64,000 nucleotides of DNA from an uncultured Candidatus Saccharibacteria bacterium (lineage in GTDB: Bacteria > Patescibacteriota > Saccharimonadia > Saccharimonadales > JACDBH01), in contig OZ246417.1 in the NCBI GenBank assembly GCA_965231105.1, positions 384,908 to 448,907 of the forward strand, in the 5' to 3' direction. Positions 1 to 64,000 of the stretch are shown here, piece after piece. How positions within the stretch are numbered: position 1 is the first letter of the stretch; every line of letters starts with the position of its first letter. A program made the translations under genes and the position numbers. The notes below the pieces were generated by a model that made no database searches, had not been told where the DNA came from, and saw nothing but the letters and a program-made list of their open reading frames with translations.

Positions 1-18
1 GTTTTATTGCCATGCTTA

Positions 19-1362
19 TTAGCGTTCGTAGGTTTCAGCAGCGGACGTAAAGCCCGTTACTTGTGAAGCGGTTTTGCCGGGGAACTTTTCTACTTTAAGC
101 TTCTCGCCTGCTTGCACTTCGAATGCAATCGTACCTTCTACTGAGCCATTCTTTGATGGATGAATATCCGAGGCAAATGATGAGCCAGTCCAGTTCATCT
201 CATTACCAGAAACGTACTGCAATCGCTTTAATTCATATTTAGCAATACCATCGGCAGCGGTAATTTTTGATGGATCGGCGGTACCGCTCACGACGAATTG
301 CTTTGCTGCACCCTTCCAGTTTCCAATCGAAACAATCGTGTAAGTTGGATCAATATAGTCTGGGACTACGGAAAGGTGAGCATCCCAATATCGGCCACCA
401 TTATTTTCAAAACCTGAATATCCGCCACTGCCGGCCCTAAACCAGTTACCTACGAGCTTACCGGGCTGATCGTAATCAATGAGGCCACCTAAAGGTGCAA
501 CACGGCGAAGACTCTTCGCTTCAAGCTGCGCTTTGAGATCTCCTGTATAGAGGTCATATGGGCTTACGGTATGAATTTTCCAGGACTCTCCATCGTAAAG
601 CTTTGGTGTGATGAAACCGCTGAGGGTCTTCGTTGTATCAATCGGCGTCCAGTCAAAGGTACTACCGCCAATATAACCAACAATGTCACCTGCTTTTAGT
701 TCGATAGAGGTGTTTTTACTTTCGTTAGGCTGTAGATCACCAACCGCAGCTACAACTGCATCTGAAAGTTTGTGTACGTGAATATAGATCGAGAAGTAGC
801 GACATGAGTGGCTTATGACAATACGATGATCTTCTGATGCTACTTGTTGATTGCTGTCACCCACATACTGTGCGGGCATTGCCGATACACTTACGATCGT
901 ACCATCCGCAGGCATAAGCACAGGATAAGTATTATCCTTTGCATTCGGGTTCTTTGGCCCTACATACACGTGGTCTGTGGGGGTTACGTGTCCATCATTA
1001 ACCGCACCAAGCGGCCGAATGTAGGATAGGTCTTCCATGCGGAGTGGCGGAGAGGTAAAAGCAACATCTCGTTCCTTACATTCCCTACCGTTTTGTTGCA
1101 AGAATAAACTCGTCGGCGTTTCTTCTGCTGGCAATTCTTCGCTTGCCTGATGTGTATTTTGTTGATCGTTCTGTGATTTCTGAGGATTTTCCTTATTTCC
1201 TGTAAGCGCCATCACTGCACCGCCTATGAGTGCAAGCACGACCACCGCTACTCCAATAAGCAGCGGTTTATTACTTTTTAATTTGTTAATAAGATTTGGG
1301 GATTTTTGTTGTTTTACATTGGGAGACTCGGGAGTCTCCGGGGTGTTATTTGTTGTGTCCAT
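19..1362 (-). CDS. membrane-anchored exported protein with possible M23/LytM-like domain (paralog of 2172-3059)
   Basis: 447-aa ORF with a basic N-terminus followed by the hydrophobic span LLIGVAVVVLALIGGAVMAL. GHVTPTDH, YIHVHK and IELKAGDIVGYIGG resemble the HxxxD / HxH / Gly-loop of M23 peptidases. The C-terminal block aligns with ORF 2172-3059. Confidence 0.6.
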   Translation of the reverse strand: MDTTNNTPETPESPNVKQQKSPNLINKLKSNKPLLIGVAVVVLALIGGAVMALTGNKENPQKSQNDQQNTHQASEELPAEETPTSLFLQQNGRECKERDVAFTSPPLRMEDLSYIRPLGAVNDGHVTPTDHVYVGPKNPNAKDNTYPVLMPADGTIVSVSAMPAQYVGDSNQQVASEDHRIVISHSCRYFSIYIHVHKLSDAVVAAVGDLQPNESKNTSIELKAGDIVGYIGGSTFDWTPIDTTKTLSGFITPKLYDGESWKIHTVSPYDLYTGDLKAQLEAKSLRRVAPLGGLIDYDQPGKLVGNWFRAGSGGYSGFENNGGRYWDAHLSVVPDYIDPTYTIVSIGNWKGAAKQFVVSGTADPSKITAADGIAKYELKRLQYVSGNEMNWTGSSFASDIHPSKNGSVEGTIAFEVQAGEKLKVEKFPGKTASQVTGFTSAAETYER

Positions 1363-1368
1363 GGCTAC

Positions 1369-1397
1369 ATTGTGGCCGGCACGCTTATGCTTGTCAA
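1369..1397 (-). promoter_or_regulatory. sigma70-like promoter with leaderless geometry
   Basis: The minus strand reads TTGACA-17 nt-CACAAT. The hexamer ends 6 nt before the ATG at 1362, and there is no SD. Confidence 0.45.
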
Positions 1398-1455
1398 TAA
1401 TAGATGCCTTAGGACATCTGTGATATCTGAATAAAAGATGACATAATACATCCTC

Positions 1456-2175
1456 ATGAAAAGTCCTGAGCTTACAAATATTCCTTGCTTTACTGTCGAC
1501 GATGCCACTTCACAGGACGAAGCACAGAAGTGTTTTACCGAACTTGGCACAAACCTCCCCATGATAACGATACATTTTGAAGACTTAGGCGATTTATCTT
1601 CATTCCGAAAGTCCGACGCAAGTATGTGTACTGCACGAAGTGACCAGTACACAAAGATTTTTAGAAAAAAGGTAGCGCAGGCGTTTACATATATAGGAGG
1701 TATTTCGGTCACCCCTCTTGATGTTCACTCATTTCGTAATAGAAGTCGCTTTTTTCCTTCACAAAGATCATCTGTTTTGATTGCGAGTCGTCGTCTGAAG
1801 GGGCAAACCCGAGAAGATCACATAGCTGACCTAGGCTGGCATAACGATGTACATACGGACGGCCTCGATGGTGTAGTCTATGGCGCACATTTAAGTTTAG
1901 AAGGAGTAGGTACTGTAACTGCTGGATTTGCAAGGTTGACCTCTCGGGATGATCTTACGGGAATTCGTTACTATCATGAAGCAATCACACCTACACACAG
2001 TCGAAGATTTGAAGCTGGCGATCTGCACATACATATTCGTCAGGCGGCAAATGCAGGCCACGCTGATTTCGAAAAACTACCCACTACTCACCAATATACG
2101 AGTGGGGCTTTAGGTCGATACTATATCGAAGAAAGTTTCGGAATAGCTGACGATTGGCAGCATCTTGCTCGTTAG
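1456..2175 (+). CDS. hypothetical protein (uncertain gene)
   Basis: 239-aa ORF, the longest frame between the two minus-strand paralogs. No family recognised; only a His-rich WHNDVH...HIHIR...GHA stretch. No clear SD. Confidence 0.3.
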   Translation: MKSPELTNIPCFTVDDATSQDEAQKCFTELGTNLPMITIHFEDLGDLSSFRKSDASMCTARSDQYTKIFRKKVAQAFTYIGGISVTPLDVHSFRNRSRFFPSQRSSVLIASRRLKGQTREDHIADLGWHNDVHTDGLDGVVYGAHLSLEGVGTVTAGFARLTSRDDLTGIRYYHEAITPTHSRRFEAGDLHIHIRQAANAGHADFEKLPTTHQYTSGALGRYYIEESFGIADDWQHLAR

Positions 2176-3059
2176 TAGTTTTGAGCGGGCTGACCCTTAT
2201 TAAAATCAAGGGTGCTGTAGTCTGCGTTGTCGCAGTAATCACTCACATGTTTTGCAACTCTACGCGTATCACCTTGAACACGAGATAACTCTTTTGCTTT
2301 TTCTGCATCGGCACCCGGCAACATATTAAACCAGCACACGCCATACCATTCAGATGATTCAAATTCACTGTGGAGCCTTGCCCATTCAGTATTTTTTGAA
2401 ATTTCATTTCGTTTTCTATAGTCAACAACGCCAAAGTCAAAGCCGGCACGATTAACTTTGGGCTGCCCAGTTGCAGTCGCAATGATATCTCCCGCCTTAA
2501 GTTTTATGCGCGGCGGAGCATCAGCTGGCGAACTGCTTGTGTCATCAAGCCTGGGCTCCGGTGTTTGTTCGGCAAGAGCCTGAAGCTGTGGGCTAAGAGT
2601 ATAGAGATGGTCAAAGTAGAACATAATACCGCAGTCATTTTCAAAACTTACATGATATTGCAAATCGGGTGGATCGCCTTCGTAATAGCGTACGAGCCCA
2701 CTTAATGTTGCGTCCATGGGCAATCGCACATCTTGCGTTCCGTTGAAGTCTTCTGCAAAACCAAAGCCTCCATGAACCTTATAGTTAAACCCCCGATATG
2801 TTCCCGCAAAACCTACGCTCGTGGCCCTTGATATATCAATAGGCGTGTAGTCAAACTTAAGCGGCTCCTTACAGGCTGGAGCTTTACCTTCTTTTACATA
2901 CCACTCGTTCTTTTTCTCATCAAAACTCCAGCGGACTTCGGCATTCGCCTTCTTTTGCCGTGCCATAACCTGATAGCCAACAAATCCTATTGCACCAATG
3001 ACAACGAGGATGAGAAGCACGGGTACAAGATGAAAACCGTTTTCGTTTTTTCCAATCAT
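2172..3059 (-). CDS. membrane-anchored exported protein, paralog of 19-1362
   Basis: 295-aa ORF with N-terminal TM LVPVLLILVVIGAIGFVGY. IKLKAGDIIATATG...AGFDFGVVDY aligns with IELKAGDIVGYIGGSTFDWTPID of ORF 19-1362. Confidence 0.6.
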   Translation of the reverse strand: MIGKNENGFHLVPVLLILVVIGAIGFVGYQVMARQKKANAEVRWSFDEKKNEWYVKEGKAPACKEPLKFDYTPIDISRATSVGFAGTYRGFNYKVHGGFGFAEDFNGTQDVRLPMDATLSGLVRYYEGDPPDLQYHVSFENDCGIMFYFDHLYTLSPQLQALAEQTPEPRLDDTSSSPADAPPRIKLKAGDIIATATGQPKVNRAGFDFGVVDYRKRNEISKNTEWARLHSEFESSEWYGVCWFNMLPGADAEKAKELSRVQGDTRRVAKHVSDYCDNADYSTLDFNKGQPAQNY

Positions 3060-3123
3060 TTATCTGCAGTGTACTCCTCTGCCCGTTCCCGAACAAGCTC
3101 ATGCTTATTACCTTGTACCATTC

Positions 3124-3132
3124 TGATACAAT
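3124..3132 (+). promoter_or_regulatory. extended -10 promoter (TGaTACAAT), leaderless geometry
   Basis: TGATACAAT ends 6 nt before ATG 3139, and there is no SD between them. Confidence 0.5.
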
Positions 3133-3138
3133 CAGAAT

Positions 3139-3558
3139 ATGGCAGAACTCAAAACCACCGTTAACGATGCGAGTGTAGAAGACTTTATTAATAAGGTTTC
3201 TGATGAAACTAAGCGAAAAGATAGCCTCACGCTTCTTGAGATGTTTTCTCGTATTACGAAGGAAAAACCAAAAATGTGGGGCGGCAGTATTGTTGGTTTT
3301 GGACAGTATCACTATAAATCTGAACGTAGCAGCCAGGAGGGCGACTGGATGCTTACTGGCTTTTCGCCTCGCAAGCAAAATCTCACCCTTTATATTATGC
3401 CCGGGTTTAAAGACTATCAGTCTCTTATTGAGAAATTAGGTAAGTGCAAAACAAGTGTCGGCTGCTTGTATATTAATAAGTTATCTGATGTTGATCTTAA
3501 AACACTCGAAGAAATTATTGCGAAATCCTTTACAGACATGAAGGCTCAACACAACTAA
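3139..3558 (+). CDS. DUF1801 / YdhG-like protein
   Basis: 139 aa. VEDFINKV...PKMWGGSIVGFGQYHYKSERS...FSPRKQNLTLYI is typical of the DUF1801 family. About half the residues are identical to ORF 35916-36350. Confidence 0.75.
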   Translation: MAELKTTVNDASVEDFINKVSDETKRKDSLTLLEMFSRITKEKPKMWGGSIVGFGQYHYKSERSSQEGDWMLTGFSPRKQNLTLYIMPGFKDYQSLIEKLGKCKTSVGCLYINKLSDVDLKTLEEIIAKSFTDMKAQHN

Positions 3559-3569
3559 ACTCTCTGATG

Positions 3570-3611
3570 TTGACATTATGTGTTGACAAGCCATACGTCT
3601 CGTACTAACAT
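3570..3611 (+). promoter_or_regulatory. promoter with tandem TGTTGACA boxes upstream of the ArsR gene
   Basis: TGTTGACA is repeated 13 nt apart (TTGACA at 3570-3575 and 3583-3588). The second box is followed by 17 nt and then TAACAT (3606-3611). ATG 3620 lies 8 nt after the hexamer and there is no SD. Confidence 0.45.
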
Positions 3612-3619
3612 TTAACCAT

Positions 3620-3946
3620 ATGGTTGAATATGAAATACAACTAGACTCGATCTTCCATTCCCTTTCCGATCCTATTAGGCGGGATATGCTGCATCGTGTT
3701 GCAGGCCGTGAACTTTCAGTTAGCGATTTAGCAGAAAAATACGACGTCAGTTTTGCTGCTATATCAAAGCACTTGAAAGTTTTGCAGCAAGCGAGGCTGA
3801 TTCATAAACGAAAGGAGGGTAAGAAATATATGGTAACGTTAGTGCCTGAGACATTAAAGGACGCTGACTATTATCTAGAGCGATACCGTAAAGTGTGGCA
3901 AGGCCGCTACGACAAACTGGATATGTTATTAAAAGAAGGAGAATAA
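3620..3946 (+). CDS. ArsR/SmtB-family transcriptional regulator
   Basis: 108 aa with the winged-HTH signature LSDPIRRDML...LSVSDLAEKYDVSFAAISKHLKVLQQARLI. Confidence 0.85.
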   Translation: MVEYEIQLDSIFHSLSDPIRRDMLHRVAGRELSVSDLAEKYDVSFAAISKHLKVLQQARLIHKRKEGKKYMVTLVPETLKDADYYLERYRKVWQGRYDKLDMLLKEGE

Positions 3947-3947
3947 T

Positions 3948-4454
3948 ATGGCAGATGTAAAAGTAACGAAAGATCTCGAAAACAAAACACTTATCACCGA
4001 GTTTGTTGCGAACGGACCAAAGGATAAAGTGTGGCGCGCATTTACCGAGAAGGAATCTTTTGAAAAATGGTGGGGTCCTGAAGGCTGGGAAACAACTGCA
4101 AAAGAATTTGATTTTAAACCAGGTGGCCGCGTGCATTATGGCATGAAGTGCGTAGACCAAAACCAGGGCGAATGGTTCGGCCAAACCTCATGGGGCGTGA
4201 TGGAAATTGAAACCGTAGATGAGGGCAACGGCTTTACGTATAAAGATTACTTTTCGGATGAGAGCGGTGTTCCAAACAAAGAGATGCCCGTTCTTTCTAT
4301 TACGAACGAATTTATCGAAGAAGATGGTAAGACAAGGTTTGTAAGTCGCAGCGTTGCCGAGAGCGCTGAAAAGATCGAAGAACTCCTTAAGATGGGCATG
4401 ATGGAAGGCTGGTCTAGCCAGCTTAACAGGCTCGAGAAATTACTCGCCGAATAA
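3948..4454 (+). CDS. SRPBCC / AHSA1-like (START-fold) protein
   Basis: 168 aa beginning 2 nt after the ArsR stop. KDKVWRAFTEKESFEKWWGPEGW is typical of the Aha1/SRPBCC family, and the ArsR+SRPBCC pairing is common. Confidence 0.75.
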   Translation: MADVKVTKDLENKTLITEFVANGPKDKVWRAFTEKESFEKWWGPEGWETTAKEFDFKPGGRVHYGMKCVDQNQGEWFGQTSWGVMEIETVDEGNGFTYKDYFSDESGVPNKEMPVLSITNEFIEEDGKTRFVSRSVAESAEKIEELLKMGMMEGWSSQLNRLEKLLAE

Positions 4455-4466
4455 GGTTTACCCAAC

Positions 4467-4499
4467 AAAAGAGCCGAGATTTTATTCCCGGCTCTTTTT
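4467..4499. terminator. bidirectional rho-independent terminator
   Basis: AAAAGAGCCG-loop-CGGCTCTTTT hairpin with A/T runs on both sides, between convergent genes. Confidence 0.7.
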
Positions 4500-4513
4500 A
4501 TATTAGCAAAAGT

Positions 4514-5617
4514 CTATGAAGCTAAATCTTGTACCGTCTTAAGCATAGCGAATAGTTTAAGTTCGCGCTGTGTAAGTTCTCGTGAGCCAGAAGGCATAGA
4601 CGCATTTATGCTTCGCGCAGAAGGCAGACTATTAGCTTCTAAGAAGTATGGCGTATCTGTACCCGACTGTTGGATAATATCTATTCCGATGCACATACCG
4701 ATACTTGGACCTAATGTCCTTGCTATATTCCGAGCAGCCTCAGTGACTTCAGTGGCGGGTTCACGTGTTATCGGGTTTATACCGTGTCCTTCAAGAATTT
4801 CCATTTGCTGATCATCAAGATTGCCGAGCTCAAATGGTCGTCCTGCGAAATCCAAACCAATATCTCGACGTCCTTCATTGGTATTTGAAGTAATGCTGCG
4901 AGCATTGAGATAGTATGGACTACCCGGCTTAACCAAAGCCTTATATTCCTCCGTGACACTTTCTGCGCTCATCTTAGCATTACCGTTCTGCTTACCCGCC
5001 GCGAGCATAGCAATCGCAATAATTGTGCCGGTTGGAGTCATTGTATAGCGATAGCTTGAGGACAATTCACCGGGAGTTTCAATAAATTCCTCTATAACAG
5101 TATTTCCAAGGCTGCTTTGCTTTTTACTACGCAAAAACTTTTTCAGCTTGCCCTCTTGATCCGCATCCTCAATGAGAAATTTGTTTTCGCCCCGATTGGA
5201 GTCGAGGGGCTTAAAGACAAAAGGCGTTTCTAAACCTGCCCTGCCCTTTACATAGTCAATTCCCGATACTTGCCCAGGAATATGTATCTTAGGTGCGTAG
5301 TCATTCAAAATCCCATTTATATATTCAAGGGGCTTGTATTCATCAAAAATTGCGTACCTGTTAGATCCAGGCTTGCAATCTATCATTGGAGCACCTGGCT
5401 GAATCTTAAGGTAATCAATACCATAATCCGGTAAGGTCGGCGCTACTATAGCAAGTTGTTCGGCCCATTCTTCCCAGAGTCCAGCCATGCTACGAGCTTG
5501 CCATGGTTCCATACGCGCCTGACCACGCGCCATTAGCTGCATGGTCATAAGTAAAGAATCAACAAAAGCCGGCCTCGGACTTGGAGGATAATCAATAATG
5601 CGTAACTGTTCGTTCAT
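4514..5617 (-). CDS. ATP-grasp-like protein
   Basis: 367 aa. FVFKPLDSNRGENKFLI and GIDIIQQSGTDTPYFLEANSLPS resemble ATP-grasp (RimK/GshB-like) motifs. The assignment is tentative. Confidence 0.5.
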   Translation of the reverse strand: MNEQLRIIDYPPSPRPAFVDSLLMTMQLMARGQARMEPWQARSMAGLWEEWAEQLAIVAPTLPDYGIDYLKIQPGAPMIDCKPGSNRYAIFDEYKPLEYINGILNDYAPKIHIPGQVSGIDYVKGRAGLETPFVFKPLDSNRGENKFLIEDADQEGKLKKFLRSKKQSSLGNTVIEEFIETPGELSSSYRYTMTPTGTIIAIAMLAAGKQNGNAKMSAESVTEEYKALVKPGSPYYLNARSITSNTNEGRRDIGLDFAGRPFELGNLDDQQMEILEGHGINPITREPATEVTEAARNIARTLGPSIGMCIGIDIIQQSGTDTPYFLEANSLPSARSINASMPSGSRELTQRELKLFAMLKTVQDLAS

Positions 5618-5624
5618 TAATAAT

Positions 5625-5633
5625 ATAATAACA
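5625..5633 (-). promoter_or_regulatory. extended -10 promoter (TGtTATTAT), leaderless geometry
   Basis: The minus strand reads TGTTATTAT, then 7 nt, then ATG (5617). There is no SD. Confidence 0.45.
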
Positions 5634-5662
5634 TATTTGTGAGAATATGTCTAAATGCTGAA

Positions 5663-6214
5663 TTAAAGCGTCTGTATAAATTCACGAACCTGCTTAAACG
5701 GCTTCATGTTCTCAGCATATGTGCGCTCATTCTCCTCTTGAGGCATCTCAGCCCTGGTAATATCGTACCCCTCATTAATAAAGAATCTATCAAAGCCAAA
5801 ACCGTTCTCACCACGTGGTTCAGTAGCGATACTTCCCGGTAATTCACTATCGAAAAACCTCATGTCTTCGCCATCAAAATACCCATATGTACAGCGAATA
5901 ATGGCACTTCGGTCTTCAAACCCATCGAGCATCCGACAACATGCTTCATCACCAGCAATTTCCACAAACCATTTTATGTATGGTCCGGGCAATTCACCCA
6001 AAGCACAGAACACAAGGCTGACATCCTCTACCAATACCGGAGCTTTGCAGATTTGATAAGCCTGTCTTAACTTATGCTCCACAATAACATGAAGGTCGGT
6101 AGACTGTAGTTCATCAAGCTCAAGTGCCCTATGAGGTATCTGCACACCCAATTGCCTTGAAAGATAGTCTGTCTTACTTTGATTTCCGGTAATAAATAAA
6201 GGTAACTCTGCCAT
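5663..6214 (-). CDS. non-canonical purine NTP pyrophosphatase (RdgB/HAM1 family)
   Basis: 183 aa with HAM1 hallmarks: FITGNQSK, LVEDVSL, GELPGPYIKW, PRGENGFGFDRFF. Confidence 0.85.
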   Translation of the reverse strand: MAELPLFITGNQSKTDYLSRQLGVQIPHRALELDELQSTDLHVIVEHKLRQAYQICKAPVLVEDVSLVFCALGELPGPYIKWFVEIAGDEACCRMLDGFEDRSAIIRCTYGYFDGEDMRFFDSELPGSIATEPRGENGFGFDRFFINEGYDITRAEMPQEENERTYAENMKPFKQVREFIQTL

Positions 6215-6220
6215 AAACTA

Positions 6221-6229
6221 ATCATAACA
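6221..6229 (-). promoter_or_regulatory. extended -10 promoter (TGtTATGAT), leaderless geometry
   Basis: The minus strand reads TGTTATGAT, then 6 nt, then ATG (6214). There is no SD. Confidence 0.45.
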
Positions 6230-6276
6230 GAGGGATCAGGGATTATATGCTAGTTTCGTATAGTATTATTAGTGCT

Positions 6277-6678
6277 ATGGAAAATAAGCCTGCATCTGAA
6301 CAAATAGACGATATTATCAAAAATTATGGTGGATGGAAGGGCGATATATTATCCCAGTTACGTGCAGTGATCAATGCTGCCGACCCAGAGCTTACCGAAG
6401 AAGTGAAATGGAAAATGCCCACCCGGCCTGAGGGCCTACCGGTCTGGTCACATAACGGCATTATGTGTATTGCTGAAACATTTAAGAATGATATAAAACT
6501 GGTATTTTTTAAAGGCGTGCATATGAAAGACCCAAAGAAACTTTTTAATGCGCGTCTTAATAGCAGTACTGATCGTGCGATTGAGTTTCGCGAAGGTAGC
6601 AAAATTGATGAAGCCGGCATAAAAGCACTTGTCGTTGAAGCCGCAGCATTAAATGCATTAAAAACCGGCAAAAAATAA
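6277..6678 (+). CDS. DUF1801 / YdhG-like protein
   Basis: The ORF 6247-6678 is trimmed to the MENKPASE start. TATTAT at 6264-6269 ends 7 nt before this ATG. EEVKWKMP...WSHNGIMCIAETFKNDIKLVFFKG is DUF1801-like. Confidence 0.65.
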   Translation: MENKPASEQIDDIIKNYGGWKGDILSQLRAVINAADPELTEEVKWKMPTRPEGLPVWSHNGIMCIAETFKNDIKLVFFKGVHMKDPKKLFNARLNSSTDRAIEFREGSKIDEAGIKALVVEAAALNALKTGKK

Positions 6679-7104
6679 ATGAAGGGTAAGAGTGACACAT
6701 CCGGCAGATCCTCGGTTTTAGATGAGGGACCTTTTTATCATGGAACAAAAGCTGATTTAAAAGTGGGAGATCTTTTAACTGCCGGATTTCAATCAAACTA
6801 TAGACCAGAAGTTACTATGAATCACATATACTTTACCGCTTCAGCTGATGGTGCAGGACTTGCAGCAGAACTATCGAAAGGTACACGACATCCACGAGTT
6901 TATATCGTTGAGCCGATAGGAGACTTTGAAGATGATCCAAATGTTACTAATAAAAAGTTTCCCGGTAACCCGACACGTTCATACCGCAGTCATGAGCCAC
7001 TAAAAGTTGTTGGCGAAGTAACGGACTGGAAAAGACTCACTCCCAATGAGCTTCAAGAGTGGCGCGAGAGGTTGGCAAATATAAAAGGTGAGATTATTAA
7101 TTAA
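6679..7104 (+). CDS. arr: NAD+--rifampin ADP-ribosyltransferase
   Basis: 141 aa. FYHGTKADLKVGDLL...YFTASADGAGLAAEL...VYIVEPIGDFEDDPNVTNKKFPGNPTRSYRSHEPLKVVGEVTDW is nearly colinear with known Arr proteins. The ATG directly abuts the upstream TAA. Confidence 0.9.
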   Translation: MKGKSDTSGRSSVLDEGPFYHGTKADLKVGDLLTAGFQSNYRPEVTMNHIYFTASADGAGLAAELSKGTRHPRVYIVEPIGDFEDDPNVTNKKFPGNPTRSYRSHEPLKVVGEVTDWKRLTPNELQEWRERLANIKGEIIN

Positions 7105-7221
7105 TATAGTGCTAAAAACTCCTAAGAAGTTATTCGCAGCACTAATGTTTTGCTAGGCTTACATATCTAGAACCTGCCCTAATTCTAGATAATCTTGATC
7201 TAATAACGTATTATTGTTTTG

Positions 7222-7575
7222 ATGAGCACAGATGATAGTGAGGCAGAAAATAATGCGCGAATTTTTGGCATATTGAGCCTAGTTTTTAGTTTCATTCCAG
7301 TTGTTGGTTTAACACTAGGAATTATTGCTACTCAAAAAGGCCGCAACGATAGATCATCATTTGCAGTAACAGCCGGCTGGATAGGAATATTACTCTCTTT
7401 AGTTATTGCAGGCTTATTTGGCTACTGGCAATATACGAGTATGCGTAGTAACGAAAAGTATGTGCGTTATGAAAAATGCATACAAGACCGAACCAGTGCA
7501 GAACAGCTCCAGTTGTCTATGGGCCTAATCACATCTTCTGGGATCGAAGCACAATGCGACTGGGCAAGGCCTTAA
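7222..7575 (+). CDS. small membrane protein (DUF4190-like)
   Basis: Two hydrophobic spans, IFGILSLVFSFIPVVGLTLGIIA and WIGILLSLVIAGLFGYW. TATTAT at 7209-7214 ends 7 nt before the ATG. Confidence 0.55.
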   Translation: MSTDDSEAENNARIFGILSLVFSFIPVVGLTLGIIATQKGRNDRSSFAVTAGWIGILLSLVIAGLFGYWQYTSMRSNEKYVRYEKCIQDRTSAEQLQLSMGLITSSGIEAQCDWARP

Positions 7576-7710
7576 TATGCCGCAAGTAATCATTCGCAAA
7601 TAATACCTGTGATCCCAAGTCCCATATCTTTATTCCTTTAAATGTCCAGCTGTTTAAAGTCGCTCGTTTCATTATCTGTAACCAGCTTGAGCTATCGTCA
7701 ATGTTGAGAG

Positions 7711-8256
7711 CTATTTTACGGTCGGCTTAGGACCTGAATGCCTTGCTCTGGGAGTCCTTTCATTTGATGGAACATACTGATCTATATCTGTTATCCAAAG
7801 CCTTGCAACATCATGCCACTTCATTATTTCTGTAAATTTTTTGTGACCTAAATCATTACGTATTGCTAAAATTAAATCGCCGAAGTATTCCATACTAGCG
7901 ATATTCCAGGTTGTGTCACCTTTATCAGAAGCTTCTTGATCAAACTTATATATATGCTGCATGAAATCACCGGCGCTCTTAATAACTTCATTCGATGCAA
8001 ATGTGAGGAGTTTAGGAAAATATTTTTTTAACCTTTTTGCCGTCTCGTCACTGTCAGTATCATCGCTTCCAGAATAAATATCATAGAGAAAGACAATAAA
8101 GTCCGAGTACAGCTTCTGCTTCTTGGCTTTTAATTCAGTCCTTAAATTTAGGTTTTTTGAATATGACTGACTAAGAAGTATACCTAGTAAGCTAGAAACA
8201 CCCGCAAGAATTACAACCCAAATCTGTGAATCCATAATAGCAGCAGCTAAAAACAA
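7711..8256 (-). CDS. hypothetical N-terminally anchored protein
   Basis: 181-aa ORF immediately downstream of tRNA-Gln on the same strand. It has the TM span IWVVILAGVSSLLGILL and AT-rich codons. The start is uncertain (TTG 8256 or ATG 8235). Confidence 0.5.
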   Translation of the reverse strand: MFLAAAIMDSQIWVVILAGVSSLLGILLSQSYSKNLNLRTELKAKKQKLYSDFIVFLYDIYSGSDDTDSDETAKRLKKYFPKLLTFASNEVIKSAGDFMQHIYKFDQEASDKGDTTWNIASMEYFGDLILAIRNDLGHKKFTEIMKWHDVARLWITDIDQYVPSNERTPRARHSGPKPTVK

Positions 8257-8269
8257 TAAAGTTGACGCC

Positions 8270-8344
8270 TGGCTGGGGATGAGGGATTCGAACCCCCGAA
8301 TGACGGGACCAGAACCCGTTGCCTTACCACTTGGCCAATCCCCA
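8270..8344 (-). tRNA. tRNA-Gln (anticodon CUG)
   Basis: Manual cloverleaf: acceptor TGGGGAT/ATCCCCA, anticodon arm ACGGG-TTCTGGT-CCCGT, T-loop TTCGAAT, encoded CCA. Confidence 0.9.
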
Positions 8345-8376
8345 TTACAACGCTGTATTTTAGCAAAATATCTCTG

Positions 8377-8401
8377 TTCTCGCTAGCGAGAAGTGTATAA
8401 T
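8377..8401 (+). promoter_or_regulatory. perfect 16-bp palindrome (candidate operator) abutting a TATAAT -10
   Basis: TTCTCGCTAGCGAGAA (8377-8392) is its own reverse complement. TATAAT at 8396-8401 lies upstream of the micro-ORF/sodC pair. Confidence 0.5.
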
Positions 8402-8428
8402 ATGCCATGTAAACAAAGGAGGGCCTTT

Positions 8429-8548
8429 ATGGAGTCGTTTGCGCATCACAGCATTGCCCATTCACTCAGTATGCAAATTACCATTGCGACCACATTGATC
8501 ATTGGCCTCGCAGCTATGGTTGTATTTATTTATGGGAGGAGCAAATGA
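8429..8548 (+). CDS. 39-aa membrane micro-protein (not in the ORF track)
   Basis: My translation: MESFAHHSIAHSLSMQITIATTLIIGLAAMVVFIYGRSK. An AAGGAGGG SD lies 5 nt upstream. Its stop overlaps the sodC start (ATGA), and its last codons carry the sodC SD GGGAGGAG. Confidence 0.5.
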   Translation: MESFAHHSIAHSLSMQITIATTLIIGLAAMVVFIYGRSK

Positions 8549-9075
8549 GCTTATCACTACAAGCCGATAACAAACAAGAGACTGCACGAGCAAAGGCAGT
8601 TATGGTGGGGCCGGATGCCGAAGGACTTGCTGAATTTATTGAATACGATGTCGATGGATGGAAGTATGTATATATCAAACTAGAATTAACTGGAAAACCA
8701 GAAACATTAAAGCCTGGTAAGCACGCGGTTCATATCCATGAAAAAGGTGATTGTGAATGTGAAGGTTTTAAATGTGCGGGCGGTCACTTCGATCCAGGTC
8801 CAAGCGGCAACACTGACCCTGATGCAAATCATGGCTATCATGCGGGCGATCTTCCGAGTATCACCATCGACGAAAATGGACATGGAGTATTGGAAACTTT
8901 CACTACTCGTATTACCCTCTCAAAGGGTCCTGTTTCTATTCTCGATCCTGAAACCGCACCAAATGCAACCGCCTTGATGGTTCATGGCAATGAAGACCCC
9001 TATACTCCTGGCGAAAGTGGTTCCGGACACAGTGGCGGCCCACGACTTGCTTGCGGTAAAATCGTAGCCGCTTAA
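8545..9075 (+). CDS. sodC: Cu/Zn superoxide dismutase
   Basis: 176 aa. HAVHIHEKGDC, GGHFDPG, HAGDLPSI and GGPRLACGKI match the Cu/Zn SOD ligand and Cys motifs. No N-terminal hydrophobic signal is visible. Confidence 0.9.
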   Translation: MSLSLQADNKQETARAKAVMVGPDAEGLAEFIEYDVDGWKYVYIKLELTGKPETLKPGKHAVHIHEKGDCECEGFKCAGGHFDPGPSGNTDPDANHGYHAGDLPSITIDENGHGVLETFTTRITLSKGPVSILDPETAPNATALMVHGNEDPYTPGESGSGHSGGPRLACGKIVAA

Positions 9076-9082
9076 GCGAACA

Positions 9083-9112
9083 TTGCGTATCAGACATATC
9101 TACAGCTATACT
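9083..9112 (+). promoter_or_regulatory. sigma70-like promoter, leaderless geometry
   Basis: TTGCGT-18 nt-TATACT. The hexamer ends 7 nt before ATG 9120 and there is no SD. Confidence 0.45.
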
Positions 9113-9119
9113 GCTTGTA

Positions 9120-9791
9120 ATGATGAAATTGGCACACGTTCACTATAAGAACCGTGAGGTTGAGCCGGTATGGCATGTACAACTTGCGGTGGTTATTGCG
9201 ATTGTACTGCAAATAGCTTTAAGTAACAGTCTAACCGTTGGTCCTAAATTAGCGATTGCCGGTTTCGAAACCTTGCTTCTCGTTCTTCTCACTGTCCTAA
9301 AACCAACAGTAAAGCTTGGCGTCATGAAGGTACGACGCAGCATTGCTGTACTACTCATTGCCTGTATCTCGCTTGCTAACATTACTTCATTGGGTCTTGT
9401 GTTAAATGATCTTTTTCATAGTGCGGTCGACATAACAGGCAAAGGCCTTATTCTGTCGGCGCTTGGTATTTACCTTACCAACATCATTATCTTTGGCCTC
9501 TGGTACTGGGAGCTTGATAGCGACGGCGTGCAAGGTCAAAGCACGGATGTTGCGCCCTTTGATTTTCTGTTTCCGCAAATGCGACTTTCAGAAAAAGATC
9601 CGATCCGAAGGGACTGGCGTCCTACCTTCTTTGATTACCTTTATATTTCTATTACCAACGCAGTCGCATTTAGCCCCAATGACACGGTGCCTTTAACTCA
9701 TCGCGCCAAAGCACTTATGGCACTGCAGTCTGCTATTTCAGTTGTAACGGTTGCGTTAGTTGTAACACGAGCAGTTACGATCCTAGCCTAG
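9120..9791 (+). CDS. polytopic membrane protein (DUF1345-like)
   Basis: 223 aa with 5-6 hydrophobic spans. IIIFGLWYWELD is reminiscent of DUF1345. Confidence 0.5.
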   Translation: MMKLAHVHYKNREVEPVWHVQLAVVIAIVLQIALSNSLTVGPKLAIAGFETLLLVLLTVLKPTVKLGVMKVRRSIAVLLIACISLANITSLGLVLNDLFHSAVDITGKGLILSALGIYLTNIIIFGLWYWELDSDGVQGQSTDVAPFDFLFPQMRLSEKDPIRRDWRPTFFDYLYISITNAVAFSPNDTVPLTHRAKALMALQSAISVVTVALVVTRAVTILA

Positions 9792-9798
9792 AAGCTTT

Positions 9799-10455
9799 TT
9801 AGTAGCTGATCGACACCAGGTCATGAAGCTCACCAACCTGTTTTGTGCTTAAAGGATCCGCCAATGCTGCTATATGGAGTGGTAGAGGTAACGGCATAGA
9901 AGAATCAAAATCAGCAACTCCACTTGCATTAAGAGCAATGCGTGCAGCACACCGATGCGTGACCATATGTCCACTTTGAATGCCTCTTTCTAGGCTAAAT
10001 TCGGTACCCAGCCATAAAGAAGGATGTTGAGGCTGCATTACGGGCCGACGCACTTCTCTGCGTAGCGTGTCGCGTTGATGGCGCATAAGCCCTTGTGTCC
10101 ATACATGAACAGTGTTGTACGCAAGCACTGATGTAGCCCCTAAATGAAAAGCCTTCTCCTCACTCAGACCCTCTTCCATAAGATATTCTGGAAATTTTCC
10201 GCTCGTAACTATCAGATCGCGTTCATTTGGCACAGGTGACATTGTCCCACCTCGCCGTTCTTGCTGATCCATGCCGAGTTTTGGGATACGAACCACAAGC
10301 CTACCTCGTTCATTCTTAGTGCGCGAAAATGTTCGATCCATTTCATTCTGGACTGCTTCCTGCACCTTAGAATCATTAACCGCTTCATGAAGCATGTCCC
10401 AACTGCTCTTCTGTGGAGTTTTACCTGGCTTCTCAAACTTATGTACGCTACCCAT
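9799..10455 (-). CDS. hypothetical protein downstream of trmD
   Basis: The start was moved to the ATG that overlaps the trmD stop (AATAATGGGTAG). It encodes 218 aa (MGSVHKFEKPGK...) with no family recognised. Confidence 0.55.
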   Translation of the reverse strand: MGSVHKFEKPGKTPQKSSWDMLHEAVNDSKVQEAVQNEMDRTFSRTKNERGRLVVRIPKLGMDQQERRGGTMSPVPNERDLIVTSGKFPEYLMEEGLSEEKAFHLGATSVLAYNTVHVWTQGLMRHQRDTLRREVRRPVMQPQHPSLWLGTEFSLERGIQSGHMVTHRCAARIALNASGVADFDSSMPLPLPLHIAALADPLSTKQVGELHDLVSISY

Positions 10456-11095
10456 TATTAACCTCGTTTCTCCACTTCTCGATTTCGGCATGATTACCGC
10501 TTAACAGTACGCTCGGCACCTTCATGCCTCGAAATTCTTCGGGTCTGGTGTACTGAGGAAATTCAATGTTCTGATCATCCTGCTGGAACGATTCAATCTC
10601 AGCCGACTGTTCACCGCCTAAGACACCCGGAATGAGGCGCACGACACTGTCGATAATGATCATTGCCGGTAATTCCCCGCCAGTTAAGACGTAGCTCCCA
10701 ATACAGAATTGCTCATCGATCCATTTTGTTATACGTTCGTCATAACCCTCGTAGCGAGGGCAGACAATAATAAGTCCTTTAGACTCAGCAGCTAGTCGCT
10801 TTGCATCAGACTGCTTATATACCTTTCCCCTTGGTGTCGGCAAAATAACTAAAGCTTCTGGGTCATTCTCTTTTGCCTTTTCAATAGCTGCTACGAGTGG
10901 CTCCGGCTTTAAAAGCATACCGTCACCGCCACCGTATGGTGTATCGTCAACGGTTTTACGCGGACCAATACCAAATTCGCGCAGGTTAATATAGCTAATT
11001 TCAACAAGCTTGCGATCCTGCGCCTTCCATAACATGCTGGCATTCAGCACACCATGAAACATCTCGGGAAATAATGTAATAACTTGAATTTTCAT
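10448..11095 (-). CDS. trmD: tRNA (guanine37-N1)-methyltransferase
   Basis: MKIQVITLFPEMFHGVLN..., DDTPYGGGDGMLLKPEP and GGELPAMIIIDSVVRLIPGVLG are TrmD hallmarks. The ORF-track N-terminal 28 aa were rejected. Confidence 0.92.
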   Translation of the reverse strand: MKIQVITLFPEMFHGVLNASMLWKAQDRKLVEISYINLREFGIGPRKTVDDTPYGGGDGMLLKPEPLVAAIEKAKENDPEALVILPTPRGKVYKQSDAKRLAAESKGLIIVCPRYEGYDERITKWIDEQFCIGSYVLTGGELPAMIIIDSVVRLIPGVLGGEQSAEIESFQQDDQNIEFPQYTRPEEFRGMKVPSVLLSGNHAEIEKWRNEVNNG

Positions 11096-11202
11096 AACAT
11101 TTATGTTCTTATTATACCATGTATTTTGTTGATGCCAATTCTTTAGGAGAGGATTTTTTTCAGCACACTCCTCGTACACGAGGCGAAGAGGAGCGTTATA
11201 GC

Positions 11203-11724
11203 ATGCGCAATGTTCTAGATGAGTTTGATCTTACCTTCGAAACCCGCTATCCTGACTTACGAGCCTTTGCCCGCTGGGTTATTACTTCGGTTATACCTGA
11301 ATATAATGCAGCAAATCCTGACCGGCCTATACCCCCGTATTCCACAGATAATCAATACTACCGACATAGAGAATCTAACGCGAATCTAGACATTCATGTA
11401 GATAGCTCTCTCGTACTGAGAGCACCTTATCCCAACAGAACATTCGTCACCATTGGAGTAGGAATAGGCGAAGTCAGTGGTACGCTTTTTCCAAAAGATG
11501 AATCCAAGTATCCCGTTACATCAGATGTGGGAAACTTAACTACTGAAGCTCTCAAACAAGACTTTTATTCTGCACCATACGGATGGGCAGCTGTTTTCGA
11601 CCCCGACCATGACTTACATGCTGGCGCACCTGGCGAGGAACGTATTCTTTATAAAGCCGCACTCTTTACAGGAGCTTCGTACGGGGATTTTTATGTACCA
11701 ATCCAGTCACCTGAAGTGGCATAA
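11203..11724 (+). CDS. hypothetical protein
   Basis: The start was set at the ATG preceded by GAGGAG. It encodes 173 aa with no family recognised, and it interrupts the rpsP-trmD operon on the opposite strand. Confidence 0.5.
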   Translation: MRNVLDEFDLTFETRYPDLRAFARWVITSVIPEYNAANPDRPIPPYSTDNQYYRHRESNANLDIHVDSSLVLRAPYPNRTFVTIGVGIGEVSGTLFPKDESKYPVTSDVGNLTTEALKQDFYSAPYGWAAVFDPDHDLHAGAPGEERILYKAALFTGASYGDFYVPIQSPEVA

Positions 11725-11749
11725 AAGTTTAACGTTTTACTAAAGCAAA

Positions 11750-12226
11750 CTAAATATCGAGGTCGTCAAAGTCTTCAAGCTCTTTGCGAGTTCTAGAAAA
11801 CTTATCATTTTTTTCTTCTTCAGAAGTAGCTTCTTCGACTTCCTCTACACTCGTATCATCGGCCGTAGTAGCAGTCGAGGTATCGTCTGCGGTAGTATCA
11901 TCGGTCCAGTTATCATTTCCGCCATCGTCACTTTGTGAAGCAGGTGTAGGAGCGGCTTCCTCACGAGCAGGTCGTGGCTCACCATTATCTACAATTTTTA
12001 GGTTATAACGAGCTTCATTCTTGGTGCCGAGTGCTCGAAGAAGCGTTCTCAAGCTTTGGGCAGTTGCACCGCGCTTTCCGATTACACGGCCAAGATCTTC
12101 TGGATCTACGGTTAATTCAAGAAGGACACCCTTCTCATCTATGCGACGTTCAATTTTGACTTGATCTGGCTTACCAACGAGTGACTTAACTATATATTCT
12201 ACAAATTGCTGGTCAATGCTAGTCAT
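11750..12226 (-). CDS. khpA: KH-domain RNA-binding protein (KhpA/YlqC-like) with long acidic C-terminal tail
   Basis: LVGKPDQVKIE...LELTVDPEDLGRVIGKRGATAQSLRTLL is the KH_4/UPF0109 core. It sits in the conserved position after rpsP and carries about 70 extra D/E/T-rich residues. Confidence 0.75.
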   Translation of the reverse strand: MTSIDQQFVEYIVKSLVGKPDQVKIERRIDEKGVLLELTVDPEDLGRVIGKRGATAQSLRTLLRALGTKNEARYNLKIVDNGEPRPAREEAAPTPASQSDDGGNDNWTDDTTADDTSTATTADDTSVEEVEEATSEEEKNDKFSRTRKELEDFDDLDI

Positions 12227-12303
12227 ACTAACGAACTCCTTACATCACGTAGCTGCTGACTATTATACTGTAGCAGCAGGCCTTGCTTCAAATCTACTCG
12301 TGC

Positions 12304-12747
12304 TTATTCGGTCTTCGCTTCGTCTTCAGCAGATGCTTGTTCTGCTTCAGGAGCTTCTTCTACAGCTGTAGTTTCAGCTGGGGCTTCAGCCTCTACCGCC
12401 TCTTCTGGGGCAGCTTCGGCTTCTACTGGTTCTTCGGGACGATTGCGGCGAAGTTTCTCAACATTTTTAATATCGCGCTTGCGGTCAGCTTCAACCTTAA
12501 CCCAATCAGGGAGCTTTACCCCTTCTTTTTGAAGAAGGTAGGCAACACGTGGTGAAGGCTGCGCACCGTGCTCAAGATAAAATGCTGCCTTTTCCTTATC
12601 AACGGTCATAGCTTTGGTGTGTGGATTATAGTTACCAAGACGCATGACAACATCACCGCTCTTAGGGTTGCGGCGGGCATCCTGAACGATAAGACGGAAT
12701 TGTGCGTGACCTTTGCGGCCAGTACGTTGCAGACGGATAGCGAGCAT
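12304..12747 (-). CDS. rpsP: 30S ribosomal protein S16 with E/A/P-rich C-terminal extension
   Basis: The N-terminus is MLAIRLQRTGRKGHAQFRLIVQDARRNPKSGDVV..LGNYNPHT. A tail of about 60 aa contains EAEAAPEEAVEAEAPAE. Confidence 0.92.
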   Translation of the reverse strand: MLAIRLQRTGRKGHAQFRLIVQDARRNPKSGDVVMRLGNYNPHTKAMTVDKEKAAFYLEHGAQPSPRVAYLLQKEGVKLPDWVKVEADRKRDIKNVEKLRRNRPEEPVEAEAAPEEAVEAEAPAETTAVEEAPEAEQASAEDEAKTE

Positions 12748-12842
12748 AAAAGCGATTGTCTTTCTACCTGATAACCAGGTTGTTTAAACTACTAAAACAA
12801 TTCTTGCCTATTTTACAGATGAGCGCCTCTGTTGTCAACCCC

Positions 12843-13544
12843 TTAGGCCGATGCCGTCAGTTTGTCGAGCGCTTTTTGAGCAGCAGCTTGCTGTGCGGCT
12901 TGTTTGCTGGGGCCTTTTCCTTTGCCGTAGACTTTGTCCTCTACATACACGGCTATGGTGAAGATCTTGTCGTGATCGGGACCAACTTCTTCAATCACTT
13001 TATAAACAGGCGTAAAACCGAGTTGGCTTTGTGCAACTTCTTGTAGGCGAGATTTAGGGTCGAGCCATGAACCAGACGCCAAAATATCCGCAAAAGTGCT
13101 AAGAATTGCTTCTTCAATAAGCTTCTTTGCAGCCTCGTACCCTTGATCAAGATAGAGCGCACCAATAACTGATTCAAAACAGTTTGCGAGGATTTGCGCA
13201 CGAGCTCGTTCAGTTCCACGCTTTTCACCACGAGACAGACGAAGGAGTGGCTCAAAGCCCATACGTGATGCAGCAGCACTAATACTTTCGGTGCGTACGA
13301 GCGCACTACGCCAGTTAGTAAGAATACCTTCTGGCTCACTGTAGTTTGCATACAAATACTCGGTAACCACCAGTTCTAGGACGGCGTCACCTAGAAATTC
13401 AAGACGTTCGTTATGTTCCTGTACGGTTTTCTTATGCTCGTTAAGGTATGAGCGGTGGGTAAAGGCAGTTACAAGCAGCTGAAGGTCATTAAATACAACC
13501 TTGAGTCGTTCTTCAGCAAACGATTGGTACGATGAGATGTCCAT
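12843..13544 (-). CDS. rnc: ribonuclease III
   Basis: Contains the NERLEFLGDAVLELVVTEYLY signature and a C-terminal dsRBD (GPDHDKIFTIAVYVEDKVYGKGKGPSKQAAQQAAA). Confidence 0.92.
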   Translation of the reverse strand: MDISSYQSFAEERLKVVFNDLQLLVTAFTHRSYLNEHKKTVQEHNERLEFLGDAVLELVVTEYLYANYSEPEGILTNWRSALVRTESISAAASRMGFEPLLRLSRGEKRGTERARAQILANCFESVIGALYLDQGYEAAKKLIEEAILSTFADILASGSWLDPKSRLQEVAQSQLGFTPVYKVIEEVGPDHDKIFTIAVYVEDKVYGKGKGPSKQAAQQAAAQKALDKLTASA

Positions 13545-13550
13545 ATTATT

Positions 13551-14051
13551 TTAGAGATTTCCTTTGCGTATTTTTGTCAGCGCTACCAGCATTAATTTGC
13601 CGATATCTTCATACTCAATTTTATCAAGTGCGACCTTTGCTGGCATCCATTTACAACCATTCATCCAGTCTTCAGGAGTAAGTTTGTCGCTATCACCCTT
13701 AGCGCGGACTAAAAAGATCTCGGTGGTCATCAGTACGAGACTTGATACGCGACGATAACGGAAGTTAATTTTTCCAAGCCAGCTCAAGACTTCCATTTCT
13801 TGTAAGCCGGTCTCTTCGCGGATTTCACGCTCAGCGGTCTGCTTTGAGTCTTCGCCGTTTTCGATGTGTCCCTTTGGAATAGTCCACCGGTTCTTCGCAT
13901 CTTGGATCAATAAAAACTCAATCTCATTACTTTTCGCATTATGACGAAAGACGATCCCACCAGCGGTCGGTTCACGAACGACTTCAGAAATAGCCGGACG
14001 GCGGCGGCCAATGAATGTCTTAAATCCTTTAATTGGTTTGGGTCTCTTCAT
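13551..14051 (-). CDS. NUDIX hydrolase
   Basis: Nudix box GHIENGEDSKQTAEREIREETGL. Confidence 0.85.
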   Translation of the reverse strand: MKRPKPIKGFKTFIGRRRPAISEVVREPTAGGIVFRHNAKSNEIEFLLIQDAKNRWTIPKGHIENGEDSKQTAEREIREETGLQEMEVLSWLGKINFRYRRVSSLVLMTTEIFLVRAKGDSDKLTPEDWMNGCKWMPAKVALDKIEYEDIGKLMLVALTKIRKGNL

Positions 14052-14101
14052 GATTATCCTAACCCTTCATGATCTTTAGTAGAACCTGAAGGTTTTCCTT
14101 A

Positions 14102-14560
14102 CTACTCTTTGGTGGACTCTGCGCTGGGTTTTTCGCCCTGCTGCTGACGCAATAGCGTACCAAGCACACCATTGATGAACTTCGAACTATTATCTCCACC
14201 AAATGCTTTTGCAAGCTCAACAGCTTCGTTGATAACCACTTTGGGTGGTATATCAGGATTATGCAAAAGTTCATACGCACCAATGCGTAAAATCACTCGA
14301 TCCATTCGCGCAATTTGGTCTATTGGCCATTCAGGTGCCAGGGGCTGCAATAACTCATCAAGGTGTTCCCGTTGATCGGTAACACCCTCAACCAGTCCCT
14401 TAATGAACGCTGTGTCCTCGACCGTATCTCGGTAACGAGCAATATTGCGCTCAAGCACCGCCGCAAGGTCAAAGGATGTATCCCCCGCTTCTGAACGGAA
14501 GTCCTGCTCATATAACGTTTGCAGGGCAACGATGCGACCAAGGTGGCGATTGGATGCCAT
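14102..14560 (-). CDS. nusB: transcription antitermination factor NusB
   Basis: 152 aa. [13 protein letters not shown]...[10 protein letters not shown]...[14 protein letters not shown] is NusB-typical. Confidence 0.88.
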
Positions 14561-14605
14561 ATTGTTAATTTCCCGCTTTCGTACCGCTTATGGTACCAGT
14601 ATACC

Positions 14606-14779
14606 CTATTCAGCTTTAGTATTGGCTGAGGTTTTGGCAAGTTTCTTGCCGGATTCACGCCGTGTGGTATATGCCTTCACGGGTGACTTTGCATTAACAG
14701 ATCGAGCCAGCTTCACAACCAAGTGGCTGCGGCGTAGACCGGTGGCGCGATGTGATGTTCGTTTTTTGGGCTTACCCAT
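14606..14779 (-). CDS. rpmF: 50S ribosomal protein L32
   Basis: MGKPKKRTSHRATGLRRSHL matches the L32 N-terminus. The start was trimmed from the ORF-track MFLT extension. Confidence 0.8.
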   Translation of the reverse strand: MGKPKKRTSHRATGLRRSHLVVKLARSVNAKSPVKAYTTRRESGKKLAKTSANTKAE

Positions 14780-14866
14780 AGTAAGGAACAAACTCCTTTA
14801 TGCTTAATTAAATAATGAATTAGCCGCATTATAGCGCATTTAGCGGTCTTTCTCAAGGGGAGAACA

Positions 14867-14897
14867 TTGACATACTGCTATTTTACCCGCATAGTAT
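14867..14897 (+). promoter_or_regulatory. sigma70-like promoter, leaderless geometry
   Basis: TTGACA (14867-14872), then 19 nt, then TAGTAT (14892-14897). An alternative reading is CATAGT with a 17-nt spacer. ATG 14904 is 6 nt after TAGTAT and there is no SD. Confidence 0.4.
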
Positions 14898-14903
14898 CCC
14901 TGT

Positions 14904-15260
14904 ATGAAATCGCCCTCGAGCGAAAAATCACCCTCTTCAAAAATAGATCGCCAGCAATCCCTCTGGAATCGTCTTATGCCATTTCCCATTCTTGCACCAG
15001 CCGCCGGCGTTATTGCTGTGTTCGGGGTTATCCAGGGAATGAAAGATGAGAAAAAAGAGGACCGTCAGTATATACCCGCCGAACAACCCTACACCGTCAT
15101 GGAAGGCGAAACTATCTACGACCTCGCCGGTATATGCGAAGATTCGGATCAACGCGATGTTGAGAGATGGATACTAAAGATTAACGACATTCCACAACCT
15201 GAGAACAGTACCCAGCTTGAAGGCACCACTATTACCCTACCCGATCCGGAGCACTGTTAG
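14904..15260 (+). CDS. small anchored protein with LysM-like C-terminal domain
   Basis: 118 aa with the TM span PFPILAPAAGVIAVFGVI. YTVMEGETIYDLAGI...INDIP...LEGTTITLP resembles a LysM repeat. Confidence 0.5.
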   Translation: MKSPSSEKSPSSKIDRQQSLWNRLMPFPILAPAAGVIAVFGVIQGMKDEKKEDRQYIPAEQPYTVMEGETIYDLAGICEDSDQRDVERWILKINDIPQPENSTQLEGTTITLPDPEHC

Positions 15261-17689
15261 ATAACAAAGCTCACTAACCTCTTTGGAACGTAGATAATCT
15301 TCTTAGGTTCGGCGGTAATGTGGGCTTTTACCTTTTCATCGGCTCGAGCTGCAGCAACAACCTCTTCTTCGCTACTTTGTGCATCTACTTCAACCGTACC
15401 ACGTAACTTACCATTTACCTGTACGGCAATAGTAATGGTGTCCTGAACAAGGTAGGCATCATCCCATTGTGGCCAGTGGTCTTTATGGACACTATCTGTA
15501 TGTCCAAGTTCATGCCAGAGCTCTTCAGCAGCATGGGGAGCAAACGGACCGATCATCATAACAAGACTCTCGAGTACTTCGCGCCAGGAGCTGCTTGCAA
15601 AACCGTTCTTAGCTTTAAACTCATATAAGTCATTTGTTGCCTTCATGAGCGCTGCTATTGCGGTGTTATACTTTTGATCTTCAAGGTCGGCGGTTACTTT
15701 CTTAATGGCAGGATGAATAACGCGAAGTAACGCATGATCGGGTTCGCCATCCTTAGCTTCCGCCATATATTCCTGTACCAGGTTCCAGACACGGTTAATA
15801 AAGCGGTATGCACCGGGCACGCCTTGTGGATCCCAACGAATCCAAAGTTCAAGTGGCGCGGCAAACATTAAGTAGGTACGCAGTGCATCCGCACCATAGC
15901 CGCTATTAATAATTTCAAGCGGGTCAACACCATTACCCTTACTTTTACTGAACATCTGGCCATCGCTCGCGGTAACTTTACCGTTAAAGAGGAACCGTTT
16001 GAAGGGCTCAGGATTGTCTACCAATCCAAGCTTATGGAAGAAACGAGTGATAAAGCGGGCATAGATCATATGCGCGGTAGCATGGTCACCACCATTATAG
16101 AAATCTACCGGCATCCATTTATTGGCAGTATCGCTCTCAAATGGCTTATCTTCGTTGGTTGGGTCAATATAACGCAGAAAATACCAGCTACTACAGATAT
16201 ATGTATCGAGCGTATCCGTTTCGCGCTCAGCCTCTCCGCCACACTTTGGACATTCAACTTTTAGCCAATCAGTAGCCCGGGCTAAAGCACTACGCCCATC
16301 ACCGCTTGGTTGAAAGTCCTCTAATTCAGGCAAGACAACAGGCAGCTGATCTTCAGGGACTAAGACCTGCCCACATTTTTCACAATTAATAATAGGAATC
16401 GGCGCTCCCCAATATCGCTGGCGACTCACGCTCCAGTCGCGAATCTTATAGGTAGTCTTTTCGGTAGCAATCTTTTCTTTGGCAAGATCAGCAACGATTT
16501 TCTCTCGCGCGCTATTGCTCTCAAGTCCGGTGTGGTCCTCTGAATTAATTAAGAGACCTTCGCCGTCATAGCACCCTTCAAAGTCCGCTGGCTTTTGTAC
16601 GACTTCAATAATCGGCAGCTCGAATTTCTTGGCAAATTCATAATCGCGCTCGTCATGTGCGGGCACAGCCATAATGGCACCAGTGCCATAACCAACTAAG
16701 ACATAATCGGCTACCCAGATGGGGATCTTTTCTTTATTAATCGGGTTAACCGCATAGGAGCCTGTGAATACACCGGTCTTTTCTTTTGAAGCCTGGCGTT
16801 CAACTTCAGTTCGCTTGGCAGCTTCTTTTACATAGTCTTCAACCTTAGCTTTTTCGCTGTCTGCAGTAAGCTCACCTACCAATTCATGCTCCGGCGCTAC
16901 CACTAAAAATGTTGCACCATACAGCGTATCGGGGCGAGTAGTAAAGACGGTTATCCTTTCTTTTGAACCTTCAACCGTAAAGTCAATTTCCGCACCCTTA
17001 CTCTTACCAATCCAGTTCTTCTGTGCCAGTTTAACCGTTTCAGTCCAGTCCAGTGCATCGGTAGCTTCTAGTAGTTCGTCTGCATACTCGGTGATCTTAA
17101 AGAACCACTGCTTTACTTCTTTCTTTTCAACGATCGGATCATCAGGACCATCGTGGCGCCAACACTTACCGTCAATTACCTGCTCGTTCGCAAGTACCGT
17201 CTGGCACTTGGTACACCACCACTGCATGCGGGAGTCCTGATAAGCCAAACCATACTCGTACATTTTGGCAAAAATCCACTGGGTCCATTTGTAGTAAATT
17301 GGAAGGTGCGTGGAAATTTCTTTGGACCAGTCATTGCTCCAGCCCATGGCTTTGTACTGTTTGTGATAGCCAGGAATAATCGTAGCCATAGAATCTTGAG
17401 GTGAAACACCAGCTTTAATGGCGTAATTTTCTGCAGGAAGGCCAAATGCATCCCACCCTACCGGATGGTAACTTTCATAACCCTGTTGGCGCTTAAAGCG
17501 GGCCATAACATCTGAAATGGTGTAGTTCATGGCATGACCAATATGAATACCGGCACCACTTGGATAATTGAACATACTCATGGCTAAATACTTTTGCTTA
17601 TCACTCTTTAAATTAGCCTGGTAGGTTTTCTCCTCATCCCAGGTTTTTTGCCATTTCGGTTCAATATCTTTTGGACTATAACGCTTCAC
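15257..17689 (-). CDS. leuS: leucyl-tRNA synthetase
   Basis: 810 aa with HIGH-type motif (PSGAGIHIGHAMNY), KMSKS-type motif (QMFSKSKGN), and the CP1 editing and Zn-finger regions. It uses a GTG start preceded by GAGGA. Confidence 0.95.
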   Translation of the reverse strand: MKRYSPKDIEPKWQKTWDEEKTYQANLKSDKQKYLAMSMFNYPSGAGIHIGHAMNYTISDVMARFKRQQGYESYHPVGWDAFGLPAENYAIKAGVSPQDSMATIIPGYHKQYKAMGWSNDWSKEISTHLPIYYKWTQWIFAKMYEYGLAYQDSRMQWWCTKCQTVLANEQVIDGKCWRHDGPDDPIVEKKEVKQWFFKITEYADELLEATDALDWTETVKLAQKNWIGKSKGAEIDFTVEGSKERITVFTTRPDTLYGATFLVVAPEHELVGELTADSEKAKVEDYVKEAAKRTEVERQASKEKTGVFTGSYAVNPINKEKIPIWVADYVLVGYGTGAIMAVPAHDERDYEFAKKFELPIIEVVQKPADFEGCYDGEGLLINSEDHTGLESNSAREKIVADLAKEKIATEKTTYKIRDWSVSRQRYWGAPIPIINCEKCGQVLVPEDQLPVVLPELEDFQPSGDGRSALARATDWLKVECPKCGGEAERETDTLDTYICSSWYFLRYIDPTNEDKPFESDTANKWMPVDFYNGGDHATAHMIYARFITRFFHKLGLVDNPEPFKRFLFNGKVTASDGQMFSKSKGNGVDPLEIINSGYGADALRTYLMFAAPLELWIRWDPQGVPGAYRFINRVWNLVQEYMAEAKDGEPDHALLRVIHPAIKKVTADLEDQKYNTAIAALMKATNDLYEFKAKNGFASSSWREVLESLVMMIGPFAPHAAEELWHELGHTDSVHKDHWPQWDDAYLVQDTITIAVQVNGKLRGTVEVDAQSSEEEVVAAARADEKVKAHITAEPKKIIYVPKRLVSFVI

Positions 17690-17830
17690 GTTTTCCTCAC
17701 TATCAGGGGTAATTTATCTGTATTTTACAAGATTTTAAGAAGAATAAGAAGAGGTACCTATCGTGGTTAAAAATACGCCGTTTAGCAGCCTATTTATTGC
17801 TACACTAAATAAAACAAATGGAGGGTATCC

Positions 17831-18784
17831 ATGCACACATCAGAGGGTAATAGCGGCTTAAACGCAGGCTCTTTTTTGAGTGTAGAAGAAGCCCGCCGAG
17901 TGTATGATCTTAGTGAACGTGATTCTTTATTCGCAAGCCCTCTTGATCAAGAACTAGTCGAGCGCGGGATAGCCAAGGTCGCCCTTGATACAACAGAGGC
18001 CGATTTCAATGAGCTTGTCGCAAGCTATGAGGTCTGCCTCGAAGACTATCCGCGATTACTCGCCCAAACATTCCACCAGGTGGATTCCCGTTACGGCAAT
18101 GAGGCGGGAAATGTTCGTAAGGAGCTCAAGCGAGATCCTGCTACCGGTATCCAGATTGACGATCCAAAATCCTATTTCCACTTTAATGAACTCGCTATCG
18201 CCCGTTGGAATGAACAGTTTACTCCTGCCACGGCACCACCTGCATTTTTGAGATTCCTGGCACAAGGGGCCGAAATGCATCATTCATCTATTCCTTTAGA
18301 ACAAGAACTCTTTGCACAGCTTGAAGAGACTCATCCCAACATATCTCGAGCTTATTTCCCGGTAGTAGATGGCCGAGTGGAAACCTTCGGATTTTATCGT
18401 TTGGTTAGCTATGACGCATATGATGTAACCGAATCTTTAAGTACACAGGTAGGCAAGGAACATGCCGATATAGCCGGCATGACCCTGCAGCAACAAACGG
18501 ATGCTCCCGGTTTTTGTGCGATCATTGACGGGCAAGAGGTACCATTTGATTCTGAGGCAGGATTTGGATACTGGTTCCCTGGCAATGGACATGAAAAGTT
18601 ATATGGCGGTACCCCACGATTAAGAGCACTCCGTCATAAAGTAAATCGAATTATTCCTGAAGGTATCACTCACGTGCCAAAACGGCATGCTGGTATTAAA
18701 TTTACCGATGCACCTTTTGTGGACTACCAGACAAATCCTAAAGATATTCTTGCCATGGAAGCAGCGTTAAGCAAAATAGCGTAA
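17831..18784 (+). CDS. possible 2OG-Fe(II) oxygenase-superfamily protein
   Basis: 317 aa with a GGAGGG SD. EHADIAGMTLQQQTDAPGF...WFPGNGHEKLYGG...LRHKV fits the HxD...H...R-x-[ST/K] layout of IPNS-like oxygenases. The assignment is tentative. Confidence 0.4.
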   Translation: MHTSEGNSGLNAGSFLSVEEARRVYDLSERDSLFASPLDQELVERGIAKVALDTTEADFNELVASYEVCLEDYPRLLAQTFHQVDSRYGNEAGNVRKELKRDPATGIQIDDPKSYFHFNELAIARWNEQFTPATAPPAFLRFLAQGAEMHHSSIPLEQELFAQLEETHPNISRAYFPVVDGRVETFGFYRLVSYDAYDVTESLSTQVGKEHADIAGMTLQQQTDAPGFCAIIDGQEVPFDSEAGFGYWFPGNGHEKLYGGTPRLRALRHKVNRIIPEGITHVPKRHAGIKFTDAPFVDYQTNPKDILAMEAALSKIA

Positions 18785-18797
18785 ACTAACGTTAGGT

Positions 18798-19697
18798 ATG
18801 CATGTACTTCTACTTGCCGGCGGCAATTCAAACGAAAGAGATGTTTCTTTACGGAGTGGAAATGCAGTAGAGGCCGGTTTAAAGGCGGCGGGTTACAAAG
18901 TCACCCGTGAGGATCCGGGAGCAATGGGTTTTAATCTCAAAACTGCTGCTGACAGTACCGACGTCGTGTTTATTGTACTGCATGGTTCTGGAGGCGAAGA
19001 TGGCGCCATCCAAGAACAGCTTGAGACTATTGGCATTCCATATACAGGCTGTGGTGTCGAGGCTTCCAAGTTATGTTGGGATAAATGGTCGTATAAAAAC
19101 TTCTTGCAATCGAGAGATATTCCGGTTTCTGTAGGTAAGATGGTCTCAAAAGAAGATCTCGATGACCCCTTATTTAAGGAACCGTTCGTCCTAAAGCCAG
19201 CACAGGGTGGAAGTTCGCTAGACACTCTTATCGCCCGCGAGGTTACGAAAGAAAACTTAGATACCGCAAAAGAACTGCTTAATAAATATCCTTCACTTCT
19301 ACTGGAAAGGCTAGTTTTCGGAAAAGAGATAACACTCACCATCCTCGGCAATCAACCACTTGAAGTCATTGAGATTATCCCTCCAGAGCATGGAGAGTTT
19401 GATTATGAAAATAAATACAATGGTGCAACCCAAGAGATTATCCCGCCACGCAATGTTTCTAACGAGGCACAAAAAAAGGCCCAGGAATTGGCCTTGAGGA
19501 TTCATTCAATGACAGGATGCCGCGATATTTCCCGAACTGACATGATCGTTGACAACAATGACGAGCTGCATGTTCTCGAAACGAATACCATTCCTGGTAT
19601 GAGTGATCAAAGTCTCGTTCCAAAAGCAGCCGCTCGAGCAGGTTATGATATGTCCGCTTTATGTGATCTGCTTGTCGGTCTTGCACTCAAACACTAA
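18798..19697 (+). CDS. ddl: D-alanine--D-alanine ligase
   Basis: 299 aa. VFIVLHGSGGEDGAIQEQLETIGIPYTGCGV, FVLKPAQGGSSL and LETNTIPGMSDQSLVPKAA are Ddl ATP-grasp motifs. Confidence 0.9.
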   Translation: MHVLLLAGGNSNERDVSLRSGNAVEAGLKAAGYKVTREDPGAMGFNLKTAADSTDVVFIVLHGSGGEDGAIQEQLETIGIPYTGCGVEASKLCWDKWSYKNFLQSRDIPVSVGKMVSKEDLDDPLFKEPFVLKPAQGGSSLDTLIAREVTKENLDTAKELLNKYPSLLLERLVFGKEITLTILGNQPLEVIEIIPPEHGEFDYENKYNGATQEIIPPRNVSNEAQKKAQELALRIHSMTGCRDISRTDMIVDNNDELHVLETNTIPGMSDQSLVPKAAARAGYDMSALCDLLVGLALKH

Positions 19698-20614
19698 AGC
19701 TTCGTTATAAACTTTTGATACTGCCCGTTATTCCCATGGATAATGTCTGTATGTAGTTTTTGAAGTTTTTCGGTAACTGGCCCTTTCTTGCCGTCACCAA
19801 TAGTTCGTGCGTCTATCTCTATAATTGGCGCGATATACGCCGACGTACCAGATGCAAAGATTTCATCTGCTATGTAAAGCTCGGTTAAATCAACACTGCG
19901 TTCAACGACTGGAATATTTAGGTCCTTGGCAATTTCTAGCATAGTACGCCTATTAATTCCTTCCAGTAGATCGCTCGTTGTATTCGGCGTAATGAGTGTG
20001 CTATCTCTTACAATAAATATATTAGCAGCGCTTAATTCACACACATGCCCTGCTTCGTCTAAGAAGACACAGTCGTCATAGCCGCTATCGATTGCGTCTT
20101 GTTTGGCGAGAACAGAATTTACATACGCACCATTTACTTTGGCACGTGAAGGAATAGAGAAATCTGGTATACGTCGCCATACACTTGTTTTAAGCCGAGC
20201 ACCGTTTTGCGGGATGATGGGCACTGCTTCATAGGCAAACATACTTAAGACTGAATGCAGACCCCGCGAACGCGTACCAGGCACCAGCTCATCAACATGC
20301 ACGGTTGCACGCACAAATATATCTGCGTGTATAGTCTGTGCATCAATAAGAGCATGTACGCTTTTTTCAAATTTTTTGTACGTCCACTCTTTTTCAAATG
20401 TATCAATACCAATAATGCGAGCCGAATCGCAGAGGCGCTTAAAGTGATCTTTTAGACGGAATGCTACCAGTTGTTTTTGGCTACTAATACTTACCGGAAA
20501 AACCGTGTATACACTGAGACCATATAATACAGCTGAACTTGCAATACTGAGGTGTGCTTCATCGATGTCAACGATGTCCGATCCTAAAAACGCTTTTTGA
20601 TACAACTTTGCCAT
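19694..20614 (-). CDS. class IV aminotransferase (branched-chain or D-amino-acid aminotransferase)
   Basis: 306 aa. LEGINRRTMLEIAKDLNIPVVER...ADEIFASGTSAYIAPIIEID is typical of PLP fold-type IV. Substrate specificity cannot be read from the sequence. Confidence 0.8.
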   Translation of the reverse strand: MAKLYQKAFLGSDIVDIDEAHLSIASSAVLYGLSVYTVFPVSISSQKQLVAFRLKDHFKRLCDSARIIGIDTFEKEWTYKKFEKSVHALIDAQTIHADIFVRATVHVDELVPGTRSRGLHSVLSMFAYEAVPIIPQNGARLKTSVWRRIPDFSIPSRAKVNGAYVNSVLAKQDAIDSGYDDCVFLDEAGHVCELSAANIFIVRDSTLITPNTTSDLLEGINRRTMLEIAKDLNIPVVERSVDLTELYIADEIFASGTSAYIAPIIEIDARTIGDGKKGPVTEKLQKLHTDIIHGNNGQYQKFITKL

Positions 20615-20627
20615 AACGAGCTACTTT

Positions 20628-21899
20628 CTAGTTGGTTTTAGGGAATTGCCGTGCTTTAGTTTTCATCCAATCTTCAGACTGTCTTACGAGTTTCTGCTGC
20701 TCCCCAGGATCAGCCAACAAGGACTTGAGCGCCTCTTCTGCAAATACACCATTCTGCGAACCCTTTGCCAAAACTACCGCTCCCTCAAGAAGATTTTGAG
20801 CAATATATGAACCTGCTTCATAAGGTGATGTGCAGCGTTGCACTTTGCAGCCCCTTTTCTCTGCCTCTTCTGCAAGATAGTGATTAGCGTCCTTGCCGAT
20901 CGTAACAACAAAAGCAAGCTGTCGAGGATCACAATATGAGCCCACTTCTCTATGAGACTGTTCTGAAAAGGCACCCAGCTCATTCATATTGCCTAACAGT
21001 GCGACTTTTTGAGGAGCCGTAATGTGAGACAGTGTTTCGAGTGCCGCTTTTACCGCTTCCGGGCTCGCATTATAGGTATCATCAATGATCGTACTGTTTT
21101 TGATACCCCTTAGTGTCCGCATGCGTCCACTTACGGGCTCTATAGCAGCAAGCCCAACAACAATTGCTTGGCTCGTTAACCCAAGTTTTTCGGCAATGAT
21201 AAAAGCCGCTAATGCGGAGTACAGCTGCGTTTCAGCTATGGCCTGGTAATGGAAGGCCGTTGTTCCGTTCACCGATTCGATAGAGGCATCAAAGCCATCT
21301 TGTGTGCGTGTGAAGGTTTTTATCTTGTAATCTGCCTGGCTCTCAATACCGTAGGAGATCTTTTGTGAAAGTGTATCTACATATTCGCCAGAACAAAGAT
21401 CCGCATTGTACACAACAACATCGGAGAACCGAGAGACAGAAAGTTCTTCTGCTGCTACGGCTTCAAGACTTGAAAAATACTCCATATGCTCAGGCGCGAT
21501 GGCAGTCACAACTGCAATATCTGCATGTAAATACTTGTGAAATGCGGCAATCTGCCCAGGACCATCAGTACCAAGCTCTACCACTACGACATCGTACGGG
21601 TAATCCCTTTTTATCTTCTTTTCATTCCGTAAGAAAATCTTAAGCCACGCAATAGGGTTAATAAGACTCGGAAGTTTTTCATCGAAAAAGATCAAAGGAA
21701 CACTGACAATATCGTTATAATTTCCTTCTTGGTATCTTACTCTGAGCGACTGGCCCACGACTTTGGCAATAGCAAATTTTGTACTGGTCTTTCCGATACT
21801 ACCCACTACTGCTATGACTTTAAGGTTATTCCTCTTTCGAAGGCGCCGCACCTGCCACGCTAAGATGCTTATAACAGGTACTTTGAAGGCTTTTTTCAT
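20628..21899 (-). CDS. murF: Mur ligase, MurF-like (UDP-MurNAc-tripeptide--D-Ala-D-Ala ligase)
   Basis: 423 aa with P-loop VVGSIGKTSTK, DTYNASPEAV and GNMNELG. It lies adjacent to ddl. Confidence 0.8.
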   Translation of the reverse strand: MKKAFKVPVISILAWQVRRLRKRNNLKVIAVVGSIGKTSTKFAIAKVVGQSLRVRYQEGNYNDIVSVPLIFFDEKLPSLINPIAWLKIFLRNEKKIKRDYPYDVVVVELGTDGPGQIAAFHKYLHADIAVVTAIAPEHMEYFSSLEAVAAEELSVSRFSDVVVYNADLCSGEYVDTLSQKISYGIESQADYKIKTFTRTQDGFDASIESVNGTTAFHYQAIAETQLYSALAAFIIAEKLGLTSQAIVVGLAAIEPVSGRMRTLRGIKNSTIIDDTYNASPEAVKAALETLSHITAPQKVALLGNMNELGAFSEQSHREVGSYCDPRQLAFVVTIGKDANHYLAEEAEKRGCKVQRCTSPYEAGSYIAQNLLEGAVVLAKGSQNGVFAEEALKSLLADPGEQQKLVRQSEDWMKTKARQFPKTN

Positions 21900-21935
21900 T
21901 GAGCTTAGTATAACAGGAATAACCCTGTCTTAACC

Positions 21936-23387
21936 CTAGTTGAGGCTTTGCTTGGTATAGGTCGTTCCGTCTGAAAGCGTCGCGGTAAGGGTATAGCTTG
22001 TGCAGTCCATGCAGTTACTCGGAAGTGCAGCGTAGCTATAAACATTCTGCGCAGGTGTTGCAGCCAATTTATAGGTTAAACCCTGAGGATCCCGGTACGC
22101 TTCTTCATCTAGGCCCACAAACTCGGCCGCACGTACCGTATCATCATTGATCTCGCTTAATGTAGGGTAGAAGCCGTATTGTGCGTAAAATGCCTCAAGC
22201 TGAGCATGCATCGCCTTAATATCAGTTTCGCGCTCTACATCTAAAGCGGTAAGCTGTGTCTCAATCAAACTCCCACCAATAAGGTCACTGAGTAGGTTTT
22301 GAATTGGTTCTGCGCCTTCTGGAGCAGAGACCGTTACTGCCTGGTACGTAAAGGTTGTCGACATCTTCATAGTGCTACCACTGTCCTGAGCTTCTAAGTC
22401 TATCTTTTTAACCTTGTTGTCATCGGTTAAGTAGATAGCCATGTTGCCGGTTGCCGTTCCACCTGTATCAAGATCGGTAATCTCTTCATCCAGCACAGAT
22501 TCGGCACCAGCGTCTTTCAGGCATGATTTGATCTTCTCTACCACACTGAGTGTTTCAAGTTCTTTCGCAAAAGCAATTGCTTCCGCATCACTGGCTGGCT
22601 CAACTGCATACTTCGTAGTAGGCGTGCCGTTCACATCTTCTTGTGAGGTGCTCTTGACCGTAAAGAGCGGGTGTTTCTTATATGCTGCCTTGATCTTAGA
22701 AATATCATCATCGGTAAAGGCAAATGAAAGGTCGGTTACACAGCTTGTCTCACTACCAAATGAACTCCAGAAGCTTCGATCAACGACATACCATTTATCA
22801 TTTACGCCTGCGAGCATGCTCAAATACGAAGAGGCCGGATTTGTTTCATCGAGTCCGAGGCTGCTTAAACTCTCAAGCCCTCCAACTTTGGCATAGATAT
22901 TCTTATCAACATAGCGGAGTTCATACGGGAACTGGGCACCACTTACCCCTACAGTTCCTGAAAGTGCAAACTGGTTCTGAGATACATTGCTTTCAGATTT
23001 AAAATTAACCGCTACACCAGGAGCTTCCGGAGTTGTGACATCAATTGTGCCTTCAGATACGAGCTCGTTCTGGCTCACTAAATCAGCAAGAGCACTTAAG
23101 AGTTTGTTCTCAGGCTTGTTTGGAACAACATATCCAAAATAAGCAGCTGCGCTACCACCACCTATAAGTATTAGTGCAAGAAGGGCAATAAAGAGTGGTT
23201 TAAGCTTTTTCTTTTTTGCCTGATTATTAAGTGGCGGGAAAACGGGAGCCTGATACGCACCAGGCTGTGGTGCGGGCGGCTGCATCGGGGACTGTGGCGC
23301 TGGAATCCCAAACGAATCTGCTGCCGGTGGACCGGACGGCTGTGGGCTTTGGGGCTTTATAACGCCACCGGGTAATTGATCATCCAT
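21936..23387 (-). CDS. anchored surface protein with Pro-rich N-terminus and pilin-like C-terminal domain
   Basis: 483 aa with a P/Q-rich cytoplasmic head and the TM span LFIALLALILIGGGSAAAYFGYVV. The last ~110 aa (ERETDIKAMHAQLEAFYAQYGFYPT...CMDC..YTLTATL) resemble a type IV pilin/pseudopilin globular head. Confidence 0.65.
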   Translation of the reverse strand: MDDQLPGGVIKPQSPQPSGPPAADSFGIPAPQSPMQPPAPQPGAYQAPVFPPLNNQAKKKKLKPLFIALLALILIGGGSAAAYFGYVVPNKPENKLLSALADLVSQNELVSEGTIDVTTPEAPGVAVNFKSESNVSQNQFALSGTVGVSGAQFPYELRYVDKNIYAKVGGLESLSSLGLDETNPASSYLSMLAGVNDKWYVVDRSFWSSFGSETSCVTDLSFAFTDDDISKIKAAYKKHPLFTVKSTSQEDVNGTPTTKYAVEPASDAEAIAFAKELETLSVVEKIKSCLKDAGAESVLDEEITDLDTGGTATGNMAIYLTDDNKVKKIDLEAQDSGSTMKMSTTFTYQAVTVSAPEGAEPIQNLLSDLIGGSLIETQLTALDVERETDIKAMHAQLEAFYAQYGFYPTLSEINDDTVRAAEFVGLDEEAYRDPQGLTYKLAATPAQNVYSYAALPSNCMDCTSYTLTATLSDGTTYTKQSLN

Positions 23388-23533
23388 TGTAATTCCTTGC
23401 TTATTGATTATGTATATAGTTTTCAGATTAACTATACCTGCTTTATATAAGTTTACAAACTCCCCTACAGGTTAGTTGGTTCCCTTTCCTCCTCTCATCT
23501 GTTACAATCTGGTATTGTTTTTCCTCTTCATAA

Positions 23534-23610
23534 GGGGCTGTAGCTCAGCTGATTAGAGCGCTTGTATGGCATACAAGAGGTCAGGGGTTTGAATCCCCTC
23601 AGCTCCACCA
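23534..23610 (+). tRNA. tRNA-Ala (anticodon GGC)
   Basis: Acceptor GGGGCTG/CAGCTCC with the G3:U70 pair, anticodon arm CTTGT-ATGGCAT-ACAAG, T-loop TTTGAAT, encoded CCA. Confidence 0.9.
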
Positions 23611-23634
23611 CATTTATAAGAAGGGGTACTATGT

Positions 23635-23946
23635 ATGGGATTGACCGAAGCACTAAAAGCATACGATCAGAAGTTCATAAAGGAACTGGAGCTTGGGCGG
23701 CGCGCCGTTCATGCAAAGCTGCTGTCAGATCCCGGCCCCACAGAACGCAAAACATTTGTTGAGGGACTTGCCGCACAGGCTGAAATCCCCCTCCGTACGG
23801 CCCATTGTGCAACAGATGAACTCATAGCCGATGGCATCATTCGAGTTAGAGAAAATAATTTCACCCTTGACCCGTCTATCTTGTCTTTGAAGCTAGATCC
23901 TACTAATTTTTCTAGAATTATTGCAAATAGAAAAGAACCAGCCTAA
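23635..23946 (+). CDS. hypothetical small protein (possible winged-helix)
   Basis: 103 aa with an AAGGGG SD-like element upstream. No family recognised. Confidence 0.45.
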   Translation: MGLTEALKAYDQKFIKELELGRRAVHAKLLSDPGPTERKTFVEGLAAQAEIPLRTAHCATDELIADGIIRVRENNFTLDPSILSLKLDPTNFSRIIANRKEPA

Positions 23947-23960
23947 ACGCCGGTTCTTTC
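23934..23960 (+). terminator. hairpin terminator overlapping the stop codon
   Basis: AGAACCAGC-loop-GCCGGTTCT (9 bp with 1 mismatch), followed by a short T run. Confidence 0.45.
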
Positions 23961-24050
23961 TATGCAAGCGGGCTGCACCCTTACTCTTTGTTTATTTTTG
24001 TTTTAAAGAGATTACCGCTCGAAACGAACAATTCTATTACACGCTTACGC

Positions 24051-26075
24051 TTAGGATTTGTCAAGAAGCTCTAATAGCTTCTTCTCATCAATAACTTCAG
24101 TACCAAGCTTGCGAGCTTTTTCTGCTTTACTCTCCCCTGCCTTTGTACCCATCACGAGATATGTCGTGTCTTTGCCCACCGAACTTTGGAAGGTGCCGCC
24201 TAAAGCGCGTATTTGTTCGGCTGCGACATCTCGACCCATTGTTTCGAGGGTTCCGGTAATAACGAAGCTTTTACCGACCAGTTTGCCGGTAAGGCCTTTG
24301 TCGTTTTCGGGCCAGACACCAAGACTACGGAATTTAGCGAGCAGCTTCTGATTATCATCCTCTTCAAACCACATAAGAATTGAATCAGCTACTACTTCAC
24401 CAATACCATTCACGGACATAAGCTGGTCATAGGTTGCAGTACCAAGGGTATCGAGGCTCTTAAATGCATGGGCAAGATCAATGGCGGTTTGTGTACCAAT
24501 ATGCCGTATGCCAAGCCCATAAATAAATCGGCTTAACGGTGGGTTTTTCTTTGCAGCAATGGCAGCGATGAGCTTACTCGCTGAAATTTCTGCAAAGCGT
24601 TCGAGTTTTAAGATGTCTTCTTTTTTAAGTCGATATATATCGGCAATGTCATAGACAAGATGTGCATCAACAAGCGCGACCACATTCTTCTCGCCTAAAC
24701 CATCTATATCAAGCGCTCCGCGACTAGCGTAATGCTCCAGGGCTTTTTTAAGTAATATGTCTCCAGCGTTACCTTTCACGCGGTACACTGCTTCACCGTC
24801 TGGCCGCTCAAATTTTAGCCCCGGGAATTGGCTGGCTAACTCAGCTTCGTAATCAAAGGCTTTGGAGTTTTTTGGTCGTAGCTCCAACAACACGGATTGT
24901 ACCTGCGGAATAATGTCACCGGCTTTAAAGATAATAACTGTATCGCCCACACGAATATCTTTGCGGGCTATTTCATCGGCATTATGCAAGCTTGCATGCT
25001 GCACCGTCGTACCGGCTACCACGACAGGATCAAATAACGCTACGGGTGTGGCGGCACCGGTGCGGCCAATGCTAATCGCAATATCACGCACGATGGTCGT
25101 GGCCTCTTCAGCGGCATATTTATATGCCACAGCCCCGCGGGGTGTCTTGCCCACTACGCCTAAGGACGCAAATAATTCACGGTCATTAAGCTTTATAACG
25201 AGCCCGTCCGTATTAAAAGGGAGGTCATTCCGCTTACTGTCCCATTGCTCAACATAGTGCATAACTTCATCAAGATGCGAGAAAACTTTAGCTTCGGCAT
25301 TAGCAGCAATACCCACCGCCCTCAGTGCTTCATACGCCATAGCGTTTGTTGGCACCTCTTTAGGATCATCGCGAAGTAGGTCATAAGCCCTGTAATGAAG
25401 CGGCCGTTCTGCAACGAGTTTTGGATCTAGTTGTCTAATCGTACCGGCTGCCAAGTTGCGTGGATTCATAAATGGTGGCTGTCCAGCTGCTTCCCGCTTT
25501 TTATTGAGCTCAGCAAAATCTTTTTTATACATCACGATCTCACCACGTACTTCGGTTCTACCTTTTAAGAGATGTTCAAAACCCTTTGTAGGTCTTAAAT
25601 TTAAAGGTACGTTTTCAATAGTGCGTACATTCATAGTGACATCTTCGCCTACCCGACCATCACCACGGGTTACGGCCTGAATAAGTTTGCCGTCTTCATA
25701 TATAAGTGCGCAGGCAAGGCCGTCCATCTTAATATCAACAAAGTATTCATGGGTACGGCCCGGTGCAAGTTTATCTGTTCTGGTAATCCAAGCTTCAACT
25801 TCTTCCCTACTAAAGACATCATTTAGGCTAATCATCGGGAAGCGATGCTCAACCTTCACGAATTTATCCAGTGCCTTCCCGGCTACGCGCTGGGTTGGTG
25901 AGTCTGGTGTTACAAGATCAGGAAAGGCTGCTTCAAGTTCAGACAGCTCATGTTTAAGACTGTCTGCCGCAGCTTCACTCATCGTTGATTCATCGAGCAC
26001 ATGATAGTGATATCGATAATCGTTTATGAGGATGCGGAGTTTGGCGATTCGTTCGGCAGCATCTGCTCTGTTCAT
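24051..26075 (-). CDS. ligA: NAD+-dependent DNA ligase
   Basis: 674 aa with adenylation motif VDIKMDGLA, OB fold, Zn/HhH region and C-terminal BRCT (KSFVITGTL...). Confidence 0.95.
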   Translation of the reverse strand: MNRADAAERIAKLRILINDYRYHYHVLDESTMSEAAADSLKHELSELEAAFPDLVTPDSPTQRVAGKALDKFVKVEHRFPMISLNDVFSREEVEAWITRTDKLAPGRTHEYFVDIKMDGLACALIYEDGKLIQAVTRGDGRVGEDVTMNVRTIENVPLNLRPTKGFEHLLKGRTEVRGEIVMYKKDFAELNKKREAAGQPPFMNPRNLAAGTIRQLDPKLVAERPLHYRAYDLLRDDPKEVPTNAMAYEALRAVGIAANAEAKVFSHLDEVMHYVEQWDSKRNDLPFNTDGLVIKLNDRELFASLGVVGKTPRGAVAYKYAAEEATTIVRDIAISIGRTGAATPVALFDPVVVAGTTVQHASLHNADEIARKDIRVGDTVIIFKAGDIIPQVQSVLLELRPKNSKAFDYEAELASQFPGLKFERPDGEAVYRVKGNAGDILLKKALEHYASRGALDIDGLGEKNVVALVDAHLVYDIADIYRLKKEDILKLERFAEISASKLIAAIAAKKNPPLSRFIYGLGIRHIGTQTAIDLAHAFKSLDTLGTATYDQLMSVNGIGEVVADSILMWFEEDDNQKLLAKFRSLGVWPENDKGLTGKLVGKSFVITGTLETMGRDVAAEQIRALGGTFQSSVGKDTTYLVMGTKAGESKAEKARKLGTEVIDEKKLLELLDKS

Positions 26076-27031
26076 ATCAGTTCTCTATATAGACTGTATA
26101 AGTAGCTATGGGCAACTGCGAGCAGCGCGTAGGCAAAGATCATAACTAAGACTTCAGCGAGTACGGGGATGAATAAAATGAGCGGAATAAGGGTAAGTCC
26201 TGCAAAGACAAGCAGAACTAACGGTAAGAACAGCAGCTTACGAATGATTACCCAACGACGGTATCGCACTAACTTACGGGCAGTCTTCAACGCTTCTCGT
26301 GGCGCCCTTCCTTCAAGTGTGACGATATAAAGCGCAAAGATTGAGCTGCTTAAGAAGAAAAGACTTGTAGACAGGCCTACGATAAACAGTGAAACCCAAA
26401 ATATCTGTTCTGGCCCGTTGACGATAAGCCCGCTGCTTTGAGCAGAGCCATAGAAGGTGCTGGCAAAGATAAACGGCAGACTTTGCAGCAAAACAAAGAA
26501 GATAACGATCACAAATGGAATTAACTGATTCATACCTTTATATAGGGCATCGCGAATTCGTAATCTCACATCTTCTTGATACGTCTGTCTCAGTGCCCAA
26601 ATTAAAGCCAGACTCATAATAACAAGGAGCATGCTTTGGTATGCACCAGCTGTTTCGCTGGGCACACTTGCCGTATTACTTAAGAGCAGCCCAAACAAAG
26701 CAAAACTCGTGCCTATTCTTCCCATTTCATCAGCAAAGGTCGTAGAGAGCTCTTCTCGTAAGTTAGCGAGTTGAAAACTCGAACTCAAACCCCGGACAAA
26801 GATGATGTCTAGGACGGCATAGGTGAGTAGAAGACCGATAAAAAGCTTCTTTTGTTTTAATAAGTGACGCAAAGATTGCTTTAAGATCTTCCAAGCACTG
26901 GGAAGTTTTCCTTGTGCGGCATTCTTTTTCTTCTCTTTTTTTGCCTGCCTACGAGAAAGTTTACGAAGACGGGTCGTGCTTTCTACAGACTGTTTCTTTG
27001 GAGCTTTCTTGTTTGTTTTTTTGGTCGCCAT
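26072..27031 (-). CDS. polytopic membrane protein, unknown function
   Basis: 319 aa with a Lys-rich N-terminus followed by about 6 hydrophobic spans. There is a 4-nt overlap with the ligA start. Confidence 0.65.
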   Translation of the reverse strand: MATKKTNKKAPKKQSVESTTRLRKLSRRQAKKEKKKNAAQGKLPSAWKILKQSLRHLLKQKKLFIGLLLTYAVLDIIFVRGLSSSFQLANLREELSTTFADEMGRIGTSFALFGLLLSNTASVPSETAGAYQSMLLVIMSLALIWALRQTYQEDVRLRIRDALYKGMNQLIPFVIVIFFVLLQSLPFIFASTFYGSAQSSGLIVNGPEQIFWVSLFIVGLSTSLFFLSSSIFALYIVTLEGRAPREALKTARKLVRYRRWVIIRKLLFLPLVLLVFAGLTLIPLILFIPVLAEVLVMIFAYALLAVAHSYLYSLYRELI

Positions 27032-27049
27032 AGTAGGTTTTAAATCAGT

Positions 27050-27940
27050 TTATGCCTTTACGCTATTTTCACGAAGTCGTTTAATACGTTCTTCAATTGG
27101 TGGATGGGTACTAAATAGGTGGGCAATGGAACCGCCACGAAGTGGGCTGGCAAAGAATAAGTGAGCAGTACTAGTGTTCTGGCGGCGGGTCGCTGAACCA
27201 TGCGCACCTATTTTTTCGAGTGCGCTTGCGAGCCCCTCAGGATAGCGGGTGGCTAACGCGCCGGTTGCATCTGCCAAATATTCACGCTGGCGTGAGATGG
27301 CAAGCTGAATAAGTGTGGCAATAATAGGTGTTAGGATGGCCGCAACTATACCTAAGATAAATAAGATCTGTCCCGCCTTACTATCATCATCGTTATCCCT
27401 GCCACCAAACCAGCTCATTCGTAGAAGGATGTCTGCAATAAGTCCAATAGCCGCTACCATAGCGAAAGCCACAATATTAACCCGTACGTCATAGTTCTTT
27501 ACATGCCCTAGTTCATGCGCCATCACACCTTCAAGTTCGGAATCATCGAGAGCGTTTAACAATCCTGTGGTCGCGCAAACAGATGCGTGGCTTGGGTCTC
27601 TTCCGGCTGCGAAGGCATTCAGCCCAGGATCTTCCATAATATAGACCTTGGGCATGGGAAGTCCTTCGGTAATGGCAAGGTTCTCAACAATACGATACAG
27701 CCGTGGATCATCTCGCTTTTCAATCTGCTTTGCGCCATTAAGAGCTAATGCAAGACGTGAAGCACTGAAGTAACTAATTAAAGTATATATAGCGGCACCA
27801 ATTAGAACAGATATCGCGATACTTGGGCGGCCATCTCCGTACAGTATGCTTAAGAGCCAGCTCAATCCACCAATAATAAGCAGAAACAACGCCATAATAA
27901 TGACGGTGCGACGCTTATTAGCGGCAATGGCACTATACAT
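27050..27940 (-). CDS. htpX: zinc metalloprotease HtpX
   Basis: M48 HEXXH motif (MAHELGHVKNYD) and a 4-TM layout. Confidence 0.9.
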   Translation of the reverse strand: MYSAIAANKRRTVIIMALFLLIIGGLSWLLSILYGDGRPSIAISVLIGAAIYTLISYFSASRLALALNGAKQIEKRDDPRLYRIVENLAITEGLPMPKVYIMEDPGLNAFAAGRDPSHASVCATTGLLNALDDSELEGVMAHELGHVKNYDVRVNIVAFAMVAAIGLIADILLRMSWFGGRDNDDDSKAGQILFILGIVAAILTPIIATLIQLAISRQREYLADATGALATRYPEGLASALEKIGAHGSATRRQNTSTAHLFFASPLRGGSIAHLFSTHPPIEERIKRLRENSVKA

Positions 27941-27953
27941 TCTGATTTATCCT

Positions 27954-28520
27954 CTAAAACTTAACTTCAACGGGCTTTTCAACGTCTTCACGTTCGCCGT
28001 CTGCAACATCAAAGAATTCACGATCGCTATTAAAACCGAGCATACCTGCAAAGATATTGGTAGGAAATACTTTGCGCTTGGTGTTAAAGTCGCGGACAAC
28101 ACCGTTATAGAAGCGGCGAGCAGCTTGAATCTTATCTTCAGTATCAACTAGTTCTGCCTGTAATTCCTTAAAGTTTTCATTAGCTTTAAGGTCTGGATAG
28201 GCTTCTGCAACTGCAAAAATACTCTTAAGAGCCGTCTGGAACTGGTTTTCAGCTTCAGCGGTTTCTGCAGGAGTTTTCGCGTTCACGATAGAAGCACGTG
28301 CATTGGTAACTTTTTCAAAGACATCTTTTTCGTGTGCAGCATATCCCTTCACCGTGTTAAGAAGGTTCGGGATAAGATCGAGGCGGCGCTTCATCTGAAC
28401 CGTAATATCGCTCCATGCTTCATCGGCACGGATATTCAATTTAATGAGGCCGTTGTACATAGCAGCAAGAATTGCTCCTATAAGCACCACGACGCCGATG
28501 ATAATAATCAAAGCAGTCAT
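27954..28520 (-). CDS. lemA: LemA family protein
   Basis: 188 aa with an N-terminal TM. LDLIPNLLNTVKGYAAHEKDVFEKVTNARA and RRFYNGVVRDFN are typical of LemA. The pairing with htpX is common. Confidence 0.88.
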   Translation of the reverse strand: MTALIIIIGVVVLIGAILAAMYNGLIKLNIRADEAWSDITVQMKRRLDLIPNLLNTVKGYAAHEKDVFEKVTNARASIVNAKTPAETAEAENQFQTALKSIFAVAEAYPDLKANENFKELQAELVDTEDKIQAARRFYNGVVRDFNTKRKVFPTNIFAGMLGFNSDREFFDVADGEREDVEKPVEVKF

Positions 28521-28570
28521 TGTTTCGTTTCCACTCCGTTAGTTAGTACTTAAATTATAGCACTTTAGAA

Positions 28571-28598
28571 GAAAAAAGACCTCTTTTCAGAAGGTCTT
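28571..28598 (-). terminator. rho-independent terminator of the tRNA-Cys/HNH/tRNA-Leu unit
   Basis: The minus strand reads AGACCT-TCTGAAAAG-AGGTCT followed by TTTTTT, 8 nt after the tRNA-Leu CCA. Confidence 0.7.
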
Positions 28599-28605
28599 CT
28601 ATATC

Positions 28606-28690
28606 TGGTGCGAGAGGCGGGACTTGAACCCGCACGCCTTGTGGGCACAGCATTTTAAGTGCTGCGTGTATACCATTCCACCACTCTCGC
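28606..28690 (-). tRNA. tRNA-Leu (anticodon UAA)
   Basis: Class II tRNA: acceptor GCGAGAG/CTCTCGC, anticodon arm CAGCA-CTTAAAA-TGCTG, long variable arm, T-loop TTCAAGT, encoded CCA. Confidence 0.9.
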
Positions 28691-29167
28691 ATGGCCTGCC
28701 TTTTTATTTTTACCACGATGTGTAGGTTGTAGGCTATGACAATTTGGGCAAAGTATCCTTAAATTTTCAAGTCGGTTATCTTGCCGATTGCCATTTATAT
28801 GATCAAGCTCTACCGGTATTCTGCCATCCAGAGACCTTTGCTCCCAGCCACATAACTCACATTGCGGTCGCTTGATGCCTGTTTTAAATAGTCTGGCCTT
28901 TAGCTTATAGCTCTGAATATTGCTATTTTCTACAAGTAGAGTTTCTAGCGGAGCTTCAATTTTTGGTTTGAATGTTAGTCCAACATTCCAGCCCATACCT
29001 GTAAAGTGTGCTGTAGATAAGTTCAGCTCACTAATCTGACGCTTTACTTGCTCATAGTTACCGCCCGCAGGAACCAAGCCTAACTCAATTAAGACACCCC
29101 TGACACTGCGACCATTTTTTACTGCCACTATGAGTTGTTCTTTTGACCAGCTACGATTTTTTGGCAT
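28655..29167 (-). CDS. HNH endonuclease (free-standing, homing-type) embedded between two tRNA genes
   Basis: 170 aa with HNH core ELDHINGNRQDNRLENLRILCPNCH plus the Cys pair CELCGW. The last 12 codons are encoded by the 5' half of tRNA-Leu, and the stop TAA is the tRNA anticodon triplet. Confidence 0.8.
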   Translation of the reverse strand: MPKNRSWSKEQLIVAVKNGRSVRGVLIELGLVPAGGNYEQVKRQISELNLSTAHFTGMGWNVGLTFKPKIEAPLETLLVENSNIQSYKLKARLFKTGIKRPQCELCGWEQRSLDGRIPVELDHINGNRQDNRLENLRILCPNCHSLQPTHRGKNKKAGHARVVEWYTRST

Positions 29168-29213
29168 ACACGTAATTTAGCACATCTATCACGTTTACCA
29201 AGACGGATTATAC

Positions 29214-29287
29214 TGGAGGCACCTACGGGTAACGCTCCCGTCTACGAGGTTTTGCAGACCTCTGCCTAACTTCTCGGCCAAGGCGCC
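29214..29287 (-). tRNA. tRNA-Cys (anticodon GCA) with non-canonical T-loop
   Basis: Acceptor GGCGCCT/AGGTGCC, anticodon arm GAGGT-CTGCAAA-ACCTC, discriminator U, encoded CCA. The T-loop is AGCGTTA instead of TTCRANN, and the D-loop lacks GG. Confidence 0.6.
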
Positions 29288-29303
29288 TTAAAATACATCG
29301 GTT

Positions 29304-29332
29304 ATTATAGCGGGTCTATCTGATATCACCAA
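29304..29332 (-). promoter_or_regulatory. sigma70-like promoter of the tRNA-Cys/HNH/tRNA-Leu unit
   Basis: The minus strand reads TTGGTG-17 nt-TATAAT, 16 nt upstream of the tRNA-Cys 5' end. Confidence 0.5.
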
Positions 29333-29374
29333 TGGGTTAGACACGGACAATATATTGCTTTTTTATTAAGCTTA

Positions 29375-29383
29375 TGCTATAAT
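29375..29383 (+). promoter_or_regulatory. extended -10 promoter (TGcTATAAT)
   Basis: TGCTATAAT ends 9 nt before ATG 29393. There is no SD, so the leader would be 2-3 nt. Confidence 0.5.
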
Positions 29384-29392
29384 TGCCCACTT

Positions 29393-30376
29393 ATGAAAAC
29401 ACGTGCAGTTATTGCTGGAACAGTTTTCGGCCTTGCGGCTTTAGCGCCTGCAGTTGCTGAAGCTGGCCCAAACGGTGTGTATACATGTACCGATATTAAT
29501 GGCGGTACCATTGATGCAGCCGATGGCCTTCCTATTAAAGAAATGCAGATAGAGCTTGGTTTGTATGCTGATGGTGTTTTTGGTCCCCAGACCTGCAAGG
29601 CAGTAACGAACGAGCTTACCGAACAAGGAATGTTAAGCGGTAAGGGCGGAACGGTAAAGATTGGTCCTAGGGCTGTACAGGCCGTACTTGGCAGCAAGCC
29701 TGCTGAGATTCCTACTTCTACAATACCGAGCACCACAACTGCTAATACCACTCCTTCACCAAACGCCTGCCCTACAAATGTAACCAGTTCGGGTGAAATT
29801 AGTGTAGCCTGCCGTAATGAAGCAGTGAATAAACTTCGTGCCGGTGGGTTTGTAGACGAAAGTCTTGCCCGTGCCGTAAAAGCCTTCCAAATTGAAGCTG
29901 GTGTTTCCGGAAATGGCCAAGCTGGTTTTGGTGTCTTAGGTCCTAAGACTTATTCAAGCATTATGAGCGGTAGCGGCTTTAATACTATTAATGCCACTGC
30001 TGAATTACAAAACGGTATCTTTATCGACCTTTCAGACCAGACACTGAAGATGTATAAGAACGGCTCGTTAGTTGTTGGCGCCTTAGTTTCTACCGGTAAA
30101 GATGGCATGGAAACTCGCACAGGATCAAAGAAAATTCAGCGTACTCGTACCGATGAAGACGGTTGGGTAACCTCAGACCTTCAGGCCGCTGGTACTGATC
30201 CTGCTATGTATAAGCCATACTATTTTGACGGCGGGCAAGCTATCCACGGCACCCGTGTTGAATCAAAGCTTGGCACACCTGCAAGCTCAGGTTGTGCGCG
30301 CACAGACAATCTCGTGCAAGATACCCTCATTGCCAAAGGCATGAAGGTGGGCATGAAAGTTATCGTTCAGGAATAG
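29393..30376 (+). CDS. L,D-transpeptidase with two PG-binding repeats
   Basis: 327 aa with signal peptide MKTRAVIAGTVFGLAALAPAVAEA. PG_binding_1-like repeats: LGLYADGVFGPQTCKAV and FQIEAGVSGNGQAGFGVLGPKTYSSI. YkuD catalytic motif IHGT...SSGCART. Confidence 0.88.
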   Translation: MKTRAVIAGTVFGLAALAPAVAEAGPNGVYTCTDINGGTIDAADGLPIKEMQIELGLYADGVFGPQTCKAVTNELTEQGMLSGKGGTVKIGPRAVQAVLGSKPAEIPTSTIPSTTTANTTPSPNACPTNVTSSGEISVACRNEAVNKLRAGGFVDESLARAVKAFQIEAGVSGNGQAGFGVLGPKTYSSIMSGSGFNTINATAELQNGIFIDLSDQTLKMYKNGSLVVGALVSTGKDGMETRTGSKKIQRTRTDEDGWVTSDLQAAGTDPAMYKPYYFDGGQAIHGTRVESKLGTPASSGCARTDNLVQDTLIAKGMKVGMKVIVQE

Positions 30377-30389
30377 TCCTTCTTAAAAA

Positions 30390-30420
30390 TAAAAATCCCA
30401 CTGTAATAGTGGGTTTAATT
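30390..30420. terminator. bidirectional hairpin terminator (ldt on + strand, tRNA-Phe on - strand)
   Basis: CCCAC-TGTAATA-GTGGG. On the minus strand it is followed by ATTTTTATTTTT directly after the tRNA-Phe CCA. Confidence 0.6.
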
Positions 30421-30496
30421 TGGTGGCTCCTCCCAGACTCGAACTGGGGACACAAGGCTCTTCAGGCCTCTGCTCTACCAACTGAGCTAAAGAGCC
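30421..30496 (-). tRNA. tRNA-Phe (anticodon GAA)
   Basis: Acceptor GGCTCTT/AGGAGCC, D-loop AGTTGGTA, anticodon arm GAGGC-CTGAAGA-GCCTT, T-loop TTCGAGT, encoded CCA. Confidence 0.9.
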
Positions 30497-30664
30497 GCAT
30501 CAGATGTGGTAACGCAAGGTACTATAACAGATATAACAGAGGTTTTTCAAGCCGCTTACAACGCTATGCTACAATAAATTCAAACAAACATAAGCGGGTA
30601 GGAGCACCATGCCATATAAAAGGTATGATGTTCCTACTCTTTTCTTTTGGGATGTGTCTTTACC

Positions 30665-30693
30665 TTGCGCAAAAACCCCGAATTCGCTATACT
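30665..30693 (+). promoter_or_regulatory. sigma70-like promoter of tRNA-Gly
   Basis: TTGCGC-17 nt-TATACT, 13 nt upstream of the tRNA 5' end. Confidence 0.55.
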
Positions 30694-30706
30694 CTTCCTC
30701 TGTTAT

Positions 30707-30783
30707 GCGGGTTTAGCTCAGTTGTTTAGAGCGCTTCCTTGCCAAGGAAGAGGTCGAGAGTTAGAGTCTCTTAACCCGCACCA
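30707..30783 (+). tRNA. tRNA-Gly (anticodon GCC)
   Basis: Acceptor GCGGGTT/AACCCGC, anticodon arm CTTCC-TTGCCAA-GGAAG, encoded CCA. D-loop AGTTGTTTA and T-loop TTAGAGT imply U19:A56 instead of G19:C56. Confidence 0.85.
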
Positions 30784-30796
30784 ATTTGACACCCAG

Positions 30797-30826
30797 AAAA
30801 GCTCCCTTGATGGGGAGTTTTTTTAT
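30797..30826 (+). terminator. rho-independent terminator after tRNA-Gly
   Basis: GCTCCC-TTGAT-GGGGAG followed by TTTTTTT. Confidence 0.7.
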
Positions 30827-30995
30827 TTATTGGTCGGATCAACAGTTTCAACCTACGTCCGGTGAGATAGGCCTCAGGACACAAGAAGCATGGTTTCCTT
30901 GATTGAACTGACGGTTATAACCTACAGGGCTAGACATATGCGGGAGGCTCAAAACCTCCTAGAACTCCGATGGGGAGATGGATTCCTCTAGACGC

Positions 30996-31024
30996 TTGAC
31001 TTGGTGAGAGTTACGCTTCATAAC
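30996..31024 (+). promoter_or_regulatory. sigma70-like promoter, leaderless geometry (helicase gene)
   Basis: TTGACT-17 nt-CATAAC. The hexamer ends 7 nt before ATG 31032 and there is no SD. Confidence 0.45.
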
Positions 31025-31031
31025 TTATTGC

Positions 31032-33731
31032 ATGGCAACAGTTGGTCAACAGATACAAGAAGCTAACAAGGCAATATGCGAAAACATAGAGAGCTTAAAA
31101 GATAATCGTCCTCTGTTATCTAAGAATATACTGTCACAAGCTAGAAATCTGGTTGAAGGCGTTGCGGTGCTCGTGCATACAGGCGACATCAACCGTGAAT
31201 TTGACTATCCTGCAACTGGACCGGCGATTGCTCACGCAGGATCGGGTAACAAAAATATTAATTTTCTAAGCCGCTTTCATGATCTGATATTAGAAAGTGC
31301 ATCACACTATACATTAAATGGCGATATGTCTGAGCGACTAATGCTGAAGTACTACGAGTACCTCCTCCGTATACGTGATTTACTACTGAAATCTTACAAT
31401 ATTAAATCACTCTCGAATCTCGAGGACTTCCCTGTAGATATTGACCCTGCATTGCGCGAATATCATGAAAAAATATCAAAACAGATACAAGCATTTAGAT
31501 TAAGTCCTAGCGAAGGTTCGCGCAGCAGATACTACATACATAATGTAAAGCCATTCTTTGTGCAGGGACGAATATATTATGAAGTAACCTTTCACAATGC
31601 AAGTGATAGAACGGCAAAGTTTGATCGTTTCATTGCCTTTACGGATATAGATATCACTGGCAAATATGCTGCATATCTATCTCTTAAGCGAGATGCAATT
31701 GATGTTATTGGCCACAATATGCCAATAATCTTAATAACTGATTGGGCTGTATCTATTCGACCATGTGAGTTTAATAATTTCGCTAAACTTTTTGGGGATG
31801 AGATTAAGGTCGAGTCCTCACAGGCAGAGTACCGTGCTCTGATGTCTCACTTAACTCAAACGTCTTCGAGCCTGCTAGACATTATGAAGCTTGATGACTC
31901 TGCATTTATGAACCTACAAAATACTGTTTTGGAGAAAGCTAGAACAGCTCCAAAAATATTTCCAGTACTAGATAAAGCTAGGAAACTTATAGCTAATAGT
32001 AGTGATGGTAGCAATGTCATTAGATATCTCTTACTGCGAATGAATAATGTGAATTTGAAAGACCAATATCATCCTGCAGAGTGCAGTCTTTTATCGAATC
32101 TTTGCTTAAACAATGGCTGCAAACCATTTGATTCTATGCCCTTTTGCACATCTCCCAAAAGGCATAATCCAAGAATTAGTGATCTATTTCAAAGTTTGGA
32201 TGCTGAGTCACGAACACACGAACTGCTGGCTCGTAAAATCAAAACGAACGTTCAACAAGAAAGCAGGCTGTATACACCTTTAGAAGAATTAGATAGCTTC
32301 GAAGAGGTAGATACATTAATAGCTCGGTACAACAGCGCTCTTTGGCGAGGGCACCGTTATCGACGAAGCATTGCGAAAGACAAAGGACACCTTTTTATAC
32401 GCGAGTATGAAGAGGACACGTATGCAATTATCAGAGAACTACAGCAGCATGCGACCAATGGATTAGACGGCTATGAAACTGCAGTTGATCGCTGGACTCA
32501 AGAAACCGCATTACAATTGGATGATCCTACGAAAGTCGAAGCTTTGAAATTACTCTTTATCAAATCACAGGTAGCCTTGATTTACGGCGCGGCAGGCACG
32601 GGGAAAACGAGAATGATCGAATACGTCGCTGATATGTTTTCAGACAAGAACATACTTTTCCTCGCTCATACTAATCCAGCAATAAACAATCTAGTACGAA
32701 GAGTTAAAGTACAGAATGGAACATTTAAAACAATTGCTAGCCACAATTACTCAGGCGATAGCACTGAATATGACATATTGGTCGTTGATGAGTGTAGCAT
32801 CGTGAGCAATGCAGATTTCCTAGCTGTACTTCAAAATACAAAGTTCAAACTACTGCTGTTAGTTGGTGACGTTTATCAGCTCGAGCCAATAGAATTTGGT
32901 AACTGGTTTGCACTCGTGCCGTCTTTTCTGCCAAATACTTCAATATTTGAGCTGACAGAGCCTTATAGGACAAAAAATCCTAATCTGCTTAAATTGTGGA
33001 ATTCGGTTCGTAAACTTGAAAACAACATTGCTGAAGTAATTGCCCAAAATGGCTATTCAGCAAAATTGGATGAGTCATTATTTACGGCACAACAAGAAGA
33101 TGAAATCATTCTCTGCCTGAACTATGACGGGTTATATGGAATAAATAATATCAATCGCTTTTTACAGAGTGCAAACCCTAATAAAGCAGTTACGTGGGGT
33201 GTTGCAACCTATAAAATAGGTGATCCAATACTCTTTAATGACAGCGACCGATTTCGTCCGGTAATTTATAACAATCTCAAAGGTGTCATCGTTGATATAC
33301 AAAAATCCCCAGATTCCATACAATTTGATGTTCAGTTGGACCGAACGGTGACAGAGCTGGACACTTATGGAACTGAGCTGAAATTAGTAGGCGATTCTAT
33401 CGTGCAGTTCACGGTTTATAGGCGTGTCAGCTCAGATGATGACGATGAAACCTCAAATACCATTATTCCCTTTCAAGTAGCTTACGCTGTATCAATTCAT
33501 AAAGCGCAAGGCCTAGAATATGATTCAGTCAAAATTGTCATTACAGATGCGAATGAAGATGATATCACGCACAGTATTTTTTATACCGCGATTACTAGAG
33601 CCCGCAACAGCCTTGTCATCCATTGGTCGCCAGAAGTGCAAAATGCAATTATCGAGAAAATGGACAGACCTAATAGCAAAAAGGATGCTGGGCTGATTGC
33701 CGCCAGGCGCAATTTGAGACTAGTACAATAG
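31032..33731 (+). CDS. SF1 (RecD/Dna2-like) helicase/AAA ATPase with ~510-aa orphan N-terminal region
   Basis: 899 aa. Walker A LIYGAAGTGKTRMI, Walker B ILVVDECSIV, LLLVGDVYQLEPI, UvrD_C-like YAVSIHKAQGLEYDSVKIV and YTAITRARNSLVI. Residues 1-510 match nothing I recognise. Codons are visibly AT-rich. Confidence 0.8.
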   Translation: MATVGQQIQEANKAICENIESLKDNRPLLSKNILSQARNLVEGVAVLVHTGDINREFDYPATGPAIAHAGSGNKNINFLSRFHDLILESASHYTLNGDMSERLMLKYYEYLLRIRDLLLKSYNIKSLSNLEDFPVDIDPALREYHEKISKQIQAFRLSPSEGSRSRYYIHNVKPFFVQGRIYYEVTFHNASDRTAKFDRFIAFTDIDITGKYAAYLSLKRDAIDVIGHNMPIILITDWAVSIRPCEFNNFAKLFGDEIKVESSQAEYRALMSHLTQTSSSLLDIMKLDDSAFMNLQNTVLEKARTAPKIFPVLDKARKLIANSSDGSNVIRYLLLRMNNVNLKDQYHPAECSLLSNLCLNNGCKPFDSMPFCTSPKRHNPRISDLFQSLDAESRTHELLARKIKTNVQQESRLYTPLEELDSFEEVDTLIARYNSALWRGHRYRRSIAKDKGHLFIREYEEDTYAIIRELQQHATNGLDGYETAVDRWTQETALQLDDPTKVEALKLLFIKSQVALIYGAAGTGKTRMIEYVADMFSDKNILFLAHTNPAINNLVRRVKVQNGTFKTIASHNYSGDSTEYDILVVDECSIVSNADFLAVLQNTKFKLLLLVGDVYQLEPIEFGNWFALVPSFLPNTSIFELTEPYRTKNPNLLKLWNSVRKLENNIAEVIAQNGYSAKLDESLFTAQQEDEIILCLNYDGLYGINNINRFLQSANPNKAVTWGVATYKIGDPILFNDSDRFRPVIYNNLKGVIVDIQKSPDSIQFDVQLDRTVTELDTYGTELKLVGDSIVQFTVYRRVSSDDDDETSNTIIPFQVAYAVSIHKAQGLEYDSVKIVITDANEDDITHSIFYTAITRARNSLVIHWSPEVQNAIIEKMDRPNSKKDAGLIAARRNLRLVQ

Positions 33732-33827
33732 CCCTGATTAAACTGTATTTGGTACAGATTTTTGCAAGAGAATAGTTATAACCTCAGCAATAATGCTGTA
33801 CCAATTGAACACATACTCAGCTCTGTT

Positions 33828-33854
33828 ACACACCGTGAAAATCGGTGTTTTTTC
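33828..33854 (+). terminator. rho-independent terminator downstream of the helicase gene
   Basis: ACACCG-TGAAAAT-CGGTGT followed by TTTTTT. A weaker hairpin CTGTA..TACAG lies at 33743-33757. Confidence 0.7.
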
Positions 33855-33893
33855 AACCCATAAGGGAACTAAACGATTTGCTACAATGTAGCA

Positions 33894-34073
33894 ATGACGG
33901 CGAAAAAAGTTACTTTATTTATACTTCTTATAATCTCTTTTGGTATTTCGAGGTTTGTGTTCTTTCTCATTGATGACCCCGAAGGGCCAAACCTACTTAT
34001 AGTCACAACACTAGCAATGTTTATATTCTTGCCAACATCTTTTATTTACCTAAAAACCTCAAAGACTAAGTAA
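33894..34073 (+). CDS. 59-aa two-TM micro-protein (below the ORF-track cutoff)
   Basis: My translation: MTAKKVTLFILLIISFGISRFVFFLIDDPEGPNLLIVTTLAMFIFLPTSFIYLKTSKTK. It is followed by a terminator. Confidence 0.35.
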   Translation: MTAKKVTLFILLIISFGISRFVFFLIDDPEGPNLLIVTTLAMFIFLPTSFIYLKTSKTK

Positions 34074-34101
34074 ATAAATCGGCAGATACCTGGCACCGGA
34101 T

Positions 34102-34136
34102 AGGAATACCGAACGCTTCGGCGTCCTTTTTGTTTT
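34102..34136 (+). terminator. rho-independent terminator
   Basis: AGGAATACCGAA-CGC-TTCGGCGTCCT hairpin followed by TTTTTGTTTT. Confidence 0.6.
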
Positions 34137-34187
34137 AGCTTAAGTGCTAAAATTATAAAGAGCACAACTTAAAAAGGAGTATATAAG

Positions 34188-34568
34188 ATGGCTAAATACG
34201 TTGATGGATTTGTTCTTGTAGTACCGAAAGGCAAAGAAGCTGAGTATGAAGAAATGGCAAAACAAGGCCGAGACTCCTGGATGAAACATGGTGCTCTTCA
34301 ATACTTTGAGTGCAGAGGCGATGATCTTAAGCAGCAGGAAATGGGCGACATGAAATCACGGGCATTTGCCGAAATGGCCGGTGCATCAGCCGATGACAAT
34401 GTCTGGTTTTCTTTTATCGTCTTTGAATCTAAAGAACATCGTGATGAAGTAAATAAAAAAGTAATGGAAGAAATGGGCGAAGAGTATAAGGATCAAACGG
34501 ATTTTGAAATGCCTAATGACATGACAAAGATGGCATACGGAGGATTCACAGTCGCAGCCGAAGGTTAA
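34188..34568 (+). CDS. DUF1428 (YbaA-like) protein
   Basis: 126 aa. MAKYVDGFVLVVPKGKEAEY...YFECRGDDL...AYGGF is colinear with E. coli YbaA-type proteins. An AGGAG SD is present. Confidence 0.8.
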   Translation: MAKYVDGFVLVVPKGKEAEYEEMAKQGRDSWMKHGALQYFECRGDDLKQQEMGDMKSRAFAEMAGASADDNVWFSFIVFESKEHRDEVNKKVMEEMGEEYKDQTDFEMPNDMTKMAYGGFTVAAEG

Positions 34569-34656
34569 GGTCTTACTGATTAAGACAATCCAAGATAGGT
34601 TACATTTTCGAAAGAATACTGCTCCCTGGGAACAAAAAAGGAATTAATACTCTTTT

Positions 34657-34665
34657 TGTTATAGT
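34657..34665 (+). promoter_or_regulatory. extended -10 promoter (TGtTATAGT), leaderless geometry
   Basis: TGTTATAGT ends 6 nt before the second in-frame ATG (34672, MKHTNTW...). Confidence 0.45.
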
Positions 34666-35472
34666 ATGCTCATGAAACACACTAATACATGGATTATTCC
34701 CGCCAATCCAAATATTTATGATCATCCCAGTGCATTCGCAAAGTATGGAATTATAACTTGGGCACTTAAGATAAATGTAGACGTAGGCGACACCATCTAT
34801 GTCCGTGTTAGCGGGCCCGGTGCTCATACCCTGTATAAATGTATTGCAGTAAAAGTAGGCGTCCCGAGAACAGATATGGTTGGGGCCGAATTTTGGAACG
34901 AACCATTTGAATACGATGAAGAAAGGCAGTATGTCGATCTAAAACTTCTCGATACAACAGAAGACGTAGGAGTTAGTTTTAAAGAGCTGCAGCAGCATGG
35001 CCTGAACGGGTCACACCAAGCAGCGCATCACTTAATAGATCCTCTCAAGGCATACATCGAATCATTTTTTCGGACTACCAATGGTCAGAAAATCGAGGAG
35101 ATTGCGGACAGCATCGCCACCGAAGATGATTTACAAAATATTACCAGTGCACTCAAGGCTCTATCTAGTCAGTTGCCACCTAAAAGAATTGCACTTATAG
35201 CTCAGAAAATTGCCAGGAATCCAAAAACAGCTCGCTTAGTTAAAGAAAGTAAACAGTACGTTTGTGAGATCTGTAACCGTAAACCCTTCATACAAAAGAA
35301 CGGCAAGCCATATGCAGAAGCAGATCATATAGAACAACTTGGTGGTGAGACAAGAGGCCTCGACACCCCAGAAAACATACGCTGTCTTTGCGCCCAGTGC
35401 CATGCTATAGTCACCTATGGATCACAGGAAGTTATTAACAAGCTACTAAGCTCAACCAAATGGCGATCGTAA
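34666..35472 (+). CDS. PUA-like (EVE/ASCH-type) N-terminal domain fused to HNH nuclease; candidate modification-dependent (type IV) restriction enzyme
   Basis: 268 aa; the likely true start is ATG 34672. The N-terminus WIIPANPNIYDH...WALKINVDVGDTIYVRVSGPG..LYKCIAVKV resembles PUA-fold reader domains. The C-terminus CEICNRKPF...AEADHIEQL...NIRCLCAQCHAIV is an HNH motif. Confidence 0.65.
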   Translation: MLMKHTNTWIIPANPNIYDHPSAFAKYGIITWALKINVDVGDTIYVRVSGPGAHTLYKCIAVKVGVPRTDMVGAEFWNEPFEYDEERQYVDLKLLDTTEDVGVSFKELQQHGLNGSHQAAHHLIDPLKAYIESFFRTTNGQKIEEIADSIATEDDLQNITSALKALSSQLPPKRIALIAQKIARNPKTARLVKESKQYVCEICNRKPFIQKNGKPYAEADHIEQLGGETRGLDTPENIRCLCAQCHAIVTYGSQEVINKLLSSTKWRS

Positions 35473-35476
35473 AACC

Positions 35477-35908
35477 ATGAATGAAATGCAGTTCACCATT
35501 GATATACACGCCACTAAAGAAAAGGTCTGGGATACACTGTGGCAAGATGCAACCTTGCGCGAATGGGCAGGTCTTATTGACCCGGGAACATACATGACTG
35601 GCGAGCTAAAAGAAGGCAATGAAGTACAGTTTATTTCTGCTGAAAACGGGTATGGCGTAACGAGTTTAGTTGAAAAGGTCGTCCCGGGAGAATTCTTATT
35701 GCTCAGACACCAGGCAGACACGCAAGATAGCGGAGAACAAGAACGTGAAAAGCAATGGACGGGTGGCAAGGAAAGCTACACGCTTGAAGAGAAAGACGGG
35801 GTTACTACCCTCACGGCTGCATTTGATGTTCCTCCAGAATTAGAGGCATATTTTAAGGACGCCTACCCTAAAGCCTTAGCAAAAGTTAAAGCACTGGCTG
35901 AGTCTTAA
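35477..35908 (+). CDS. SRPBCC-superfamily protein
   Basis: 143 aa. FTIDIHATKEKVWDTLW...REWAG is typical of the AHSA1/START-like fold. Confidence 0.65.
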   Translation: MNEMQFTIDIHATKEKVWDTLWQDATLREWAGLIDPGTYMTGELKEGNEVQFISAENGYGVTSLVEKVVPGEFLLLRHQADTQDSGEQEREKQWTGGKESYTLEEKDGVTTLTAAFDVPPELEAYFKDAYPKALAKVKALAES

Positions 35909-35915
35909 ATCTACT

Positions 35916-36350
35916 ATGGCAACAGAAAATAAAACCCAGGAAACAGACAACTCCGTTTCGGACTTTATTAACTCGCTTAATAACGAGCAGGTGACGAGCG
36001 ACTGTTTAGAGCTTATTGAGATGATGAGCAAGATAAGCGGGCATGAACCAAAAATGTGGGGTCCTAGTATTATCGGCTTTGATACATATCACTACAAATA
36101 TGAGAGTGGTCGTGAAGGTGATGCACCGGTAATCGCCTTTTCGCCCAGAAAAAACAATATTACCGTCTATGTAGATGAAACCGCCCGATTCCCAGAATTT
36201 TTAGCAAAGCTTGGGAAACATACAACGGGTAAGGTTTGTGTTTACTTCAAGCATTTAAGTGATATTGATACGTCTGTACTTTCACAGCTCATAGAAAAGT
36301 CTTACAGCTATACCAAATCCCTGAATACCAGCGAATACAGATCGCAGTAA
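35916..36350 (+). CDS. DUF1801 / YdhG-like protein
   Basis: 144 aa. VSDFINSL...PKMWGPSIIGFDTYHYKYESGREGD...FSPRKNNITVYV identifies it as a paralog of 3139-3558. Confidence 0.75.
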   Translation: MATENKTQETDNSVSDFINSLNNEQVTSDCLELIEMMSKISGHEPKMWGPSIIGFDTYHYKYESGREGDAPVIAFSPRKNNITVYVDETARFPEFLAKLGKHTTGKVCVYFKHLSDIDTSVLSQLIEKSYSYTKSLNTSEYRSQ

Positions 36351-36378
36351 AGTAAATCACTGCCTTTTTTACTCAGTT

Positions 36379-36387
36379 TGGTACTAT
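36379..36387 (+). promoter_or_regulatory. extended -10 promoter (TGgTACTAT), leaderless geometry
   Basis: TGGTACTAT ends 6 nt before ATG 36394 and there is no SD. Confidence 0.5.
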
Positions 36388-36393
36388 GAAACT

Positions 36394-36987
36394 ATGAGAA
36401 AGATAATTGTCTTATCGTTTATTACCCTAGATGGTGTAATGCAAGCACCGGGCGGACCGGACGAAGATTCTTCCGGTGGGTTTAAATATGGGGGTTGGGT
36501 CGCACCATATTTTGATGAAGCTTCTGGCAAAGTCATGGAAAAGCAGATGAAACCTGCAGATCTTCTGCTCGGGAGAAAGACGTTTGATATTTTTGCTTCA
36601 TATTGGCCTGAGCACTCAGACAGCTGGCCAGGTATTAATGATGTCACGAAATACGTCTTAAGCAATACAAAGAAAAAGTCAGATTGGAAAAATTCAGTCT
36701 TTCTTACAAGTGCAGCGGATATCGAAAAACTCAAAAAATCAGAAGGTCCAGATCTTCAAGTACATGGCAGCGGCCAGCTTACCCAGTTGCTTCTCGAACA
36801 TGATTTAGTAGATGAACTGTGGCTCAAGTTTTTCCCATTAACGCTCGGCTCAGGAAAAAAGCTGTTTGAAAGCGGAACGATCCCGGCAGCATTTACCCTT
36901 ATCGAAACTGTAACCACGCCAAGCGGAGTAATCTTTGCTAATTATAAGAGAGCTGGAAAAGTCGAAACAGGCACTGTCGGAGCTTAA
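36394..36987 (+). CDS. dihydrofolate reductase-like protein (RibD C-terminal domain family)
   Basis: 197 aa. MRKIIVLSFITLDGVMQAPGGPDED...LLLGRKTFDIFASYWPE...LQVHGSGQLTQ is typical of the YwjB/RibD_C family. Confidence 0.8.
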   Translation: MRKIIVLSFITLDGVMQAPGGPDEDSSGGFKYGGWVAPYFDEASGKVMEKQMKPADLLLGRKTFDIFASYWPEHSDSWPGINDVTKYVLSNTKKKSDWKNSVFLTSAADIEKLKKSEGPDLQVHGSGQLTQLLLEHDLVDELWLKFFPLTLGSGKKLFESGTIPAAFTLIETVTTPSGVIFANYKRAGKVETGTVGA

Positions 36988-37040
36988 GTAGCAAAGCGCT
37001 TAACCTTGCAATTACATGCAGTCTGTAAGAGCATTGGTTG

Positions 37041-37871
37041 ATGATTTTAATAGAAACCGGTAAATACAGATTTTTTGTAGGTGATAATGTGCATTATCGC
37101 CAAGCGCCTACCGAATGGCTTTCTGAGCAAGCTGGTACGGCTGAAGATCTGTCAATGCGTAGGTATGCTGCAGCTGGTTTGATGAGAGCGCTGCTTGATA
37201 CTTCCATAGAAAGCCGTGATGGGGCACCATTCCCCGCCTCGATTGAGTGGGTGCAAGATGTAATCCTCGATGTACAAGCAGGTGCACCTACTATTTCTCC
37301 AGCACCCAAAGACGTAGAAGAATATGTGTACCACTTACCGCCGGTTAATGGAGTATTTGACGCTACATCCGTAACAGCAACCGAGGCTAATAAGCCAGAT
37401 ATTACCGCAGCTATTATTAATAAACATATTTCCAAAACCGACCCCAAGCTCGTCATTGCGCTGGGACATGGCGGCATATTATCGACCCTTGCCACCTTTT
37501 CAGCTCTATCCGGCGACAACGTCTTCTATCCCCTGCGGTATAGCCGGAACAAGGCGAAAGATGACATGCCAGTTATTGCAGATAGTGAAAGAGAACTGCT
37601 TCAGAAACTAGCAAAGGACAGAGAAGTTATAGTACACGACGAAGACAGAGGCCTAACCGGAGACACCATTAGAACAGCAGTAAGTTATATAGACAAAGCA
37701 TTCAATGTATCTTCCTTTGGTGTAACTCCAGTTCTTGCCCGACATCCTGGCTGTATGTGGCCCGAAATCATACGAAAGGCTCCGGATGGACGCAGTTTTA
37801 TGACTGACACCTACTCTTCAGGAACTCAGAAGTTTCAAGCCATTGTTGATGAATTAGCAGACAAAGCTTAG
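37041..37871 (+). CDS. hypothetical protein, possible phosphoribosyltransferase-like fold
   Basis: 276 aa. LVIALGHGGILSTLA and REVIVHDEDRGLTGDTIRTA resemble type-I PRTase loops. The evidence is weak. Confidence 0.4.
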   Translation: MILIETGKYRFFVGDNVHYRQAPTEWLSEQAGTAEDLSMRRYAAAGLMRALLDTSIESRDGAPFPASIEWVQDVILDVQAGAPTISPAPKDVEEYVYHLPPVNGVFDATSVTATEANKPDITAAIINKHISKTDPKLVIALGHGGILSTLATFSALSGDNVFYPLRYSRNKAKDDMPVIADSERELLQKLAKDREVIVHDEDRGLTGDTIRTAVSYIDKAFNVSSFGVTPVLARHPGCMWPEIIRKAPDGRSFMTDTYSSGTQKFQAIVDELADKA

Positions 37872-37887
37872 TCTGTAATTCAATACT

Positions 37888-37910
37888 TATTTATTGTTTT
37901 ACAATAAATA
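37888..37910. repeat. perfect 10-bp inverted repeat (hairpin/operator candidate)
   Basis: TATTTATTGT-TTT-ACAATAAATA lies between gene 37041-37871 and the DUF2975/HTH pair. Confidence 0.6.
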
Positions 37911-37955
37911 GTGTGCTAGAATTGTGCCAAACAATAATTTTTGAAAGGTTTATAG

Positions 37956-38438
37956 ATGAAACGACTATCAATACTTTTCTTAAGACTGGCCCTCTTAGCA
38001 CTTGGCACCATAGCACTTGCTGTATGTATTTTTGCCCTACCTCCAACATGGCAAGCCGTTGCTAAAGAGTACCCCAACCATACCTATGTGTTCTACACAA
38101 TTATTCTTGGACTTTACGCGGCAGCCATAGTTTTCTTTGCCGCTCTCTACCAGACCTACAGACTTCTTAACTATATAGATGACGGCAAAGCCTTCTCGAA
38201 ATTATCTGTTAAAGCCTTAAAACGCATTGCCTACTGCGGCGTTGCAATCGGTACGGTATTCACTGCCCTTCTACCCTTTTTCTACATTTGGGCACAAAAC
38301 GATGATGCCCCCGGATTAATCCTTATCGATGCGATGCTCGTGGGTGCTTCGTTAACAGTGAGTGTCTTTGCTGCCGTATTACAGCGACTACTTTCAGATG
38401 CCATTGATTTAAAGTCCGAAAACGACTTAACGGTATAG
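37956..38438 (+). CDS. DUF2975-like 4-TM membrane protein
   Basis: 160 aa with four hydrophobic spans. It sits immediately upstream of a YozG-type HTH gene, which is a recurrent pairing. Confidence 0.6.
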   Translation: MKRLSILFLRLALLALGTIALAVCIFALPPTWQAVAKEYPNHTYVFYTIILGLYAAAIVFFAALYQTYRLLNYIDDGKAFSKLSVKALKRIAYCGVAIGTVFTALLPFFYIWAQNDDAPGLILIDAMLVGASLTVSVFAAVLQRLLSDAIDLKSENDLTV

Positions 38439-38446
38439 GATTTAAT

Positions 38447-38659
38447 ATGGCAATTATTATTAACATCGATGTTATGCTGGCCAAACGCAAAATGAGCGTA
38501 ACTGAATTATCCGAAAAAGTCGGCATCACCATGGCCAATCTTTCCATTCTTAAGAACGGGAAAGCAAAAGCCGTACGGCTGTCTACATTAGAAGCAATTT
38601 GCAAGGCATTAGATTGCCAGCCGGGCGATATCTTAGAATACAGAAGCGATAGGGCTTAG
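38447..38659 (+). CDS. XRE-family HTH regulator (YozG-like)
   Basis: 70 aa. NIDVMLAKRKMSVTELSEKVGITMANLSILKNGKAKAVRLSTLEAICKALDCQPGDILEY. Confidence 0.85.
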   Translation: MAIIINIDVMLAKRKMSVTELSEKVGITMANLSILKNGKAKAVRLSTLEAICKALDCQPGDILEYRSDRA

Positions 38660-39028
38660 CTAGGCCATCGAGTTAAGGCGGTTAGCCAAGTTCTGGAACT
38701 CATAGACCTGACCGTCTAGGCCGTGTACCCGCTGGTCAAGATCTCTTACCTTCTCATCTGCTTCTTTCTGAATTCTCGACATCTCGTTCTGCAAATGCTG
38801 AAGTTCTGCGGCATCAAGCAGCCGACGCCCAGACTCATTCATATGGGCTCTCATGTCTCGCTGCACCACTGCCATCTTCTGCCTCAGTTCATTCGTCTTA
38901 GCCGCTGTCTGCTGCTTTACGCTATCAATAGAACGTCGTAGCTCTTCCTGAAGCGTCCGAACATCCTGCGAAGCTTGTATAAGGTTACTCGCTGCGTTCT
39001 GTAAATGCGTATTACTCATACGCTTCAT
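38660..39028 (-). CDS. hypothetical coiled-coil protein
   Basis: 122 aa, Q/E/R-rich with heptad-like character. No family recognised. Confidence 0.5.
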   Translation of the reverse strand: MKRMSNTHLQNAASNLIQASQDVRTLQEELRRSIDSVKQQTAAKTNELRQKMAVVQRDMRAHMNESGRRLLDAAELQHLQNEMSRIQKEADEKVRDLDQRVHGLDGQVYEFQNLANRLNSMA

Positions 39029-39074
39029 TCTAAGCGAAGCTTTATTTGTAGTAAGTTAAAAACCTAACAATCTG

Positions 39075-39392
39075 TTATTTCTTTTTCGCAAATCTACCCT
39101 TATCCCGTGTTTCCAGCTTAGCTATTGCTTTCTTGAGTGGTTCATCAAGCTGTATGTTTTGGCTATTTGCTAAACAAAGTACCGTATAGACAACATCGGC
39201 AAGCTCATCGCCCAAGTCTTCGTGCTCTTCGGTTGGTTTTTTTGGCTTATCACCGAACTGGTGATTAAGTATCCGAGACACCTCTCCGACCTCTTCGCTT
39301 AAGCGAGCCAGCTGGCTTAAAGGGTGCCAGTATGGCTTCTCGTAGTTCTGTAGCATGTCATCGATTTGTTTTTGGTAAGCTTGTAGACTCAT
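39075..39392 (-). CDS. MazG-like nucleotide pyrophosphohydrolase
   Basis: The start was set at the ATG preceded by GAGGAG (MSLQAYQKQ...). LSEEVGEVSRIL...LGDELADVVYTVLCLAN is the MazG EExxE/D motif. Confidence 0.8.
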   Translation of the reverse strand: MSLQAYQKQIDDMLQNYEKPYWHPLSQLARLSEEVGEVSRILNHQFGDKPKKPTEEHEDLGDELADVVYTVLCLANSQNIQLDEPLKKAIAKLETRDKGRFAKKK

Positions 39393-39443
39393 TGGTAATT
39401 TCTCCTCATATAAAAAGTATTGTACGATAGTCTTGTCCATTAC

Positions 39444-39472
39444 TTGCGAAAACAGAGTAAAAACAGTAAAAT
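39444..39472 (+). promoter_or_regulatory. sigma70-like promoter of the tRNA-Leu/tRNA-Val pair
   Basis: TTGCGA-17 nt-TAAAAT, 16 nt upstream of tRNA-Leu. Confidence 0.55.
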
Positions 39473-39488
39473 GTCACCTGTTCTACTA

Positions 39489-39573
39489 GCGCGGATGGCG
39501 GAATTGGTAGACGCGCTACTTTGAGGTGGTAGTGGGGCAACCCGTGGAGGTTCAAGTCCTCTTTCGCGCACCA
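39489..39573 (+). tRNA. tRNA-Leu (anticodon GAG)
   Basis: Acceptor GCGCGGA/TTCGCGC, anticodon arm CTACT-TTGAGGT-GGTAG, long variable arm, T-loop TTCAAGT, encoded CCA. Confidence 0.88.
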
Positions 39574-39574
39574 A

Positions 39575-39651
39575 GGGTGATTAGCTCAGTTGGCTAGAGC
39601 ATCTCGTTTACACCGAGAGGGTCGGGGGTTCGAGTCCCTCATCACCCACCA
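39575..39651 (+). tRNA. tRNA-Val (anticodon UAC)
   Basis: Acceptor GGGTGAT/ATCACCC, anticodon arm TCTCG-TTTACAC-CGAGA, T-loop TTCGAGT, encoded CCA. It begins 1 nt after tRNA-Leu. Confidence 0.9.
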
Positions 39652-39701
39652 GAAAAAGGTCCTGACAATGTTCGGGACTTTTTATTTTTACTAAATATCA
39701 C

Positions 39702-40007
39702 TTATGAATTAAGGGCCGACTCTCTAGCCTTCTGGATAGCATGACGCAGATGCCGCAATGGATCACGCGCTACTAATAATGCTTCACGACTTCCATCATC
39801 CATAATGATAGTAACGCGGGCAGCGTGCTCGCCTAAGTTTTCGACCTTCTCGATCCAATCCGGGGTATCAGGCCGCGCTTTATCTTCAACACTTTCAGAA
39901 GGCTCACCTACCGAGTGGATCAGCTCCTGTCCTGCCGCGAAAGCACCTTCTACAGCTGTTGGATCAGGTTCCGGCATAGTTGACTGTGAAAAAGATTCGC
40001 CTTGCAT
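39702..40007 (-). CDS. hypothetical acidic protein
   Basis: 101-aa ORF downstream of the FAD oxidase gene on the same strand. No family recognised. Confidence 0.45.
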   Translation of the reverse strand: MQGESFSQSTMPEPDPTAVEGAFAAGQELIHSVGEPSESVEDKARPDTPDWIEKVENLGEHAARVTIIMDDGSREALLVARDPLRHLRHAIQKARESALNS

Positions 40008-40031
40008 AGGGGCAGTATAGCACGCAATCTG

Positions 40032-41669
40032 TTAGGTTCGAGGCATATGATCGTAGAGATGCTTCATCGAATATTCTTGGCGAAGCATGCCCTTTATTTC
40101 ATCGAGCGTCACGTCCATCTTAACCCCGGGGTTCATAGTTGCATGTGGGTCAAAGATCTTTTTAACCTGCTGGAATAAGGTATAGATTTCTTCTCCGTAT
40201 AACTGGCGCAGGTATGGGCCGCGTAAGCGTCCATCGCCATGTTCGCCGGTTGTGCTCCCACCAAGACTAATCACCAACTGATGATATTCATCCATAATTC
40301 TAAATAGCTTTTGTCTATCTCCTAGTTGGGAAAGATCAAGGAATGGCTGCATATGAAGGTTTGCGTTGCCGGCATGCCCCCAGAGAGCGGCCTGCAAGTG
40401 ATAGCGCTCAAAGATGGCATATACACCTTCGAGGTATTCACCGAACTTATCAACGGGTACAATACCATCCTCAATAATTGGTAGAGCCTTTGAATTATTA
40501 TCTGCATAGGCAGTTACACTTGCAGCGGAGTGACGGATCTTCCATAGATGATCTTGCTGCTCTGGATCTGTCTCGATGATTGCCGTGCCACCATATTCAT
40601 CTACGATCTTCTTGGTCTTCTTCGCCATTCGCTTCTGAACGCGACTATTAAAGTTATCGAACTCAACCAAAAGAATGATCTTGGCAAATGGTTTTTCAAG
40701 CAGACCTTTCAGTTGGTTCGGGTTATGCGAGTCGATGAACTGGAGTAGATTGCCATCTACCATTTCAAGCGCACTTGGCGTGTCTGGCAGATCTCTGAGT
40801 TCTTTCACTGCTTTTGCAGCCCGTTCGAGATCGTTAAATGAAGCGACAATAAGGGTCGTGGTTGGGTTATATGCTTCAGTCTCAACCACCGCTTCGGTGA
40901 TAATACCGAGCGTTCCTTGAGCGCCTACAAACAATGGCGTGAGATCAAAGGAACCGTCCTTTTGCTTCACTTCAGATAGTGCATAGCCGGCTGCATTTTT
41001 AGACACATCCAGTTTTGTCTTCTTAATAAGATCCTTGTTCTCTTCAATTAAGGTATCAAGCTGGCGATATACTTCGCCCTCAAAACTACTTAAGCCCATT
41101 TTCTTACTGAGCTCGCGTTTGTTTATCCTGCGCGTTTCAATAACTTCACCGTTTGCCAGGACTACACGAAGACTCCGCACAAACTCGCGGGTTGGACCAT
41201 ATTTAATGCTCTTCTCGCCGGCTGCATTGTTGCCAATAGCACCACCGATTGTTGAGTACTCAATAGAAGCAGGAAATGGCGGCAAGAACCGTCCGTGGGT
41301 CTGAAGTGTCTGTTGCAACTTGCCGTAGTTGAGACCAGGCTGCAAAGCAACGGTGCCCGTTTTTGGATCAAGTTCAAGAATCTTATTCATGTGGGCAGGA
41401 AAGGCCATAACAATACCGCTGCCAATTGCTGCACCAGACTGATCGGTACCGGCACCACGCGCGGTCATAGGGATCGTGCGACCACGTTCAGCAAGCTGCC
41501 AGGTAAACCGAGCGGTTTTACGGACATCATTTTCATTATGCGGATAGACAATAATGGCAGGTGTAAGGGTGAGCACACTGGTATCGGTCGCAAAGTATCT
41601 ACGAGCATCTGCGGAGGTCATTACTTCACCAACCAAATGTTCCTGTAGATAATGTGCAACCTTGCTCAT
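40032..41669 (-). CDS. FAD-linked oxidase (GlcD / D-lactate dehydrogenase-like)
   Basis: 545 aa with an FAD_binding_4-type N-terminus (IIVYPHNENDV...ARGAGTDQSGAAIG) and the C-terminal FAD-oxidase motif GGSTTGEHGDGRLRG. Confidence 0.85.
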   Translation of the reverse strand: MSKVAHYLQEHLVGEVMTSADARRYFATDTSVLTLTPAIIVYPHNENDVRKTARFTWQLAERGRTIPMTARGAGTDQSGAAIGSGIVMAFPAHMNKILELDPKTGTVALQPGLNYGKLQQTLQTHGRFLPPFPASIEYSTIGGAIGNNAAGEKSIKYGPTREFVRSLRVVLANGEVIETRRINKRELSKKMGLSSFEGEVYRQLDTLIEENKDLIKKTKLDVSKNAAGYALSEVKQKDGSFDLTPLFVGAQGTLGIITEAVVETEAYNPTTTLIVASFNDLERAAKAVKELRDLPDTPSALEMVDGNLLQFIDSHNPNQLKGLLEKPFAKIILLVEFDNFNSRVQKRMAKKTKKIVDEYGGTAIIETDPEQQDHLWKIRHSAASVTAYADNNSKALPIIEDGIVPVDKFGEYLEGVYAIFERYHLQAALWGHAGNANLHMQPFLDLSQLGDRQKLFRIMDEYHQLVISLGGSTTGEHGDGRLRGPYLRQLYGEEIYTLFQQVKKIFDPHATMNPGVKMDVTLDEIKGMLRQEYSMKHLYDHMPRT

Positions 41670-41802
41670 GTAAAGATAGTACCCTCGTAATTAGAAACTG
41701 AGTTGTTCAAATGCAATCATAGCATAAACACTCTATATGAAGCAGCTATTTTATTTGTTTATTCTTACGCAATGCTGATACAATTACCCCTGTTATTGAC
41801 AC

Positions 41803-41888
41803 GCCGCGGTGGTGAAATGGTATACACGCTAGTTTCAGGTACTAGTGGGAGCAATCCTGTGGAGGTTCAAGTCCTCTCCGCGGCACCA
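41803..41888 (+). tRNA. tRNA-Leu (anticodon CAG)
   Basis: Acceptor GCCGCGG/CCGCGGC, anticodon arm CTAGT-TTCAGGT-ACTAG, long variable arm, T-loop TTCAAGT, encoded CCA. TGATACAAT extended -10 lies at 41774-41782. Confidence 0.9.
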
Positions 41889-41959
41889 GTAAGAAACTAT
41901 GAGATATTTAGTTCCGCATATATTTGCGCATTAGTAGTTTTTATATTAAAATATAAAAT

Positions 41960-42397
41960 ATGAATACAGACCCGGGTCTTTTTAGAGTTGAAGCCAAGGA
42001 GAGACTCGAAGTCGAACTTGCCGAGAAAGCAAAGCTTATAATCGATACCGACCTTCCTGAAGCGCTCACAAATTTAACAGATTTGGTCGGAGGCTATGCA
42101 AATCATTTATCCTTGGGTATGGAATCTGCTGGCTTCCCTGAAAATGAGGCTCAAGTACAGGGATGGCAGACTGCGTGGGATAAATTACGCGCTGTACTCG
42201 ATAGCGAAACACCCTACACAATTGAAGTGGCAACATACGTTGAAAGAAATTTAGGCATGATCGCTTCAACTTCTACCTTTGATGATTATGGTACGCCCCA
42301 AGATCCGATTACAAAAACGTTTTACCGTGCTTTTGTTGATCGGATCGATCATCCTGCTGTGCATCCAACCGCAGCTTGGCTCTTTGAACGCGACTAA
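41960..42397 (+). CDS. hypothetical protein
   Basis: 145-aa ORF with no hydrophobic segment. No family recognised. Confidence 0.5.
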   Translation: MNTDPGLFRVEAKERLEVELAEKAKLIIDTDLPEALTNLTDLVGGYANHLSLGMESAGFPENEAQVQGWQTAWDKLRAVLDSETPYTIEVATYVERNLGMIASTSTFDDYGTPQDPITKTFYRAFVDRIDHPAVHPTAAWLFERD

Positions 42398-42402
42398 ACA
42401 AA

Positions 42403-42624
42403 TTATTTCTTACGAATAAAGTAGACTGTTAAGTAGATCAGCCACAGAGCAAAAGGGATACTGAACCAGAGACTATAGACTGGCCCAATTATTTCGTATG
42501 GGCTGCTGCCTGCTGGCTCACCCCATGTAGAAAGCCCGCCAAAGAACATTGCACCAGCAACACTTCCTAAGGTAAATAGCCCGAGCAGCACACACATAAT
42601 ACGGTGAGCTGTCTTTGATCTCAT
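42403..42624 (-). CDS. small 2-TM membrane protein
   Basis: 73 aa with two hydrophobic spans. Its start codon abuts the stop of the SBP gene. Confidence 0.5.
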   Translation of the reverse strand: MRSKTAHRIMCVLLGLFTLGSVAGAMFFGGLSTWGEPAGSSPYEIIGPVYSLWFSIPFALWLIYLTVYFIRKK

Positions 42625-44408
42625 TAGTTTGTCGTAGCCCGTTCCGTACGTATCATCCAGTCCTGAACAGACGCAAAACGATCAGCAGGCGTGTTGATAG
42701 CCCGAACATTGAAGTTATAAAGCGCCCCACGCGTCACATACAAGAATCGTGGCTGATACAGTGAAATTGCTGGTACGTCATTACGCCAGGCATCAACAAA
42801 CGGTTTGTACTTCGCAATACGCAGCGGTGGGTCAATACGAGTCCTACCTGCAATCAGTGCTTCGTCGGCGGCACTTGATTTATAGTCTGAGAAATTCAGC
42901 CTTCGTTCTGCACGTACATCGGCCTGAGAACTATGCCAGTATGCAAACTGGTCAGAATCCAGCCCTTGTGAAATACCGTAAAGCAACACAGCATACGAAC
43001 GGTTATTAATAGCATCTTGCAATTCTCGTTGATCCAGCGATGATACTACAAGCTCAACTCCTGCTTGTTTCCATTGTTTTTGCAACAAGCTGGCAATATT
43101 TGCATATTCCACATTGGTAAGGGTGTTGAGGTTCAGGGCTAGTTTATTGCCACCCTTAACCCGAATACCATCTTCTCCTACTAACCAGCCCGCCTGATCA
43201 AGCAGAGATTGTGCTTTTGCCAGATCAAAACCCTGTTGGCGAGCAGCGGGATCATAACCGAGCATACCTTTTAAGAATGGCTGGTAGGACGCAATGCTTG
43301 GGTATGGAAGGGCTGAGAGAATTTCCTGCTGGTTTGTTGCAGCTGCCAATGCCTGGCGTACTTTTTGGTCGGTGAGATAATCATGCGTGGTTCTCAGGAA
43401 CACCATCACCGTACCGGTCATAGGAATATTATGTTCGGTAATATCGAGCTTTTCTTTCTGCTCATCGGTTGCTTCTTGAAGACCAGCCATGGCCGTGAGT
43501 TCACCGTTTTCAAAGCTACCGATCATGCGCTGCTCATTTAAGAAGGTGCGGATAATAAGTTCATTCAATTTTGGTCTGCCAACATAGTAATCGGAGTTAG
43601 GCACTAACGAAACTCGCTGTTCGCGGTTATCAGCACTTCCACCACGCACTTCAACGCTGTTCCACTTAAAAGGACCTGTCCCCACCGGCTCAACGGTATT
43701 AAACAGTGAACTACGAAAACTGCTTACCCCAACGCCTTCTAATAAATGCGCGGGCAAGATACCGTTGGTGAGTGAGTACGGGAACGAAGCCAGTACGTTC
43801 GGGAGCGTGAAGACCACCGTATAGTCATCGGGAGCCTCTACTTTAATTCCCTGCCAGCTTGAGAACAGCGGTGACTTCACATCAGGATTTTGAATAATGT
43901 TATAGGTAAAGACAACGTCCTTTGCGGTGAACTTCACCTTATCATGCCACACCACATCATCTCGAAGCTTTGCAGTATACACCTTCCCTACCGCATCCGG
44001 CGTGAGGCTTACCGCTAAATCACCCACAAAACGGTTATCGGCGTTGTAGGTCATAAGACCCGAGAACACGAGCCGTGACACAGCACTGTCTACATCGTTC
44101 GTTGCAAAGATCGGATTAGCGTTCGTGAATGTTCCCACAATGCCTTCAGAATAAATACCACCCGCTAACGGCTGAATGGTCTGGAAGTAGCTTCCGAGCG
44201 CCCGGGTCTGGATAACGGTCGCACCCATTAAAAGAACAATTAAAAGCACCCAGGATAACAGAAAGCGACGGACCTCATATAAACGACCTAATCGTCTAAA
44301 AAAATGACGATCAAGATGCTCTTCGGTTGTGGAACCGATATCTTCGAGCTGGCGCTGGCGTCGTCGTACCCGGCGGCGCCATCTTAACTTAGTTGTGCGA
44401 TCGATCAT
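42624..44408 (-). CDS. ABC-transporter substrate-binding protein, family 5 (peptide/nickel type), membrane-anchored
   Basis: 594 aa with an Arg-rich N-terminus and the TM span LLSWVLLIVLLMGATVI. The body is typical of SBP_bac_5 (FKWNSVE..., LLYGISQGLDSDQFAYWHSSQ). Confidence 0.8.
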   Translation of the reverse strand: MIDRTTKLRWRRRVRRRQRQLEDIGSTTEEHLDRHFFRRLGRLYEVRRFLLSWVLLIVLLMGATVIQTRALGSYFQTIQPLAGGIYSEGIVGTFTNANPIFATNDVDSAVSRLVFSGLMTYNADNRFVGDLAVSLTPDAVGKVYTAKLRDDVVWHDKVKFTAKDVVFTYNIIQNPDVKSPLFSSWQGIKVEAPDDYTVVFTLPNVLASFPYSLTNGILPAHLLEGVGVSSFRSSLFNTVEPVGTGPFKWNSVEVRGGSADNREQRVSLVPNSDYYVGRPKLNELIIRTFLNEQRMIGSFENGELTAMAGLQEATDEQKEKLDITEHNIPMTGTVMVFLRTTHDYLTDQKVRQALAAATNQQEILSALPYPSIASYQPFLKGMLGYDPAARQQGFDLAKAQSLLDQAGWLVGEDGIRVKGGNKLALNLNTLTNVEYANIASLLQKQWKQAGVELVVSSLDQRELQDAINNRSYAVLLYGISQGLDSDQFAYWHSSQADVRAERRLNFSDYKSSAADEALIAGRTRIDPPLRIAKYKPFVDAWRNDVPAISLYQPRFLYVTRGALYNFNVRAINTPADRFASVQDWMIRTERATTN

Positions 44409-44445
44409 AGGCTTAGACTTCGTCCACCCTTGAGGCTATCGCCTC

Positions 44446-44658
44446 TTATTCGAACAGGTTATACAATAGCGATAAAGCAAACACGACCACCAAAAAAATT
44501 GTTATTGAGTGCAGGCTCTTATCCGAACCACGGCGAACAGTGTTTACCTCACCACCGCCTCCAAGACCCGCACCTAATGAAGCACCTCGAGTCTGGATCA
44601 AGATGAGCAGTGTTACGAGTGCTGCGCTACCGAACGTAATATAGTTTGCAATTGTCAT
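44446..44658 (-). CDS. secG: preprotein translocase subunit SecG
   Basis: 70 aa. LLILIQTRGASLGAGLGGGGE plus a second TM are typical of SecG. Confidence 0.8.
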   Translation of the reverse strand: MTIANYITFGSAALVTLLILIQTRGASLGAGLGGGGEVNTVRRGSDKSLHSITIFLVVVFALSLLYNLFE

Positions 44659-45026
44659 ACATCCTCCACGATTGTGGTTACCAAATAGTTTACCAAGCCG
44701 ATGATCACCCCGGCAAGCATGGCCGCACCAAAACTGGTTACTTCAAGGGGTTGATACAGCTTGCTCGCTAACATTACCATCAGACCATTGATAACGATCA
44801 TAAATAAACCAAGACTAAACAGAATTGCAGGTAGGCTTAATAAAACCACGAAAGGCTTAATAACCGTATTAACCGCCGCAAGAATAAGACCTGAGATAAC
44901 AATCACGCCAAGGCGGCTATTGTATGTGATACGGCCGTCTAAGAAACCAGCGGCAATCCATAGCCCCAATGAACAAACAAACCAACGCAATAAAAATCGA
45001 TTAAATGGCCGTTTCATCTCTTTCAT
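44655..45026 (-). CDS. 4-TM membrane protein of the holin-4_2 (YvlD-like) family
   Basis: 123 aa. GLILAAVNTVIKPFVVLLSLPAILFSLGLFMIVINGLMV matches this widely chromosomal family. Confidence 0.65.
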   Translation of the reverse strand: MKEMKRPFNRFLLRWFVCSLGLWIAAGFLDGRITYNSRLGVIVISGLILAAVNTVIKPFVVLLSLPAILFSLGLFMIVINGLMVMLASKLYQPLEVTSFGAAMLAGVIIGLVNYLVTTIVEDV

Positions 45027-45036
45027 TAATTGTAGG

Positions 45037-46254
45037 TTATATCAGAGATGACGGCAAGGCAGCGCTTAAGATTGTATTGCCTGTTTTCGTTATGACAATA
45101 TCGTCCTCGATACGGATACCAATGCCCTCTTCAGGAATATAGATACCCGGTTCAACCGTTAACACCATACCGGGTTCAAGCGGACGCTCGTAATCGGCGC
45201 TATCATGCGTATCAAGACCGAGATGGTGTGATGTTAAATGCGGATAGTATTTCTTTAGTTTCTTACGATCCTTAATGTCGTCTAGAAGCCCAAGAGTTTG
45301 CAGTTCTTTTGCCATCGCTTCATCAACTGCCTGTTCATATGCTCTTAAAGTGGCGCCCGGTTTTAAGAGATCATAGGCCACCTGTTGCACGCGCATAACA
45401 GCTTTATAGATCGCTTCTTGCCGCGCGGTAGGCTTCGCAAGTGCAAAGGTACGAGTAATATCAGCGCTGTAGTTTTCTACTTCTGCACCAACATCGAGCA
45501 ATAAGAGCTGTGAAGCATCGAGCTTGCCTTTGTTATCAATGTAATGAATAGTGGCGGCATTCTGACCGCAGGCCACAATCGGTTGATAGGCATGTCCCAT
45601 AGCACCCCGCGATATAAAGCCGTGCGAAATATCGGCAACCACTTGGTATTCGTATGTATAGGACGAAAGTCGTTTTCGTACATCTTCTAATGTCTCTGCA
45701 GTAATATCTATTGCCCGCTGAAGTACCGCCAGCTCAACTGGCTGTTTAATTTGCCGCATGCTCGCAAGTACTTTCCTTATATCAACAATCTCAAGCGAAC
45801 GATGTTTTCTTAACGCTTCAAGTAAAACAAGGCGGGCCGGATTGGCATAAAAGCCAAAATGCTCAAAATAGCGTTCTTCCGTGAGTGGCGTGTGAGCTTT
45901 CTTGGCTTTCTTAATCAGCATATCGAGCTTGGTCCAGCCAGCATGATGCTCAATAAACTGATCAATTCCAGAAATGTTCGTGAGTGCTTTTTTATCAATG
46001 GCACCATCCCATAAATCCCGATGTTCAGCACGCTTTGGTTCAATCAAAAAAGTTTCGCCTGGCGTAATAACCAATACAAAATCTGCTTCATTAATGCCGG
46101 TTAAATACCAAAAGTTACTGTCCTGGCGAAATGAAAAGGTTGTATCAGCGCTGCGCTGTAGCTGACCGTTTGCGGTTATAACAATTAATGGGGATTGAGT
46201 TACTTCTAACAGGCGCTGACGATTACTCTCAAAAAACTCACGGGTAAATTGCAT
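45037..46254 (-). CDS. Xaa-Pro aminopeptidase (M24B)
   Basis: 405 aa with metal-ligand blocks LLLDVGAEVENYSADITRTF, HHLGLDTHD, VLTVEPGIY and GIRIEDDIVIT. Confidence 0.88.
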   Translation of the reverse strand: MQFTREFFESNRQRLLEVTQSPLIVITANGQLQRSADTTFSFRQDSNFWYLTGINEADFVLVITPGETFLIEPKRAEHRDLWDGAIDKKALTNISGIDQFIEHHAGWTKLDMLIKKAKKAHTPLTEERYFEHFGFYANPARLVLLEALRKHRSLEIVDIRKVLASMRQIKQPVELAVLQRAIDITAETLEDVRKRLSSYTYEYQVVADISHGFISRGAMGHAYQPIVACGQNAATIHYIDNKGKLDASQLLLLDVGAEVENYSADITRTFALAKPTARQEAIYKAVMRVQQVAYDLLKPGATLRAYEQAVDEAMAKELQTLGLLDDIKDRKKLKKYYPHLTSHHLGLDTHDSADYERPLEPGMVLTVEPGIYIPEEGIGIRIEDDIVITKTGNTILSAALPSSLI

Positions 46255-46263
46255 ATTGCCTGA

Positions 46264-47763
46264 TTATACAGATTTCCGGTTCGCGCGTAAGTATTGCCTT
46301 AAAATTACAGCCTTTTTAGGCCCTACAACTTTTTCTAATTCCCAGTCCCGTGCTTGCTCGATACCTTTATAACTTCCGAAAGTGCGAAGTAGTTTCTTGC
46401 GTGTCGTTGGACCAATGGTCGGGATGTCATCAAGCATACTGCTCACCTGCCGTTTTACTTTCAAAACCGAGTGATAGCTTACCGCAAAGCGATGTGATTC
46501 ATCTCGAATGCGTTGCAGTAATTTCACTACGTGGGAATTATTTGGCAGATGCACAATCCAAAAATCATCACTTTCCATAATAGTACCGTGCAATTCTAGA
46601 GCCTTCTTCTCATTAAGATTGAGATATGGCCAATCTTTTTTAATAACAATTTCTTCAAACTGCTTAGCCAAACCAATAGCCGGAAGTTTAATGTCGTGTT
46701 CTTTTAGTACACTGAGCGCACTACTCAACTGCCCTTTACCGCCATCGATTAAATAAAGATTAGGCATGCCCCATTTCTTCACGTTTTCGTCATGAAGCCT
46801 GCGGGTCATAACTTCACGCATATGTGCAAAGTCATCATTACCTGGAAGACGCATTTTAAATTTACGGTATTGCCCTTTATCGGACACACCATTGGTAAAA
46901 ACCACCATACTTGCAACCGTATCCGTACCACTCATATGAGAGATGTCATAGCCTTCAATGCGACGAGGGATTTTATCAAGTCCGAGTAATTCTGTAAGGT
47001 CATTCAGTGCATGATCTCGGCTCAGATCGACATTTTCCCGATCGCTAAATATAACCTGCTTGTTCAAACTTCGGAGTGCAAAAAGCTGGTTTCGTAGTTT
47101 CGCTGCTTCTTCAAAGTTTTTGTGTTTTGCAGCTTGTTTCATTTCTTTTTCAAGCTGGTTGGTAAGCTGCACCCGCTCGCCCTTGAGATACATAATCAGC
47201 TTTTTGAGCGTATCTTTATATGTCCTACTATCAAGTTCGCCGGTTTCTGGTCCGGGACAAAGCCCTAAGTGATATTGCAAACAGGCCCGCTTTGGTAAAA
47301 CCGTATGAATAGAATATGGAAAGATTTTTCGTAAGTATTTCAGTGCTCGTTTAAGACTAAAGGCACTCAAGTAGGGACCATAATAGGTTGCGCCATCATC
47401 AAGCGGTCGACGGGTAAACGTTATGCTCGGATACTCATTCTTCATATCGATCCGCACATAGGTACTCGACTTATCGTCACGTAAAAGAATGTTATATTGC
47501 GGCATATAGCGCCGTATCATTTCGGCTTCTAAGAACAAGGCTTCTATTTCACTTTCAACTTCGATCCAATCGACATCAACAATTTCCGCAACTAATGCTT
47601 CGGTTTTTGGATCACGATTGCGAGAAGCTTGAAAATACTGGCGTACACGATTACGTAGTACTGCTGCTTTTCCCACATAAATAATTTCCCCGTGGCGATT
47701 TTTATGAAAATACACGCCCGGGTTTTTGGGTAGGTTCAGTAATTTTTCTTGCAGTTGCGTCAT
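46264..47763 (-). CDS. uvrC: excinuclease ABC subunit C
   Basis: The start was set at MTQLQEKLLNLPKNPGVYFHK (GIY-YIG). The UVR domain, an RNase-H-like endonuclease region and a C-terminal HhH are present. The ORF-track 31-aa extension was rejected. Confidence 0.92.
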   Translation of the reverse strand: MTQLQEKLLNLPKNPGVYFHKNRHGEIIYVGKAAVLRNRVRQYFQASRNRDPKTEALVAEIVDVDWIEVESEIEALFLEAEMIRRYMPQYNILLRDDKSSTYVRIDMKNEYPSITFTRRPLDDGATYYGPYLSAFSLKRALKYLRKIFPYSIHTVLPKRACLQYHLGLCPGPETGELDSRTYKDTLKKLIMYLKGERVQLTNQLEKEMKQAAKHKNFEEAAKLRNQLFALRSLNKQVIFSDRENVDLSRDHALNDLTELLGLDKIPRRIEGYDISHMSGTDTVASMVVFTNGVSDKGQYRKFKMRLPGNDDFAHMREVMTRRLHDENVKKWGMPNLYLIDGGKGQLSSALSVLKEHDIKLPAIGLAKQFEEIVIKKDWPYLNLNEKKALELHGTIMESDDFWIVHLPNNSHVVKLLQRIRDESHRFAVSYHSVLKVKRQVSSMLDDIPTIGPTTRKKLLRTFGSYKGIEQARDWELEKVVGPKKAVILRQYLRANRKSV

Positions 47764-47854
47764 AGATAATATGCTTATGTAGTATATCAGGAACAGAGAA
47801 GATATGAAGATACTGATTTTGCTTAAAACTCGAAAGCGGTAAATAATACACGGC

Positions 47855-49915
47855 ATGGAAAAAGAGTATGGGTTTGTCCGTCGGCACTGGAAGTTCTTTG
47901 GTGGACTCAGTCTTGTTGCCGGCAGCGTGGGGGCTGGCGTTGCCTATCTTAACCATGAACTACACAGCGCTGAAGGATTAGGGCCTTTGCCGCCAGAACT
48001 AACTGAAGGAACGGTTGGGCAAGAATCCTACATATGTTTTAGCGAAGTGCCTAATTGTGATGGTTCAACTGCACTGGCTGTTTTATCAAGTGGCGGCAAC
48101 ATGGTACCGCGGCCACTCGATCAAATCGATGACGATCTTGAGCATGCCGTTGTTGCCGTCGAAGATCAACGCTTCTTTGAACATGACGGCGTTGATAACC
48201 CAAGTATTGTTCGCGCTATCCTTGCAAACGGCTGGGCCTCAATTAAAGACAGAAGCCCCACAATCAGCCAAGGTGCGTCGACTATAGAAATGCAGCTGGC
48301 TCGCAATCTCTTTCTAGGCGATCGCCCTACTAATGACTTTTCTCGTAAAACCTGGGAAGCAGAACAGGCACTAAAATTAAACCGTGATTATACAAAACCG
48401 CAGATCTTAGAAAAGTATTTAAATGTCGTGAACTACGGTCGGGGTGCATACAGTGCCGAAACAGCATCGCTAATGTATTTCGGCAAACCGGCCAGTGACT
48501 TAACGTTTGTTGAAGCAGCAACGCTCGCCGCAACCGTACAAAGTCCCGATAGCTACGATGGCAGCAGTGATCCTAACAAAGACGTAAATCAGAGAGCTGC
48601 CTTAGAAAGTCGTCGTAATGAAGTTATCGATAATATGGCCGAACAAGGCTATATAACAGCTGAAGAATACGATGCATTTAAGAATGGCACGAACCCCCAG
48701 GTCGAACTTGATACGTATGTGCTGCCCTACCAAACCTATCCGATTAGCTTTTCGATCGACTACGCGAAAGCGAATGAAATTGGTGCTCGACACTATCTCG
48801 ACATGCTTTTAAGTGAGGTGCGAGAACGTTCAGGATACAGCGAGGTTGACCTGACAAAAAACCTTCGCATTAATACGACTTTAAGTTTAGAAGTCCAGAC
48901 TAATACACATGATGCCATTCAAAATGGCACGTATACACGAGATGGCAGACAAATTGCTGCCGTTGTACTTCGTCAGGACGGTAGCATTGCCGCACTCTAT
49001 GGCGGTGATTATCAGACACTTCAAGTTAATCTCGCAACCACTCCTGTTGTTACTGGCTCGGGCGATAAGCCCTGGGCCTATGTGTCACAATTTGAATCAG
49101 GTGCTATTAACTTAGATTCTACGTTTCCAGATCCACCAGCTTTTACCTGGGAAGGTGGCGATAACGGCAAGGACTGGGTGGTTCGAAGTGGTAATTATTG
49201 CGCCTCCGATGCTTCGTGCACAGTGCGTGAAGCGGTAGCAAAGTCATCGAACATGGTGATACTGCAGGCCATGGAAAATGCTGGGCAACCTGGTTTAGAC
49301 CGGATGGATCAGCTCATGGATGCATTTGGTATACCAAGTGAAACACCGCCCACACCCGCAATCATCCTCGGTTCGCGCGAAGCTACCCTCTTGGATCGTA
49401 CGGCTGGTATGAACGGGCTACTTGCAAACAGCGGAAAGTCCGTACCGCATCGATTGCTTAATAGTATTTGTGCGGATGAAAATGGTGGTGGTATCGACCC
49501 CGCAATTACCAGTCCCGTATGTGCAGATAGCGATGAACAGCTCGCGGTAAAGTTCGATTATGCCTCTCCTCAGTGGGGCGCAGCTGCTCCTCAGCAAGTT
49601 ATTGCACCAGAAATTGCCGAAGCTGTTATTGAAGCATTACGTGGCCCAATCAGAAACGGTACTGCTTCAGGTAACTTAGGTGATTTTCCTACCGATGCAG
49701 CCGGTAAAACCGGAACGCATGATAATAATGTTATGGCAGCCTTCATCGGCTCTGCATGTTTCCGAGACGGCAACATGACCATCGGCATATTGGAACGATA
49801 CCCAGACCGTCTCGCATCGTTAGGCGACGGCGAAACAGGCGGGAAAGTACCTGCTCAGATTTTTAGAGCTATTGGCCTACCACTTGTCGGTGATATGTGT
49901 TCGCTAAACGGTTAG
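47855..49915 (+). CDS. class A penicillin-binding protein (GT51 transglycosylase + transpeptidase)
   Basis: 686 aa with N-terminal TM. GT51 motifs AVVAVEDQRFFEHDGVD and GASTIEMQLARN. Transpeptidase motifs SGDK, SSN and KTGT. Confidence 0.9.
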   Translation: MEKEYGFVRRHWKFFGGLSLVAGSVGAGVAYLNHELHSAEGLGPLPPELTEGTVGQESYICFSEVPNCDGSTALAVLSSGGNMVPRPLDQIDDDLEHAVVAVEDQRFFEHDGVDNPSIVRAILANGWASIKDRSPTISQGASTIEMQLARNLFLGDRPTNDFSRKTWEAEQALKLNRDYTKPQILEKYLNVVNYGRGAYSAETASLMYFGKPASDLTFVEAATLAATVQSPDSYDGSSDPNKDVNQRAALESRRNEVIDNMAEQGYITAEEYDAFKNGTNPQVELDTYVLPYQTYPISFSIDYAKANEIGARHYLDMLLSEVRERSGYSEVDLTKNLRINTTLSLEVQTNTHDAIQNGTYTRDGRQIAAVVLRQDGSIAALYGGDYQTLQVNLATTPVVTGSGDKPWAYVSQFESGAINLDSTFPDPPAFTWEGGDNGKDWVVRSGNYCASDASCTVREAVAKSSNMVILQAMENAGQPGLDRMDQLMDAFGIPSETPPTPAIILGSREATLLDRTAGMNGLLANSGKSVPHRLLNSICADENGGGIDPAITSPVCADSDEQLAVKFDYASPQWGAAAPQQVIAPEIAEAVIEALRGPIRNGTASGNLGDFPTDAAGKTGTHDNNVMAAFIGSACFRDGNMTIGILERYPDRLASLGDGETGGKVPAQIFRAIGLPLVGDMCSLNG

Positions 49916-51879
49916 TCTTCAGAGGAACCGGTTTCAATGGCGAGAGTTTCTTCACCAGTGCCAAGGGCTACAGTATTTTGAACGGCAACATTCAGACCCT
50001 TGAGCGCTTCGAGAATCTGCTCATTTCGCTCACGAAGGTCACTAGCGCTGGTGCCTGCTACAAGCTCAACCAATTGGGTAGTAAAGTCCGTAACACGTCG
50101 CTGCTGTGACTGAATTTGATCGATAGCGGCACGTCGTTCCCGGACGTCATTCACCACAAGTTTATGTCCCTCACGTAATGGATCGCGCGGATCGGCAAAG
50201 GCTCTATTGTCGCCCCTTTGAATCTTGTCATGGGCCCAGGAAAAACCAGTTGGCGTAAGATGCCAGGCATTAACAGCAAACTCAATCACATTGTCTTCTG
50301 CCATCACTGGTAATTCACGGGTATTTCGAATCGTGAATGGTAGGTCACTATTCCGATGCACCATAGTCTTTGATTCGTATCCAGGCACGAGTGGGTGATG
50401 AACAAATACGAGATAGCCACCTTCCGCTGAAGGATCAACGCTTTCTGCATCACTGGTAGTAATGAGGGCAACAAATGCTCCATGGCCAAAGCCTTCAACA
50501 TTCACAATGTTGCCGCTGTTCACGCCACCGGCATATTTAATAAGGGCATCAATTGCATCAGGTTTACCAGTTTTCTCCAAGGGAATATAAATACCGAATT
50601 CTGATTTATTCTTTTTAAAGTAGTCGCTTTCAGGAATTCGAAGAGCCATAACGAGCTCGTCAAAGTCGTGCTCTGCTAATTCTTTGTCCTTGTGATCAGG
50701 ATGGCGATGCTCTACCGTGCCATCAGGCAATCTTCGAATATTGGTAAAGAACTTCTCATGCGCACTTGCCGAACTGCGCCTCGCAATATTTCTGCCTGCC
50801 TCAGCGATGAGGTCCCACGCGTCATCATTCGTGCACATATCTAATCTGATTGATCGATGGGATGAGAACGGACGTCGCTTTCGTTCATTACTATCAGGTT
50901 CGTAGCCAGAAATCTGCATGAGCTCCCGTCTTAGTTCATCACTTGCACCAGGCACTCTTCCTTCGATCAGATCGACGACAAGCCGTTTGCCTGAGCCCTC
51001 GGCAGTTTCAGCCGTTGCAAAGAGATTAAGATCATCGATATTCCCAAAACTTATCTGACCGTTCGCATGTGCATGCGCACGCTTGGTAACCATACCTGCG
51101 AACTCTCTTCCGAAGTCCATGAGAAGATCGGCCTCGTTAAAAACCGAAATAGATTCAAGTTCTGAGGACACAGTTCTGATAATTCCTGATTTCTTTTCTT
51201 CGAATAATAGGTCAAGTCTGGCACGTTCAATTTCTGCCGCTCGTAGCCTGTCCTGTTCGCGCTGAGCTTTTGCTTGTCGTTCCGCAAGCATACGCTGCAC
51301 TTCTCCTTCTGAAGGAGGGGCAAACGAAATAGGCTCTACTGAGGGTACTGGCACAGTTTCTACTGCTGATGAAACATACACCGGAGGGAATCCATTCGTG
51401 TCTGTAAAGCCAGGAGTATGCCGATCATCATCAAAAGCTTCTGTATCAGCCCCAAAATCATCACCATCTTCAGGCTGATCATCAAAGAGCACCGGAGACT
51501 GATCTTCTATAAGAGATGTTGATTCAGGGATATCATCAGCTGGCTCTTCAACGCCTTCTCTATCTGATTCGAGTTGCATAAGATGATCTCTGCCATTGCT
51601 GAACGCCCCTCGAGCGCGCTCCATAAAGCCTCGTCTTGGTGCAGCAATTTGCGCGTCTATGACATCGGTATGAGGTTCTGCATCCGGCTGAGTTATTTGC
51701 GGCACGTAACCCTCATCAAAGGTTACATCTACCATTGAGCTTGGTTCGATATCTAATTCTAAGTGCTGACCCTCTTCCCATGATCGTGCGAGTGAGTTGC
51801 CTGATTCTTGGCCATTTGATCCCGACTGCAGCGAGCGCCGCTCATCCCACCTATGTATTTGGCCGTTTTGTTCAGGCAT
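49912..51879 (-). CDS. orphan A: 655-aa cytoplasmic protein with acidic disordered N-terminus and coiled-coil
   Basis: The start was set at the ATG preceded by AGAGGAG (7-nt spacer) and by the TTGACA-17-TATAAC promoter. There is no hydrophobic span and no family recognised. About 200 aa are D/E/P-rich, followed by RMLAERQAKAQREQDRLRAAEIERARL. Confidence 0.75.
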   Translation of the reverse strand: MPEQNGQIHRWDERRSLQSGSNGQESGNSLARSWEEGQHLELDIEPSSMVDVTFDEGYVPQITQPDAEPHTDVIDAQIAAPRRGFMERARGAFSNGRDHLMQLESDREGVEEPADDIPESTSLIEDQSPVLFDDQPEDGDDFGADTEAFDDDRHTPGFTDTNGFPPVYVSSAVETVPVPSVEPISFAPPSEGEVQRMLAERQAKAQREQDRLRAAEIERARLDLLFEEKKSGIIRTVSSELESISVFNEADLLMDFGREFAGMVTKRAHAHANGQISFGNIDDLNLFATAETAEGSGKRLVVDLIEGRVPGASDELRRELMQISGYEPDSNERKRRPFSSHRSIRLDMCTNDDAWDLIAEAGRNIARRSSASAHEKFFTNIRRLPDGTVEHRHPDHKDKELAEHDFDELVMALRIPESDYFKKNKSEFGIYIPLEKTGKPDAIDALIKYAGGVNSGNIVNVEGFGHGAFVALITTSDAESVDPSAEGGYLVFVHHPLVPGYESKTMVHRNSDLPFTIRNTRELPVMAEDNVIEFAVNAWHLTPTGFSWAHDKIQRGDNRAFADPRDPLREGHKLVVNDVRERRAAIDQIQSQQRRVTDFTTQLVELVAGTSASDLRERNEQILEALKGLNVAVQNTVALGTGEETLAIETGSSED

Positions 51880-51906
51880 AGTCAAACTCCTCTTGTACGT
51901 AAGACC

Positions 51907-51957
51907 GTTATATTCTTTATTTGTAGTTTTGTCAACAAACGTAATAATATTTACAAT
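51907..51957. promoter_or_regulatory. back-to-back divergent promoters with overlapping -35 boxes
   Basis: The minus strand reads TTGACA (51930-51935)-17 nt-TATAAC (51907-51912), driving orphan A. The plus strand reads TTGTCA (51929-51934)-17 nt-TACAAT (51952-51957), driving orphan B with a leader of about 80 nt. Confidence 0.5.
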
Positions 51958-52045
51958 TAACTTGCAATAGCAATGTGGATGTGTTTCCCTAATTACATAA
52001 GAGCGGTAGCTTATATTTAGTGTTGGCGAAATTCGGAGGAGCGTC

Positions 52046-54283
52046 ATGAAACGCGGAGCGGAAAGTAGTATCGGTAACGGAAGCTTAGTCGCTGACATTG
52101 TGCCCGAACTCGACACGAGCGAACACAGAAGAGGGCTATCGGTAACCTATGATCCTGCTGCGGTGACTATCTCACAGCAAGTAATGAGCGCCGCCGAGTT
52201 AGTACAGCAGCCAAACATATTCCACCCCAGCCGCTTCCCCGGAGGAGCCTGTCTCACTGACCCTAACTTTGCAGTTGAGCCATTTCACCGCGTTCAGAAC
52301 AATAATATTGGCGGTGTGATAAAGGACCCTGCAAATGCATCAGGTCGAGTTTACACTGCCGCTATTGGTTATCCTCTCTCTAAGGTTGGCGGCGGTTCCG
52401 TTGCGCAACATCAGTTTTCTATATTCGATAATGCCTATATGCCTGGCATCTTAGGTATGCAGGCAGAAGTAGAGCAGGCTAAGAGCGGAGGCCGTTACTC
52501 GACATATTACCCGCTGGTGAGTCGGCTTGAAAGAAATAGAGAGACCGGTGATATCACCGAGCATCCTTCCCGACGAAATGTCTACTTTGTCTGTACTCAG
52601 GAAGATGAAGATTGGGTTGTTCGAAGTATTATAGATGGCTCCGAACCACATCCTATTGATGGTTACCAGCAAGTCGCCCTACCAATGGAAGACGGCACTG
52701 TTCTTTACCAAGAAGATACCTTCTTAGACTATCTTTCGTACACGCTTGGCTATCAAGTTCAGGCCGATGGCGAAAATGCGACACCCGCCCAACGAACAGG
52801 CATGAAAGCATACGAGGATTTGCTACGTCTGTCCCGGTCTGAACGGGCTGCGCACCAACGACTCTTATACCATTTCATTGGTAATCTCAGTGCCAAAATT
52901 CTGAATGTAGATGCTGAAATCAGAAACATCGAGCCACGAGCAAAGAAACTCGTTAACGATATTTGGCCGAAGCTGAAGATTGCTGATTTTGCAGCCTCAA
53001 GCCTTCAGCACACCTTTCTTCGAGCTGCTGAGTTACTTCAAGAACTTGATCTTTATTCTCAAAAGGCAGACAAGACACTTACCCGTAAGGGCCGAGCGGA
53101 TTTAGCAGAACGCCGGTCTACTATATTCCAGCGAGTCATTGCTGCGACCGCATTCATGGAACTGATGTCTAAGTCACAGTCGGGTATGCAGCATGTGAGT
53201 GATGAGCGAACAAGAATCGCCCAGGATGGATTTGATATTAGTCAGGAAGTAGGCCAAGATGTGCGCTTTACCGCCGTTTCCTTAGATGAAACAGATCAAT
53301 ATATTCATCGCCAAGCTCAACTGCAATTACGAAAACTCAGTCGACGCGGACACAGTACCCCACACTACCAACTCCTTGAAAATCTTGTTGGTTATGTATC
53401 CGCCGATGCTGATGAAGCACGAGTCATAATTAAGGCACTTGAAGGCAACCGACTTGCTACGTACCGAGGCTTATCCCATACCGGTCGCAGTACTGGCGAG
53501 ACAGATGAGATCAGGAATAAGGGCGAAGCTATGCCTAATGGTGGTTATGCGCACTACCCATTTGAAATTGCAACCTCACTTACGCATCCGCTGGAGCAAA
53601 ATCCACGCATTCCATCAGGTCTCTTGATGCAGGGAGTTGTAGCCCGCTTCGATGTCATTACTCCAGAAAAAGACCCAAATAAACCACCGGCAACCCGGTG
53701 TCTTGTTTTATCCGGCAAAGACATTCCATGGTGCGTTACCCAGGCAGTTATTGAACGTGCTAATTTCAATCCTCGCTCACGCCCACGATCTGCCGAACAT
53801 GTTTTGGATGGTCGTTTTGGAATCCGAGCACACATGGAATCCGCACGACCACAATATTGGCGCGCCGGGAGACACACAGCCAGCGGTGTTAAGATGTGGC
53901 CGCGCTTACTCATGAACGGCTCTGCTTTTGCGGTGGCGCGACATATGGATGCCGATCCAAAAGATCCAAGAAGAAATGTTGAGCATGTGTATGAAGATTT
54001 TGGACGAATTCCCGGCATTCCCGTAAGAGCACTCACGAGGCGTACCGGACAGTTAAGGCCTCGCGTACCAGACCAACCCCTCGCGCAGCCTGTCTACGAA
54101 AAAGGTACAGTTCCTATCGGTACAGAGACCAGAAACCCCCATGATCCAACCGCACTTATTGATGTCCGTTTTGCAGATAATGCAGTATATGTGAGCGGCG
54201 AGATGAGTACAGGGAGTGTAAAAACAAAAGGGCAGGCTCCTGTCGGCTTCCTCAGAACCCGCAGTGCGAAAGGTAGACGCTAA
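52046..54283 (+). CDS. orphan B: 745-aa cytoplasmic protein, no recognisable domain
   Basis: A GGAGGAG SD lies 4 nt upstream. There is no hydrophobic span, the C-terminal third is Arg/Pro-rich, and there is no Walker A. Confidence 0.8.
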   Translation: MKRGAESSIGNGSLVADIVPELDTSEHRRGLSVTYDPAAVTISQQVMSAAELVQQPNIFHPSRFPGGACLTDPNFAVEPFHRVQNNNIGGVIKDPANASGRVYTAAIGYPLSKVGGGSVAQHQFSIFDNAYMPGILGMQAEVEQAKSGGRYSTYYPLVSRLERNRETGDITEHPSRRNVYFVCTQEDEDWVVRSIIDGSEPHPIDGYQQVALPMEDGTVLYQEDTFLDYLSYTLGYQVQADGENATPAQRTGMKAYEDLLRLSRSERAAHQRLLYHFIGNLSAKILNVDAEIRNIEPRAKKLVNDIWPKLKIADFAASSLQHTFLRAAELLQELDLYSQKADKTLTRKGRADLAERRSTIFQRVIAATAFMELMSKSQSGMQHVSDERTRIAQDGFDISQEVGQDVRFTAVSLDETDQYIHRQAQLQLRKLSRRGHSTPHYQLLENLVGYVSADADEARVIIKALEGNRLATYRGLSHTGRSTGETDEIRNKGEAMPNGGYAHYPFEIATSLTHPLEQNPRIPSGLLMQGVVARFDVITPEKDPNKPPATRCLVLSGKDIPWCVTQAVIERANFNPRSRPRSAEHVLDGRFGIRAHMESARPQYWRAGRHTASGVKMWPRLLMNGSAFAVARHMDADPKDPRRNVEHVYEDFGRIPGIPVRALTRRTGQLRPRVPDQPLAQPVYEKGTVPIGTETRNPHDPTALIDVRFADNAVYVSGEMSTGSVKTKGQAPVGFLRTRSAKGRR

Positions 54284-55182
54284 TGCCCACCATACCTCGT
54301 CCTGGCGAAACATCCCCAAGCTCTCGCCCCGAAGAGGGGGAGCAGCCTCTTCCGCTAATTACGGATTTTAACTGCGAGTTAGATCGTGGCTACTCCCGGG
54401 CTGTGTTGCCCCCGGGTTCCGCAGTGCGAACACCTGAAATACATAAAACAATGTATCATCAGGCATCATCACCTGGTGAGTCTGTTGAAAGCAACAACTT
54501 TATAGAAGTAGTCCCGCTTGTCTTTCAAAATGAAGAAGCTCGTGAACAGTCAAAGGTTGTCAACGAGGGATTCAATGCTACTACGTACAATGCCGATGCA
54601 ACCGAACGCCTATTCAAACCCGCAGGACAACTAAGAATACTTCGTTCCGATATCCTACCAGAGGGCCCAGTGGTAGTTGTTGCGTCATTACTCGCGCGTC
54701 CTGAGGAATATGGCGACCAAAAAATTGCAGACGTACTTAATTGGCTACCTCGTGTCGTTCTTGTTACGGATGAAGGGGTAGATACAGAAGGTATTCGTCA
54801 TCCTATCAACCTCGCTGAGATGGTTGAGATACATGAAGATGCTCCAACAGAAATACCCTTTACTATAACTCCACCAGATGAGGACGATCAGTTTCAGGAT
54901 CGGCTTAATACGATACTCTGGCAGCCGGATCCGGAGGGAGTAGCCCGACCAAAAGCAGGTCGCATCGTTATAGGCAAGCGCGCATTGGATGAAGAAGGAC
55001 GAGTAGACTACCCTTCTATTAGTGCAACCGTTGAATGTTTTGATGAAGATGATCTGCTGGCAGGCTTAATTGTCCGTACCAGTGGAAGACTGCGTAGAAC
55101 GCGAGTCCAACGACCTGAAGCCCAAGCTCAAGAGGAGGATCGTGTTCTTAGATTGATAAATTTTAATTCTGAAATAGCATAG
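54283..55182 (+). CDS. orphan C: 299-aa cytoplasmic acidic protein
   Basis: The start overlaps the stop of B (TAATG). No hydrophobic span and no family recognised. Confidence 0.75.
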   Translation: MPTIPRPGETSPSSRPEEGEQPLPLITDFNCELDRGYSRAVLPPGSAVRTPEIHKTMYHQASSPGESVESNNFIEVVPLVFQNEEAREQSKVVNEGFNATTYNADATERLFKPAGQLRILRSDILPEGPVVVVASLLARPEEYGDQKIADVLNWLPRVVLVTDEGVDTEGIRHPINLAEMVEIHEDAPTEIPFTITPPDEDDQFQDRLNTILWQPDPEGVARPKAGRIVIGKRALDEEGRVDYPSISATVECFDEDDLLAGLIVRTSGRLRRTRVQRPEAQAQEEDRVLRLINFNSEIA

Positions 55183-55191
55183 GAGATTAGT

Positions 55192-55992
55192 ATGAGACGA
55201 GGAGCAAGCACAATGAACCGGGGCGGATGGGATGAGGATCATATTCGAACTGCGCCCCGCCAGTTAAGAGGACCAGCTCGCAGTAATCCACTCAGTAATT
55301 TACGAGATCGCTTTAACGGTATTCATATGCCGGATTGGAGTAACAGAAAAAAGATTGGGGCCGGTATTTTATTGTTTGCACTATGGCAGGGTGCTACAGC
55401 AGATAATTCTCCGGTACCAAATAAATACCTGCCCAGCCCTGGTGAAACAGCAGTAGGCTTATTAAACGGAACAGAATGGGTCATTCAGAAAATAGACAAC
55501 GGTATTGATAGCATTGGATCAAAAGATGAGTCATCGAGTGAGGTACCGGTAGTAACGGTTCCGACCCCTACCGCTTCATCCGCTCCTGAAGCAACAACCG
55601 CAAGCACTCCTGCAGCGACTGGATCTACCCTTGCACCGTTGCCAACTACTGCTACTACTGCACCTTCAACGGTTGGGTCGGTAGAAACTGTCGCCCCTAC
55701 TACAGTCGCACCTGTAGGCGAGGCCTTACCTTCACCTATGCAGTACTCTGCTGCAGCAGGTTCGGTTGTATGTCGCGGCAATATCGTTTCCGTTACCATC
55801 ACCCCAGATGGTGGCGCTCCATTTTCACAAATGCGCAATGCGACCGGCGAACCATGGGATGCAGGTGTAGCCCCTCATTCTGACGATAACCAACTGTTTG
55901 CTGAAGTACTAGTATCAAACGGCTACCCACAAGAACCGGATGGTGCGTATACCCTACTTGTTCGTAACGGCTGTACTGGTCTCGAACAGTAA
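55192..55992 (+). CDS. orphan D: N-terminally anchored protein with T/A/P linker and Cys-bracketed ectodomain (paralog of K)
   Basis: GGAG SD. TM span IGAGILLFALWQGA, a linker of about 70 aa rich in T/A/P/S, and a C-terminal domain VVCRGNIVSVTITPDG...LLVRNGC. Confidence 0.75.
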   Translation: MRRGASTMNRGGWDEDHIRTAPRQLRGPARSNPLSNLRDRFNGIHMPDWSNRKKIGAGILLFALWQGATADNSPVPNKYLPSPGETAVGLLNGTEWVIQKIDNGIDSIGSKDESSSEVPVVTVPTPTASSAPEATTASTPAATGSTLAPLPTTATTAPSTVGSVETVAPTTVAPVGEALPSPMQYSAAAGSVVCRGNIVSVTITPDGGAPFSQMRNATGEPWDAGVAPHSDDNQLFAEVLVSNGYPQEPDGAYTLLVRNGCTGLEQ

Positions 55993-56005
55993 AACTTCTT
56001 CAAAC

Positions 56006-58885
56006 TTACTGCGAAAGAACGTGATTACAGGTGTAGTAGGCTTCTGAGAACGCCTCTAAACCGTGTGCTCTTTTGCCATTTACGACTTGGCGAGCAGCCT
56101 TCATATCATTATTATTTAATGCATCTCTAATGCGGCCCTCATTCTCCTTAAGATAAACTGCTAAGATTCGAGCGGCAGTAGGCGGATCATTCGCTCTCTC
56201 CGGGTGGTTAAGAAGATCCTCACCTAAGATTTCACCGTAATGTACATAGTTAGTCCTCCAGGTTATCTGAACTAAGCCACGCCCGTGATAAATATGGCCA
56301 GTTTCAGGGTCTGGCTCACCATATTCCTTGCCCTTACCCTTGCCAATCTCATCAATCGGGGCAAAGCCGCTTGTTTCAACTCTTATCGTTGCAAATGCGT
56401 AACAAGCCATCTGCTCATCTGCAATGCCAAATTCATTAAGCGCATTTAAGACAAGTGGTGTATAGGCCTGGATGTTTTCGATTGGTGCGTTGGGAAGCAT
56501 GTTTTGAATAAGTTCGTCAGTAAAGACGTCACGAAGCGGAGCCGTAACTTCTGCTGGGGTCGGTTCAGGTGTTTCGACGGGCGGTACAGTCTCAGGTGGC
56601 GCCTCCTCTACAGGCTGTTCTTCCACATTTTCCGGTTCCTCTGGTTCTGGATCTGTTGCCACTTCCTCTTCCTCTGTTTCATTGGCCTTATTCTTATCCT
56701 TTTCCCTATCCTTGTCACGTGTTTCTTCTTGGATATCAGTAATGGTTGGCAAGGTTTCCTCTTCGTCTGTAAGGGTAATCTGCACATCCAGCAATGTTGG
56801 CACTACTAAGGGAGGTGCTACCTCGTTCGTACCTTCATCTTCAACCACTGGCGGTACTGCCGGTTCCGCTATGGGCGCATCGACACCATTAATAGGCCGC
56901 TGATCATTGAGCGTTATTTCCGCTTCCGGCAAACTAAATGGTCCTTGCTGGCCGCCGTCCATGGAGATATGCCAGTGGGCTGTATCACTTGGAACATCAC
57001 CGTGATCTGCCTGGAGTAAAATGTTTGGACGTCTATATCCCATCGAGTCGAGGTACTCATTTCCTCGTTCCACCAACCCTGCATCTCCGGAGACAATGTG
57101 ATGGATATATGCCGAACCGTCTTCGTTGCGCAAACCGAGCAACCATACAAAGAGTTCTTGGCGTGCTTCAGGATTTGCAAGCAAGCCAACATCTATATCA
57201 CCGCCATGGCGATGCTCTTTGTGACGAGACAGCGCATCCATTAACACAAGTTCACCCATGTCTGGATAGCGAGCACTCATCTCATGTACCTTATCGGCTA
57301 TCATGACGGCAACAACCGCGGTGTCCAAAGACGCAAGTCGTTCACGGTCGGTTGTGTGATTGGCAAATGTATAAAGTCCACCGATACTGTCAGGAATACG
57401 ATAGTAGCCTTCAGGAATACCATCACCTGCAGGCGCTTTATAAAAGCCTGCTCCACCGTCAATAATGAATTGTCGTAAAGCCTTATCATCCACGACGTTC
57501 TGGTCGTTCACGCTATAAAAAGCCCTAAAGTCAATTGCTGCCTCTGTTTCAGGCGCTTCTATTACGGCAGCTTCTGGAGTTCGGGCAGGCGTAGAAGAAA
57601 CTTCTTCTATTACAATTGGCACCGTTTCTATAACAATTTCCGGCTGCGAAGGCAGTGTTGCTTTATCTTCAATAATTGCCTCTAATCGTGGCGCTTCGAT
57701 GCTAATAACCGTGGGCTGAATAACTGGTAACTGTGGCACTACTTCCGGTACTGGCAGAGGGGGCGTTACCGCTGGTGCGAGGGGCTGGATAGTAATGTCC
57801 AGGAGTGTAGGGGCCGGCATGCGAGCGAGTACTTCGTTATGAAGATCTCTTTTGCCGGCATATTTCTGAAACACCTCATCTTCAATCGACAGTGCAGCAG
57901 GCGAAATAATAGGCGTCACAATAGGACTCTCATCCTCATCGATAAGGACCGGTAGTTCAGGTGAGACGATTTCAGGAGTAGTAGGTTCTATAGGCTCTAC
58001 CGGAAGGGGTGTCGTAGAGGGATAGAGTTCGGCGTGTTTCTTATGGACCAGTGGGGTTAACAGCTGGATATCATAATCTGTTAACTGGTCATAACCGTGG
58101 CTACTTGGATGCACAGAGTCACCCATCTCAATGTTACCGCGTGCATGATCTCGATATGGCAGCACTTCCACTTCAATACCCTCTGCACGTCCAGCGTCCC
58201 TAACCTGATATAGAATCTGATTACGCACATCAGCATCCGCATACTTTGAATCACCAAATATTTCGCCCAAAACAATAAGAGCCGGCTTGCCGTCAGAAGC
58301 ACCGATTTCATGAGCATGCCGTATATTCCGCAGCGCATCGCTAAAAATATCGCTTGATGGATTCGTACCAAGATAAATAGCAATAACGTCGCTCTTCGCA
58401 ATAGCATCACGGTTATTATCGAGCGCCCGTATACCATCGTCTGTTTTTGTACATGCGCGTGACAGCGCATCGGCATCGCAGGCAGCCAACACAAGCGGCC
58501 TACTGCCCTTCACATCAGCAGCGAGTGTCATGATACCGGCTTCATTGAGCTTCTCAACGATGGTTCCCGCACCTTTTCTACCAACGCTAATCGAATCTCC
58601 TACAAGCGATATAGTGGCAACAGGACTTGGCTCCATGGGCGGAGCTTGAGCTAACTCAATTGCTGAAGCTCGCTTAACGCTAAAAACAAGTGGGCCCGCA
58701 ACAGCAGCCACTCCTAGTCCTAGGCCGACCGCCACTGCTGCTATTGATTTAGCGCTCTGCTCTTTTTCAGGAGCTATAAACTCGGGCGGAACAATTTGTT
58801 CAATCCTATAAGCATCAGCTAATTCTTCTAAATACGCGCTTTGCCGGGGTACTATATTTCCCTGTGGCAGCGCGAGTCTGGTCAT
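56006..58885 (-). CDS. orphan-cluster E: anchored tri-domain cell-wall hydrolase (SGNH esterase + LAS-type metallopeptidase + GH19-like muramidase/chitinase)
   Basis: 959 aa with TM IAAVAVGLGLGVAAVAGPLVF. SGNH blocks LVGDSISVG, YLGTNPS and GDSVHPSSHGY. LAS pattern SRHKEHRHGGDIDVG...DTAHWHISM. GH19-like RVETSGF...YHGRGLVQITWRTNY. P/V/E-rich linkers join the domains. Confidence 0.8.
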   Translation of the reverse strand: MTRLALPQGNIVPRQSAYLEELADAYRIEQIVPPEFIAPEKEQSAKSIAAVAVGLGLGVAAVAGPLVFSVKRASAIELAQAPPMEPSPVATISLVGDSISVGRKGAGTIVEKLNEAGIMTLAADVKGSRPLVLAACDADALSRACTKTDDGIRALDNNRDAIAKSDVIAIYLGTNPSSDIFSDALRNIRHAHEIGASDGKPALIVLGEIFGDSKYADADVRNQILYQVRDAGRAEGIEVEVLPYRDHARGNIEMGDSVHPSSHGYDQLTDYDIQLLTPLVHKKHAELYPSTTPLPVEPIEPTTPEIVSPELPVLIDEDESPIVTPIISPAALSIEDEVFQKYAGKRDLHNEVLARMPAPTLLDITIQPLAPAVTPPLPVPEVVPQLPVIQPTVISIEAPRLEAIIEDKATLPSQPEIVIETVPIVIEEVSSTPARTPEAAVIEAPETEAAIDFRAFYSVNDQNVVDDKALRQFIIDGGAGFYKAPAGDGIPEGYYRIPDSIGGLYTFANHTTDRERLASLDTAVVAVMIADKVHEMSARYPDMGELVLMDALSRHKEHRHGGDIDVGLLANPEARQELFVWLLGLRNEDGSAYIHHIVSGDAGLVERGNEYLDSMGYRRPNILLQADHGDVPSDTAHWHISMDGGQQGPFSLPEAEITLNDQRPINGVDAPIAEPAVPPVVEDEGTNEVAPPLVVPTLLDVQITLTDEEETLPTITDIQEETRDKDREKDKNKANETEEEEVATDPEPEEPENVEEQPVEEAPPETVPPVETPEPTPAEVTAPLRDVFTDELIQNMLPNAPIENIQAYTPLVLNALNEFGIADEQMACYAFATIRVETSGFAPIDEIGKGKGKEYGEPDPETGHIYHGRGLVQITWRTNYVHYGEILGEDLLNHPERANDPPTAARILAVYLKENEGRIRDALNNNDMKAARQVVNGKRAHGLEAFSEAYYTCNHVLSQ

Positions 58886-59652
58886 GATGCAGGTGCCCTA
58901 CAAATCAGATAACCATCATTGCCGTTCGTGAAATCAATACGACGATAATTGCCATCTTCATTTACGGCTTCAGTAGGATTTCGCAAGAATTCAGCAGGAA
59001 AAAAGTTATTCTCAAATTGGTTCGCACGACTTGCTACAGTTCCCCGGAGTATTGATAGGTCGTTACTGCATGCCGTAAAAGCACTTGTTCGTCCTTCAGG
59101 ACTTAAATCCGGGTCATTCAGATAGTTATAGAGTGCCTCAAGGGTAAAGTCTTCTGCCGCAAGACCATTCGCATGTTGTGCGGTCTGCTCAAATTTAGCA
59201 GTATCTACAACTAACTTTACCGTTACTTCCAATGCACAAACACTCTGGACAGATTTCACAACCGTATCTGTATTAAGCTCATAGCGAAATACATCCTGCA
59301 CGCCTCCACCACTAGCTCCCGGTAATACTATTGAAGACGGCGCATTCAAGGTAGGGTCACGACTATCCGTTTGTTCTACGCCGGTATCAAATGTAGCACA
59401 CGCGGTTGCCGTGCTACGGGTAGCCTCTCGGATTTGTATCGCGGCAACTGCTGCTACACCTGCAAGTACCGCAGCAGCACCGAGCTTCCCCACGGTAGCC
59501 CACTTTCTATCAGCCCTATTACCCATACCTATATAGATAGGGTGTTTTTCTTGATCGCCAGCCGGCCTAATAACTGGTGGCTTTTTTCGTATCTCACTGA
59601 GCCGTTTTTCGGTCTGTCGATATTGTGCCGCGGGTGATACTCTTTTGCTCAT
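58882..59652 (-). CDS. orphan F: N-terminally anchored ectoprotein
   Basis: 256 aa with a basic cytoplasmic head and the TM span LGAAAVLAGVAAVAAI. The ectodomain has 4 Cys. The stop/start overlaps E (ATGA). Confidence 0.7.
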   Translation of the reverse strand: MSKRVSPAAQYRQTEKRLSEIRKKPPVIRPAGDQEKHPIYIGMGNRADRKWATVGKLGAAAVLAGVAAVAAIQIREATRSTATACATFDTGVEQTDSRDPTLNAPSSIVLPGASGGGVQDVFRYELNTDTVVKSVQSVCALEVTVKLVVDTAKFEQTAQHANGLAAEDFTLEALYNYLNDPDLSPEGRTSAFTACSNDLSILRGTVASRANQFENNFFPAEFLRNPTEAVNEDGNYRRIDFTNGNDGYLICRAPAS

Positions 59653-59732
59653 ATTATATCTTGTCGTATCCCAGTTTTACTACTATTTAAACCTGTTAGA
59701 ACGAAACTGTCAAAGTTGTTTTCCTGCTTTTA

Positions 59733-60359
59733 CTAAAATGGATAATCAGAGGGCGGAATATACCCGATCTCATCACAATGCGAGGGCTTGGTGTCGTCTA
59801 AAACTATTTGCGTTAAATAGCGAATTGTCGTGTTCGCTTGTGAGTCGAGTTCTTCGATTCGATGCTGTAATAAATTGCGGAGAGCCGAGGTAGTTTCGAT
59901 GCATACATCACGCGATACACCTTCATAGGTGGCTGGAAGATCAACAGAAGCATGACCTTCTTCTGGAGGATAAATAGCTTCCGCACGAATCCATGTTGTG
60001 GAACCAGCCTGCATGAGTGCAACTGAGGCTAAATCAATGCACAATGCTCGCTTCGAAACTCCCTGCCCAACGAGCACTACTTCTGAATTATCTGATCCAT
60101 CCGGACAAAGATGCGCTTCCGGATCACTTTTTAAACGAGCCGACATTGAGCTCGTTTGGGCTGTTGTCGCCAGAGGCAGTCCGGAAGTATCAAAAGGAAC
60201 TTCTTCAAAGGCTTCAGGATGAAGGGTAAAGGGTAATTGCCACTCTTCTGCCCCTCGGGGATTTCGATAATCGACATAGCCCGATCTTTCCCCTACAAAA
60301 CCGACCCCAGCTACTACTGCAGTCAGTCCCATGAGCGCACCTTTTGTACTCTTCTGCAT
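59733..60359 (-). CDS. orphan G: N-terminally anchored ectoprotein
   Basis: 208 aa with anchor ALMGLTAVVAGVGFVGERSG and an ectodomain with 4 Cys. No family recognised. Confidence 0.7.
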   Translation of the reverse strand: MQKSTKGALMGLTAVVAGVGFVGERSGYVDYRNPRGAEEWQLPFTLHPEAFEEVPFDTSGLPLATTAQTSSMSARLKSDPEAHLCPDGSDNSEVVLVGQGVSKRALCIDLASVALMQAGSTTWIRAEAIYPPEEGHASVDLPATYEGVSRDVCIETTSALRNLLQHRIEELDSQANTTIRYLTQIVLDDTKPSHCDEIGYIPPSDYPF

Positions 60360-60369
60360 AATTGCCTAT

Positions 60370-61362
60370 CTAAATACCGCCACAGGCAGTTACTTCAACC
60401 ATCTTGTCGCTAAACTTAACTTTTATATCTTTATGATTGCCATCACTGTCACCAATAATCGTCTCTTCTAGTGACTTATACTCGTCAATCTTGGCCGCAT
60501 ATTCATCCGCATAATGTTGCTGAACTTCAGACTGATCCGCTACTTCAACCGTTACAGGAACGCCTGCAAGCTGTGGCTGCTCAACCATAATTGCGCCGGC
60601 CACAAATTTTGCAATGTTCTCACGTACACTTGCCATATCAAGGAGTTCGGCAGGACACGCACTTGCAGCCGCCTTACGAATTGCGAGATCTTCGGTGATG
60701 TAATCAAAAGTTTCGGCAACACCGTTATTAACCCGACCGTCCGTATAGCGCTCAATATCATTAACTGTGCCATCAGCACGAGTGGTTGGTACGCGTACCG
60801 CGCAAGGCAGCAGAGCATCGGTATGTGCAACAATCCCTGTTATCTTCAACTGATCGTTTGGATCCTCGTGTAGGTATTCGAGTTCAAATACAGATTGTTT
60901 TTCTTCCTCAGACAGGCTCACATCTACCCCCACTTGAACCTGCTCGTAATCGGTGCCTAGCTTAGCGCAAGGGGTATAGGTCACCACGAACGGCTTGTCT
61001 TTAACAAACCTGGTACCGTCAACATCACCGGCAAAGTCAGTGATACCTTCGGCGTCCCAATCCACTTTGGTGAGGTCACCACTATCAGAGTCTCTGGCAT
61101 ACACCATCTCTACTTCAACTTCACCGAAGGTAAGAAAAATGGACCTATCAACCAGCTTAGCCGAAAGAACTTCAGGACCCTCACCAATCTCAGCCGTCGC
61201 GCCACCATTTCCGAGCCCGAAACATTCCTGTACGACACTTCCACCACCAAAAACTGCACCCGCACAGTCTCCGGGACCAAATCTTTCGGCGGCAAGATAG
61301 CCCAGCCCTGCCACTCCTGCAACTACAGCCATACCTGAGCCTAAAGAAGATTTAAATGCCAT
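60370..61362 (-). CDS. orphan H: N-terminally anchored acidic ectoprotein
   Basis: 330 aa with anchor GSGMAVVAGVAGLGYLAAERFG, similar to that of G, and several Cys. There is a 10-nt gap to G. Confidence 0.7.
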   Translation of the reverse strand: MAFKSSLGSGMAVVAGVAGLGYLAAERFGPGDCAGAVFGGGSVVQECFGLGNGGATAEIGEGPEVLSAKLVDRSIFLTFGEVEVEMVYARDSDSGDLTKVDWDAEGITDFAGDVDGTRFVKDKPFVVTYTPCAKLGTDYEQVQVGVDVSLSEEEKQSVFELEYLHEDPNDQLKITGIVAHTDALLPCAVRVPTTRADGTVNDIERYTDGRVNNGVAETFDYITEDLAIRKAAASACPAELLDMASVRENIAKFVAGAIMVEQPQLAGVPVTVEVADQSEVQQHYADEYAAKIDEYKSLEETIIGDSDGNHKDIKVKFSDKMVEVTACGGI

Positions 61363-61426
61363 AGAATCCTCCGTCTTATGGATATATATTGAACACTTTG
61401 AGTGCTACTGTCAAATATGTCGCGTG

Positions 61427-62110
61427 CTAACCAAGCGCGGGCGTAGCGGGATCGCCATCTCCAAAGGGTGTCTTTAGACACGTTTCAAGATTCCATGGCT
61501 GAGAAAAATCTGCACCAACCGCTTGCTGCAACTGGTCAATAGCATCCCGAGTTTGATTACCTGCAACGCCGTCAACTGCAGCTGTATAGTATCCCTCTTG
61601 CACTAAAAAGGTCTGTAGTTTCTTCACATCATTAATAACAGCTTCAGACCTATCACCCCGTGGAATATTATCTATAATTTCACATTGCCCCGTCGGTGGC
61701 GAAGTCTCTGGACTCGATGATCCCTCACTGGTATTTGTTGGTTCAACTTCAGTAGGAGTAGAAGGAAGCGAAGGCGTAGCCTGCTGCTCTCCTGCGCGCC
61801 GATCGACTGGCAGCGAAAGCGCCATCATGGCCAACCCACCGGCAAGCACTCCCCATGCTGCTTGTCTACCATTCTTAATGCCGTTGCCAACAAAATCACT
61901 CCGTTTATATAAATATGCTTGAGTGGTTGCGCCACCAGCCGCGAGCGTTGCGCCACCCCATAATAACGAGTCCTTAAAGACCGGATTTAAACCGAGCCCA
62001 TACTTAGCAAAAGCGACCCCGGCCGCTACAGTACCGGCGGCGCCAACTGCAGCAGCAATGCCGTTTTTGGTACGTCGCTCTCTATCACTCGCAGAAATTT
62101 CCATCGACAT
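61427..62110 (-). CDS. orphan I: Gly-rich 3-TM protein with C-terminal peptidoglycan-binding (PG_binding_1-like) domain
   Basis: 227 aa with three G/A-rich hydrophobic spans and an S/T/P linker. VKKLQTFLVQEGYYTAAVDGVAGNQTRDAIDQLQQAVG matches the PG-binding repeat. Confidence 0.7.
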   Translation of the reverse strand: MSMEISASDRERRTKNGIAAAVGAAGTVAAGVAFAKYGLGLNPVFKDSLLWGGATLAAGGATTQAYLYKRSDFVGNGIKNGRQAAWGVLAGGLAMMALSLPVDRRAGEQQATPSLPSTPTEVEPTNTSEGSSSPETSPPTGQCEIIDNIPRGDRSEAVINDVKKLQTFLVQEGYYTAAVDGVAGNQTRDAIDQLQQAVGADFSQPWNLETCLKTPFGDGDPATPALG

Positions 62111-62144
62111 AATGATTTCCCTACTTATTCAAAATAATACATAA

Positions 62145-62172
62145 ATCGTAGACCTTTCCTTTTAACTGTCAA
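62145..62172 (-). promoter_or_regulatory. candidate promoter of the I-H-G-F-E operon
   Basis: The minus strand reads TTGACA-16 nt-TACGAT, followed by a 34-nt leader containing AGGGAAA before ATG 62110. Confidence 0.4.
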
Positions 62173-62220
62173 GAATTGTCATTTTTAACAACACAGAAGT
62201 TCCGCCAACCCCTGCTTACT

Positions 62221-62248
62221 TTGACAGGAGTGTATGATTGTGTACTAT
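62221..62248 (+). promoter_or_regulatory. candidate promoter of J-K
   Basis: TTGACA-16 nt-TACTAT. The leader carries a GGAGGT SD before ATG 62273. Confidence 0.45.
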
Positions 62249-62272
62249 TATAGTAGATATTGGAGGTACCTA

Positions 62273-63481
62273 ATGCCTAGTAAAAGAGAGGTCGGAGCTT
62301 TAGTTGCGTGTGGGACTCTTACTTTAGGTATGGGTGCCGCTCTCCTCTTCCCCGATCAGACTGAGAGCGCAGGAGGTAGTGCCACCGAGGCGGTCATCGA
62401 TATCTTCCAGCCAAAAGAAGAAGTATCCACCACTGCAGCAGCTGCGTGCTATGAAATTAGCACTGTTGATACCCGACTAAAGATTGGCGCTCTTATTATT
62501 ACGCTGGCCGATGTTACAGAGCCTGGTCAGATGGACGTGTTGCAACAAACCATGCAGGAAACTGCCGTCAGCGGTTTTGCTACCCTCAATCTTGAGGATA
62601 CAGTCCACTACAAAGGCCAGCCTACTCCCATAGCAACAGCCACCACGAGCTTAATCACAGAAGTAGAAGCAGCCAATGGCGTTAATGTCACATTCGCGCT
62701 CGATGAAGAGGGCGGGATGGTACAACGATCGAAGAATCTTATGGGCTTTACCCGCTTACCTTCCGCACGCGATCAGGCTGCGTTACCGCCCGCAGAAATT
62801 AGTAGTATGTTTACTGAGCACGGACAAAAGCTCCGAACCTTAGGTGTTGATGTTGTATTTGGTCCCGTCGCTGATTCAGGTCATAACGATCCAATCGGAA
62901 GTCGCGCATTTGCTGCAACCCCTGAATCAGTTGTTGGTCCGGCTCGCGCAGTTATTGAAGGACTCCATGCAGCGGGTATCGATGCCACTATCAAGCACTA
63001 CCCAGACCACGGCAATGCTACCGGTGATACACATGTCGTAGCAGCAAAAACACCACCCTTATCAGAACTTGAATCAAACGGGCTTCCTGCCTTTACGGCA
63101 CTTTTTCCTGAGACGGATATGGTAATGGTTGCTCATACCAGTACCGAAGGACTTACCGCGCCAAATGAGCCTGCTAGTCTAAGCCCTGCAGTATATTCCC
63201 GCCTCCGAGCTGATGGTTTTACGGGCGTTGCCATAACAGACGGACTGGGTATGGACGCGATTCAAGCCTATGTAGGGGCTCCCGATGAGGCAACAGCAGA
63301 GGCCAAGGCAGCAGTTATAGCATTACAAAGTGGTGCCGATATGGTCATTGTTGATCTCGGAAGCACTCGCGGCGTCGTAAACGCTGTTAGTGCCGCTGTC
63401 GCGAGTAGCGAAATTCCTGCCGCTCGACTTGATGAGGCAGCAAAGAGAGTCCTATCATTAAAAGGGTATCAAATGTGTTAA
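62273..63481 (+). CDS. glycoside hydrolase family 3 (NagZ/YbbD-like beta-N-acetylhexosaminidase), N-terminally anchored or lipoprotein
   Basis: The start was set at the ATG after GGAGGT (MPSKREVGALVACGTLTLGMGAALLF). GH3 motifs LDEEGGMVQR, GVDVVFGPVADS and KHYPDHGNATGDTH. Confidence 0.8.
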   Translation: MPSKREVGALVACGTLTLGMGAALLFPDQTESAGGSATEAVIDIFQPKEEVSTTAAAACYEISTVDTRLKIGALIITLADVTEPGQMDVLQQTMQETAVSGFATLNLEDTVHYKGQPTPIATATTSLITEVEAANGVNVTFALDEEGGMVQRSKNLMGFTRLPSARDQAALPPAEISSMFTEHGQKLRTLGVDVVFGPVADSGHNDPIGSRAFAATPESVVGPARAVIEGLHAAGIDATIKHYPDHGNATGDTHVVAAKTPPLSELESNGLPAFTALFPETDMVMVAHTSTEGLTAPNEPASLSPAVYSRLRADGFTGVAITDGLGMDAIQAYVGAPDEATAEAKAAVIALQSGADMVIVDLGSTRGVVNAVSAAVASSEIPAARLDEAAKRVLSLKGYQMC

Positions 63482-63538
63482 AGTTGAATTTATAGCAAAT
63501 GACTTGCATAACATTCATAAGGAGAGTACGGTAATACT

Positions 63539-64000
63539 ATGGAACGAAGTACGGGAATAGCTTCAGGACTTATTTTTGGTGGCGCAATGTTTATTGCGGG
63601 TATGGTTGTAGAGAGAAATGTTATTAATGATGAGCCAGGTAGTGCTGCACCGGCACCCGAAACTACCGTAGCAGGTGTTTTACCTACAACCGGTGGTGCC
63701 GAAACTACAGTTCCACCCACCACTACCGCACCGGGGGCTCCTATTACTTACCCGCTTTCAAAAGTAGTATGTTATGGGCCAGAAGTGCCCGTAACGGTTA
63801 CCGGCGAGGATGTTATTACCGTAGGAGGCGTCGCAACACACAGCTTCCTAAAGGCTGCAAATCGTACCACAGGTAAAACCTTCTATACACAGATAGCTGC
63901 CCCACCAGCCAACAATGCCGATGGCTTTATGGCAGACCTTTATAATCGAAATGGTTTACCCGTTCCCGCGAGCTTTGATGATTTACCAGGTGTCACATTG
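63539..64000 (+). CDS. orphan K (5' partial, runs off the window; absent from the ORF track): anchored protein, paralog of D
   Basis: My translation: MERSTGIASGLIFGGAMFIAGMVVERNVINDEPGSAAPAPETTVAGVLPTTGGAETTVPPTTTAPGAPITYPLSKVVCYGPEVPVTVTGEDVITVGG... The frame is open for 154 codons to the window edge. An AAGGAGAG SD lies upstream. Confidence 0.65.
   Translation, partial: MERSTGIASGLIFGGAMFIAGMVVERNVINDEPGSAAPAPETTVAGVLPTTGGAETTVPPTTTAPGAPITYPLSKVVCYGPEVPVTVTGEDVITVGGVATHSFLKAANRTTGKTFYTQIAAPPANNADGFMADLYNRNGLPVPASFDDLPGVTL

Follow-up and report, generated by a model that had tools for sequence, protein, structure and literature searches.

Promoter geometry consistent with leaderless mRNAs in Saccharibacteria

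Described leaderless systems and the layout of the window

Leaderless initiation is itself already known in other bacteria, and its genomic signature has been described for GeneMarkS-2 group C (Lomsadze et al. 2018, PMC6028130), in which a Pribnow box lies 6–8 nt from the starts of first genes, Shine-Dalgarno (SD) sites are found elsewhere and 25–50% of transcripts are predicted to be leaderless. The members of this group named in the text of that paper are mainly Actinobacteria and Deinococcus-Thermus with a few Proteobacteria and Firmicutes, and Saccharibacteria or CPR are not mentioned there. In Mycobacterium tuberculosis, M. smegmatis and Deinococcus deserti, as summarized in PMC6028130 and PMC12641261 (Cortes et al. 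2013; de Groot et al. 2014), the -10 element adjoins an AUG at which transcription also begins, and leaderless genes, which carry no SD, coexist with SD-led genes. Archaeal leaderless mRNAs (group D) likewise begin at the start codon, but their signal is a TATA-type box located some 26 nt before it (PMC6028130). Extended -10 promoters of Escherichia coli and Gram-positive bacteria combine TGnTAnnnT with a poor -35 and have a good -35 where TGn is absent; this class by itself implies no positioning relative to the start codon.

The window, a 64,000-nt stretch from a tiny Saccharibacteria (TM7, Patescibacteria) genome of about 45% GC, appears from its sequence to have the known group C architecture. 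Thus, about twenty genes carried a -10 box 6–9 nt before the ATG and lacked an SD, SD sites preceded most other genes, the start codon was ATG in all 21 curated candidates, and the layout was seen at roughly 40% of operon-leading genes, which falls within the 25–50% of the group C description. As in the mycobacterial and Deinococcus systems, as far as these are covered by the two sources above, genes without an SD stand beside SD-led genes; the present case differs from them in the small genome, in its base composition, in the extended -10 form of about half of its promoters and in that it is drawn from sequence whereas theirs rest on dRNA-seq. As in the extended -10 class, TG occurred one base before the hexamer and offset a weak -35, but the promoters in the window are in addition placed so as to put the predicted transcription start on the start codon. 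An archaeal-type arrangement was not found: boxes peaked with their ends 6–7 nt from the start codon, at the bacterial -10 position and with TGn and TTGACA, and no peak was present about 26 nt upstream.

Candidate promoters and their genes

The original prediction named 13 hexamer-ATG arrangements between positions 1362 and 36394, and each was found in its predicted place and at its predicted spacing. This range proved too narrow, however, since at least 7–8 further sites extend to 47.9 kb, among them those at 1456, 21899, 29167, 40007, 41669, 46254 and 47855. The candidate promoters would be of two kinds, namely extended -10 elements (TGnTAnnnT) with a poor -35 and -35/-10 pairs of the form TTGACA-17-nAnnnT.

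A TGn motif preceded the hexamer at ten candidates (coordinates and strand of each feature in brackets). These were GTGATA-16-TGaCATAAT(1442–1447)-8-ATG(1456) (1420–1458, +), before a 239-aa orphan that is the divergent partner of 1362; TGaTACAAT(3127–3132)-6-ATG(3139) (3124–3141, +), before a DUF1801 protein; TAGACA(5648–5653)-17-TGtTATTAT(5625–5630)-7-ATG(5617) (5615–5653, -), before a 367-aa orphan; TGtTATGAT(6221–6226)-6-ATG(6214) (6212–6229, -), before Ham1/ITPase; and TGtTATACT(21907–21912)-7-ATG(21899) (21897–21915, -), before a MurF-like Mur ligase that heads a murF-aminotransferase pair. Further along were TTGGTA-16-TGcTAAATT(29174–29179)-6-ATG(29167) (29165–29201, -), before an HNH_3 endonuclease; TGcTATAAT(29378–29383)-9-ATG(29393) (29375–29395, +), before a YkuD L,D-transpeptidase, where, with a spacer of 9, transcription may begin at the A itself or leave a 1–4 nt leader; TGtTATAGT(34660–34665)-6-ATG(34672) (34657–34674, +), before an HNH protein that heads a three-gene operon; TGgTACTAT(36382–36387)-6-ATG(36394) (36379–36396, +), before a RibD_C reductase; and TGcTATACT(40014–40019)-6-ATG(40007) (40005–40022, -), before a 101-aa orphan, the promoter reaching from the 24-nt gap back into the 3' end of the preceding gene.

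Perfect TTGACA boxes were found in TTGACA(1392–1397)-17-CACAAT(1369–1374)-6-ATG(1362) (1360–1397, -), before a 447-aa orphan; in TTGACA(3583–3588)-17-TAACAT(3606–3611)-8-ATG(3620) (3583–3622, +), before an ArsR-type regulator heading a two-gene operon whose second gene, AHSA1 (3948), has the SD AGGAG; and in TTGACA(14867–14872)-17-CATAGT(14890–14895)-8-ATG(14904) (14867–14906, +), before a 118-aa orphan, a site predicted as TAGTAT-6-ATG that exists but is better read in the present form. Similarly, the -10 predicted at 31032 was present and, although it lacks the canonical final T and is weak, lies 17 nt after TTGACT, as TTGACT(30996–31001)-17-CATAAC(31019–31024)-7-ATG(31032) (30996–31034, +), before an 899-aa SF1 helicase.

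The remaining arrangements were TATTAT(6264–6269)-7-ATG(6277) (6264–6279, +), before a DUF1801 gene that is followed by arr (6679, TAAATG junction); TAGATA-17-TATTAT(7209–7214)-7-ATG(7222) (7186–7224, +), before a 117-aa membrane protein; TATACT(9107–9112)-7-ATG(9120) (9107–9122, +), before a 223-aa orphan; TACTAT(41676–41681)-6-ATG(41669) (41667–41681, -), before an FAD-linked oxidase; TATAAT(46263–46268)-8-ATG(46254) (46252–46268, -), before the Xaa-Pro aminopeptidase PepP and within the 3' end of uvrC; and AATAAT(47842–47847)-7-ATG(47855) (47842–47857, +), before a class A PBP (PBP1A). The hexamers CACAAT and AATAAT, like CATAAC, are weak, and 41669 is a weaker case in which GAGG lies 13 nt upstream and other possible starts lie downstream. 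The genes at 40007 and 46254, 9–24 nt behind a same-strand gene, could also be translated from read-through transcripts.

Promoter hallmarks were strongly enriched among these candidates, although curation of the list by eye introduces a slight bias into the comparisons of TGn and SD. Thus, TGn occurred in 10 of 21 against a background of 6.1% (p = 1.4e-7), perfect TTGACA in 3 of 21 against 0.3%, and a -35 with at least 5/6 matches in 5 of 21 (p = 6e-5). Nine of the ten TGn candidates had a -35 with at most 4/6 matches and the good -35 boxes tended to go with candidates that lacked TGn, the classic pattern of compensation.

The original prediction that leaderless mRNAs cluster among monocistronic, accessory genes was borne out in part. 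In the two accessory islands (1–9.8 kb and 29–37 kb) 14 of 22 genes were candidates, against 7 of 42 outside them (Fisher p = 0.0002), and most candidates were single genes. Three of the 13, however, lead operons (arsR-AHSA1, DUF1801-arr and HNH-AHSA1-DUF1801), and the added sites include housekeeping genes (MurF-type ligase, PepP and PBP1A).

Spacing, Shine-Dalgarno contrast and start codons

The distance between hexamer and ATG was examined in promoter-anchored tests made without gene calls, to which the bias of by-eye curation does not apply, as well as by gene. In the window, an ATG opening an ORF of at least 90 aa was found at a spacer of 6–9 for 11 of 50 strong promoter-like sites and at spacers of 1–5 or 10–14 for none of the 50. 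A match to TATAAT of at least 5/6 occurred at spacers 5–9 before 12 genes as compared with 1–5 in control windows taken from the 10–44 nt range, and under a looser rule of at least 4/6 there were 22 genes against 11.2 +/- 3.0 in shuffles (p = 0.0008). In 969 kb of pooled Saccharibacteria-type DNA, window included, counts at spacers 6, 7, 8, 9 and 10 were 37, 31, 13, 9 and 9, respectively, with none at spacers 2–5; the 90 cases at spacers 6–9 compare with about 8.4 expected from a flat background (Poisson p ~1e-59). No peak was seen in the pooled DNA for GTG, TTG, CTG, ATA or AAG, ATG alone peaking at 6–9 nt; bacterial leaderless mRNAs begin with AUG and only rarely with GUG.

Transcription preferentially starts at a purine preceded by a pyrimidine. 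A pyrimidine preceded the ATG in 72 of the 90 pooled cases, a context that fits this preference and so favours the A of the ATG as the transcription start. Moreover, the order of spacers (6 > 7 > 8 > 9) mirrors the -10-to-start distance, which is centred 7 bp downstream (PMC12641261). Within the window, the geometry was found at 20 of 46 first genes against 2 of 18 internal operon genes (p = 0.019).

These results bear on the reading that the hexamers arise by chance in AT-rich sequence, or form an SD-independent translation signal within leaders transcribed from upstream promoters in the style of the Bacteroidota-type group B. The intergenic DNA is indeed AT-rich, scanning 1–20 kb with a loose sigma-70 consensus gave no excess (35 sites against 35.9 in shuffles) and several internal genes of the window also lack an SD. 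Set against this, the peak is only one to two bases wide at 6–7 nt, is specific to ATG and is accompanied by TGn and by TTGACA at a 17-nt spacing, and internal operon genes hardly carry the geometry, whereas in group B the motifs precede internal genes too (PMC6028130). Near-confinement to first genes together with -35 and TGn features thus does not match group B, and we regard this reading as scarcely credible.

The SD contrast drawn in the original prediction was also evident. The mean anti-SD duplex energy was -0.6 kcal/mol for candidates and -4.7 for other genes (p = 1e-5), and duplexes of -5 kcal/mol or stronger were noted for 1 of 21 candidates as compared with 23 of 43 other genes and 16% of random positions; the interval between hexamer and ATG is physically too short for an SD. 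Conversely, DUF1428, MazG (start 39392) and the genes at 52046, 55192 and 61362 in the orphan block had duplexes of -7 to -10 kcal/mol. In the SD-led sodC operon (8395–8547, +), TATAAT (8395–8400) is followed by a 29-nt leader with AAAGGAGGG and a micro-ORF (ATG 8430) that joins sodC (start 8545, GGGAGGAG) by an ATGA overlap, and before a KH-domain gene (12227–12291, -) TTGAAG-18-TATAAT (12262–12291) is followed by a leader, about 29 nt long and containing AAGGAG, and then by ATG 12226. A third class of genes, missed in the original prediction, had neither an SD nor the leaderless geometry and comprised coupled internal genes and genes with very short leaders. Thus AHSA1 (35477) and DUF1801 (35916) of the HNH operon lack an SD and follow gaps of 4–7 nt, while at trmD (11093–11138, -) TTGGCA-16-TG-TATAAT (11111–11138) ends 15 nt before ATG 11095, which leaves a leader of about 8 nt without an SD; the uvrC leader is about 10 nt.

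The 16S anti-SD, also proposed as a check, was read in other genomes, the window having no 16S gene. All 52 readable genes, selected by a presumed TM7 primer signature, ended in GGATTACCTCCTTTCT with CCTCC present, indicating that the anti-SD core is intact, in agreement with PMC9297842.

Another reading accepts the promoters as real but takes the annotated ATGs to be misplaced, with initiation further downstream behind ordinary leaders. The longest-ORF rule does err in the window, by 31 codons at uvrC and 28 at trmD, and the FAD oxidase (41669) has downstream candidate starts with SD-like sequences. For most candidates, however, neither another start within 20 codons nor a downstream SD was present, and alignments to domains or homologues begin within 1–8 residues of the proposed ATG. 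The Pfam domain begins at residue 6 of Ham1, which fixes its start at 6214, at residue 2 of RibD_C (36394) and at residue 8 of PepP (46254, AMP_N). The conserved N-terminus ME[DN]KPAS places the DUF1801 start at 6277 rather than 6247 in 11 homologues, the public gene call being 10 codons too long, while the public call for 7222 is the same ATG. In four other genomes, too, public gene calls coincide with ATGs 6–8 nt past strong -10 boxes. Wholesale misplacement of starts is therefore very unlikely.

Less easily dismissed, although still unlikely, are near-leaderless mRNAs that start 1–5 nt before the ATG at many sites and are read by a short-leader mechanism. Spacers of 8–10 nt are common in the pooled counts, the 8–9 nt spacers of 1456, 3620, 14904, 29393 and 46254 could yield 1–4 nt leaders in place of true 5'-AUG ends, and the 8–10 nt leaders of trmD and uvrC, without an SD, imply that the organism tolerates very short leaders. 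Nevertheless, at the modal spacers 6 and 7 the canonical start, 7–8 bp past the hexamer, coincides exactly with the A, and the sequence context of the ATG favours the same base.

Sigma-70 promoters set so that transcription starts on, or within 1–3 nt of, the A of the ATG therefore remain, in our judgement, very probably the correct explanation. The predicted start on or next to the ATG and the two predicted modes of initiation, one of them SD-led, draw their support from sequence statistics (TGn, TTGACA, anti-SD duplex energy and spacer distribution), and the actual transcription start is inferred from the spacing; with a -10 box 6–9 bases before the ATG, the mRNAs probably begin at the start codon. 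Such mRNAs would have no 5' UTR and no SD, so translation would start by binding of ribosome and initiator tRNA to the 5'-terminal AUG, direct recruitment of this kind being expected by analogy with leaderless mRNAs of other bacteria. Downstream genes of these operons would use an SD or stop-start coupling, and other operons would have ordinary 25–60 nt leaders with GGAG-type SDs pairing with the intact anti-SD.

Distribution in Saccharibacteria and implications

The 6–7 nt peak recurred in other Saccharibacteria-type DNA totalling about 900 kb and was absent from Bacillaceae control loci. In the single non-Saccharibacteria Patescibacteria locus compared (L072), the signal was seen at 0 of 48 strong sites, which hints that the trait may be confined to Saccharibacteria and not shared by CPR at large. 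The geometry was kept in other genomes despite diverged sequence at DUF1801, the 9120 gene, murF and trmD. Thus, a -10-like hexamer lay 7–9 nt upstream in 4 of 5 DUF1801 orthologues (the window and three other genomes), the 9120 orthologue in L001 had TACTAT-7-ATG with its N-terminus shifted by one codon, murF had TACAAT-6-ATG in L013 and L086 while its L002 orthologue was SD-led, and relatives' trmD and murF orthologues were of the leaderless type. On these comparisons the leaderless layout is a property of the whole Saccharibacteria lineage and not of one organism. A description of it in Saccharibacteria was not found in the literature; the one start-site set found for TM7x is RNA-seq-derived and described as imprecise (PMC12641261).

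We propose only tentatively, and with more doubt than confidence, that leaderless initiation is an ancestral, clade-wide expression grammar of Saccharibacteria, the first in CPR, serving at least a third of operons and possibly tied to the biology of these organisms. If true, it might be linked to pared-down ribosomes, bS1 in CPR having only 3–4 domains (PMC9297842). It might also be linked to actinobacterial hosts with the same grammar, in which case genes exchanged between epibiont and host would be expressible without re-tooling.

Gene callers tuned to ribosome-binding sites mis-place leaderless starts, and database proteomes of Saccharibacteria and CPR therefore probably contain systematic N-terminal errors. 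Genetic tools for Saccharibacteria are only now emerging, and a bare TGnTATAAT 6–7 nt before the ATG, as a putative native expression signal, would provide a compact design rule. Heavy users of leaderless mRNAs are otherwise mostly Actinobacteria, the hosts of cultivated Saccharibacteria, and Deinococcus-Thermus; a reduced-genome epibiotic lineage would now join this short list, and ancestry, ribosome simplification and host convergence would become testable questions.

Promoter-like hexamers before start codons

The leaderless geometry was confirmed at all 13 sites of the original prediction, each with a -10-like hexamer ending 6–9 nt upstream of an ATG and no purine-rich stretch between hexamer and start codon. 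Canonical -35 boxes were present (arrangements are written with spacers in nt) at ATG 1362 on the minus strand (TTGACA-17-CACAAT-6-ATG) and at ATG 3620 (TTGACA-17-TAACAT-8-ATG) and ATG 14904 (TTGACA-17-CATAGT-8-ATG) on the plus strand, and the sites at 31032 (+; TTGACT-17-CATAAC-7-ATG) and 5617 (−; TAGACA-17-TGtTATTAT-7-ATG) were counted with them. The predicted list, although real in its geometry, was too narrow, and further sites were noted from 1456 to 47855. These additional sites were TGaCATAAT-8 at ATG 1456 (+; 239-aa orphan), TGtTATACT-7 at ATG 21899 (−; a MurF-like ligase heading a murF-aminotransferase pair), TGcTAAATT-6 at ATG 29167 (−; HNH endonuclease), TGcTATACT-6 at ATG 40007 (−; 101-aa orphan), TATAAT-8 at ATG 46254 (−; PepP), the weaker cases TACTAT-6 at ATG 41669 (−; FAD oxidase) and AATAAT-7 at ATG 47855 (+; class A PBP), and a doubtful TAAAAT-7 at ATG 41960 (+; 145-aa ORF). 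With these, the leaderless-type share came to about 40% of the operon-leading genes in the window. The S16 gene (12747, GACAAT-7) was dropped as a candidate, given a much better promoter, TTGACA-17-TAAAAT, 62 nt upstream.

Only 62 bp separate the divergent ATGs 6214(−) and 6277(+), and the intervening DNA consists of two back-to-back core promoters only; such pairs show the genome compactness that the leaderless layout confers. In the region 6277-7104 (+), the DUF1801 gene that begins at 6277 is directly abutted, through a TAAATG junction, by a gene for a rifampin ADP-ribosyltransferase (Arr-ms family, E = 1e-47), a notable gene for an epibiont given that its cultivated relatives have Actinobacteria as hosts. 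The HNH_3 endonuclease ORF (28655-29167, −) lies between tRNA-Cys and tRNA-Leu (region 28606-29287), and at its 3' end shares 36 nt with tRNA-Leu (28606-28690).

The predicted concentration in mono-cistronic accessory genes held as a tendency: of the 22 genes in two accessory islands (1-9.8 kb and 29-37 kb), 14 were candidates, versus 7 of the 42 genes outside them (p = 0.0002). The tendency has exceptions, since 3 of the 13 originally predicted sites head operons and housekeeping genes are among the candidates.

Enrichment of the 6–9 nt spacing over shuffled and control regions was evident from scans of hexamer-to-start distances anchored on either genes or promoters. In the gene-anchored scan, starts were set mechanically at the first ATG of each ORF of 90 aa or more that did not overlap another (64 genes in the window). 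A TATAAT-like hexamer (A2 and T6 fixed, 5/6 matches or better) lay at spacers of 5–9 nt in 12 of these 64 genes, as compared with 1–5 genes in each of seven control windows 10–44 nt upstream. Under a looser 4/6 rule, 22 genes were found versus 11.2 ± 3.0 when each upstream region was shuffled (p = 0.0008), and nearly all of the signal was carried by operon-leading genes (20/46 versus 2/18 of the others, p = 0.019). In the promoter-anchored scan, which is independent of gene calls and scores strong promoter-like sites for a following ATG, 11 of the 50 sites in the window were followed at spacers of 6–9 nt by the opening ATG of an ORF of 90 aa or longer and none at spacers of 1–5 or 10–14 nt, while a second cluster of ATGs at 33–36 nt represented ordinary leaders. 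A scan with a generic sigma-70 consensus revealed no excess of promoter-like sites (35 versus 35.9 in shuffles); only the position of these sites relative to ATGs, not their total, is informative.

Three spacing-independent features of the sequence back the identification of the candidate hexamers as putative promoters. An extended -10 element (TGn) was present at 10 of 21 candidates, the frequency over all comparable hexamers of the window being 6.1% (p = 1.4e-7). Likewise, a -35 box with at least 5/6 matches occurred at 5 of 21 versus 2.1% (p = 6e-5), and a perfect TTGACA at 3 of 21 versus 0.3%. The two elements also compensate for one another, TGn promoters having poor -35 boxes and TTGAC(A/T) sites lacking TGn.

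Shine-Dalgarno sites and start codons

Differences in initiation signals were noted from duplex energies calculated between positions -22 to -3 and a generic bacterial-type anti-Shine-Dalgarno (anti-SD) tail (CACCUCCUUU); TM7-type 16S ends carry UUACCUCCUUU, with an identical pairing core, ACCUCCUUU. Mean duplex energy was -0.6 kcal/mol for the 21 candidates (1/21 at or below -5) versus -4.7 kcal/mol for the 43 other genes (23/43 at or below -5), the proportion for random positions being 16% (Mann-Whitney p = 1e-5). In contrast with this result, a simple test of SD-word exclusivity was not significant (p = 0.22).

Genes predicted to be SD-led did have SD sites. Thus, the sodC operon has a TATAAT (8395-8400), a 29-nt leader with AAAGGAGGG, and a micro-ORF of about 39 codons from 8430 that runs into sodC through an ATGA overlap; DUF1428 (34188) and MazG (39392) have strong SDs, as do the genes at 52046, 55192 and 61362 in the orphan block (49.9-61.4 kb). 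The eight large ORFs of this block (49912-61362; 208–959 aa) lacked Pfam matches and have a GC content (0.47–0.49) a little higher than elsewhere in the window; most are led by an SD or coupled by ATGA overlaps.

A third, smaller class of genes had neither an SD nor a leaderless-type hexamer. It comprised internal genes with gaps of 0–18 nt or ATGA overlaps (arr 6679, ligA 26075, 35477 and 35916) and genes whose leaders are very short and contain no SD (about 8 nt for trmD, about 10 nt for uvrC). In the region 8235-8344 (−), a 174-aa gene that begins 34 nt past a same-strand tRNA-Gln also lacks both signals, and so may be expressed from a tRNA co-transcript. The nusB start (region 14560-14600, −) has no SD, and the leader motif before it, ..GGAA(A)TTTAACAAT-ATG, is conserved across six or more Saccharibacteria genomes (that of the window and those of comparison loci L001, L004, L005, L007 and L018), some of which have a TATACT promoter about 35 nt upstream.

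Accurate start codons matter here since the longest-ORF rule fails in this window. The longest uvrC ORF (46264-47856, −) opens 31 codons ahead of the conserved N-terminus MTQLQEKLLNLPKNPGVYF; the real start is ATG 47763, with TGaTATACT 17 nt upstream and a leader of about 10 nt without an SD. An apparent overlap between the start codons of divergent uvrC (47856) and PBP (47855) genes was rejected as an artefact of longest-ORF starts, because uvrC truly begins at 47763. Similarly, trmD starts at ATG 11095 rather than GTG 11179 (−), the near-consensus TTGGCA-16-TG-TATAAT (within 11093-11138, −) ending 15 nt before this ATG and leaving a leader of about 8 nt that contains no SD. Between trmD and the KH-domain gene, rimM is missing and an opposite-strand 201-aa ORF is found (11119-11724, +); an opposite-strand gene likewise lies at the corresponding place in comparison locus L085.

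Leaderless genes are given wrong starts by gene callers that depend on ribosome binding sites. The public call for the DUF1801 protein is 143 aa from ATG 6247 (6247-6678, +; also in loci L081 and L087), whereas all 11 homologues start at the Met encoded at 6277 (ME[DN]KPAS...), giving 133 aa; the 10-codon extension is not conserved in them. The first Pfam domain residue is 6 in Ham1 (6214), 2 in RibD_C (36394) and 8 in PepP (46254), and for most candidates no other possible start codon occurs within 20 codons.

Spread of the geometry among Saccharibacteria

At about 45% GC, and with nine tRNA genes but no rRNA gene, the window encodes a leucyl-tRNA synthetase (15257-17689, −) with at most 72% identity to proteins in a species-representative genome collection, its close relatives all being from Candidatus Saccharibacteria/Saccharimonadales MAGs, with which the gene order nusB-NUDIX-RNase III-S16-KH-trmD is syntenic. 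The window accordingly belongs to a Saccharibacteria (TM7, Patescibacteria/CPR) genome. Genes identical to those of the window are present in Logan assemblies of ERR2586216/7.

The leaderless-type geometry is a lineage trait of Saccharibacteria. In 19 Saccharibacteria loci (314 kb), gene-anchored counts at spacers 6–9 were 13, 13, 6 and 5 over a background of about 3, and promoter-anchored counts were 37 of 333 sites at 6–9 with none at 2–5. Four further genomes reached via DUF1801 homologues (80 kb) gave 18 of 96 at 6–9 and none at 2–5, most of these ATGs being publicly called gene starts, and 80 metagenome loci with TM7-type 16S (510 kb) gave 12 at spacer 6, 10 at spacer 7 and none at 0–5. 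Pooled with the window (969 kb), these sets held 90 cases at spacers 6–9 versus about 8.4 expected; GTG, TTG, CTG, ATA and AAG showed no peak in the pooled set. Counts in the control set of 20 Bacillaceae loci (431 kb) from the same synthetase search were flat or depleted at 6–9 nt (4/471, no peak), and none of 48 sites was leaderless-type in L072, a single non-Saccharibacteria Patescibacteria locus and thus too small a sample to generalise from.

Among 49 bacteria, the position of the transcription start site centres on 7 bp downstream from the -10 element (PMC12641261), corresponding to a spacer of 6 in the terms used here. Spacers in the pooled DNA were ranked 6 > 7 > 8 > 9 with none at 2–5, the pattern to be expected were transcription to start at the A of the ATG, and a pyrimidine immediately preceded the ATG in 72 of 90 cases. 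Transcription starts favour a pyrimidine at -1 and a purine at +1, and the pooled -1 pyrimidines fit this preference.

The geometry is kept by orthologues while the sequence drifts. Thus, DUF1801 orthologues carried TATTAT-7, TACTAT-9, TAATAT-8 and TATCAT-7 in four genomes and were SD-led and internal to an operon in a fifth. The 9120 gene has TATACT-7 in the window versus TACTAT-7, with a one-codon shift, in L001; murF is leaderless-type in the window, L013 and L086 and SD-led in L002; and trmD, short-leadered in the window, is leaderless-type in L085 (5249, TGnTACAAT-7-ATG).

Since no Saccharibacteria 16S gene was found in the window or compared genome loci, the anti-SD was read from the 80 metagenome loci (L089-L168), chosen by a TM7 16S signature that we take to be the 1177R primer site. 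All 52 readable 16S 3' ends in these loci, which are not from the source genome, finished in ...GGATTACCTCCTTTCT, so that the CCUCC core is intact. TM7-signature ends have GGATTA in place of the GGATCA of most bacteria. The intact core agrees with a survey in which loss of the anti-SD motif was confined to a Parcubacteria subgroup (PMC9297842).

Relation to known leaderless systems

The core prediction, that leaderless or near-leaderless promoters and two modes of initiation would be used, is supported by evidence that is entirely sequence-based. The architecture of the window matches the definition of GeneMarkS-2 group C, in which a Pribnow box lies 6–8 nt from the start of operon-first genes, SD sites occur at the remaining genes and 25–50% of transcripts are leaderless (PMC6028130); the mechanism is therefore already known. 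Group C is described as characteristic of Actinobacteria (90%) and Deinococcus-Thermus (97%) and as rare in Proteobacteria and Firmicutes (PMC6028130). A full-text literature search for leaderless mRNAs in Saccharibacteria, TM7, Patescibacteria or the Candidate Phyla Radiation returned only reference-list or unrelated mentions; an unremarked prior group C classification in the GeneMarkS-2 species tables, outside this search, is possible. A TM7x transcriptome preprint says nothing about start sites, UTRs or promoters, and the sole TM7x start-site set found was RNA-seq-derived and flagged as imprecise (PMC12641261).

The finding is of practical value for gene-start annotation and expression design in Saccharibacteria, and of some evolutionary interest because the hosts of cultivated Saccharibacteria are Actinobacteria, the phylum classically rich in leaderless mRNAs.

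Follow-up and report, generated by a model that had tools for sequence, protein, structure and literature searches.

The window, which is the whole stretch of 64,000 nucleotides analysed here from an uncultured Candidatus Saccharibacteria bacterium, carries on its minus strand an HNH gene that is placed between a tRNA-Cys(GCA) gene and a tRNA-Leu(UAA) gene, with its ORF running into the latter. The features of this locus, in window coordinates, are as follows:

29304..29332, minus strand: candidate promoter for transcription of tRNA-Cys (TTGGTG, 17 nt, TATAAT), read from the sequence
29214..29287, minus strand: tRNA-Cys(GCA) (ARAGORN; Rfam tRNA, 40.3 bits, focused scan)
29168..29213, minus strand: 46-nt spacer, with which the HNH cassette begins on its left side (sequence)
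28655-29167, minus strand: HNH ORF, 170 aa (ORF call)
28700..29167, minus strand: conserved core of the HNH protein, residues 1-156 (ORF, Pfam, alignment, AlphaFold2 model)
28655..28699, minus strand: non-conserved C-terminal tail of the HNH protein, residues 157-170, and stop codon (sequence, ARAGORN, ORF)
28606..28690, minus strand: tRNA-Leu(UAA), intact (ARAGORN; Rfam tRNA, 62.4 bits)
28574..28600, minus strand: intrinsic-terminator-like hairpin with T-run (terminator scan)

The order and the coordinates of the tRNA-Cys, the 46-nt spacer, the HNH ORF, the tRNA-Leu(UAA) and the terminator, as given by an earlier reading of the bare DNA (the sequence-only reading), are all correct, and ARAGORN places the tRNA-Leu at 28606-28690 and the tRNA-Cys at 29214-29287. 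The T-loop of the tRNA-Cys is atypical (AGCGTTA); this gene is missed by Rfam in a 4-kb scan and is recovered only with the focused scan, for which the gathering score is 29. The candidate promoter boxes upstream of it, with the -35 TTGGTG at 29332-29327 and the -10 TATAAT at 29309-29304, end 16 nt 5' of tRNA-Cys +1. This promoter, also proposed in the sequence-only reading, is present in the sequence but is not flagged by the consensus promoter scan, because its -35 box matches at three of the six bases only. No terminator-like site is found on the minus strand between the tRNA-Cys and the tRNA-Leu, and the transcript of tRNA-Leu (and of HNH) would be ended by the terminator-like hairpin at 28574-28600.

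Codons 159-170 of the HNH ORF (ARVVEWYTRST) are read out of positions 1-33 of the tRNA-Leu. The anticodon begins at tRNA-Leu position 34, which is 28657, and therefore the TAA stop codon of the HNH ORF (28657-28655) is the anticodon, in agreement with what had been claimed for the end of this ORF.

Domains and predicted fold of the HNH protein

Profile matches place the product of the ORF in the HNH (beta-beta-alpha-metal) nuclease superfamily, with Pfam detecting HNH_3 (PF13392; 4.7e-7, 29.8 bits, cut-off 24.8) and HNH (PF01844; 1.3e-4, 22.5 bits, cut-off 21.4). In the AlphaFold2 model (mean pLDDT 83), the N-terminal domain (residues ~9-47) is HTH-like and has three helices, and the HNH domain spans residues ~74-150, having the strand-strand-helix at residues 120-145. 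The residues H123, N135, H144, C103, C106, C140 and C143 are invariant in an alignment of 30 sequences, and this conserved set corresponds to the catalytic His/Asn/His and to two CxxC zinc-binding pairs. The best Foldseek matches are the generic HNH nucleases McrA, ScoMcrA, Cap5 and PacI, none of which reaches E<=0.001; the structural neighbours of the model in the PDB are generic HNH and winged-helix matches only, and in NCBIfam there are sub-threshold HNH-motif matches alone, to ZorE and IscB. A GIY-YIG enzyme of the SegB type is rejected for the window protein, as Pfam finds HNH domains only. The dN/dS of the HNH gene is 0.05-0.16, and by this measure the gene is under purifying selection.

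Association of the HNH family with the tRNA-Leu(UAA) gene

At least 201 relatives were found. In 79 of the 80 homologous GTDB loci from genomes of the ultra-small bacteria of the candidate phyla radiation (CPR), tRNA-Leu(UAA) lies directly downstream on the same strand. When considering the upstream side, 91 HNH-positive loci show a tRNA within the stretch of DNA examined; the nearest one is tRNA-Cys(GCA) in 85 of these loci, and in 61 of the 85 it is on the same strand and within 150 nt. The three long-form homologues that were examined, in genomes of 68-72% GC, all stop where a convergent tRNA(UAA) gene has its 3' edge. For the phage copies, identities are 38-55%. In 50 of the 80 viral loci, tRNA-Leu(UAA) is immediately adjacent, versus just 3-4 times for the equally abundant tRNA-Ile(UAU) and tRNA-Met genes, and most of the phage relatives sit downstream of tRNA-Leu(UAA). 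Full-length phage relatives that adjoin tRNA genes are S-CRM01 g201, Citrobacter phage Michonne gp141, which finishes 1 nt before a tRNA-Leu gene, and a protein of Pseudomonas phage B8.

The link of the nuclease family with tRNA-Leu(UAA), as shown when comparing these loci, holds in three different geometries. The phylogenetic spread of HNH genes near tRNAs, which the sequence-only reading had singled out as informative, is found to be that of a family standing beside tRNA-Leu(UAA) in CPR bacteria, in other bacteria and in phages.

Filled, empty and decayed sites

In a sample of loci picked by the tRNA-Leu sequence alone, 37 have an intact HNH gene, ~4 have a decayed copy (L097, L104, L166 and L201) and 61 are without HNH; ~59% of the comparable tRNA-Leu loci lack it. 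Uninterrupted tRNA-Cys/tRNA-Leu pairs, which had been proposed as the empty sites to look for, do exist in related genomes: tRNA-Cys is found 2-98 nt upstream in 22 of the 61 HNH-free loci, and empty sites with the same synteny as filled ones are seen in the filled/empty pairs L089/L084, both in the same tRNA array, and L071/L148, for which the flanking proteins are 83% identical over 1273 aa. The same empty layout, with a 12-nt gap, is that of cysT-leuZ of E. coli (from a look-up of glyW-cysT-leuZ); BLAST of the window tRNA-Leu against E. coli genomes gives no match. The same Cys-Leu spacer is occupied by LAGLIDADG ORFs in L142 and L130, and by a decayed LAGLIDADG ORF in L186.

At the window locus both tRNAs are intact and the ORF lies outside any intron or intein, as for a free-standing endonuclease gene. 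Presence and absence at one fixed site in relatives, degenerate copies and replacement by another endonuclease family are all observed, the last two as in a homing cycle. A gene conserved in synteny in every relative and independently transcribed would speak against the sequence-only reading, and the HNH gene goes half of this way: synteny is kept in many relatives and an independent promoter is probable, yet more than half of the comparable tRNA-Leu loci are without the gene. After correction, filled and empty sites do not differ at any column of the tRNA-Leu alignment; a target inside the tRNA would leave the resident copy without visible protection. It is possible that the target spans the junction, or that the enzyme is a tolerated nickase.

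HNH identity plateaus at ~60% whatever the divergence of the flanks, and climbs only where the flanks are more than 70% identical; this comparison of flank and HNH divergence reveals no clear recent-transfer pair. The nearest HNH neighbours share a taxon label in 33 of 48 cases (18.4 expected), and the mean HNH identity is 59.6% within Saccharibacteria and 59.4% between classes. The tRNAs are weak markers of co-inheritance (rho 0.08-0.25). With intact copies far outnumbering decayed ones and with a low dN/dS, selective retention fits as well as frequent homing.

The spacer upstream of the HNH gene

The absence of an SD from the 46-nt spacer before the HNH ATG, noted earlier, is confirmed from the sequence. 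The TATAAT directly following the tRNA-Cys CCA (29212-29207), which was taken to be the only signal in this region, is also there, but an extended -10 (TGCTAAATT, 29182-29174) is found as well, ending 6 nt before the HNH ATG. When the family is considered, an extended -10 that ends 6-8 nt before the start is present in 52 of 113 loci, versus 0.6% of random positions and 6.6% of flanking genes. Judged from these counts, the HNH gene very probably has its own start-proximal promoter. With its -10 box 6 nt from the ATG, such a promoter would generate a leaderless HNH mRNA, and the message is probably of this kind, rather than being translated off the Cys-Leu precursor without a signal.

The window spacer has a D-loop-like motif, GGTAAAC, at 29199-29193, 32 nt before the ATG, and GGTAnAC is enriched 33-fold upstream of the HNH start in the family. 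In 8 of the 113 loci, the HNH start is immediately preceded by a pseudogene of the tRNA-Leu 5' half; there are none in shuffles and none at any HNH-free locus. The window spacer itself was considered as a decayed tRNA-Leu 5' half, but its alignment is not above chance and a remnant is not demonstrable beyond the 7-nt motif. An AUG-occluding RNA hairpin in this spacer was also discarded, with no significant fold being found (z = -0.54).

The C-terminal tail and the anticodon stop

Across the family, conservation of the HNH protein stops at residue ~156, which leaves 15-47 nt to tRNA-Leu +1. The tail that follows varies in sequence, and in the model of the window protein its pLDDT is below 50, predicting disorder. 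The stop codon is in or past the tRNA in 63 of the 113 CPR loci, and the overlap with the tRNA is absent in 50 (44%). All three reading phases into the tRNA are found (32/20/18), and the stop codon is the anticodon in 4 of the 113 loci. An ORF that enters this tRNA-Leu in phase 0 meets TAA at the anticodon, and the anticodon stop is therefore not beyond chance. As far as these loci tell, it is an accident of tight packing and not a designed feature.

Discussion

We consider it likely, from the comparison of sequences, that the window gene belongs to a free-standing, homing-type HTH + HNH endonuclease family whose link is with the DNA of the tRNA-Leu(UAA) gene. The presence of a homing-type endonuclease between otherwise adjacent tRNAs is well supported by the empty sites, the decayed copies, the LAGLIDADG replacements and the phage relatives within tRNA clusters. 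The earlier proposal of an HNH gene inserted between two tRNAs is in agreement with this, when considering its homing-type nature and the adjacency of the tRNAs elsewhere, but the arrangement is not a local one, being that of a large and very widespread family of selfish type with a fixed site. In CPR bacteria, a cassette of ~0.5 kb would fill the otherwise 2-24-nt gap of an ancient tRNA-Cys/tRNA-Leu(UAA) pair. In this cassette, a short leader region that has its own extended -10 promoter would precede the ORF, whose translation would run on into the tRNA gene up to the first in-frame stop, here the anticodon TAA, with the transcript finishing at the terminator of tRNA-Leu itself. The nuclease would recognise, and cut or nick, DNA in or beside HNH-free tRNA-Leu(UAA) genes, and its gene would then be copied into the empty site by repair; the upstream GGTAnAC inverted repeats may be a binding site or a scar. 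At loci like that of the window, RNase P cleavage would remove the stop codon, generating a low output of nuclease.

It can also be proposed that the HNH gene is a domesticated host gene, acquired once near the CPR root, inherited vertically and kept for a benefit to the cell, for example defence or tRNA-gene maintenance, such that its absences are secondary losses. This reading and that of a homing endonuclease are not mutually exclusive. It agrees with the low dN/dS, with the 37 intact versus ~4 decayed copies in the sample picked by tRNA-Leu sequence, with the conserved dedicated promoter, with the taxon labels common to nearest neighbours and with the way HNH identity follows flank identity at close range. 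Nevertheless, domestication seems unlikely in view of the many comparable tRNA-Leu loci without HNH, the unrelated LAGLIDADG genes in the same spacer, the fresh-looking tRNA-Leu 5'-half pseudogenes upstream of some copies, and the close relatives, differently oriented, at tRNA-Leu(UAA) of 70% GC bacteria and of phages; identity within Saccharibacteria is also no higher than between classes. A quite improbable scenario is that CPR (and some GC-rich) bacteria keep the nuclease under selection because it attacks incoming DNA that has a foreign tRNA-Leu(UAA) gene, which would make this gene a host-phage battleground of marker exclusion. Phages of these hosts often have tRNA-Leu(UAA) genes, and in phages rival copies of the nuclease are found beside them. 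In this scenario the GGTAnAC repeats would be a self-operator, and expression would be held low by translation running on into the tRNA.

The sequence-only reading expected a competition between tRNA maturation and HNH expression, and in its strict form this would mean that the overlap exists to set RNase P processing against HNH translation, the anticodon being used as the stop. The stop codon of the window ORF does fall inside the mature tRNA, stops in or beyond the tRNA are seen at 63 of the 113 CPR loci, and ORF and tRNA have no terminator between them. We hold this coupling to be very improbable, since neither the overlap nor the anticodon stop is conserved, all three frames are used, and the tail is unconserved and predicted to be disordered. 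Moreover, the long forms are convergent and most phage forms lie downstream, and therefore co-transcription in this order is not a property of the family. With the overlap, the phases and the orientations varying in this way, the competition was dropped as a family feature and is a possible side effect at the window locus. Almost no weight can be given to a relic of an intron-encoded endonuclease, or to a part of an integrase-type island that targets tRNA genes. It is in tRNA-Leu(UAA) genes that a bacterial group I intron is classically found, and partial tRNA-Leu copies are found beside some cassettes, but the tRNA-Leu is uninterrupted, the insert of ~0.5 kb holds a single ORF without an integrase and leaves no space for a ribozyme, and the partial copies are upstream 5' halves and not 3'-end att duplications. 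Rfam finds no intron RNA family, including Intron_gpI, at E<=1 in 27500-31500, no other RNA family besides tRNA in this region, and no match in the 885-nt insert in L135/L163. Both a ribozyme-borne ORF in the anticodon loop and an integrase-mediated island were rejected on such grounds.

The best functional analogue of the window HNH is SegB of phage T4, which has its gene within a tRNA cluster, cuts the tRNA genes of SegB-less phages internally and drives the preferential inheritance of the region (PMC2330249). Both genes lie between tRNA genes and are missing from related genomes. SegB is a phage GIY-YIG enzyme with a relaxed specificity for many tRNA genes, whereas the window HNH is an HTH+HNH protein, is chromosomal in CPR bacteria and goes with one tRNA, tRNA-Leu(UAA), which it abuts or overlaps. 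By analogy, the window protein may function like SegB, without membership of its family. Phage T5 encodes, in its tRNA region, the F-TflI/II/IV enzymes, which are described as HNH site-specific endonucleases (Akulenko et al. 2004, as cited in PMC2330249). These and many unstudied 'HNH endonuclease' ORFs of phage tRNA arrays resemble the window gene by location, and the phage relatives of the window HNH, unlike the CPR copies, are mostly downstream of the tRNA.

Other comparisons concern intron-encoded enzymes and introns. I-HmuI and I-HmuII are intron-encoded HNH homing nickases of Bacillus phages that can act on occupied and empty alleles, and nicking of this type would explain the missing immunity polymorphism of the tRNA-Leu. 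I-TevI represses its own synthesis by means of an operator at its own promoter that resembles its homing site, and this operator offers a possible parallel to the GGTAnAC inverted repeats that precede HNH. These three enzymes are intron-encoded, whereas the window HNH is free-standing and its nicking and binding are putative. In cyanobacteria and plastids, a group I intron resides in tRNA-Leu(UAA), the same tRNA gene being a long-lived home of a mobile element; unlike this intron, the window locus has no ribozyme, its tRNA is intact and its ORF is outside the tRNA.

Most of what is known of free-standing homing endonucleases comes from phages. The nuclease family described here keeps a constant place next to one particular tRNA gene in much of the CPR, in high-GC bacteria unrelated to these and also in phages, and the same tRNA-Leu(UAA)-adjacent site is used by a LAGLIDADG family of different origin; no description of a chromosomal occupancy of the Cys-Leu junction in CPR bacteria was found in the searchable literature. 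Many odd C-termini of database proteins are explained as translated tRNA, the recurrent annotation artefact being ORF calls that run through tRNA genes. The HNH family is a testable candidate for a tRNA-gene-specific nuclease, for which natural filled, empty and decayed alleles are available. If the nuclease is of benefit to its host, it would be a homing endonuclease recruited for the conflict between host and phage over tRNA genes.

The HNH locus and its protein

The HNH endonuclease gene of the window is enclosed by two tRNA genes, and the layout proposed in the sequence-only reading (both tRNAs, the spacer, the ORF, the stop on the anticodon and the hairpin) is confirmed by ARAGORN, Rfam, the ORF call and the sequence itself.

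Features of the locus
29287-29214, minus strand: tRNA-Cys(GCA) (ARAGORN)
29213-29168, minus strand: spacer, 46 nt (sequence)
29167-28655, minus strand: HNH ORF, 170 aa (ORF call)
28690-28606, minus strand: tRNA-Leu(UAA) (ARAGORN; Rfam, 62.4 bits)
28600-28574, minus strand: terminator-like hairpin (window scan)

Position 34 of tRNA-Leu(UAA), the first anticodon base, is at 28657, and therefore the TAA stop of the HNH ORF is the anticodon, with HNH codons 159 to 170 being the translated tRNA sequence. The tRNA-Cys scores 40.3 bits in a focused Rfam scan (gathering score, 29) and is not called by Rfam in a 4-kb scan, being lost to the Rfam filters. Its T-loop (AGCGTTA) is atypical, being TTCGAAT or TGCAACT in relatives, and positions 54 and 58 seem to be exchanged (A54/T58). 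The window sequence contains TTGGTG-17-TATAAT as well as the TATAAT that follows the tRNA-Cys CCA; the former was missed by the promoter scan because its -35 is weak.

Pfam assigns HNH_3 and HNH to the ORF, both above threshold. In an alignment of 30 sequences, conservation of the family extends from M1 to K155 (…CPNCHSLQPTHRGKNKK), with H123, N135, H144 and two CxxC pairs invariant and all residues past K155 variable. In the AlphaFold2 model (mean pLDDT 83), a linker joins a three-helix N-terminal domain (residues 9-47) to the HNH core, and residues 156-170 have pLDDT < 50. As the tail is both variable and modeled at such low pLDDT, the 12 tRNA-encoded codons lie outside the functional protein. 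When the model is compared with the PDB by Foldseek, all matches are to generic HNH nucleases (McrA, ScoMcrA, Cap5 and PacI) or to winged-helix domains, and none reaches E ≤ 0.001. A second, unrelated HNH protein of the window, a 268-aa ORF (34666-35472, plus strand) with a C-terminal HNH-like motif (…CEICN…EADHIEQ…CLCAQCH), is matched weakly by tblastn with the HNH query (35% identity over 56 aa, E = 0.003).

Linkage of the family to tRNA-Leu(UAA)

A search of 90%-identity clusters gives at least 7,979 relatives of the protein, which also matches 287 clusters at 50% identity (E ≤ 1e-30). In 80 homologous loci drawn from one-genome-per-species contigs (Saccharibacteria, Paceibacterota, Nomura-, Yanofsky-, Magasanik-, Doudna- and Woesebacteria and others; 53-72% identity), tRNA-Leu(UAA) is directly 3' of HNH on the same strand in 79. 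When both samples from the candidate phyla radiation (CPR) are pooled, the retrieved DNA of 91 of the 113 HNH-positive loci includes an upstream tRNA, which is tRNA-Cys(GCA) in 85, on the same strand and within 150 nt in 61 of these 85. The C-termini of the best matches resemble translated tRNA (ARVVE, ARVVEW, …ELVDSADLKS…GFDSRPAHH, VAPVGFEPTL). Deposited ORFs of the family often begin inside an upstream tRNA or cross a whole tRNA gene, as the last two of these endings illustrate (entries P0038, P0068, P0087, P0002, P0018, P0078 and others), an artefact of gene calling that recurs at tRNA junctions.

The conserved HNH end (…THR) lies 15-47 nt 5' of tRNA +1 in 67 of 70 loci, and all three codon phases of tRNA +1 relative to HNH are used (32/20/18). 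Among the 113 loci, the HNH stop is upstream of the tRNA without overlap in 50, inside the tRNA 5' of the anticodon in 38, on the anticodon in 4, inside the tRNA 3' of the anticodon in 16 and beyond the tRNA, the ORF reading through, in 5. Judged from these sequences, the HNH tail is the tRNA gene spelled out up to the first stop, and the anticodon stop is one incidental outcome.

Occupants of the Cys-Leu spacer

A metagenome scan used a tRNA-Leu(UAA) pattern built from the anticodon arm and the T-arm only, so that this locus sample is independent of HNH. It yielded 37 loci with an intact HNH upstream of tRNA-Leu(UAA), 6 with a partial match, 61 without HNH and with at least 560 nt upstream to inspect, 14 with too little upstream DNA and 2 in which tRNA-Leu(UAA) is not called. 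Four of the six partial matches are truly decayed, with an internal deletion and stops (L097), only the C-terminal 64 aa (L104), only residues 106-156 (L166) or a break into two ORFs (L201); the other two are cut by contig ends.

The uninterrupted tRNA pair expected of an empty site is found in 22 of the 61 HNH-free loci, with tRNA-Cys 2-98 nt upstream on the same strand, and filled and empty sites form syntenic pairs. The empty L084 (Cys-14 nt-Leu) and the filled L089 (Cys-535 nt-Leu) share the same tRNA array, and the proteins flanking L148 (empty) and L071 (filled) are 83% identical over 1273 aa. The cysT-leuZ pair of Escherichia coli also has the empty layout, with a 12-nt gap. LAGLIDADG endonuclease ORFs fill the spacer of L142 and L130 (Pfam, 3.8e-13 and 5.3e-10), and that of L186 holds a decayed LAGLIDADG copy. 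Two unrelated endonuclease families and decayed copies at one site present, at the level of sequence, the classic picture of a homing site.

Other spacers differ. The identical L135 and L163 carry an 885-nt insert in which no ORF is convincing and no Rfam family reaches its gathering score. In L092 the opposite strand encodes a Cys-rich ORF (150-179 aa) that has no Pfam match and contains an HNH-like motif (…FDHIDP…CANCYKKH), and L147 has a 139-aa ORF not assigned to a family; both ORFs may be further occupants. Pseudo-tRNA pieces (3'-half or T-arm) between tRNA-Cys and the HNH start in L047, L041, L076 and L072 suggest repeated rearrangement at this site.

Sequences upstream of the HNH start

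An extended -10 (TGnTAnnnT) ends 6-8 nt 5' of the HNH start in 52 of the 113 loci, compared with 0.6% of random positions and 6.6% of the starts of flanking genes; in the window it is TGCTAAATT (29182-29174), ending 6 nt 5' of the ATG. An SD-like motif is present at 3 of the 113 HNH starts. In the flanking long ORFs of L002-L201, with starts set by a crude first-ATG rule, an SD-like 4-mer occurs in -18 to -4 in only 12%, and the 6.6% refers to an extended -10 whose end is 4-9 nt 5' of the ATG. The lack of an SD at HNH alone is therefore not diagnostic, and weak-SD or leaderless initiation may be common in the sampled CPR genomes. The HNH mRNA would be leaderless, running into tRNA-Leu.

The D-loop-like GGTAnAC is enriched 33-fold within 100 nt upstream of HNH and its reverse complement 24-fold, both with preferred positions. 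Upstream of HNH, 39 of 112 loci have perfect inverted repeats of 7 bp or more (14 expected), and phage copies have the same inverted repeat, around TATAAATA. Recognisable tRNA-Leu 5'-half pseudogenes directly precede the HNH start in 8 of 113 loci; such matches are found neither in shuffles nor at HNH-free loci, and they are not identical to the functional tRNA-Leu of their own locus. In L004 the pseudogene spans tRNA-Leu positions 3-42, its former anticodon loop, now TGTATAAT, being 3 nt 5' of the ATG. The window spacer retains GGTAAAC (29199-29193) as the sole surviving D-loop-like trace; its whole-length alignment with tRNA-Leu is no better than chance, and it has no significant RNA fold.

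Other geometries and inheritance

Long forms of the protein (273-292 aa) occur in genomes of 68-72% GC, and in all three contexts examined they end at or enter the 3' end of a convergent tRNA(UAA) gene. The tRNA(UAA) genes beside long forms in ~70% GC genomes (L204, 3836-3913, minus strand; L207, 3849-3924, minus strand) are short (74-78 nt); these short tRNAs, found also at some phage loci (L210, for example), are without the long variable arm expected of bacterial tRNA-Leu and have the anticodon loop CTTAAAA of canonical tRNA-Leu(UAA). Viral contigs hold 354 relatives, and among the best 80, tRNA-Leu(UAA) is the immediate upstream neighbour in 43 and the immediate downstream neighbour in 7. 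The equally abundant tRNA-Ile(UAU) and tRNA-Met rarely adjoin HNH. The phage spacer from tRNA-Leu to the HNH ATG is usually 43-52 nt. More distant relatives in tRNA arrays end 1 nt before tRNA-Leu(UAG) (Citrobacter phage Michonne gp141), follow tRNA-Leu(CAA) (S-CRM01 g201) or lie between tRNA-Gln and tRNA-Arg (Pseudomonas phage B8). Since the association with tRNA-Leu(UAA) persists when orientation and host change, its best explanation is that the tRNA gene is recognised as DNA, and not that the two genes are co-transcribed.

The gene is under constraint, with dN/dS of 0.05-0.16 in five recent pairs with estimable dS. HNH identity is ~61% at any flank identity between 25% and 60% and reaches 70-99% only where flanks are > 70% identical; its mean is 59.6% within Saccharibacteria and 59.4% between classes. 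In 33 of 48 cases (18.4 ± 4 expected), the nearest HNH neighbour carries the same taxon label. These values fit local vertical descent together with one of two further effects, saturation in a protein under tight constraint or an exchange between classes in the more distant past. Filled and empty sites do not differ at any position of tRNA-Leu.

Proposed mechanism

Among characterised enzymes, the nearest analogue is T4 SegB, whose gene lies in a tRNA cluster and which cuts inside tRNA genes of SegB-less phages (PMC2330249), although SegB is a GIY-YIG enzyme and the window protein an HNH one. By fold family, the T5 F-Tfl HNH enzymes (cited in PMC2330249) are nearest to the window protein. In the literature, no account was found of an endonuclease family that is chromosomal, spread across CPR and fixed at tRNA-Leu(UAA).

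The window HNH is probably a free-standing homing-type HTH+HNH endonuclease that recognises DNA within or next to tRNA-Leu(UAA) genes and has been propagated alongside this gene; from the comparisons we infer cleavage, homing, leaderless initiation and a role of the upstream repeats. In CPR genomes it occupies the Cys-Leu gap; it would be transcribed from its own start-proximal promoter, probably also by read-through from tRNA-Cys, and end at a terminator borrowed from tRNA-Leu. At the window locus, a transcript cut by RNase P at tRNA +1 would lack a stop and break off four codons past the conserved core, which would limit nuclease output. The competition between RNase P and HNH translation proposed in the sequence-only reading is plausible at this locus as a side effect and nothing more. 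The headline of that reading, the anticodon stop, is incidental. The family-level linkage behind this stop is substantial and testable.

Follow-up and report, generated by a model that had tools for sequence, protein, structure and literature searches.

Low-hydrophobicity Sec signal peptides and type II signal anchors are targeted in a SecA-dependent rather than an SRP-dependent manner. GxxxG and other small-xxx-small patterns (GAS-right, glycine-zipper) are motifs of transmembrane association, as in glycophorin A. Cell-wall synthases and hydrolases form partnerships, such as those of mycobacterial RipA with PonA1 and of Bacillus CwlO with FtsEX. Gram-positive conjugation systems include wall hydrolases with several domains and a membrane anchor, such as PrgK, TcpG and TraG (PMC12102498).

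The cluster of genes I, H, G, F and E analyzed here, located in a window of 64,000 nucleotides (the whole stretch of DNA under study), resembles each of these systems in part. Like Sec signals and signal anchors, its hydrophobic segments are N-terminal, positively flanked and uncharged over 16-24 residues, keep their composition without keeping their sequence, and are carried by exported wall enzymes; unlike them, they are unusually high in Gly (A+G about 0.5), and two follow long N-terminal tails. The helices are Gly- and Ala-rich like those that associate via GxxxG or small-xxx-small motifs, but their i,i+4 pairs are not enriched over shuffled sequences, they have no single small face, and the small positions are not conserved in orthologues. 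Like PrgK, TcpG and TraG, protein E combines a membrane segment near its N terminus with several lytic modules behind it and is encoded among small bitopic proteins. However, these modules are SGNH-like, LAS-like and GH19, and the cluster lacks VirB4, a coupling ATPase and a relaxase and shows chromosomal synteny with PBP1a. As in the RipA-PonA1 and CwlO-FtsEX partnerships, the gene for lytic E is linked to those for a class A PBP and for membrane proteins that might position or control the enzyme, but F, G and H are unrelated to known regulators, an ABC-type FtsEX is absent, and a cluster-PBP interaction is suggested by neighbourhood only. At the C terminus of E lies a module that can be aligned with GH19 endolysins and chitinases, including the catalytic-region motif, and with PHROG endolysins. 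Unlike GH19 endolysins, this module is cellular and membrane-tethered, ends a 959-aa long-linker protein and has no prophage context; the E orthologue in locus L004 carries Phage_lysozyme2, known from phage tail lysozymes, instead of GH19.

Gene organization and neighbourhood

The ORF list of the window contains the following genes:

61427 to 62110, minus strand: gene I, 227 aa
60370 to 61362, minus strand: gene H, 330 aa
59733 to 60359, minus strand: gene G, 208 aa
58882 to 59652, minus strand: gene F, 256 aa
56006 to 58885, minus strand: gene E, 959 aa
52046 to 55992, plus strand: three convergent genes, 745, 299 and 266 aa
47855 to 49915, plus strand: class A PBP (PBP1a; Pfam Transgly and Transpeptidase)

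The minus-strand set described in a sequence-only reading of this DNA is present with all five ORFs, although the range given for it (58882-62110) omits E. The start of G lies 10 nt past the stop of H, and the start of E overlaps the stop of F by 4 nt. A single operon, as proposed in that reading, is not established; gaps of 64 nt and 80 nt each contain promoter-like elements (TTGACA and an AT-rich -10-like box). A consensus scan also placed a promoter-like site upstream of I:

62145 to 62172, minus strand: TTGACA-16-TACGAT, 10/12 matches, a consensus match only

The Cys count is even in all five proteins, which we counted in favour of an extracytoplasmic location. In H, a hydrophobic segment at the N terminus precedes an ectodomain with six conserved Cys. 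The same layout is found in G, where three of the four ectodomain Cys are invariant across a six-sequence alignment. F, likewise an orphan protein, has an N-terminal cytoplasmic tail of about 56 aa, one hydrophobic segment and a Cys-rich ectodomain with four Cys. The number of Cys previously noted for F, G and H (at least four each) is therefore correct, with conservation in H and G orthologues. Neither G nor H matched a family in Pfam or NCBIfam, in agreement with the earlier description of both as having no recognizable family. Only about 18 relatives of H were found among 1.84 billion cluster representatives, and its AF2 model, which we call confident (pLDDT 76.7, pTM 0.71), had no fold neighbour in PDB or BFVD. 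Orthologues of G adjoin H in L003, L005, L010, L012, L014, L015 and L016/L017 (BLASTP E 1e-25 to 5e-4); the adjacency holds in eight loci. Side by side in nearly every locus, H and G form a pair of exported orphan proteins rich in Cys. For F, no orthologue was detectable by sequence, and positional equivalents in L004, L010, L015 and L016 share the layout only.

L004, a distant syntenic contig, has orthologues of I, E and PBP1a, the last near the cluster, and two of the three convergent genes have detectable orthologues at the same position there: the 745-aa protein matches one of 756 aa (E 9e-13) and the 266-aa protein one of 307 aa (E 6e-6). None of the three convergent-gene products matched Pfam, NCBIfam or PHROG, and the 745-aa protein had no sequence match in PDB. 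The L004 positional equivalents of F, G and H show no detectable homology to them. In L010 the order is I-H-G, then PBP1a, then an F-like gene and E. In three loci, a class A PBP thus adjoins or interrupts the cluster, and gene neighbourhood, in these three loci only, suggests a functional tie of the cluster to PBP1a. The cluster itself is rare and restricted to its lineage.

The wall-binding protein I and the hydrolase E

Domains were assigned as follows:

61514 to 61633, minus strand: PG_binding_1 domain of I, aa 160-199 (Pfam PF01471, E 4e-8)
57986 to 58618, minus strand: putative SGNH/GDSL-like domain of E, aa ~90-300 (motif blocks)
56936 to 57544, minus strand: putative middle LAS-like domain of E, aa 448-650 (motifs only)
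56015 to 56587, minus strand: GH19/endolysin-like domain of E, aa 767-957 (PHROG and PDB profiles)

I is a membrane protein that has three hydrophobic segments and a peptidoglycan-binding domain. Two of the segments span aa 17-35 and aa 84-103, and a weak one, rich in Gly and Ala, lies at roughly aa 48-65. The C-terminal peptidoglycan-binding domain expected from the sequence-only reading was recovered by Pfam with 33.8 bits (cut-off 23). Orthologues of I occur in L003, L010 and L004 (BLASTP E 5e-12 to 5e-4), the L003 protein giving a weak PG_binding_1 match (E 0.0019).

Orthologues of E occur in both L004 (E 7e-29) and L010 (E 4e-10), and the 46-aa tail preceding its hydrophobic segment is conserved in sequence among orthologues; the charges flanking the segment do not clearly obey the positive-inside rule. 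E had been proposed to be a tri-domain hydrolase. For the C-terminal domain, this is supported by profiles (PHROG 181 endolysin, E 3.8e-27; PDB 8hne GH19, E 4.6e-8, with VETSG aligned to HETSG), the score for Pfam PF00182 being just below the cut-off (23.7 vs 25.5 bits), while the other two domains rest on motifs. The SGNH blocks GDS (96-98), GTN (173-175) and DSVH (256-259) are conserved in three orthologues. This region of the window protein had no Pfam match; the L004 orthologue gave weak GDSL matches (PF00657, E 0.002; PF13472, E 0.006). The middle domain, with HRHGGDID (558-565) and HWH (637-639), is reminiscent of LAS-type zinc peptidases, had no Pfam or PDB sequence match, and is missing from the L004 orthologue. 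The three modules are spaced by two linkers rich in Pro and acidic residues, about 155 and 130 residues long. E is a membrane-tethered multi-domain hydrolase with SGNH-like, LAS-like and GH19-like modules on two linkers. At the gene level, the idea of a peptidoglycan-binding protein beside a hydrolase holds, with membrane protein I encoded near membrane-tethered E.

Composition of the hydrophobic segments

The segments lie at the following positions:

62006 to 62062, minus strand: first Gly/Ala-rich hydrophobic segment of I, GIAAAVGAAGTVAAGVAFA
61288 to 61350, minus strand: hydrophobic segment of H, aa 5-25, SSLGSGMAVVAGVAGLGYLAA
60291 to 60341, minus strand: hydrophobic segment of G, aa 7-23, GALMGLTAVVAGVGFVG
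59437 to 59484, minus strand: hydrophobic segment of F, aa 57-72, LGAAAVLAGVAAVAAI
58676 to 58747, minus strand: hydrophobic segment of E, aa 47-70

All five hydrophobic strings quoted previously agree with the ORF translations. The segments are unusual for the window, with an A+G fraction of 0.52 compared to 0.21 in the other 46 hydrophobic segments (Mann-Whitney p 1.4e-5) and fewer large hydrophobic residues (0.25 vs 0.47). The top four A/G-rich segments are those of I, E, F and H, and the I segment has the highest A+G (0.65) among all hydrophobic 17-mers in the window. Overall amino-acid bias does not explain this richness, because the soluble parts barely differ (0.17 in the cluster vs 0.15 in others). 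Insertion energies, calculated as simplified Hessa-scale sums, were +2.2 to +5.0 kcal/mol compared to a median of +0.4 elsewhere. The unusual composition is retained across orthologues (A+G about 0.42 in 37 anchors), and among 17 homologues of H, the composition of the segment is conserved and its sequence is not.

Within the 64 kb surveyed, in a genome no smaller than 903 kb, this composition is not generic to all transmembrane anchors, nor is it specific to the five proteins. Similar segments occur in the window on PBP1a (FFGGLSLVAGSVGAGVA, N-terminal), an L,D-transpeptidase and a GH3 enzyme, and in L004 on PBP1a and an M23 peptidase; a polytopic DUF1295 protein of L004 has ordinary Leu/Ile/Phe-rich helices. 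Because these enzymes share the composition, we read the segments as a class found on wall-acting proteins. On this reading, the shared anchor is a compositional class of N-terminal segments for export or signal anchoring that are rich in Gly, Ala and Val and only weakly hydrophobic.

The proposed A-V-x-A-G-V motif is exact in F (AVLAGV), G and H (both AVVAGV), but only approximate in I (TVAAGV) and E (AAVAGP); the ER-x-G following the anchor is present in both G and H. Conservation of the core was not borne out by orthologues, as the H orthologue P0002 (56% identical by BLASTP) has LTVTGVGA in place of AVVAGVAG. The longest string shared among the anchors gave weak significance beyond composition (p 0.07), and four anchors fall within 5/6 of one hexamer (p 0.005 in a post hoc test). 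By this post hoc measure, the five anchors are slightly more alike than composition predicts.

Small-xxx-small spacing was not enriched over shuffles in 31 orthologue anchors (mean z -0.12), where small residues did not cluster on a helical face and were, if anything, spread (mean z -0.36). The anchors showed no periodicity of small residues, and their many i,i+4 small pairs arise from composition alone. The GxxxG/AxxxG-like packing motif suggested before thus lacks positional conservation, an excess of small-xxx-small pairs and a one-sided face. The suggested common ancestry fared no better: when the families of F, G and H were compared profile to profile, probabilities were <2%, and the sole BLASTP match was the anchor itself (E 0.56). 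By profile comparison, F, G and H are unrelated. The likeness of the anchors is one of composition; it is neither a conserved packing motif nor a sign of common ancestry.

Discussion

The five genes form a conserved, lineage-restricted extracytoplasmic cell-wall module. The best explanation of the whole, to which we assign a probability of roughly 55%, is a wall module whose proteins carry export or anchor segments of one compositional class and act beside the class A PBP. Low hydrophobicity would direct the cluster proteins to a common Sec-type step; a shared insertion or processing step, raised as an alternative in the sequence-only reading, fits the data best. E, F and I would remain anchored N-in/C-out, and G and H would be either anchored or cleaved and released. 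The products may work jointly on peptidoglycan next to the class A PBP, E being the lytic enzyme and I a wall-binding partner.

It is conceivable, though we favour it less, that G and H, perhaps with others, carry ordinary Sec signal peptides subject to cleavage and that the mature proteins are soluble in the wall or at the surface, the anchor being absent. Short positive n-regions, uncharged stretches of 17-21 aa and hydrophobicity at signal-peptide level all fit, as do the L,D-transpeptidase, which shares the composition and then has a classical AVAEA-G end, and P0002, whose segment closes with AAA ahead of ERF. Conserved composition with poorly conserved sequence is typical of signal peptides, too. 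The (-3,-1) signal-peptidase rule is uninformative in such Ala/Gly-rich segments. Cleavage is harder to reconcile with the tails of E (46 aa, sequence conserved) and F (56 aa, conserved in layout only, among positional equivalents), with the three segments of I, and with the Y-x-x-x-E pattern of H, P0006, P0008 and PBP1a, in which an aromatic residue and then Glu stand at the outer end of the segment, as if at a membrane interface; moreover, class A PBPs normally stay uncleaved. Specific packing of five small-residue helices, stable only as a bundle given their weak hydrophobicity, into a hetero-oligomeric complex that puts I beside E is unlikely. The motif is not positionally conserved, neither the spacing nor the face expected of packing helices is seen, and unlinked wall enzymes have the same composition, even though Gly/Ala richness is conserved in every cluster family including distant orthologues, insertion energies are marginal, the anchors are somewhat more alike than predicted, and the genes are tightly linked (10-nt H-G gap, 4-nt F-E overlap, conserved adjacency).

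We regard it as quite improbable that the cluster serves an epibiotic bacterium with a small genome as an apparatus for attack or contact, in which the E linkers would carry lytic domains past the cell's own wall to open that of the host and F, G, H and I would form a supporting surface structure. The linker lengths, a module set suited to degrading modified peptidoglycan (esterase-like, peptidase-like, GH19 or phage-tail-lysozyme), the swap of the lytic module between orthologues and the rarity of these lineage-restricted families would suit it, but the conserved class A PBP neighbourhood points to the cell's own wall. Least probable is that the genes encode membrane components of a type IV secretion or conjugation system of the Gram-positive type, with E as a PrgK/TcpG-like hole-punching hydrolase and the bitopic proteins as VirB8-like channel parts. 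Small bitopic proteins and one polytopic protein around a multi-domain hydrolase with a membrane anchor recall such a system, and high divergence is known for the T4SS genes of Patescibacteria (PMC12102498). However, the cluster ORFs contain neither a Walker A motif nor a Pfam match for VirB4 or a coupling ATPase, a relaxase is absent, the H model matches no VirB8/NTF2-like fold, and the cluster lies on the chromosome and keeps its synteny with PBP1a in distant genomes, which largely refutes this reading.

A membrane-tethered peptidoglycan-remodelling module is the most likely function of the cluster. Extrapolating from a few proteins to a genome-wide class, Gly/Ala-rich segments may mark wall-acting exoproteins in this lineage.

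Gene order and genomic setting of the cluster

The five genes of the cell-wall cluster (I, H, G, F and E) form an uninterrupted series of ORFs on the minus strand, at 56006-62110 of the window.

Open reading frames of the cell-wall cluster
61427-62110, minus strand, gene I, ORF of 227 aa
60370-61362, minus strand, gene H, ORF of 330 aa
59733-60359, minus strand, gene G, ORF of 208 aa
58882-59652, minus strand, gene F, ORF of 256 aa
56006-58885, minus strand, gene E, ORF of 959 aa

The sequence-only reading had treated them as one operon at 58882-62110. The genes are indeed consecutive and share a strand, but that interval omits E, and the spacing leaves room for more than one transcript. The gaps measure 64 nt (I-H), 10 nt (H-G) and 80 nt (G-F), with a 4-nt overlap between F and E. 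A sequence resembling a promoter (TTGACA-16-TACGAT) lies upstream of I. TTGACA followed by AT-rich boxes recurs in the gaps of 64 and 80 nt, so transcription as three tandem units (I; H-G; F-E) is no less plausible than a single operon. The sole terminator-like site of the cluster is located inside I.

The window, part of a 903-kb NCBI contig, is cellular DNA, carrying nine tRNA genes and the genes for LeuRS, Ddl, a Mur ligase, LigA, UvrC and a class A PBP. Its GC content is about 45%, and many of its ORFs are orphans. Along with the small size, these traits point to a probable Patescibacteria-like source. In the region around the cluster (47855-64000), GC is 0.47-0.49, compared to 0.40-0.47 across most of the window, and the soluble proteins there contain half as much Lys (0.033 vs 0.067) and more Pro. 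Positions 30400-38000 have a lower GC (0.40-0.43) and an AT skew of up to 0.18. This stretch adjoins tRNA-Phe and tRNA-Gly, encodes an 899-aa SF1 helicase at 31032-33731 and, at 34666-35472, an HNH endonuclease, and is a possible relic of a mobile element. At 44655-45026 (minus strand), a 123-aa membrane protein with four helices, assigned to the Phage_holin_4_2 family (E 4e-23), has a housekeeping setting, adjoining aminopeptidase P and an oligopeptide-binding protein.

I and E carry wall-acting domains

I had been described as ending in a peptidoglycan-binding repeat. This was confirmed by a match of residues 160-199 to PG_binding_1 (PF01471; E 4e-8; 33.8 bits, cut-off 23). Residues 49-132 of I show a weak NCBIfam similarity, far under the cut-off (E 0.004), to PspM_Rv2743c, which is a membrane protein and belongs to the phage-shock envelope-stress system of actinobacteria.

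The three domains previously proposed for the hydrolase E differ in standing. The C-terminal 190 residues are GH19/endolysin-like according to PHROG 181 (E 3.8e-27). They also match PDB entry 8hne (E 4.6e-8), in which the catalytic-region motif HETSG of GH19 is aligned with VETSG of E; in Pfam, the GH19 score of 23.7 bits falls slightly below the cut-off of 25.5. The N-terminal domain contains SGNH blocks I (GDS), III (GTN) and V (DSVH), which are kept in three orthologues. Pfam gave no SGNH/GDSL match for this protein and a weak one, below the cut-off, for the orthologue on the distant syntenic contig L004 (PF00657, E 0.002); a PDB profile search with the domain returned nothing significant. 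The middle domain resembles LAS zinc peptidases (M15/M23/M74) through the motifs HRHGGDID (558-565) and HWH (637-639), and had no Pfam or PDB sequence match. With one domain identified by profile, one by blocks and one by motifs alone, the GH19/endolysin module of E is demonstrated, the SGNH-like domain is plausible and the LAS-like domain is conjectural. The modules are divided by two linkers rich in Pro and acidic residues, about 155 and 130 residues long.

F, G and H belong to families without recognised relatives

F, G and H had no match in Pfam, NCBIfam or PHROG, in agreement with the earlier description of these proteins as having no recognisable family. They contain 4, 4 and 6 Cys, respectively, as had also been noted (at least 4 each). 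The Cys are conserved in G and H orthologues, and Cys numbers are even in all exported proteins of the region.

H is rare. A word index of 5.8 billion proteins yielded one homologue and a HMMER search of 1.84 billion cluster representatives yielded 18 proteins, while a search of genome contigs and metagenomes found nothing beyond one already-known locus. The homologues are about 330-380 aa long, except for the fragments P0009 (113 aa) and P0019 (272 aa), and they share four invariant Cys, two invariant Gly and two further, nearly invariant Cys. An AF2 model of H built from the 18 sequences (pLDDT 76.7, pTM 0.71) comprises a beta-rich part (residues 54-209) followed by a helical part (residues 213-296); residues 1-47 are of low confidence. 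Foldseek searches with this model returned no neighbour: the best E-value was 0.6 in PDB and 0.04 in BFVD, and TM-scores were near 0.1. The H-family profile matched no PDB sequence. For G, a three-sequence alignment gave a model with a pLDDT of 41.

The common ancestry inferred earlier for the anchor helices of all five proteins is not supported by comparisons of F, G and H. BLASTP aligned the anchor alone and hhalign probabilities stayed below 2%, and paralogy of the three is rejected on these grounds.

The anchors are alike in composition rather than in motif

The hydrophobic strings quoted earlier for the five proteins are correct in all five cases. To describe their composition, a Kyte-Doolittle scan of all window ORFs was used to compare eight cluster segments (the five proteins, with two segments from I, plus the class A PBP, PBP1a, at 47855..49915 on the plus strand, and GH3) with 46 others. 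The A+G fraction was 0.52 vs 0.21 (p 1.4e-5), and that of large hydrophobic residues 0.25 vs 0.47 (p 2e-4). Compared to the 12 other single-pass N-terminal segments alone, A+G was 0.52 vs 0.24 (p 8e-4). The four segments richest in A and G in the window are those of I, E, F and H. Soluble parts of cluster proteins and of other proteins differ in A+G by just 0.02 (0.17 vs 0.15), so general amino-acid or GC bias is not the explanation. In orthologue anchors from the families of H, G, I, F, E and PBP1a (37 in all), the mean is 0.42 for A+G and 0.25 for large hydrophobics. Scored on a simplified Hessa scale, the segments come out at +2.2 to +5.0 kcal/mol, which is marginal for autonomous membrane insertion.

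The shared string A-V-x-A-G-V is exact in F, G and H but approximate in I and E. When residues were shuffled within each anchor, a shared 6-mer arose in 7% of the trials; four anchors came within 5/6 of one hexamer in 0.5% of them, this second test being post hoc. The anchors therefore resemble each other beyond chance weakly as a motif and clearly as a composition. Among homologues, the core is not kept. AVVAGVAG of H is replaced by LTVTGVGA in the orthologue P0002 (56% identical by BLASTP), and the anchors of the 18 H homologues have no conserved column except a frequent Gly near the end. The N-terminal segments of all 18 are rich in Gly, Ala and Val, with the sequence free to vary. ER-x-G, which follows the anchors of G and H in the window, is retained beyond it only in the orthologue closest to H. 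What recurs at the outer end of the anchors, and on PBP1a too, is a looser pattern in which Glu follows an aromatic residue.

The sequence-only reading had proposed that small-residue helices of the GxxxG/AxxxG kind pack these proteins together in the membrane. In 31 cluster and orthologue anchors (1000 shuffles each), spacing of small residues at i,i+4 was no more frequent than after shuffling (mean z -0.12, p 0.35). Nor did small residues gather on one helical face (G/A/S moment at 100 degrees, mean z -0.36) or show a robust peak in periodicity at any angle of 60-180 degrees. Lacking such an excess, a face or positional conservation, the segments do not carry a packing motif of the GxxxG kind.

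A 419-aa protein of L004 (20902-22161, minus strand) starts with MSFRDIAKPVGMAVAGVAGEAF, which contains GMAVAGVAG and so comes close to GMAVVAGVAG of the H anchor, although the two proteins are unrelated and stem from different genomes. It illustrates how such strings converge.

Similar segments occur on other wall enzymes

Gly/Ala-rich segments are found in the window on PBP1a (FFGGLSLVAGSVGAGVA) and GH3. The L,D-transpeptidase (29393-30376, plus strand) has the segment AVIAGTVFGLAALAPAV, followed by a classical signal-peptidase-like end, AEA-G. This enzyme consists of YkuD and a partial PG_binding_1 domain, and its N-terminal segment MKTRAVIAGTVFGLAALAPAVAEA is of the same kind as the cluster anchors. 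L004 has such segments on its PBP1a, on an M23 peptidase and on several uncharacterised bitopic proteins; a polytopic DUF1295 protein there has ordinary Leu/Ile/Phe-rich helices. Other bitopic proteins of the window (LemA, an SBP_bac_5 protein and several unknowns) have Leu/Ile-rich anchors. The Gly/Ala-rich segments thus mark a class of exported wall-acting proteins and not the five products alone.

In H, G, F and I, the n-regions carry net charges of +1 to +9, and the uncharged stretches span 16-24 aa; the n-region of E is ambiguous (net charge -2). Because of the Ala/Gly content, the (-3,-1) rule for signal peptidase I gives 4-8 candidate cleavage sites per segment. The passengers are extracytoplasmic, as seen from PG_binding_1 in I, GH19 in E and the even Cys numbers in all five. 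Inspection of the sequences gave no consistent twin-arginine of a Tat signal, no G|F-x-x-x-E of a pilin-type (class III) signal and no lipobox Cys of a lipoprotein-type signal.

Neighbourhoods in related genomes

G homologues directly adjoin H in contigs L003, L005, L010, L012, L014, L015 and L016/L017, as in the window, and H-G is thus a conserved pair. Homologues of I lie upstream of H in L003 and L010. The order in L010 is I, H, G, a class A PBP on the opposite strand, an F-like protein and the E orthologue. In L005, a polysaccharide deacetylase (712-1506, minus strand; PF01522) with an N-terminal hydrophobic segment is encoded divergently beside H-G and is another wall-modifying neighbour.

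L004 preserves the layout at greater distance. Its E orthologue (10001-12535, plus strand), 29% identical, has Phage_lysozyme2 in place of GH19. The two orthologues have the N-terminal tail, anchor and SGNH-like domain in common and differ in the lytic modules, Phage_lysozyme2 in L004 and a LAS-like module plus GH19 in the window. An I orthologue and four bitopic Cys-containing proteins precede the E orthologue; these four occupy the positions of F, G and H and have no detectable homology to them. After it, as in the window, come orthologues of a 266-aa and a 745-aa protein, and PBP1a.

Genes adjoining the cluster
49912-55992, ORFs of 734, 745, 299 and 266 aa, no Pfam, NCBIfam or PHROG match

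Orthologues of the 745-aa and 266-aa proteins hold the same position beside the L004 E orthologue. The proteins may belong to the same system as the cluster. The 734-aa and 745-aa proteins matched no PDB sequence, and the 745-aa and 299-aa proteins are without hydrophobic segments. With its listed GTG start, the 734-aa ORF (49912-52116, minus strand) overlaps the divergent 745-aa gene (52046-54283, plus strand) by 71 nt; its true start is probably a downstream ATG, e.g. the Met before PEQNGQIHRW.

Interpretation

Taken together, the results show that these exported or anchored proteins are encoded in a rare and conserved cluster, centred on a PG-binding membrane protein (I) and a membrane-tethered lytic enzyme (E). 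They also show that its weakly hydrophobic Gly/Ala-rich N-terminal segment is conserved as a composition and common to other wall enzymes. The similarity of the anchors is mostly a compositional effect. We infer that the segments belong to one common class of low hydrophobicity and serve as Sec-type signals or signal anchors. E, F and I would stay in the membrane, given the long N-terminal tails on E and F and the three segments in I; the tail of E is conserved in sequence, that of F in layout only, among positional equivalents. G and H could be either retained or cleaved. The cluster products would act jointly on peptidoglycan beside the class A PBP.

Other readings fit these data less well. 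Packing of the five proteins through small-residue helices is now less likely, having lost its main supports, namely conservation of the motif, common ancestry and specificity to the five proteins. A Gram-positive-type type IV secretion system (background in PMC12102498) is rejected, as there is no ATPase: no real cluster ORF contains a Walker A motif, and Pfam found no ATPase match at 47.8-64 kb. The H model, moreover, shows no VirB8-like (NTF2-like) likeness, and no PDB neighbour lies below E 0.6. The long linkers and swappable lytic module of E suggest an apparatus for attacking a host, a reading we regard as speculative. Returning to joint action on the wall, a bolder version, which we consider unlikely at roughly one chance in five, would join I-H-G, F-E, the class A PBP and the conserved cytoplasmic 745-aa protein into an undescribed, lineage-restricted envelope machine. 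Such a machine would couple peptidoglycan synthesis to a long-reach three-module hydrolase. Its subunits, among them the H ectodomain, whose fold matches none known, would be joined through Gly/Ala-rich helices of marginal hydrophobicity, and these would be stable only once the complex has assembled.

Wall hydrolases tethered to the membrane, partners that bind PG and signals of low hydrophobicity are already known in kind. The F, G and H families, like the 745-aa neighbour, are undescribed, as are the fold of H and the architecture of the cluster. Should the cluster prove to be a working unit, it would define three new protein families (F, G and H), one of which, H, has a confident fold prediction with no known relatives. 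It might also represent a new means of tethering and controlling a wall hydrolase beside a class A PBP. It comes from a poorly known small-genome lineage whose envelope biology is mostly uncharacterised. The Gly/Ala-rich segments provide a simple sequence handle for finding the wall-acting exoproteins of this lineage, and they pose a testable question, namely whether such weakly hydrophobic segments are sorting signals, cleaved signals or helices that need a partner.
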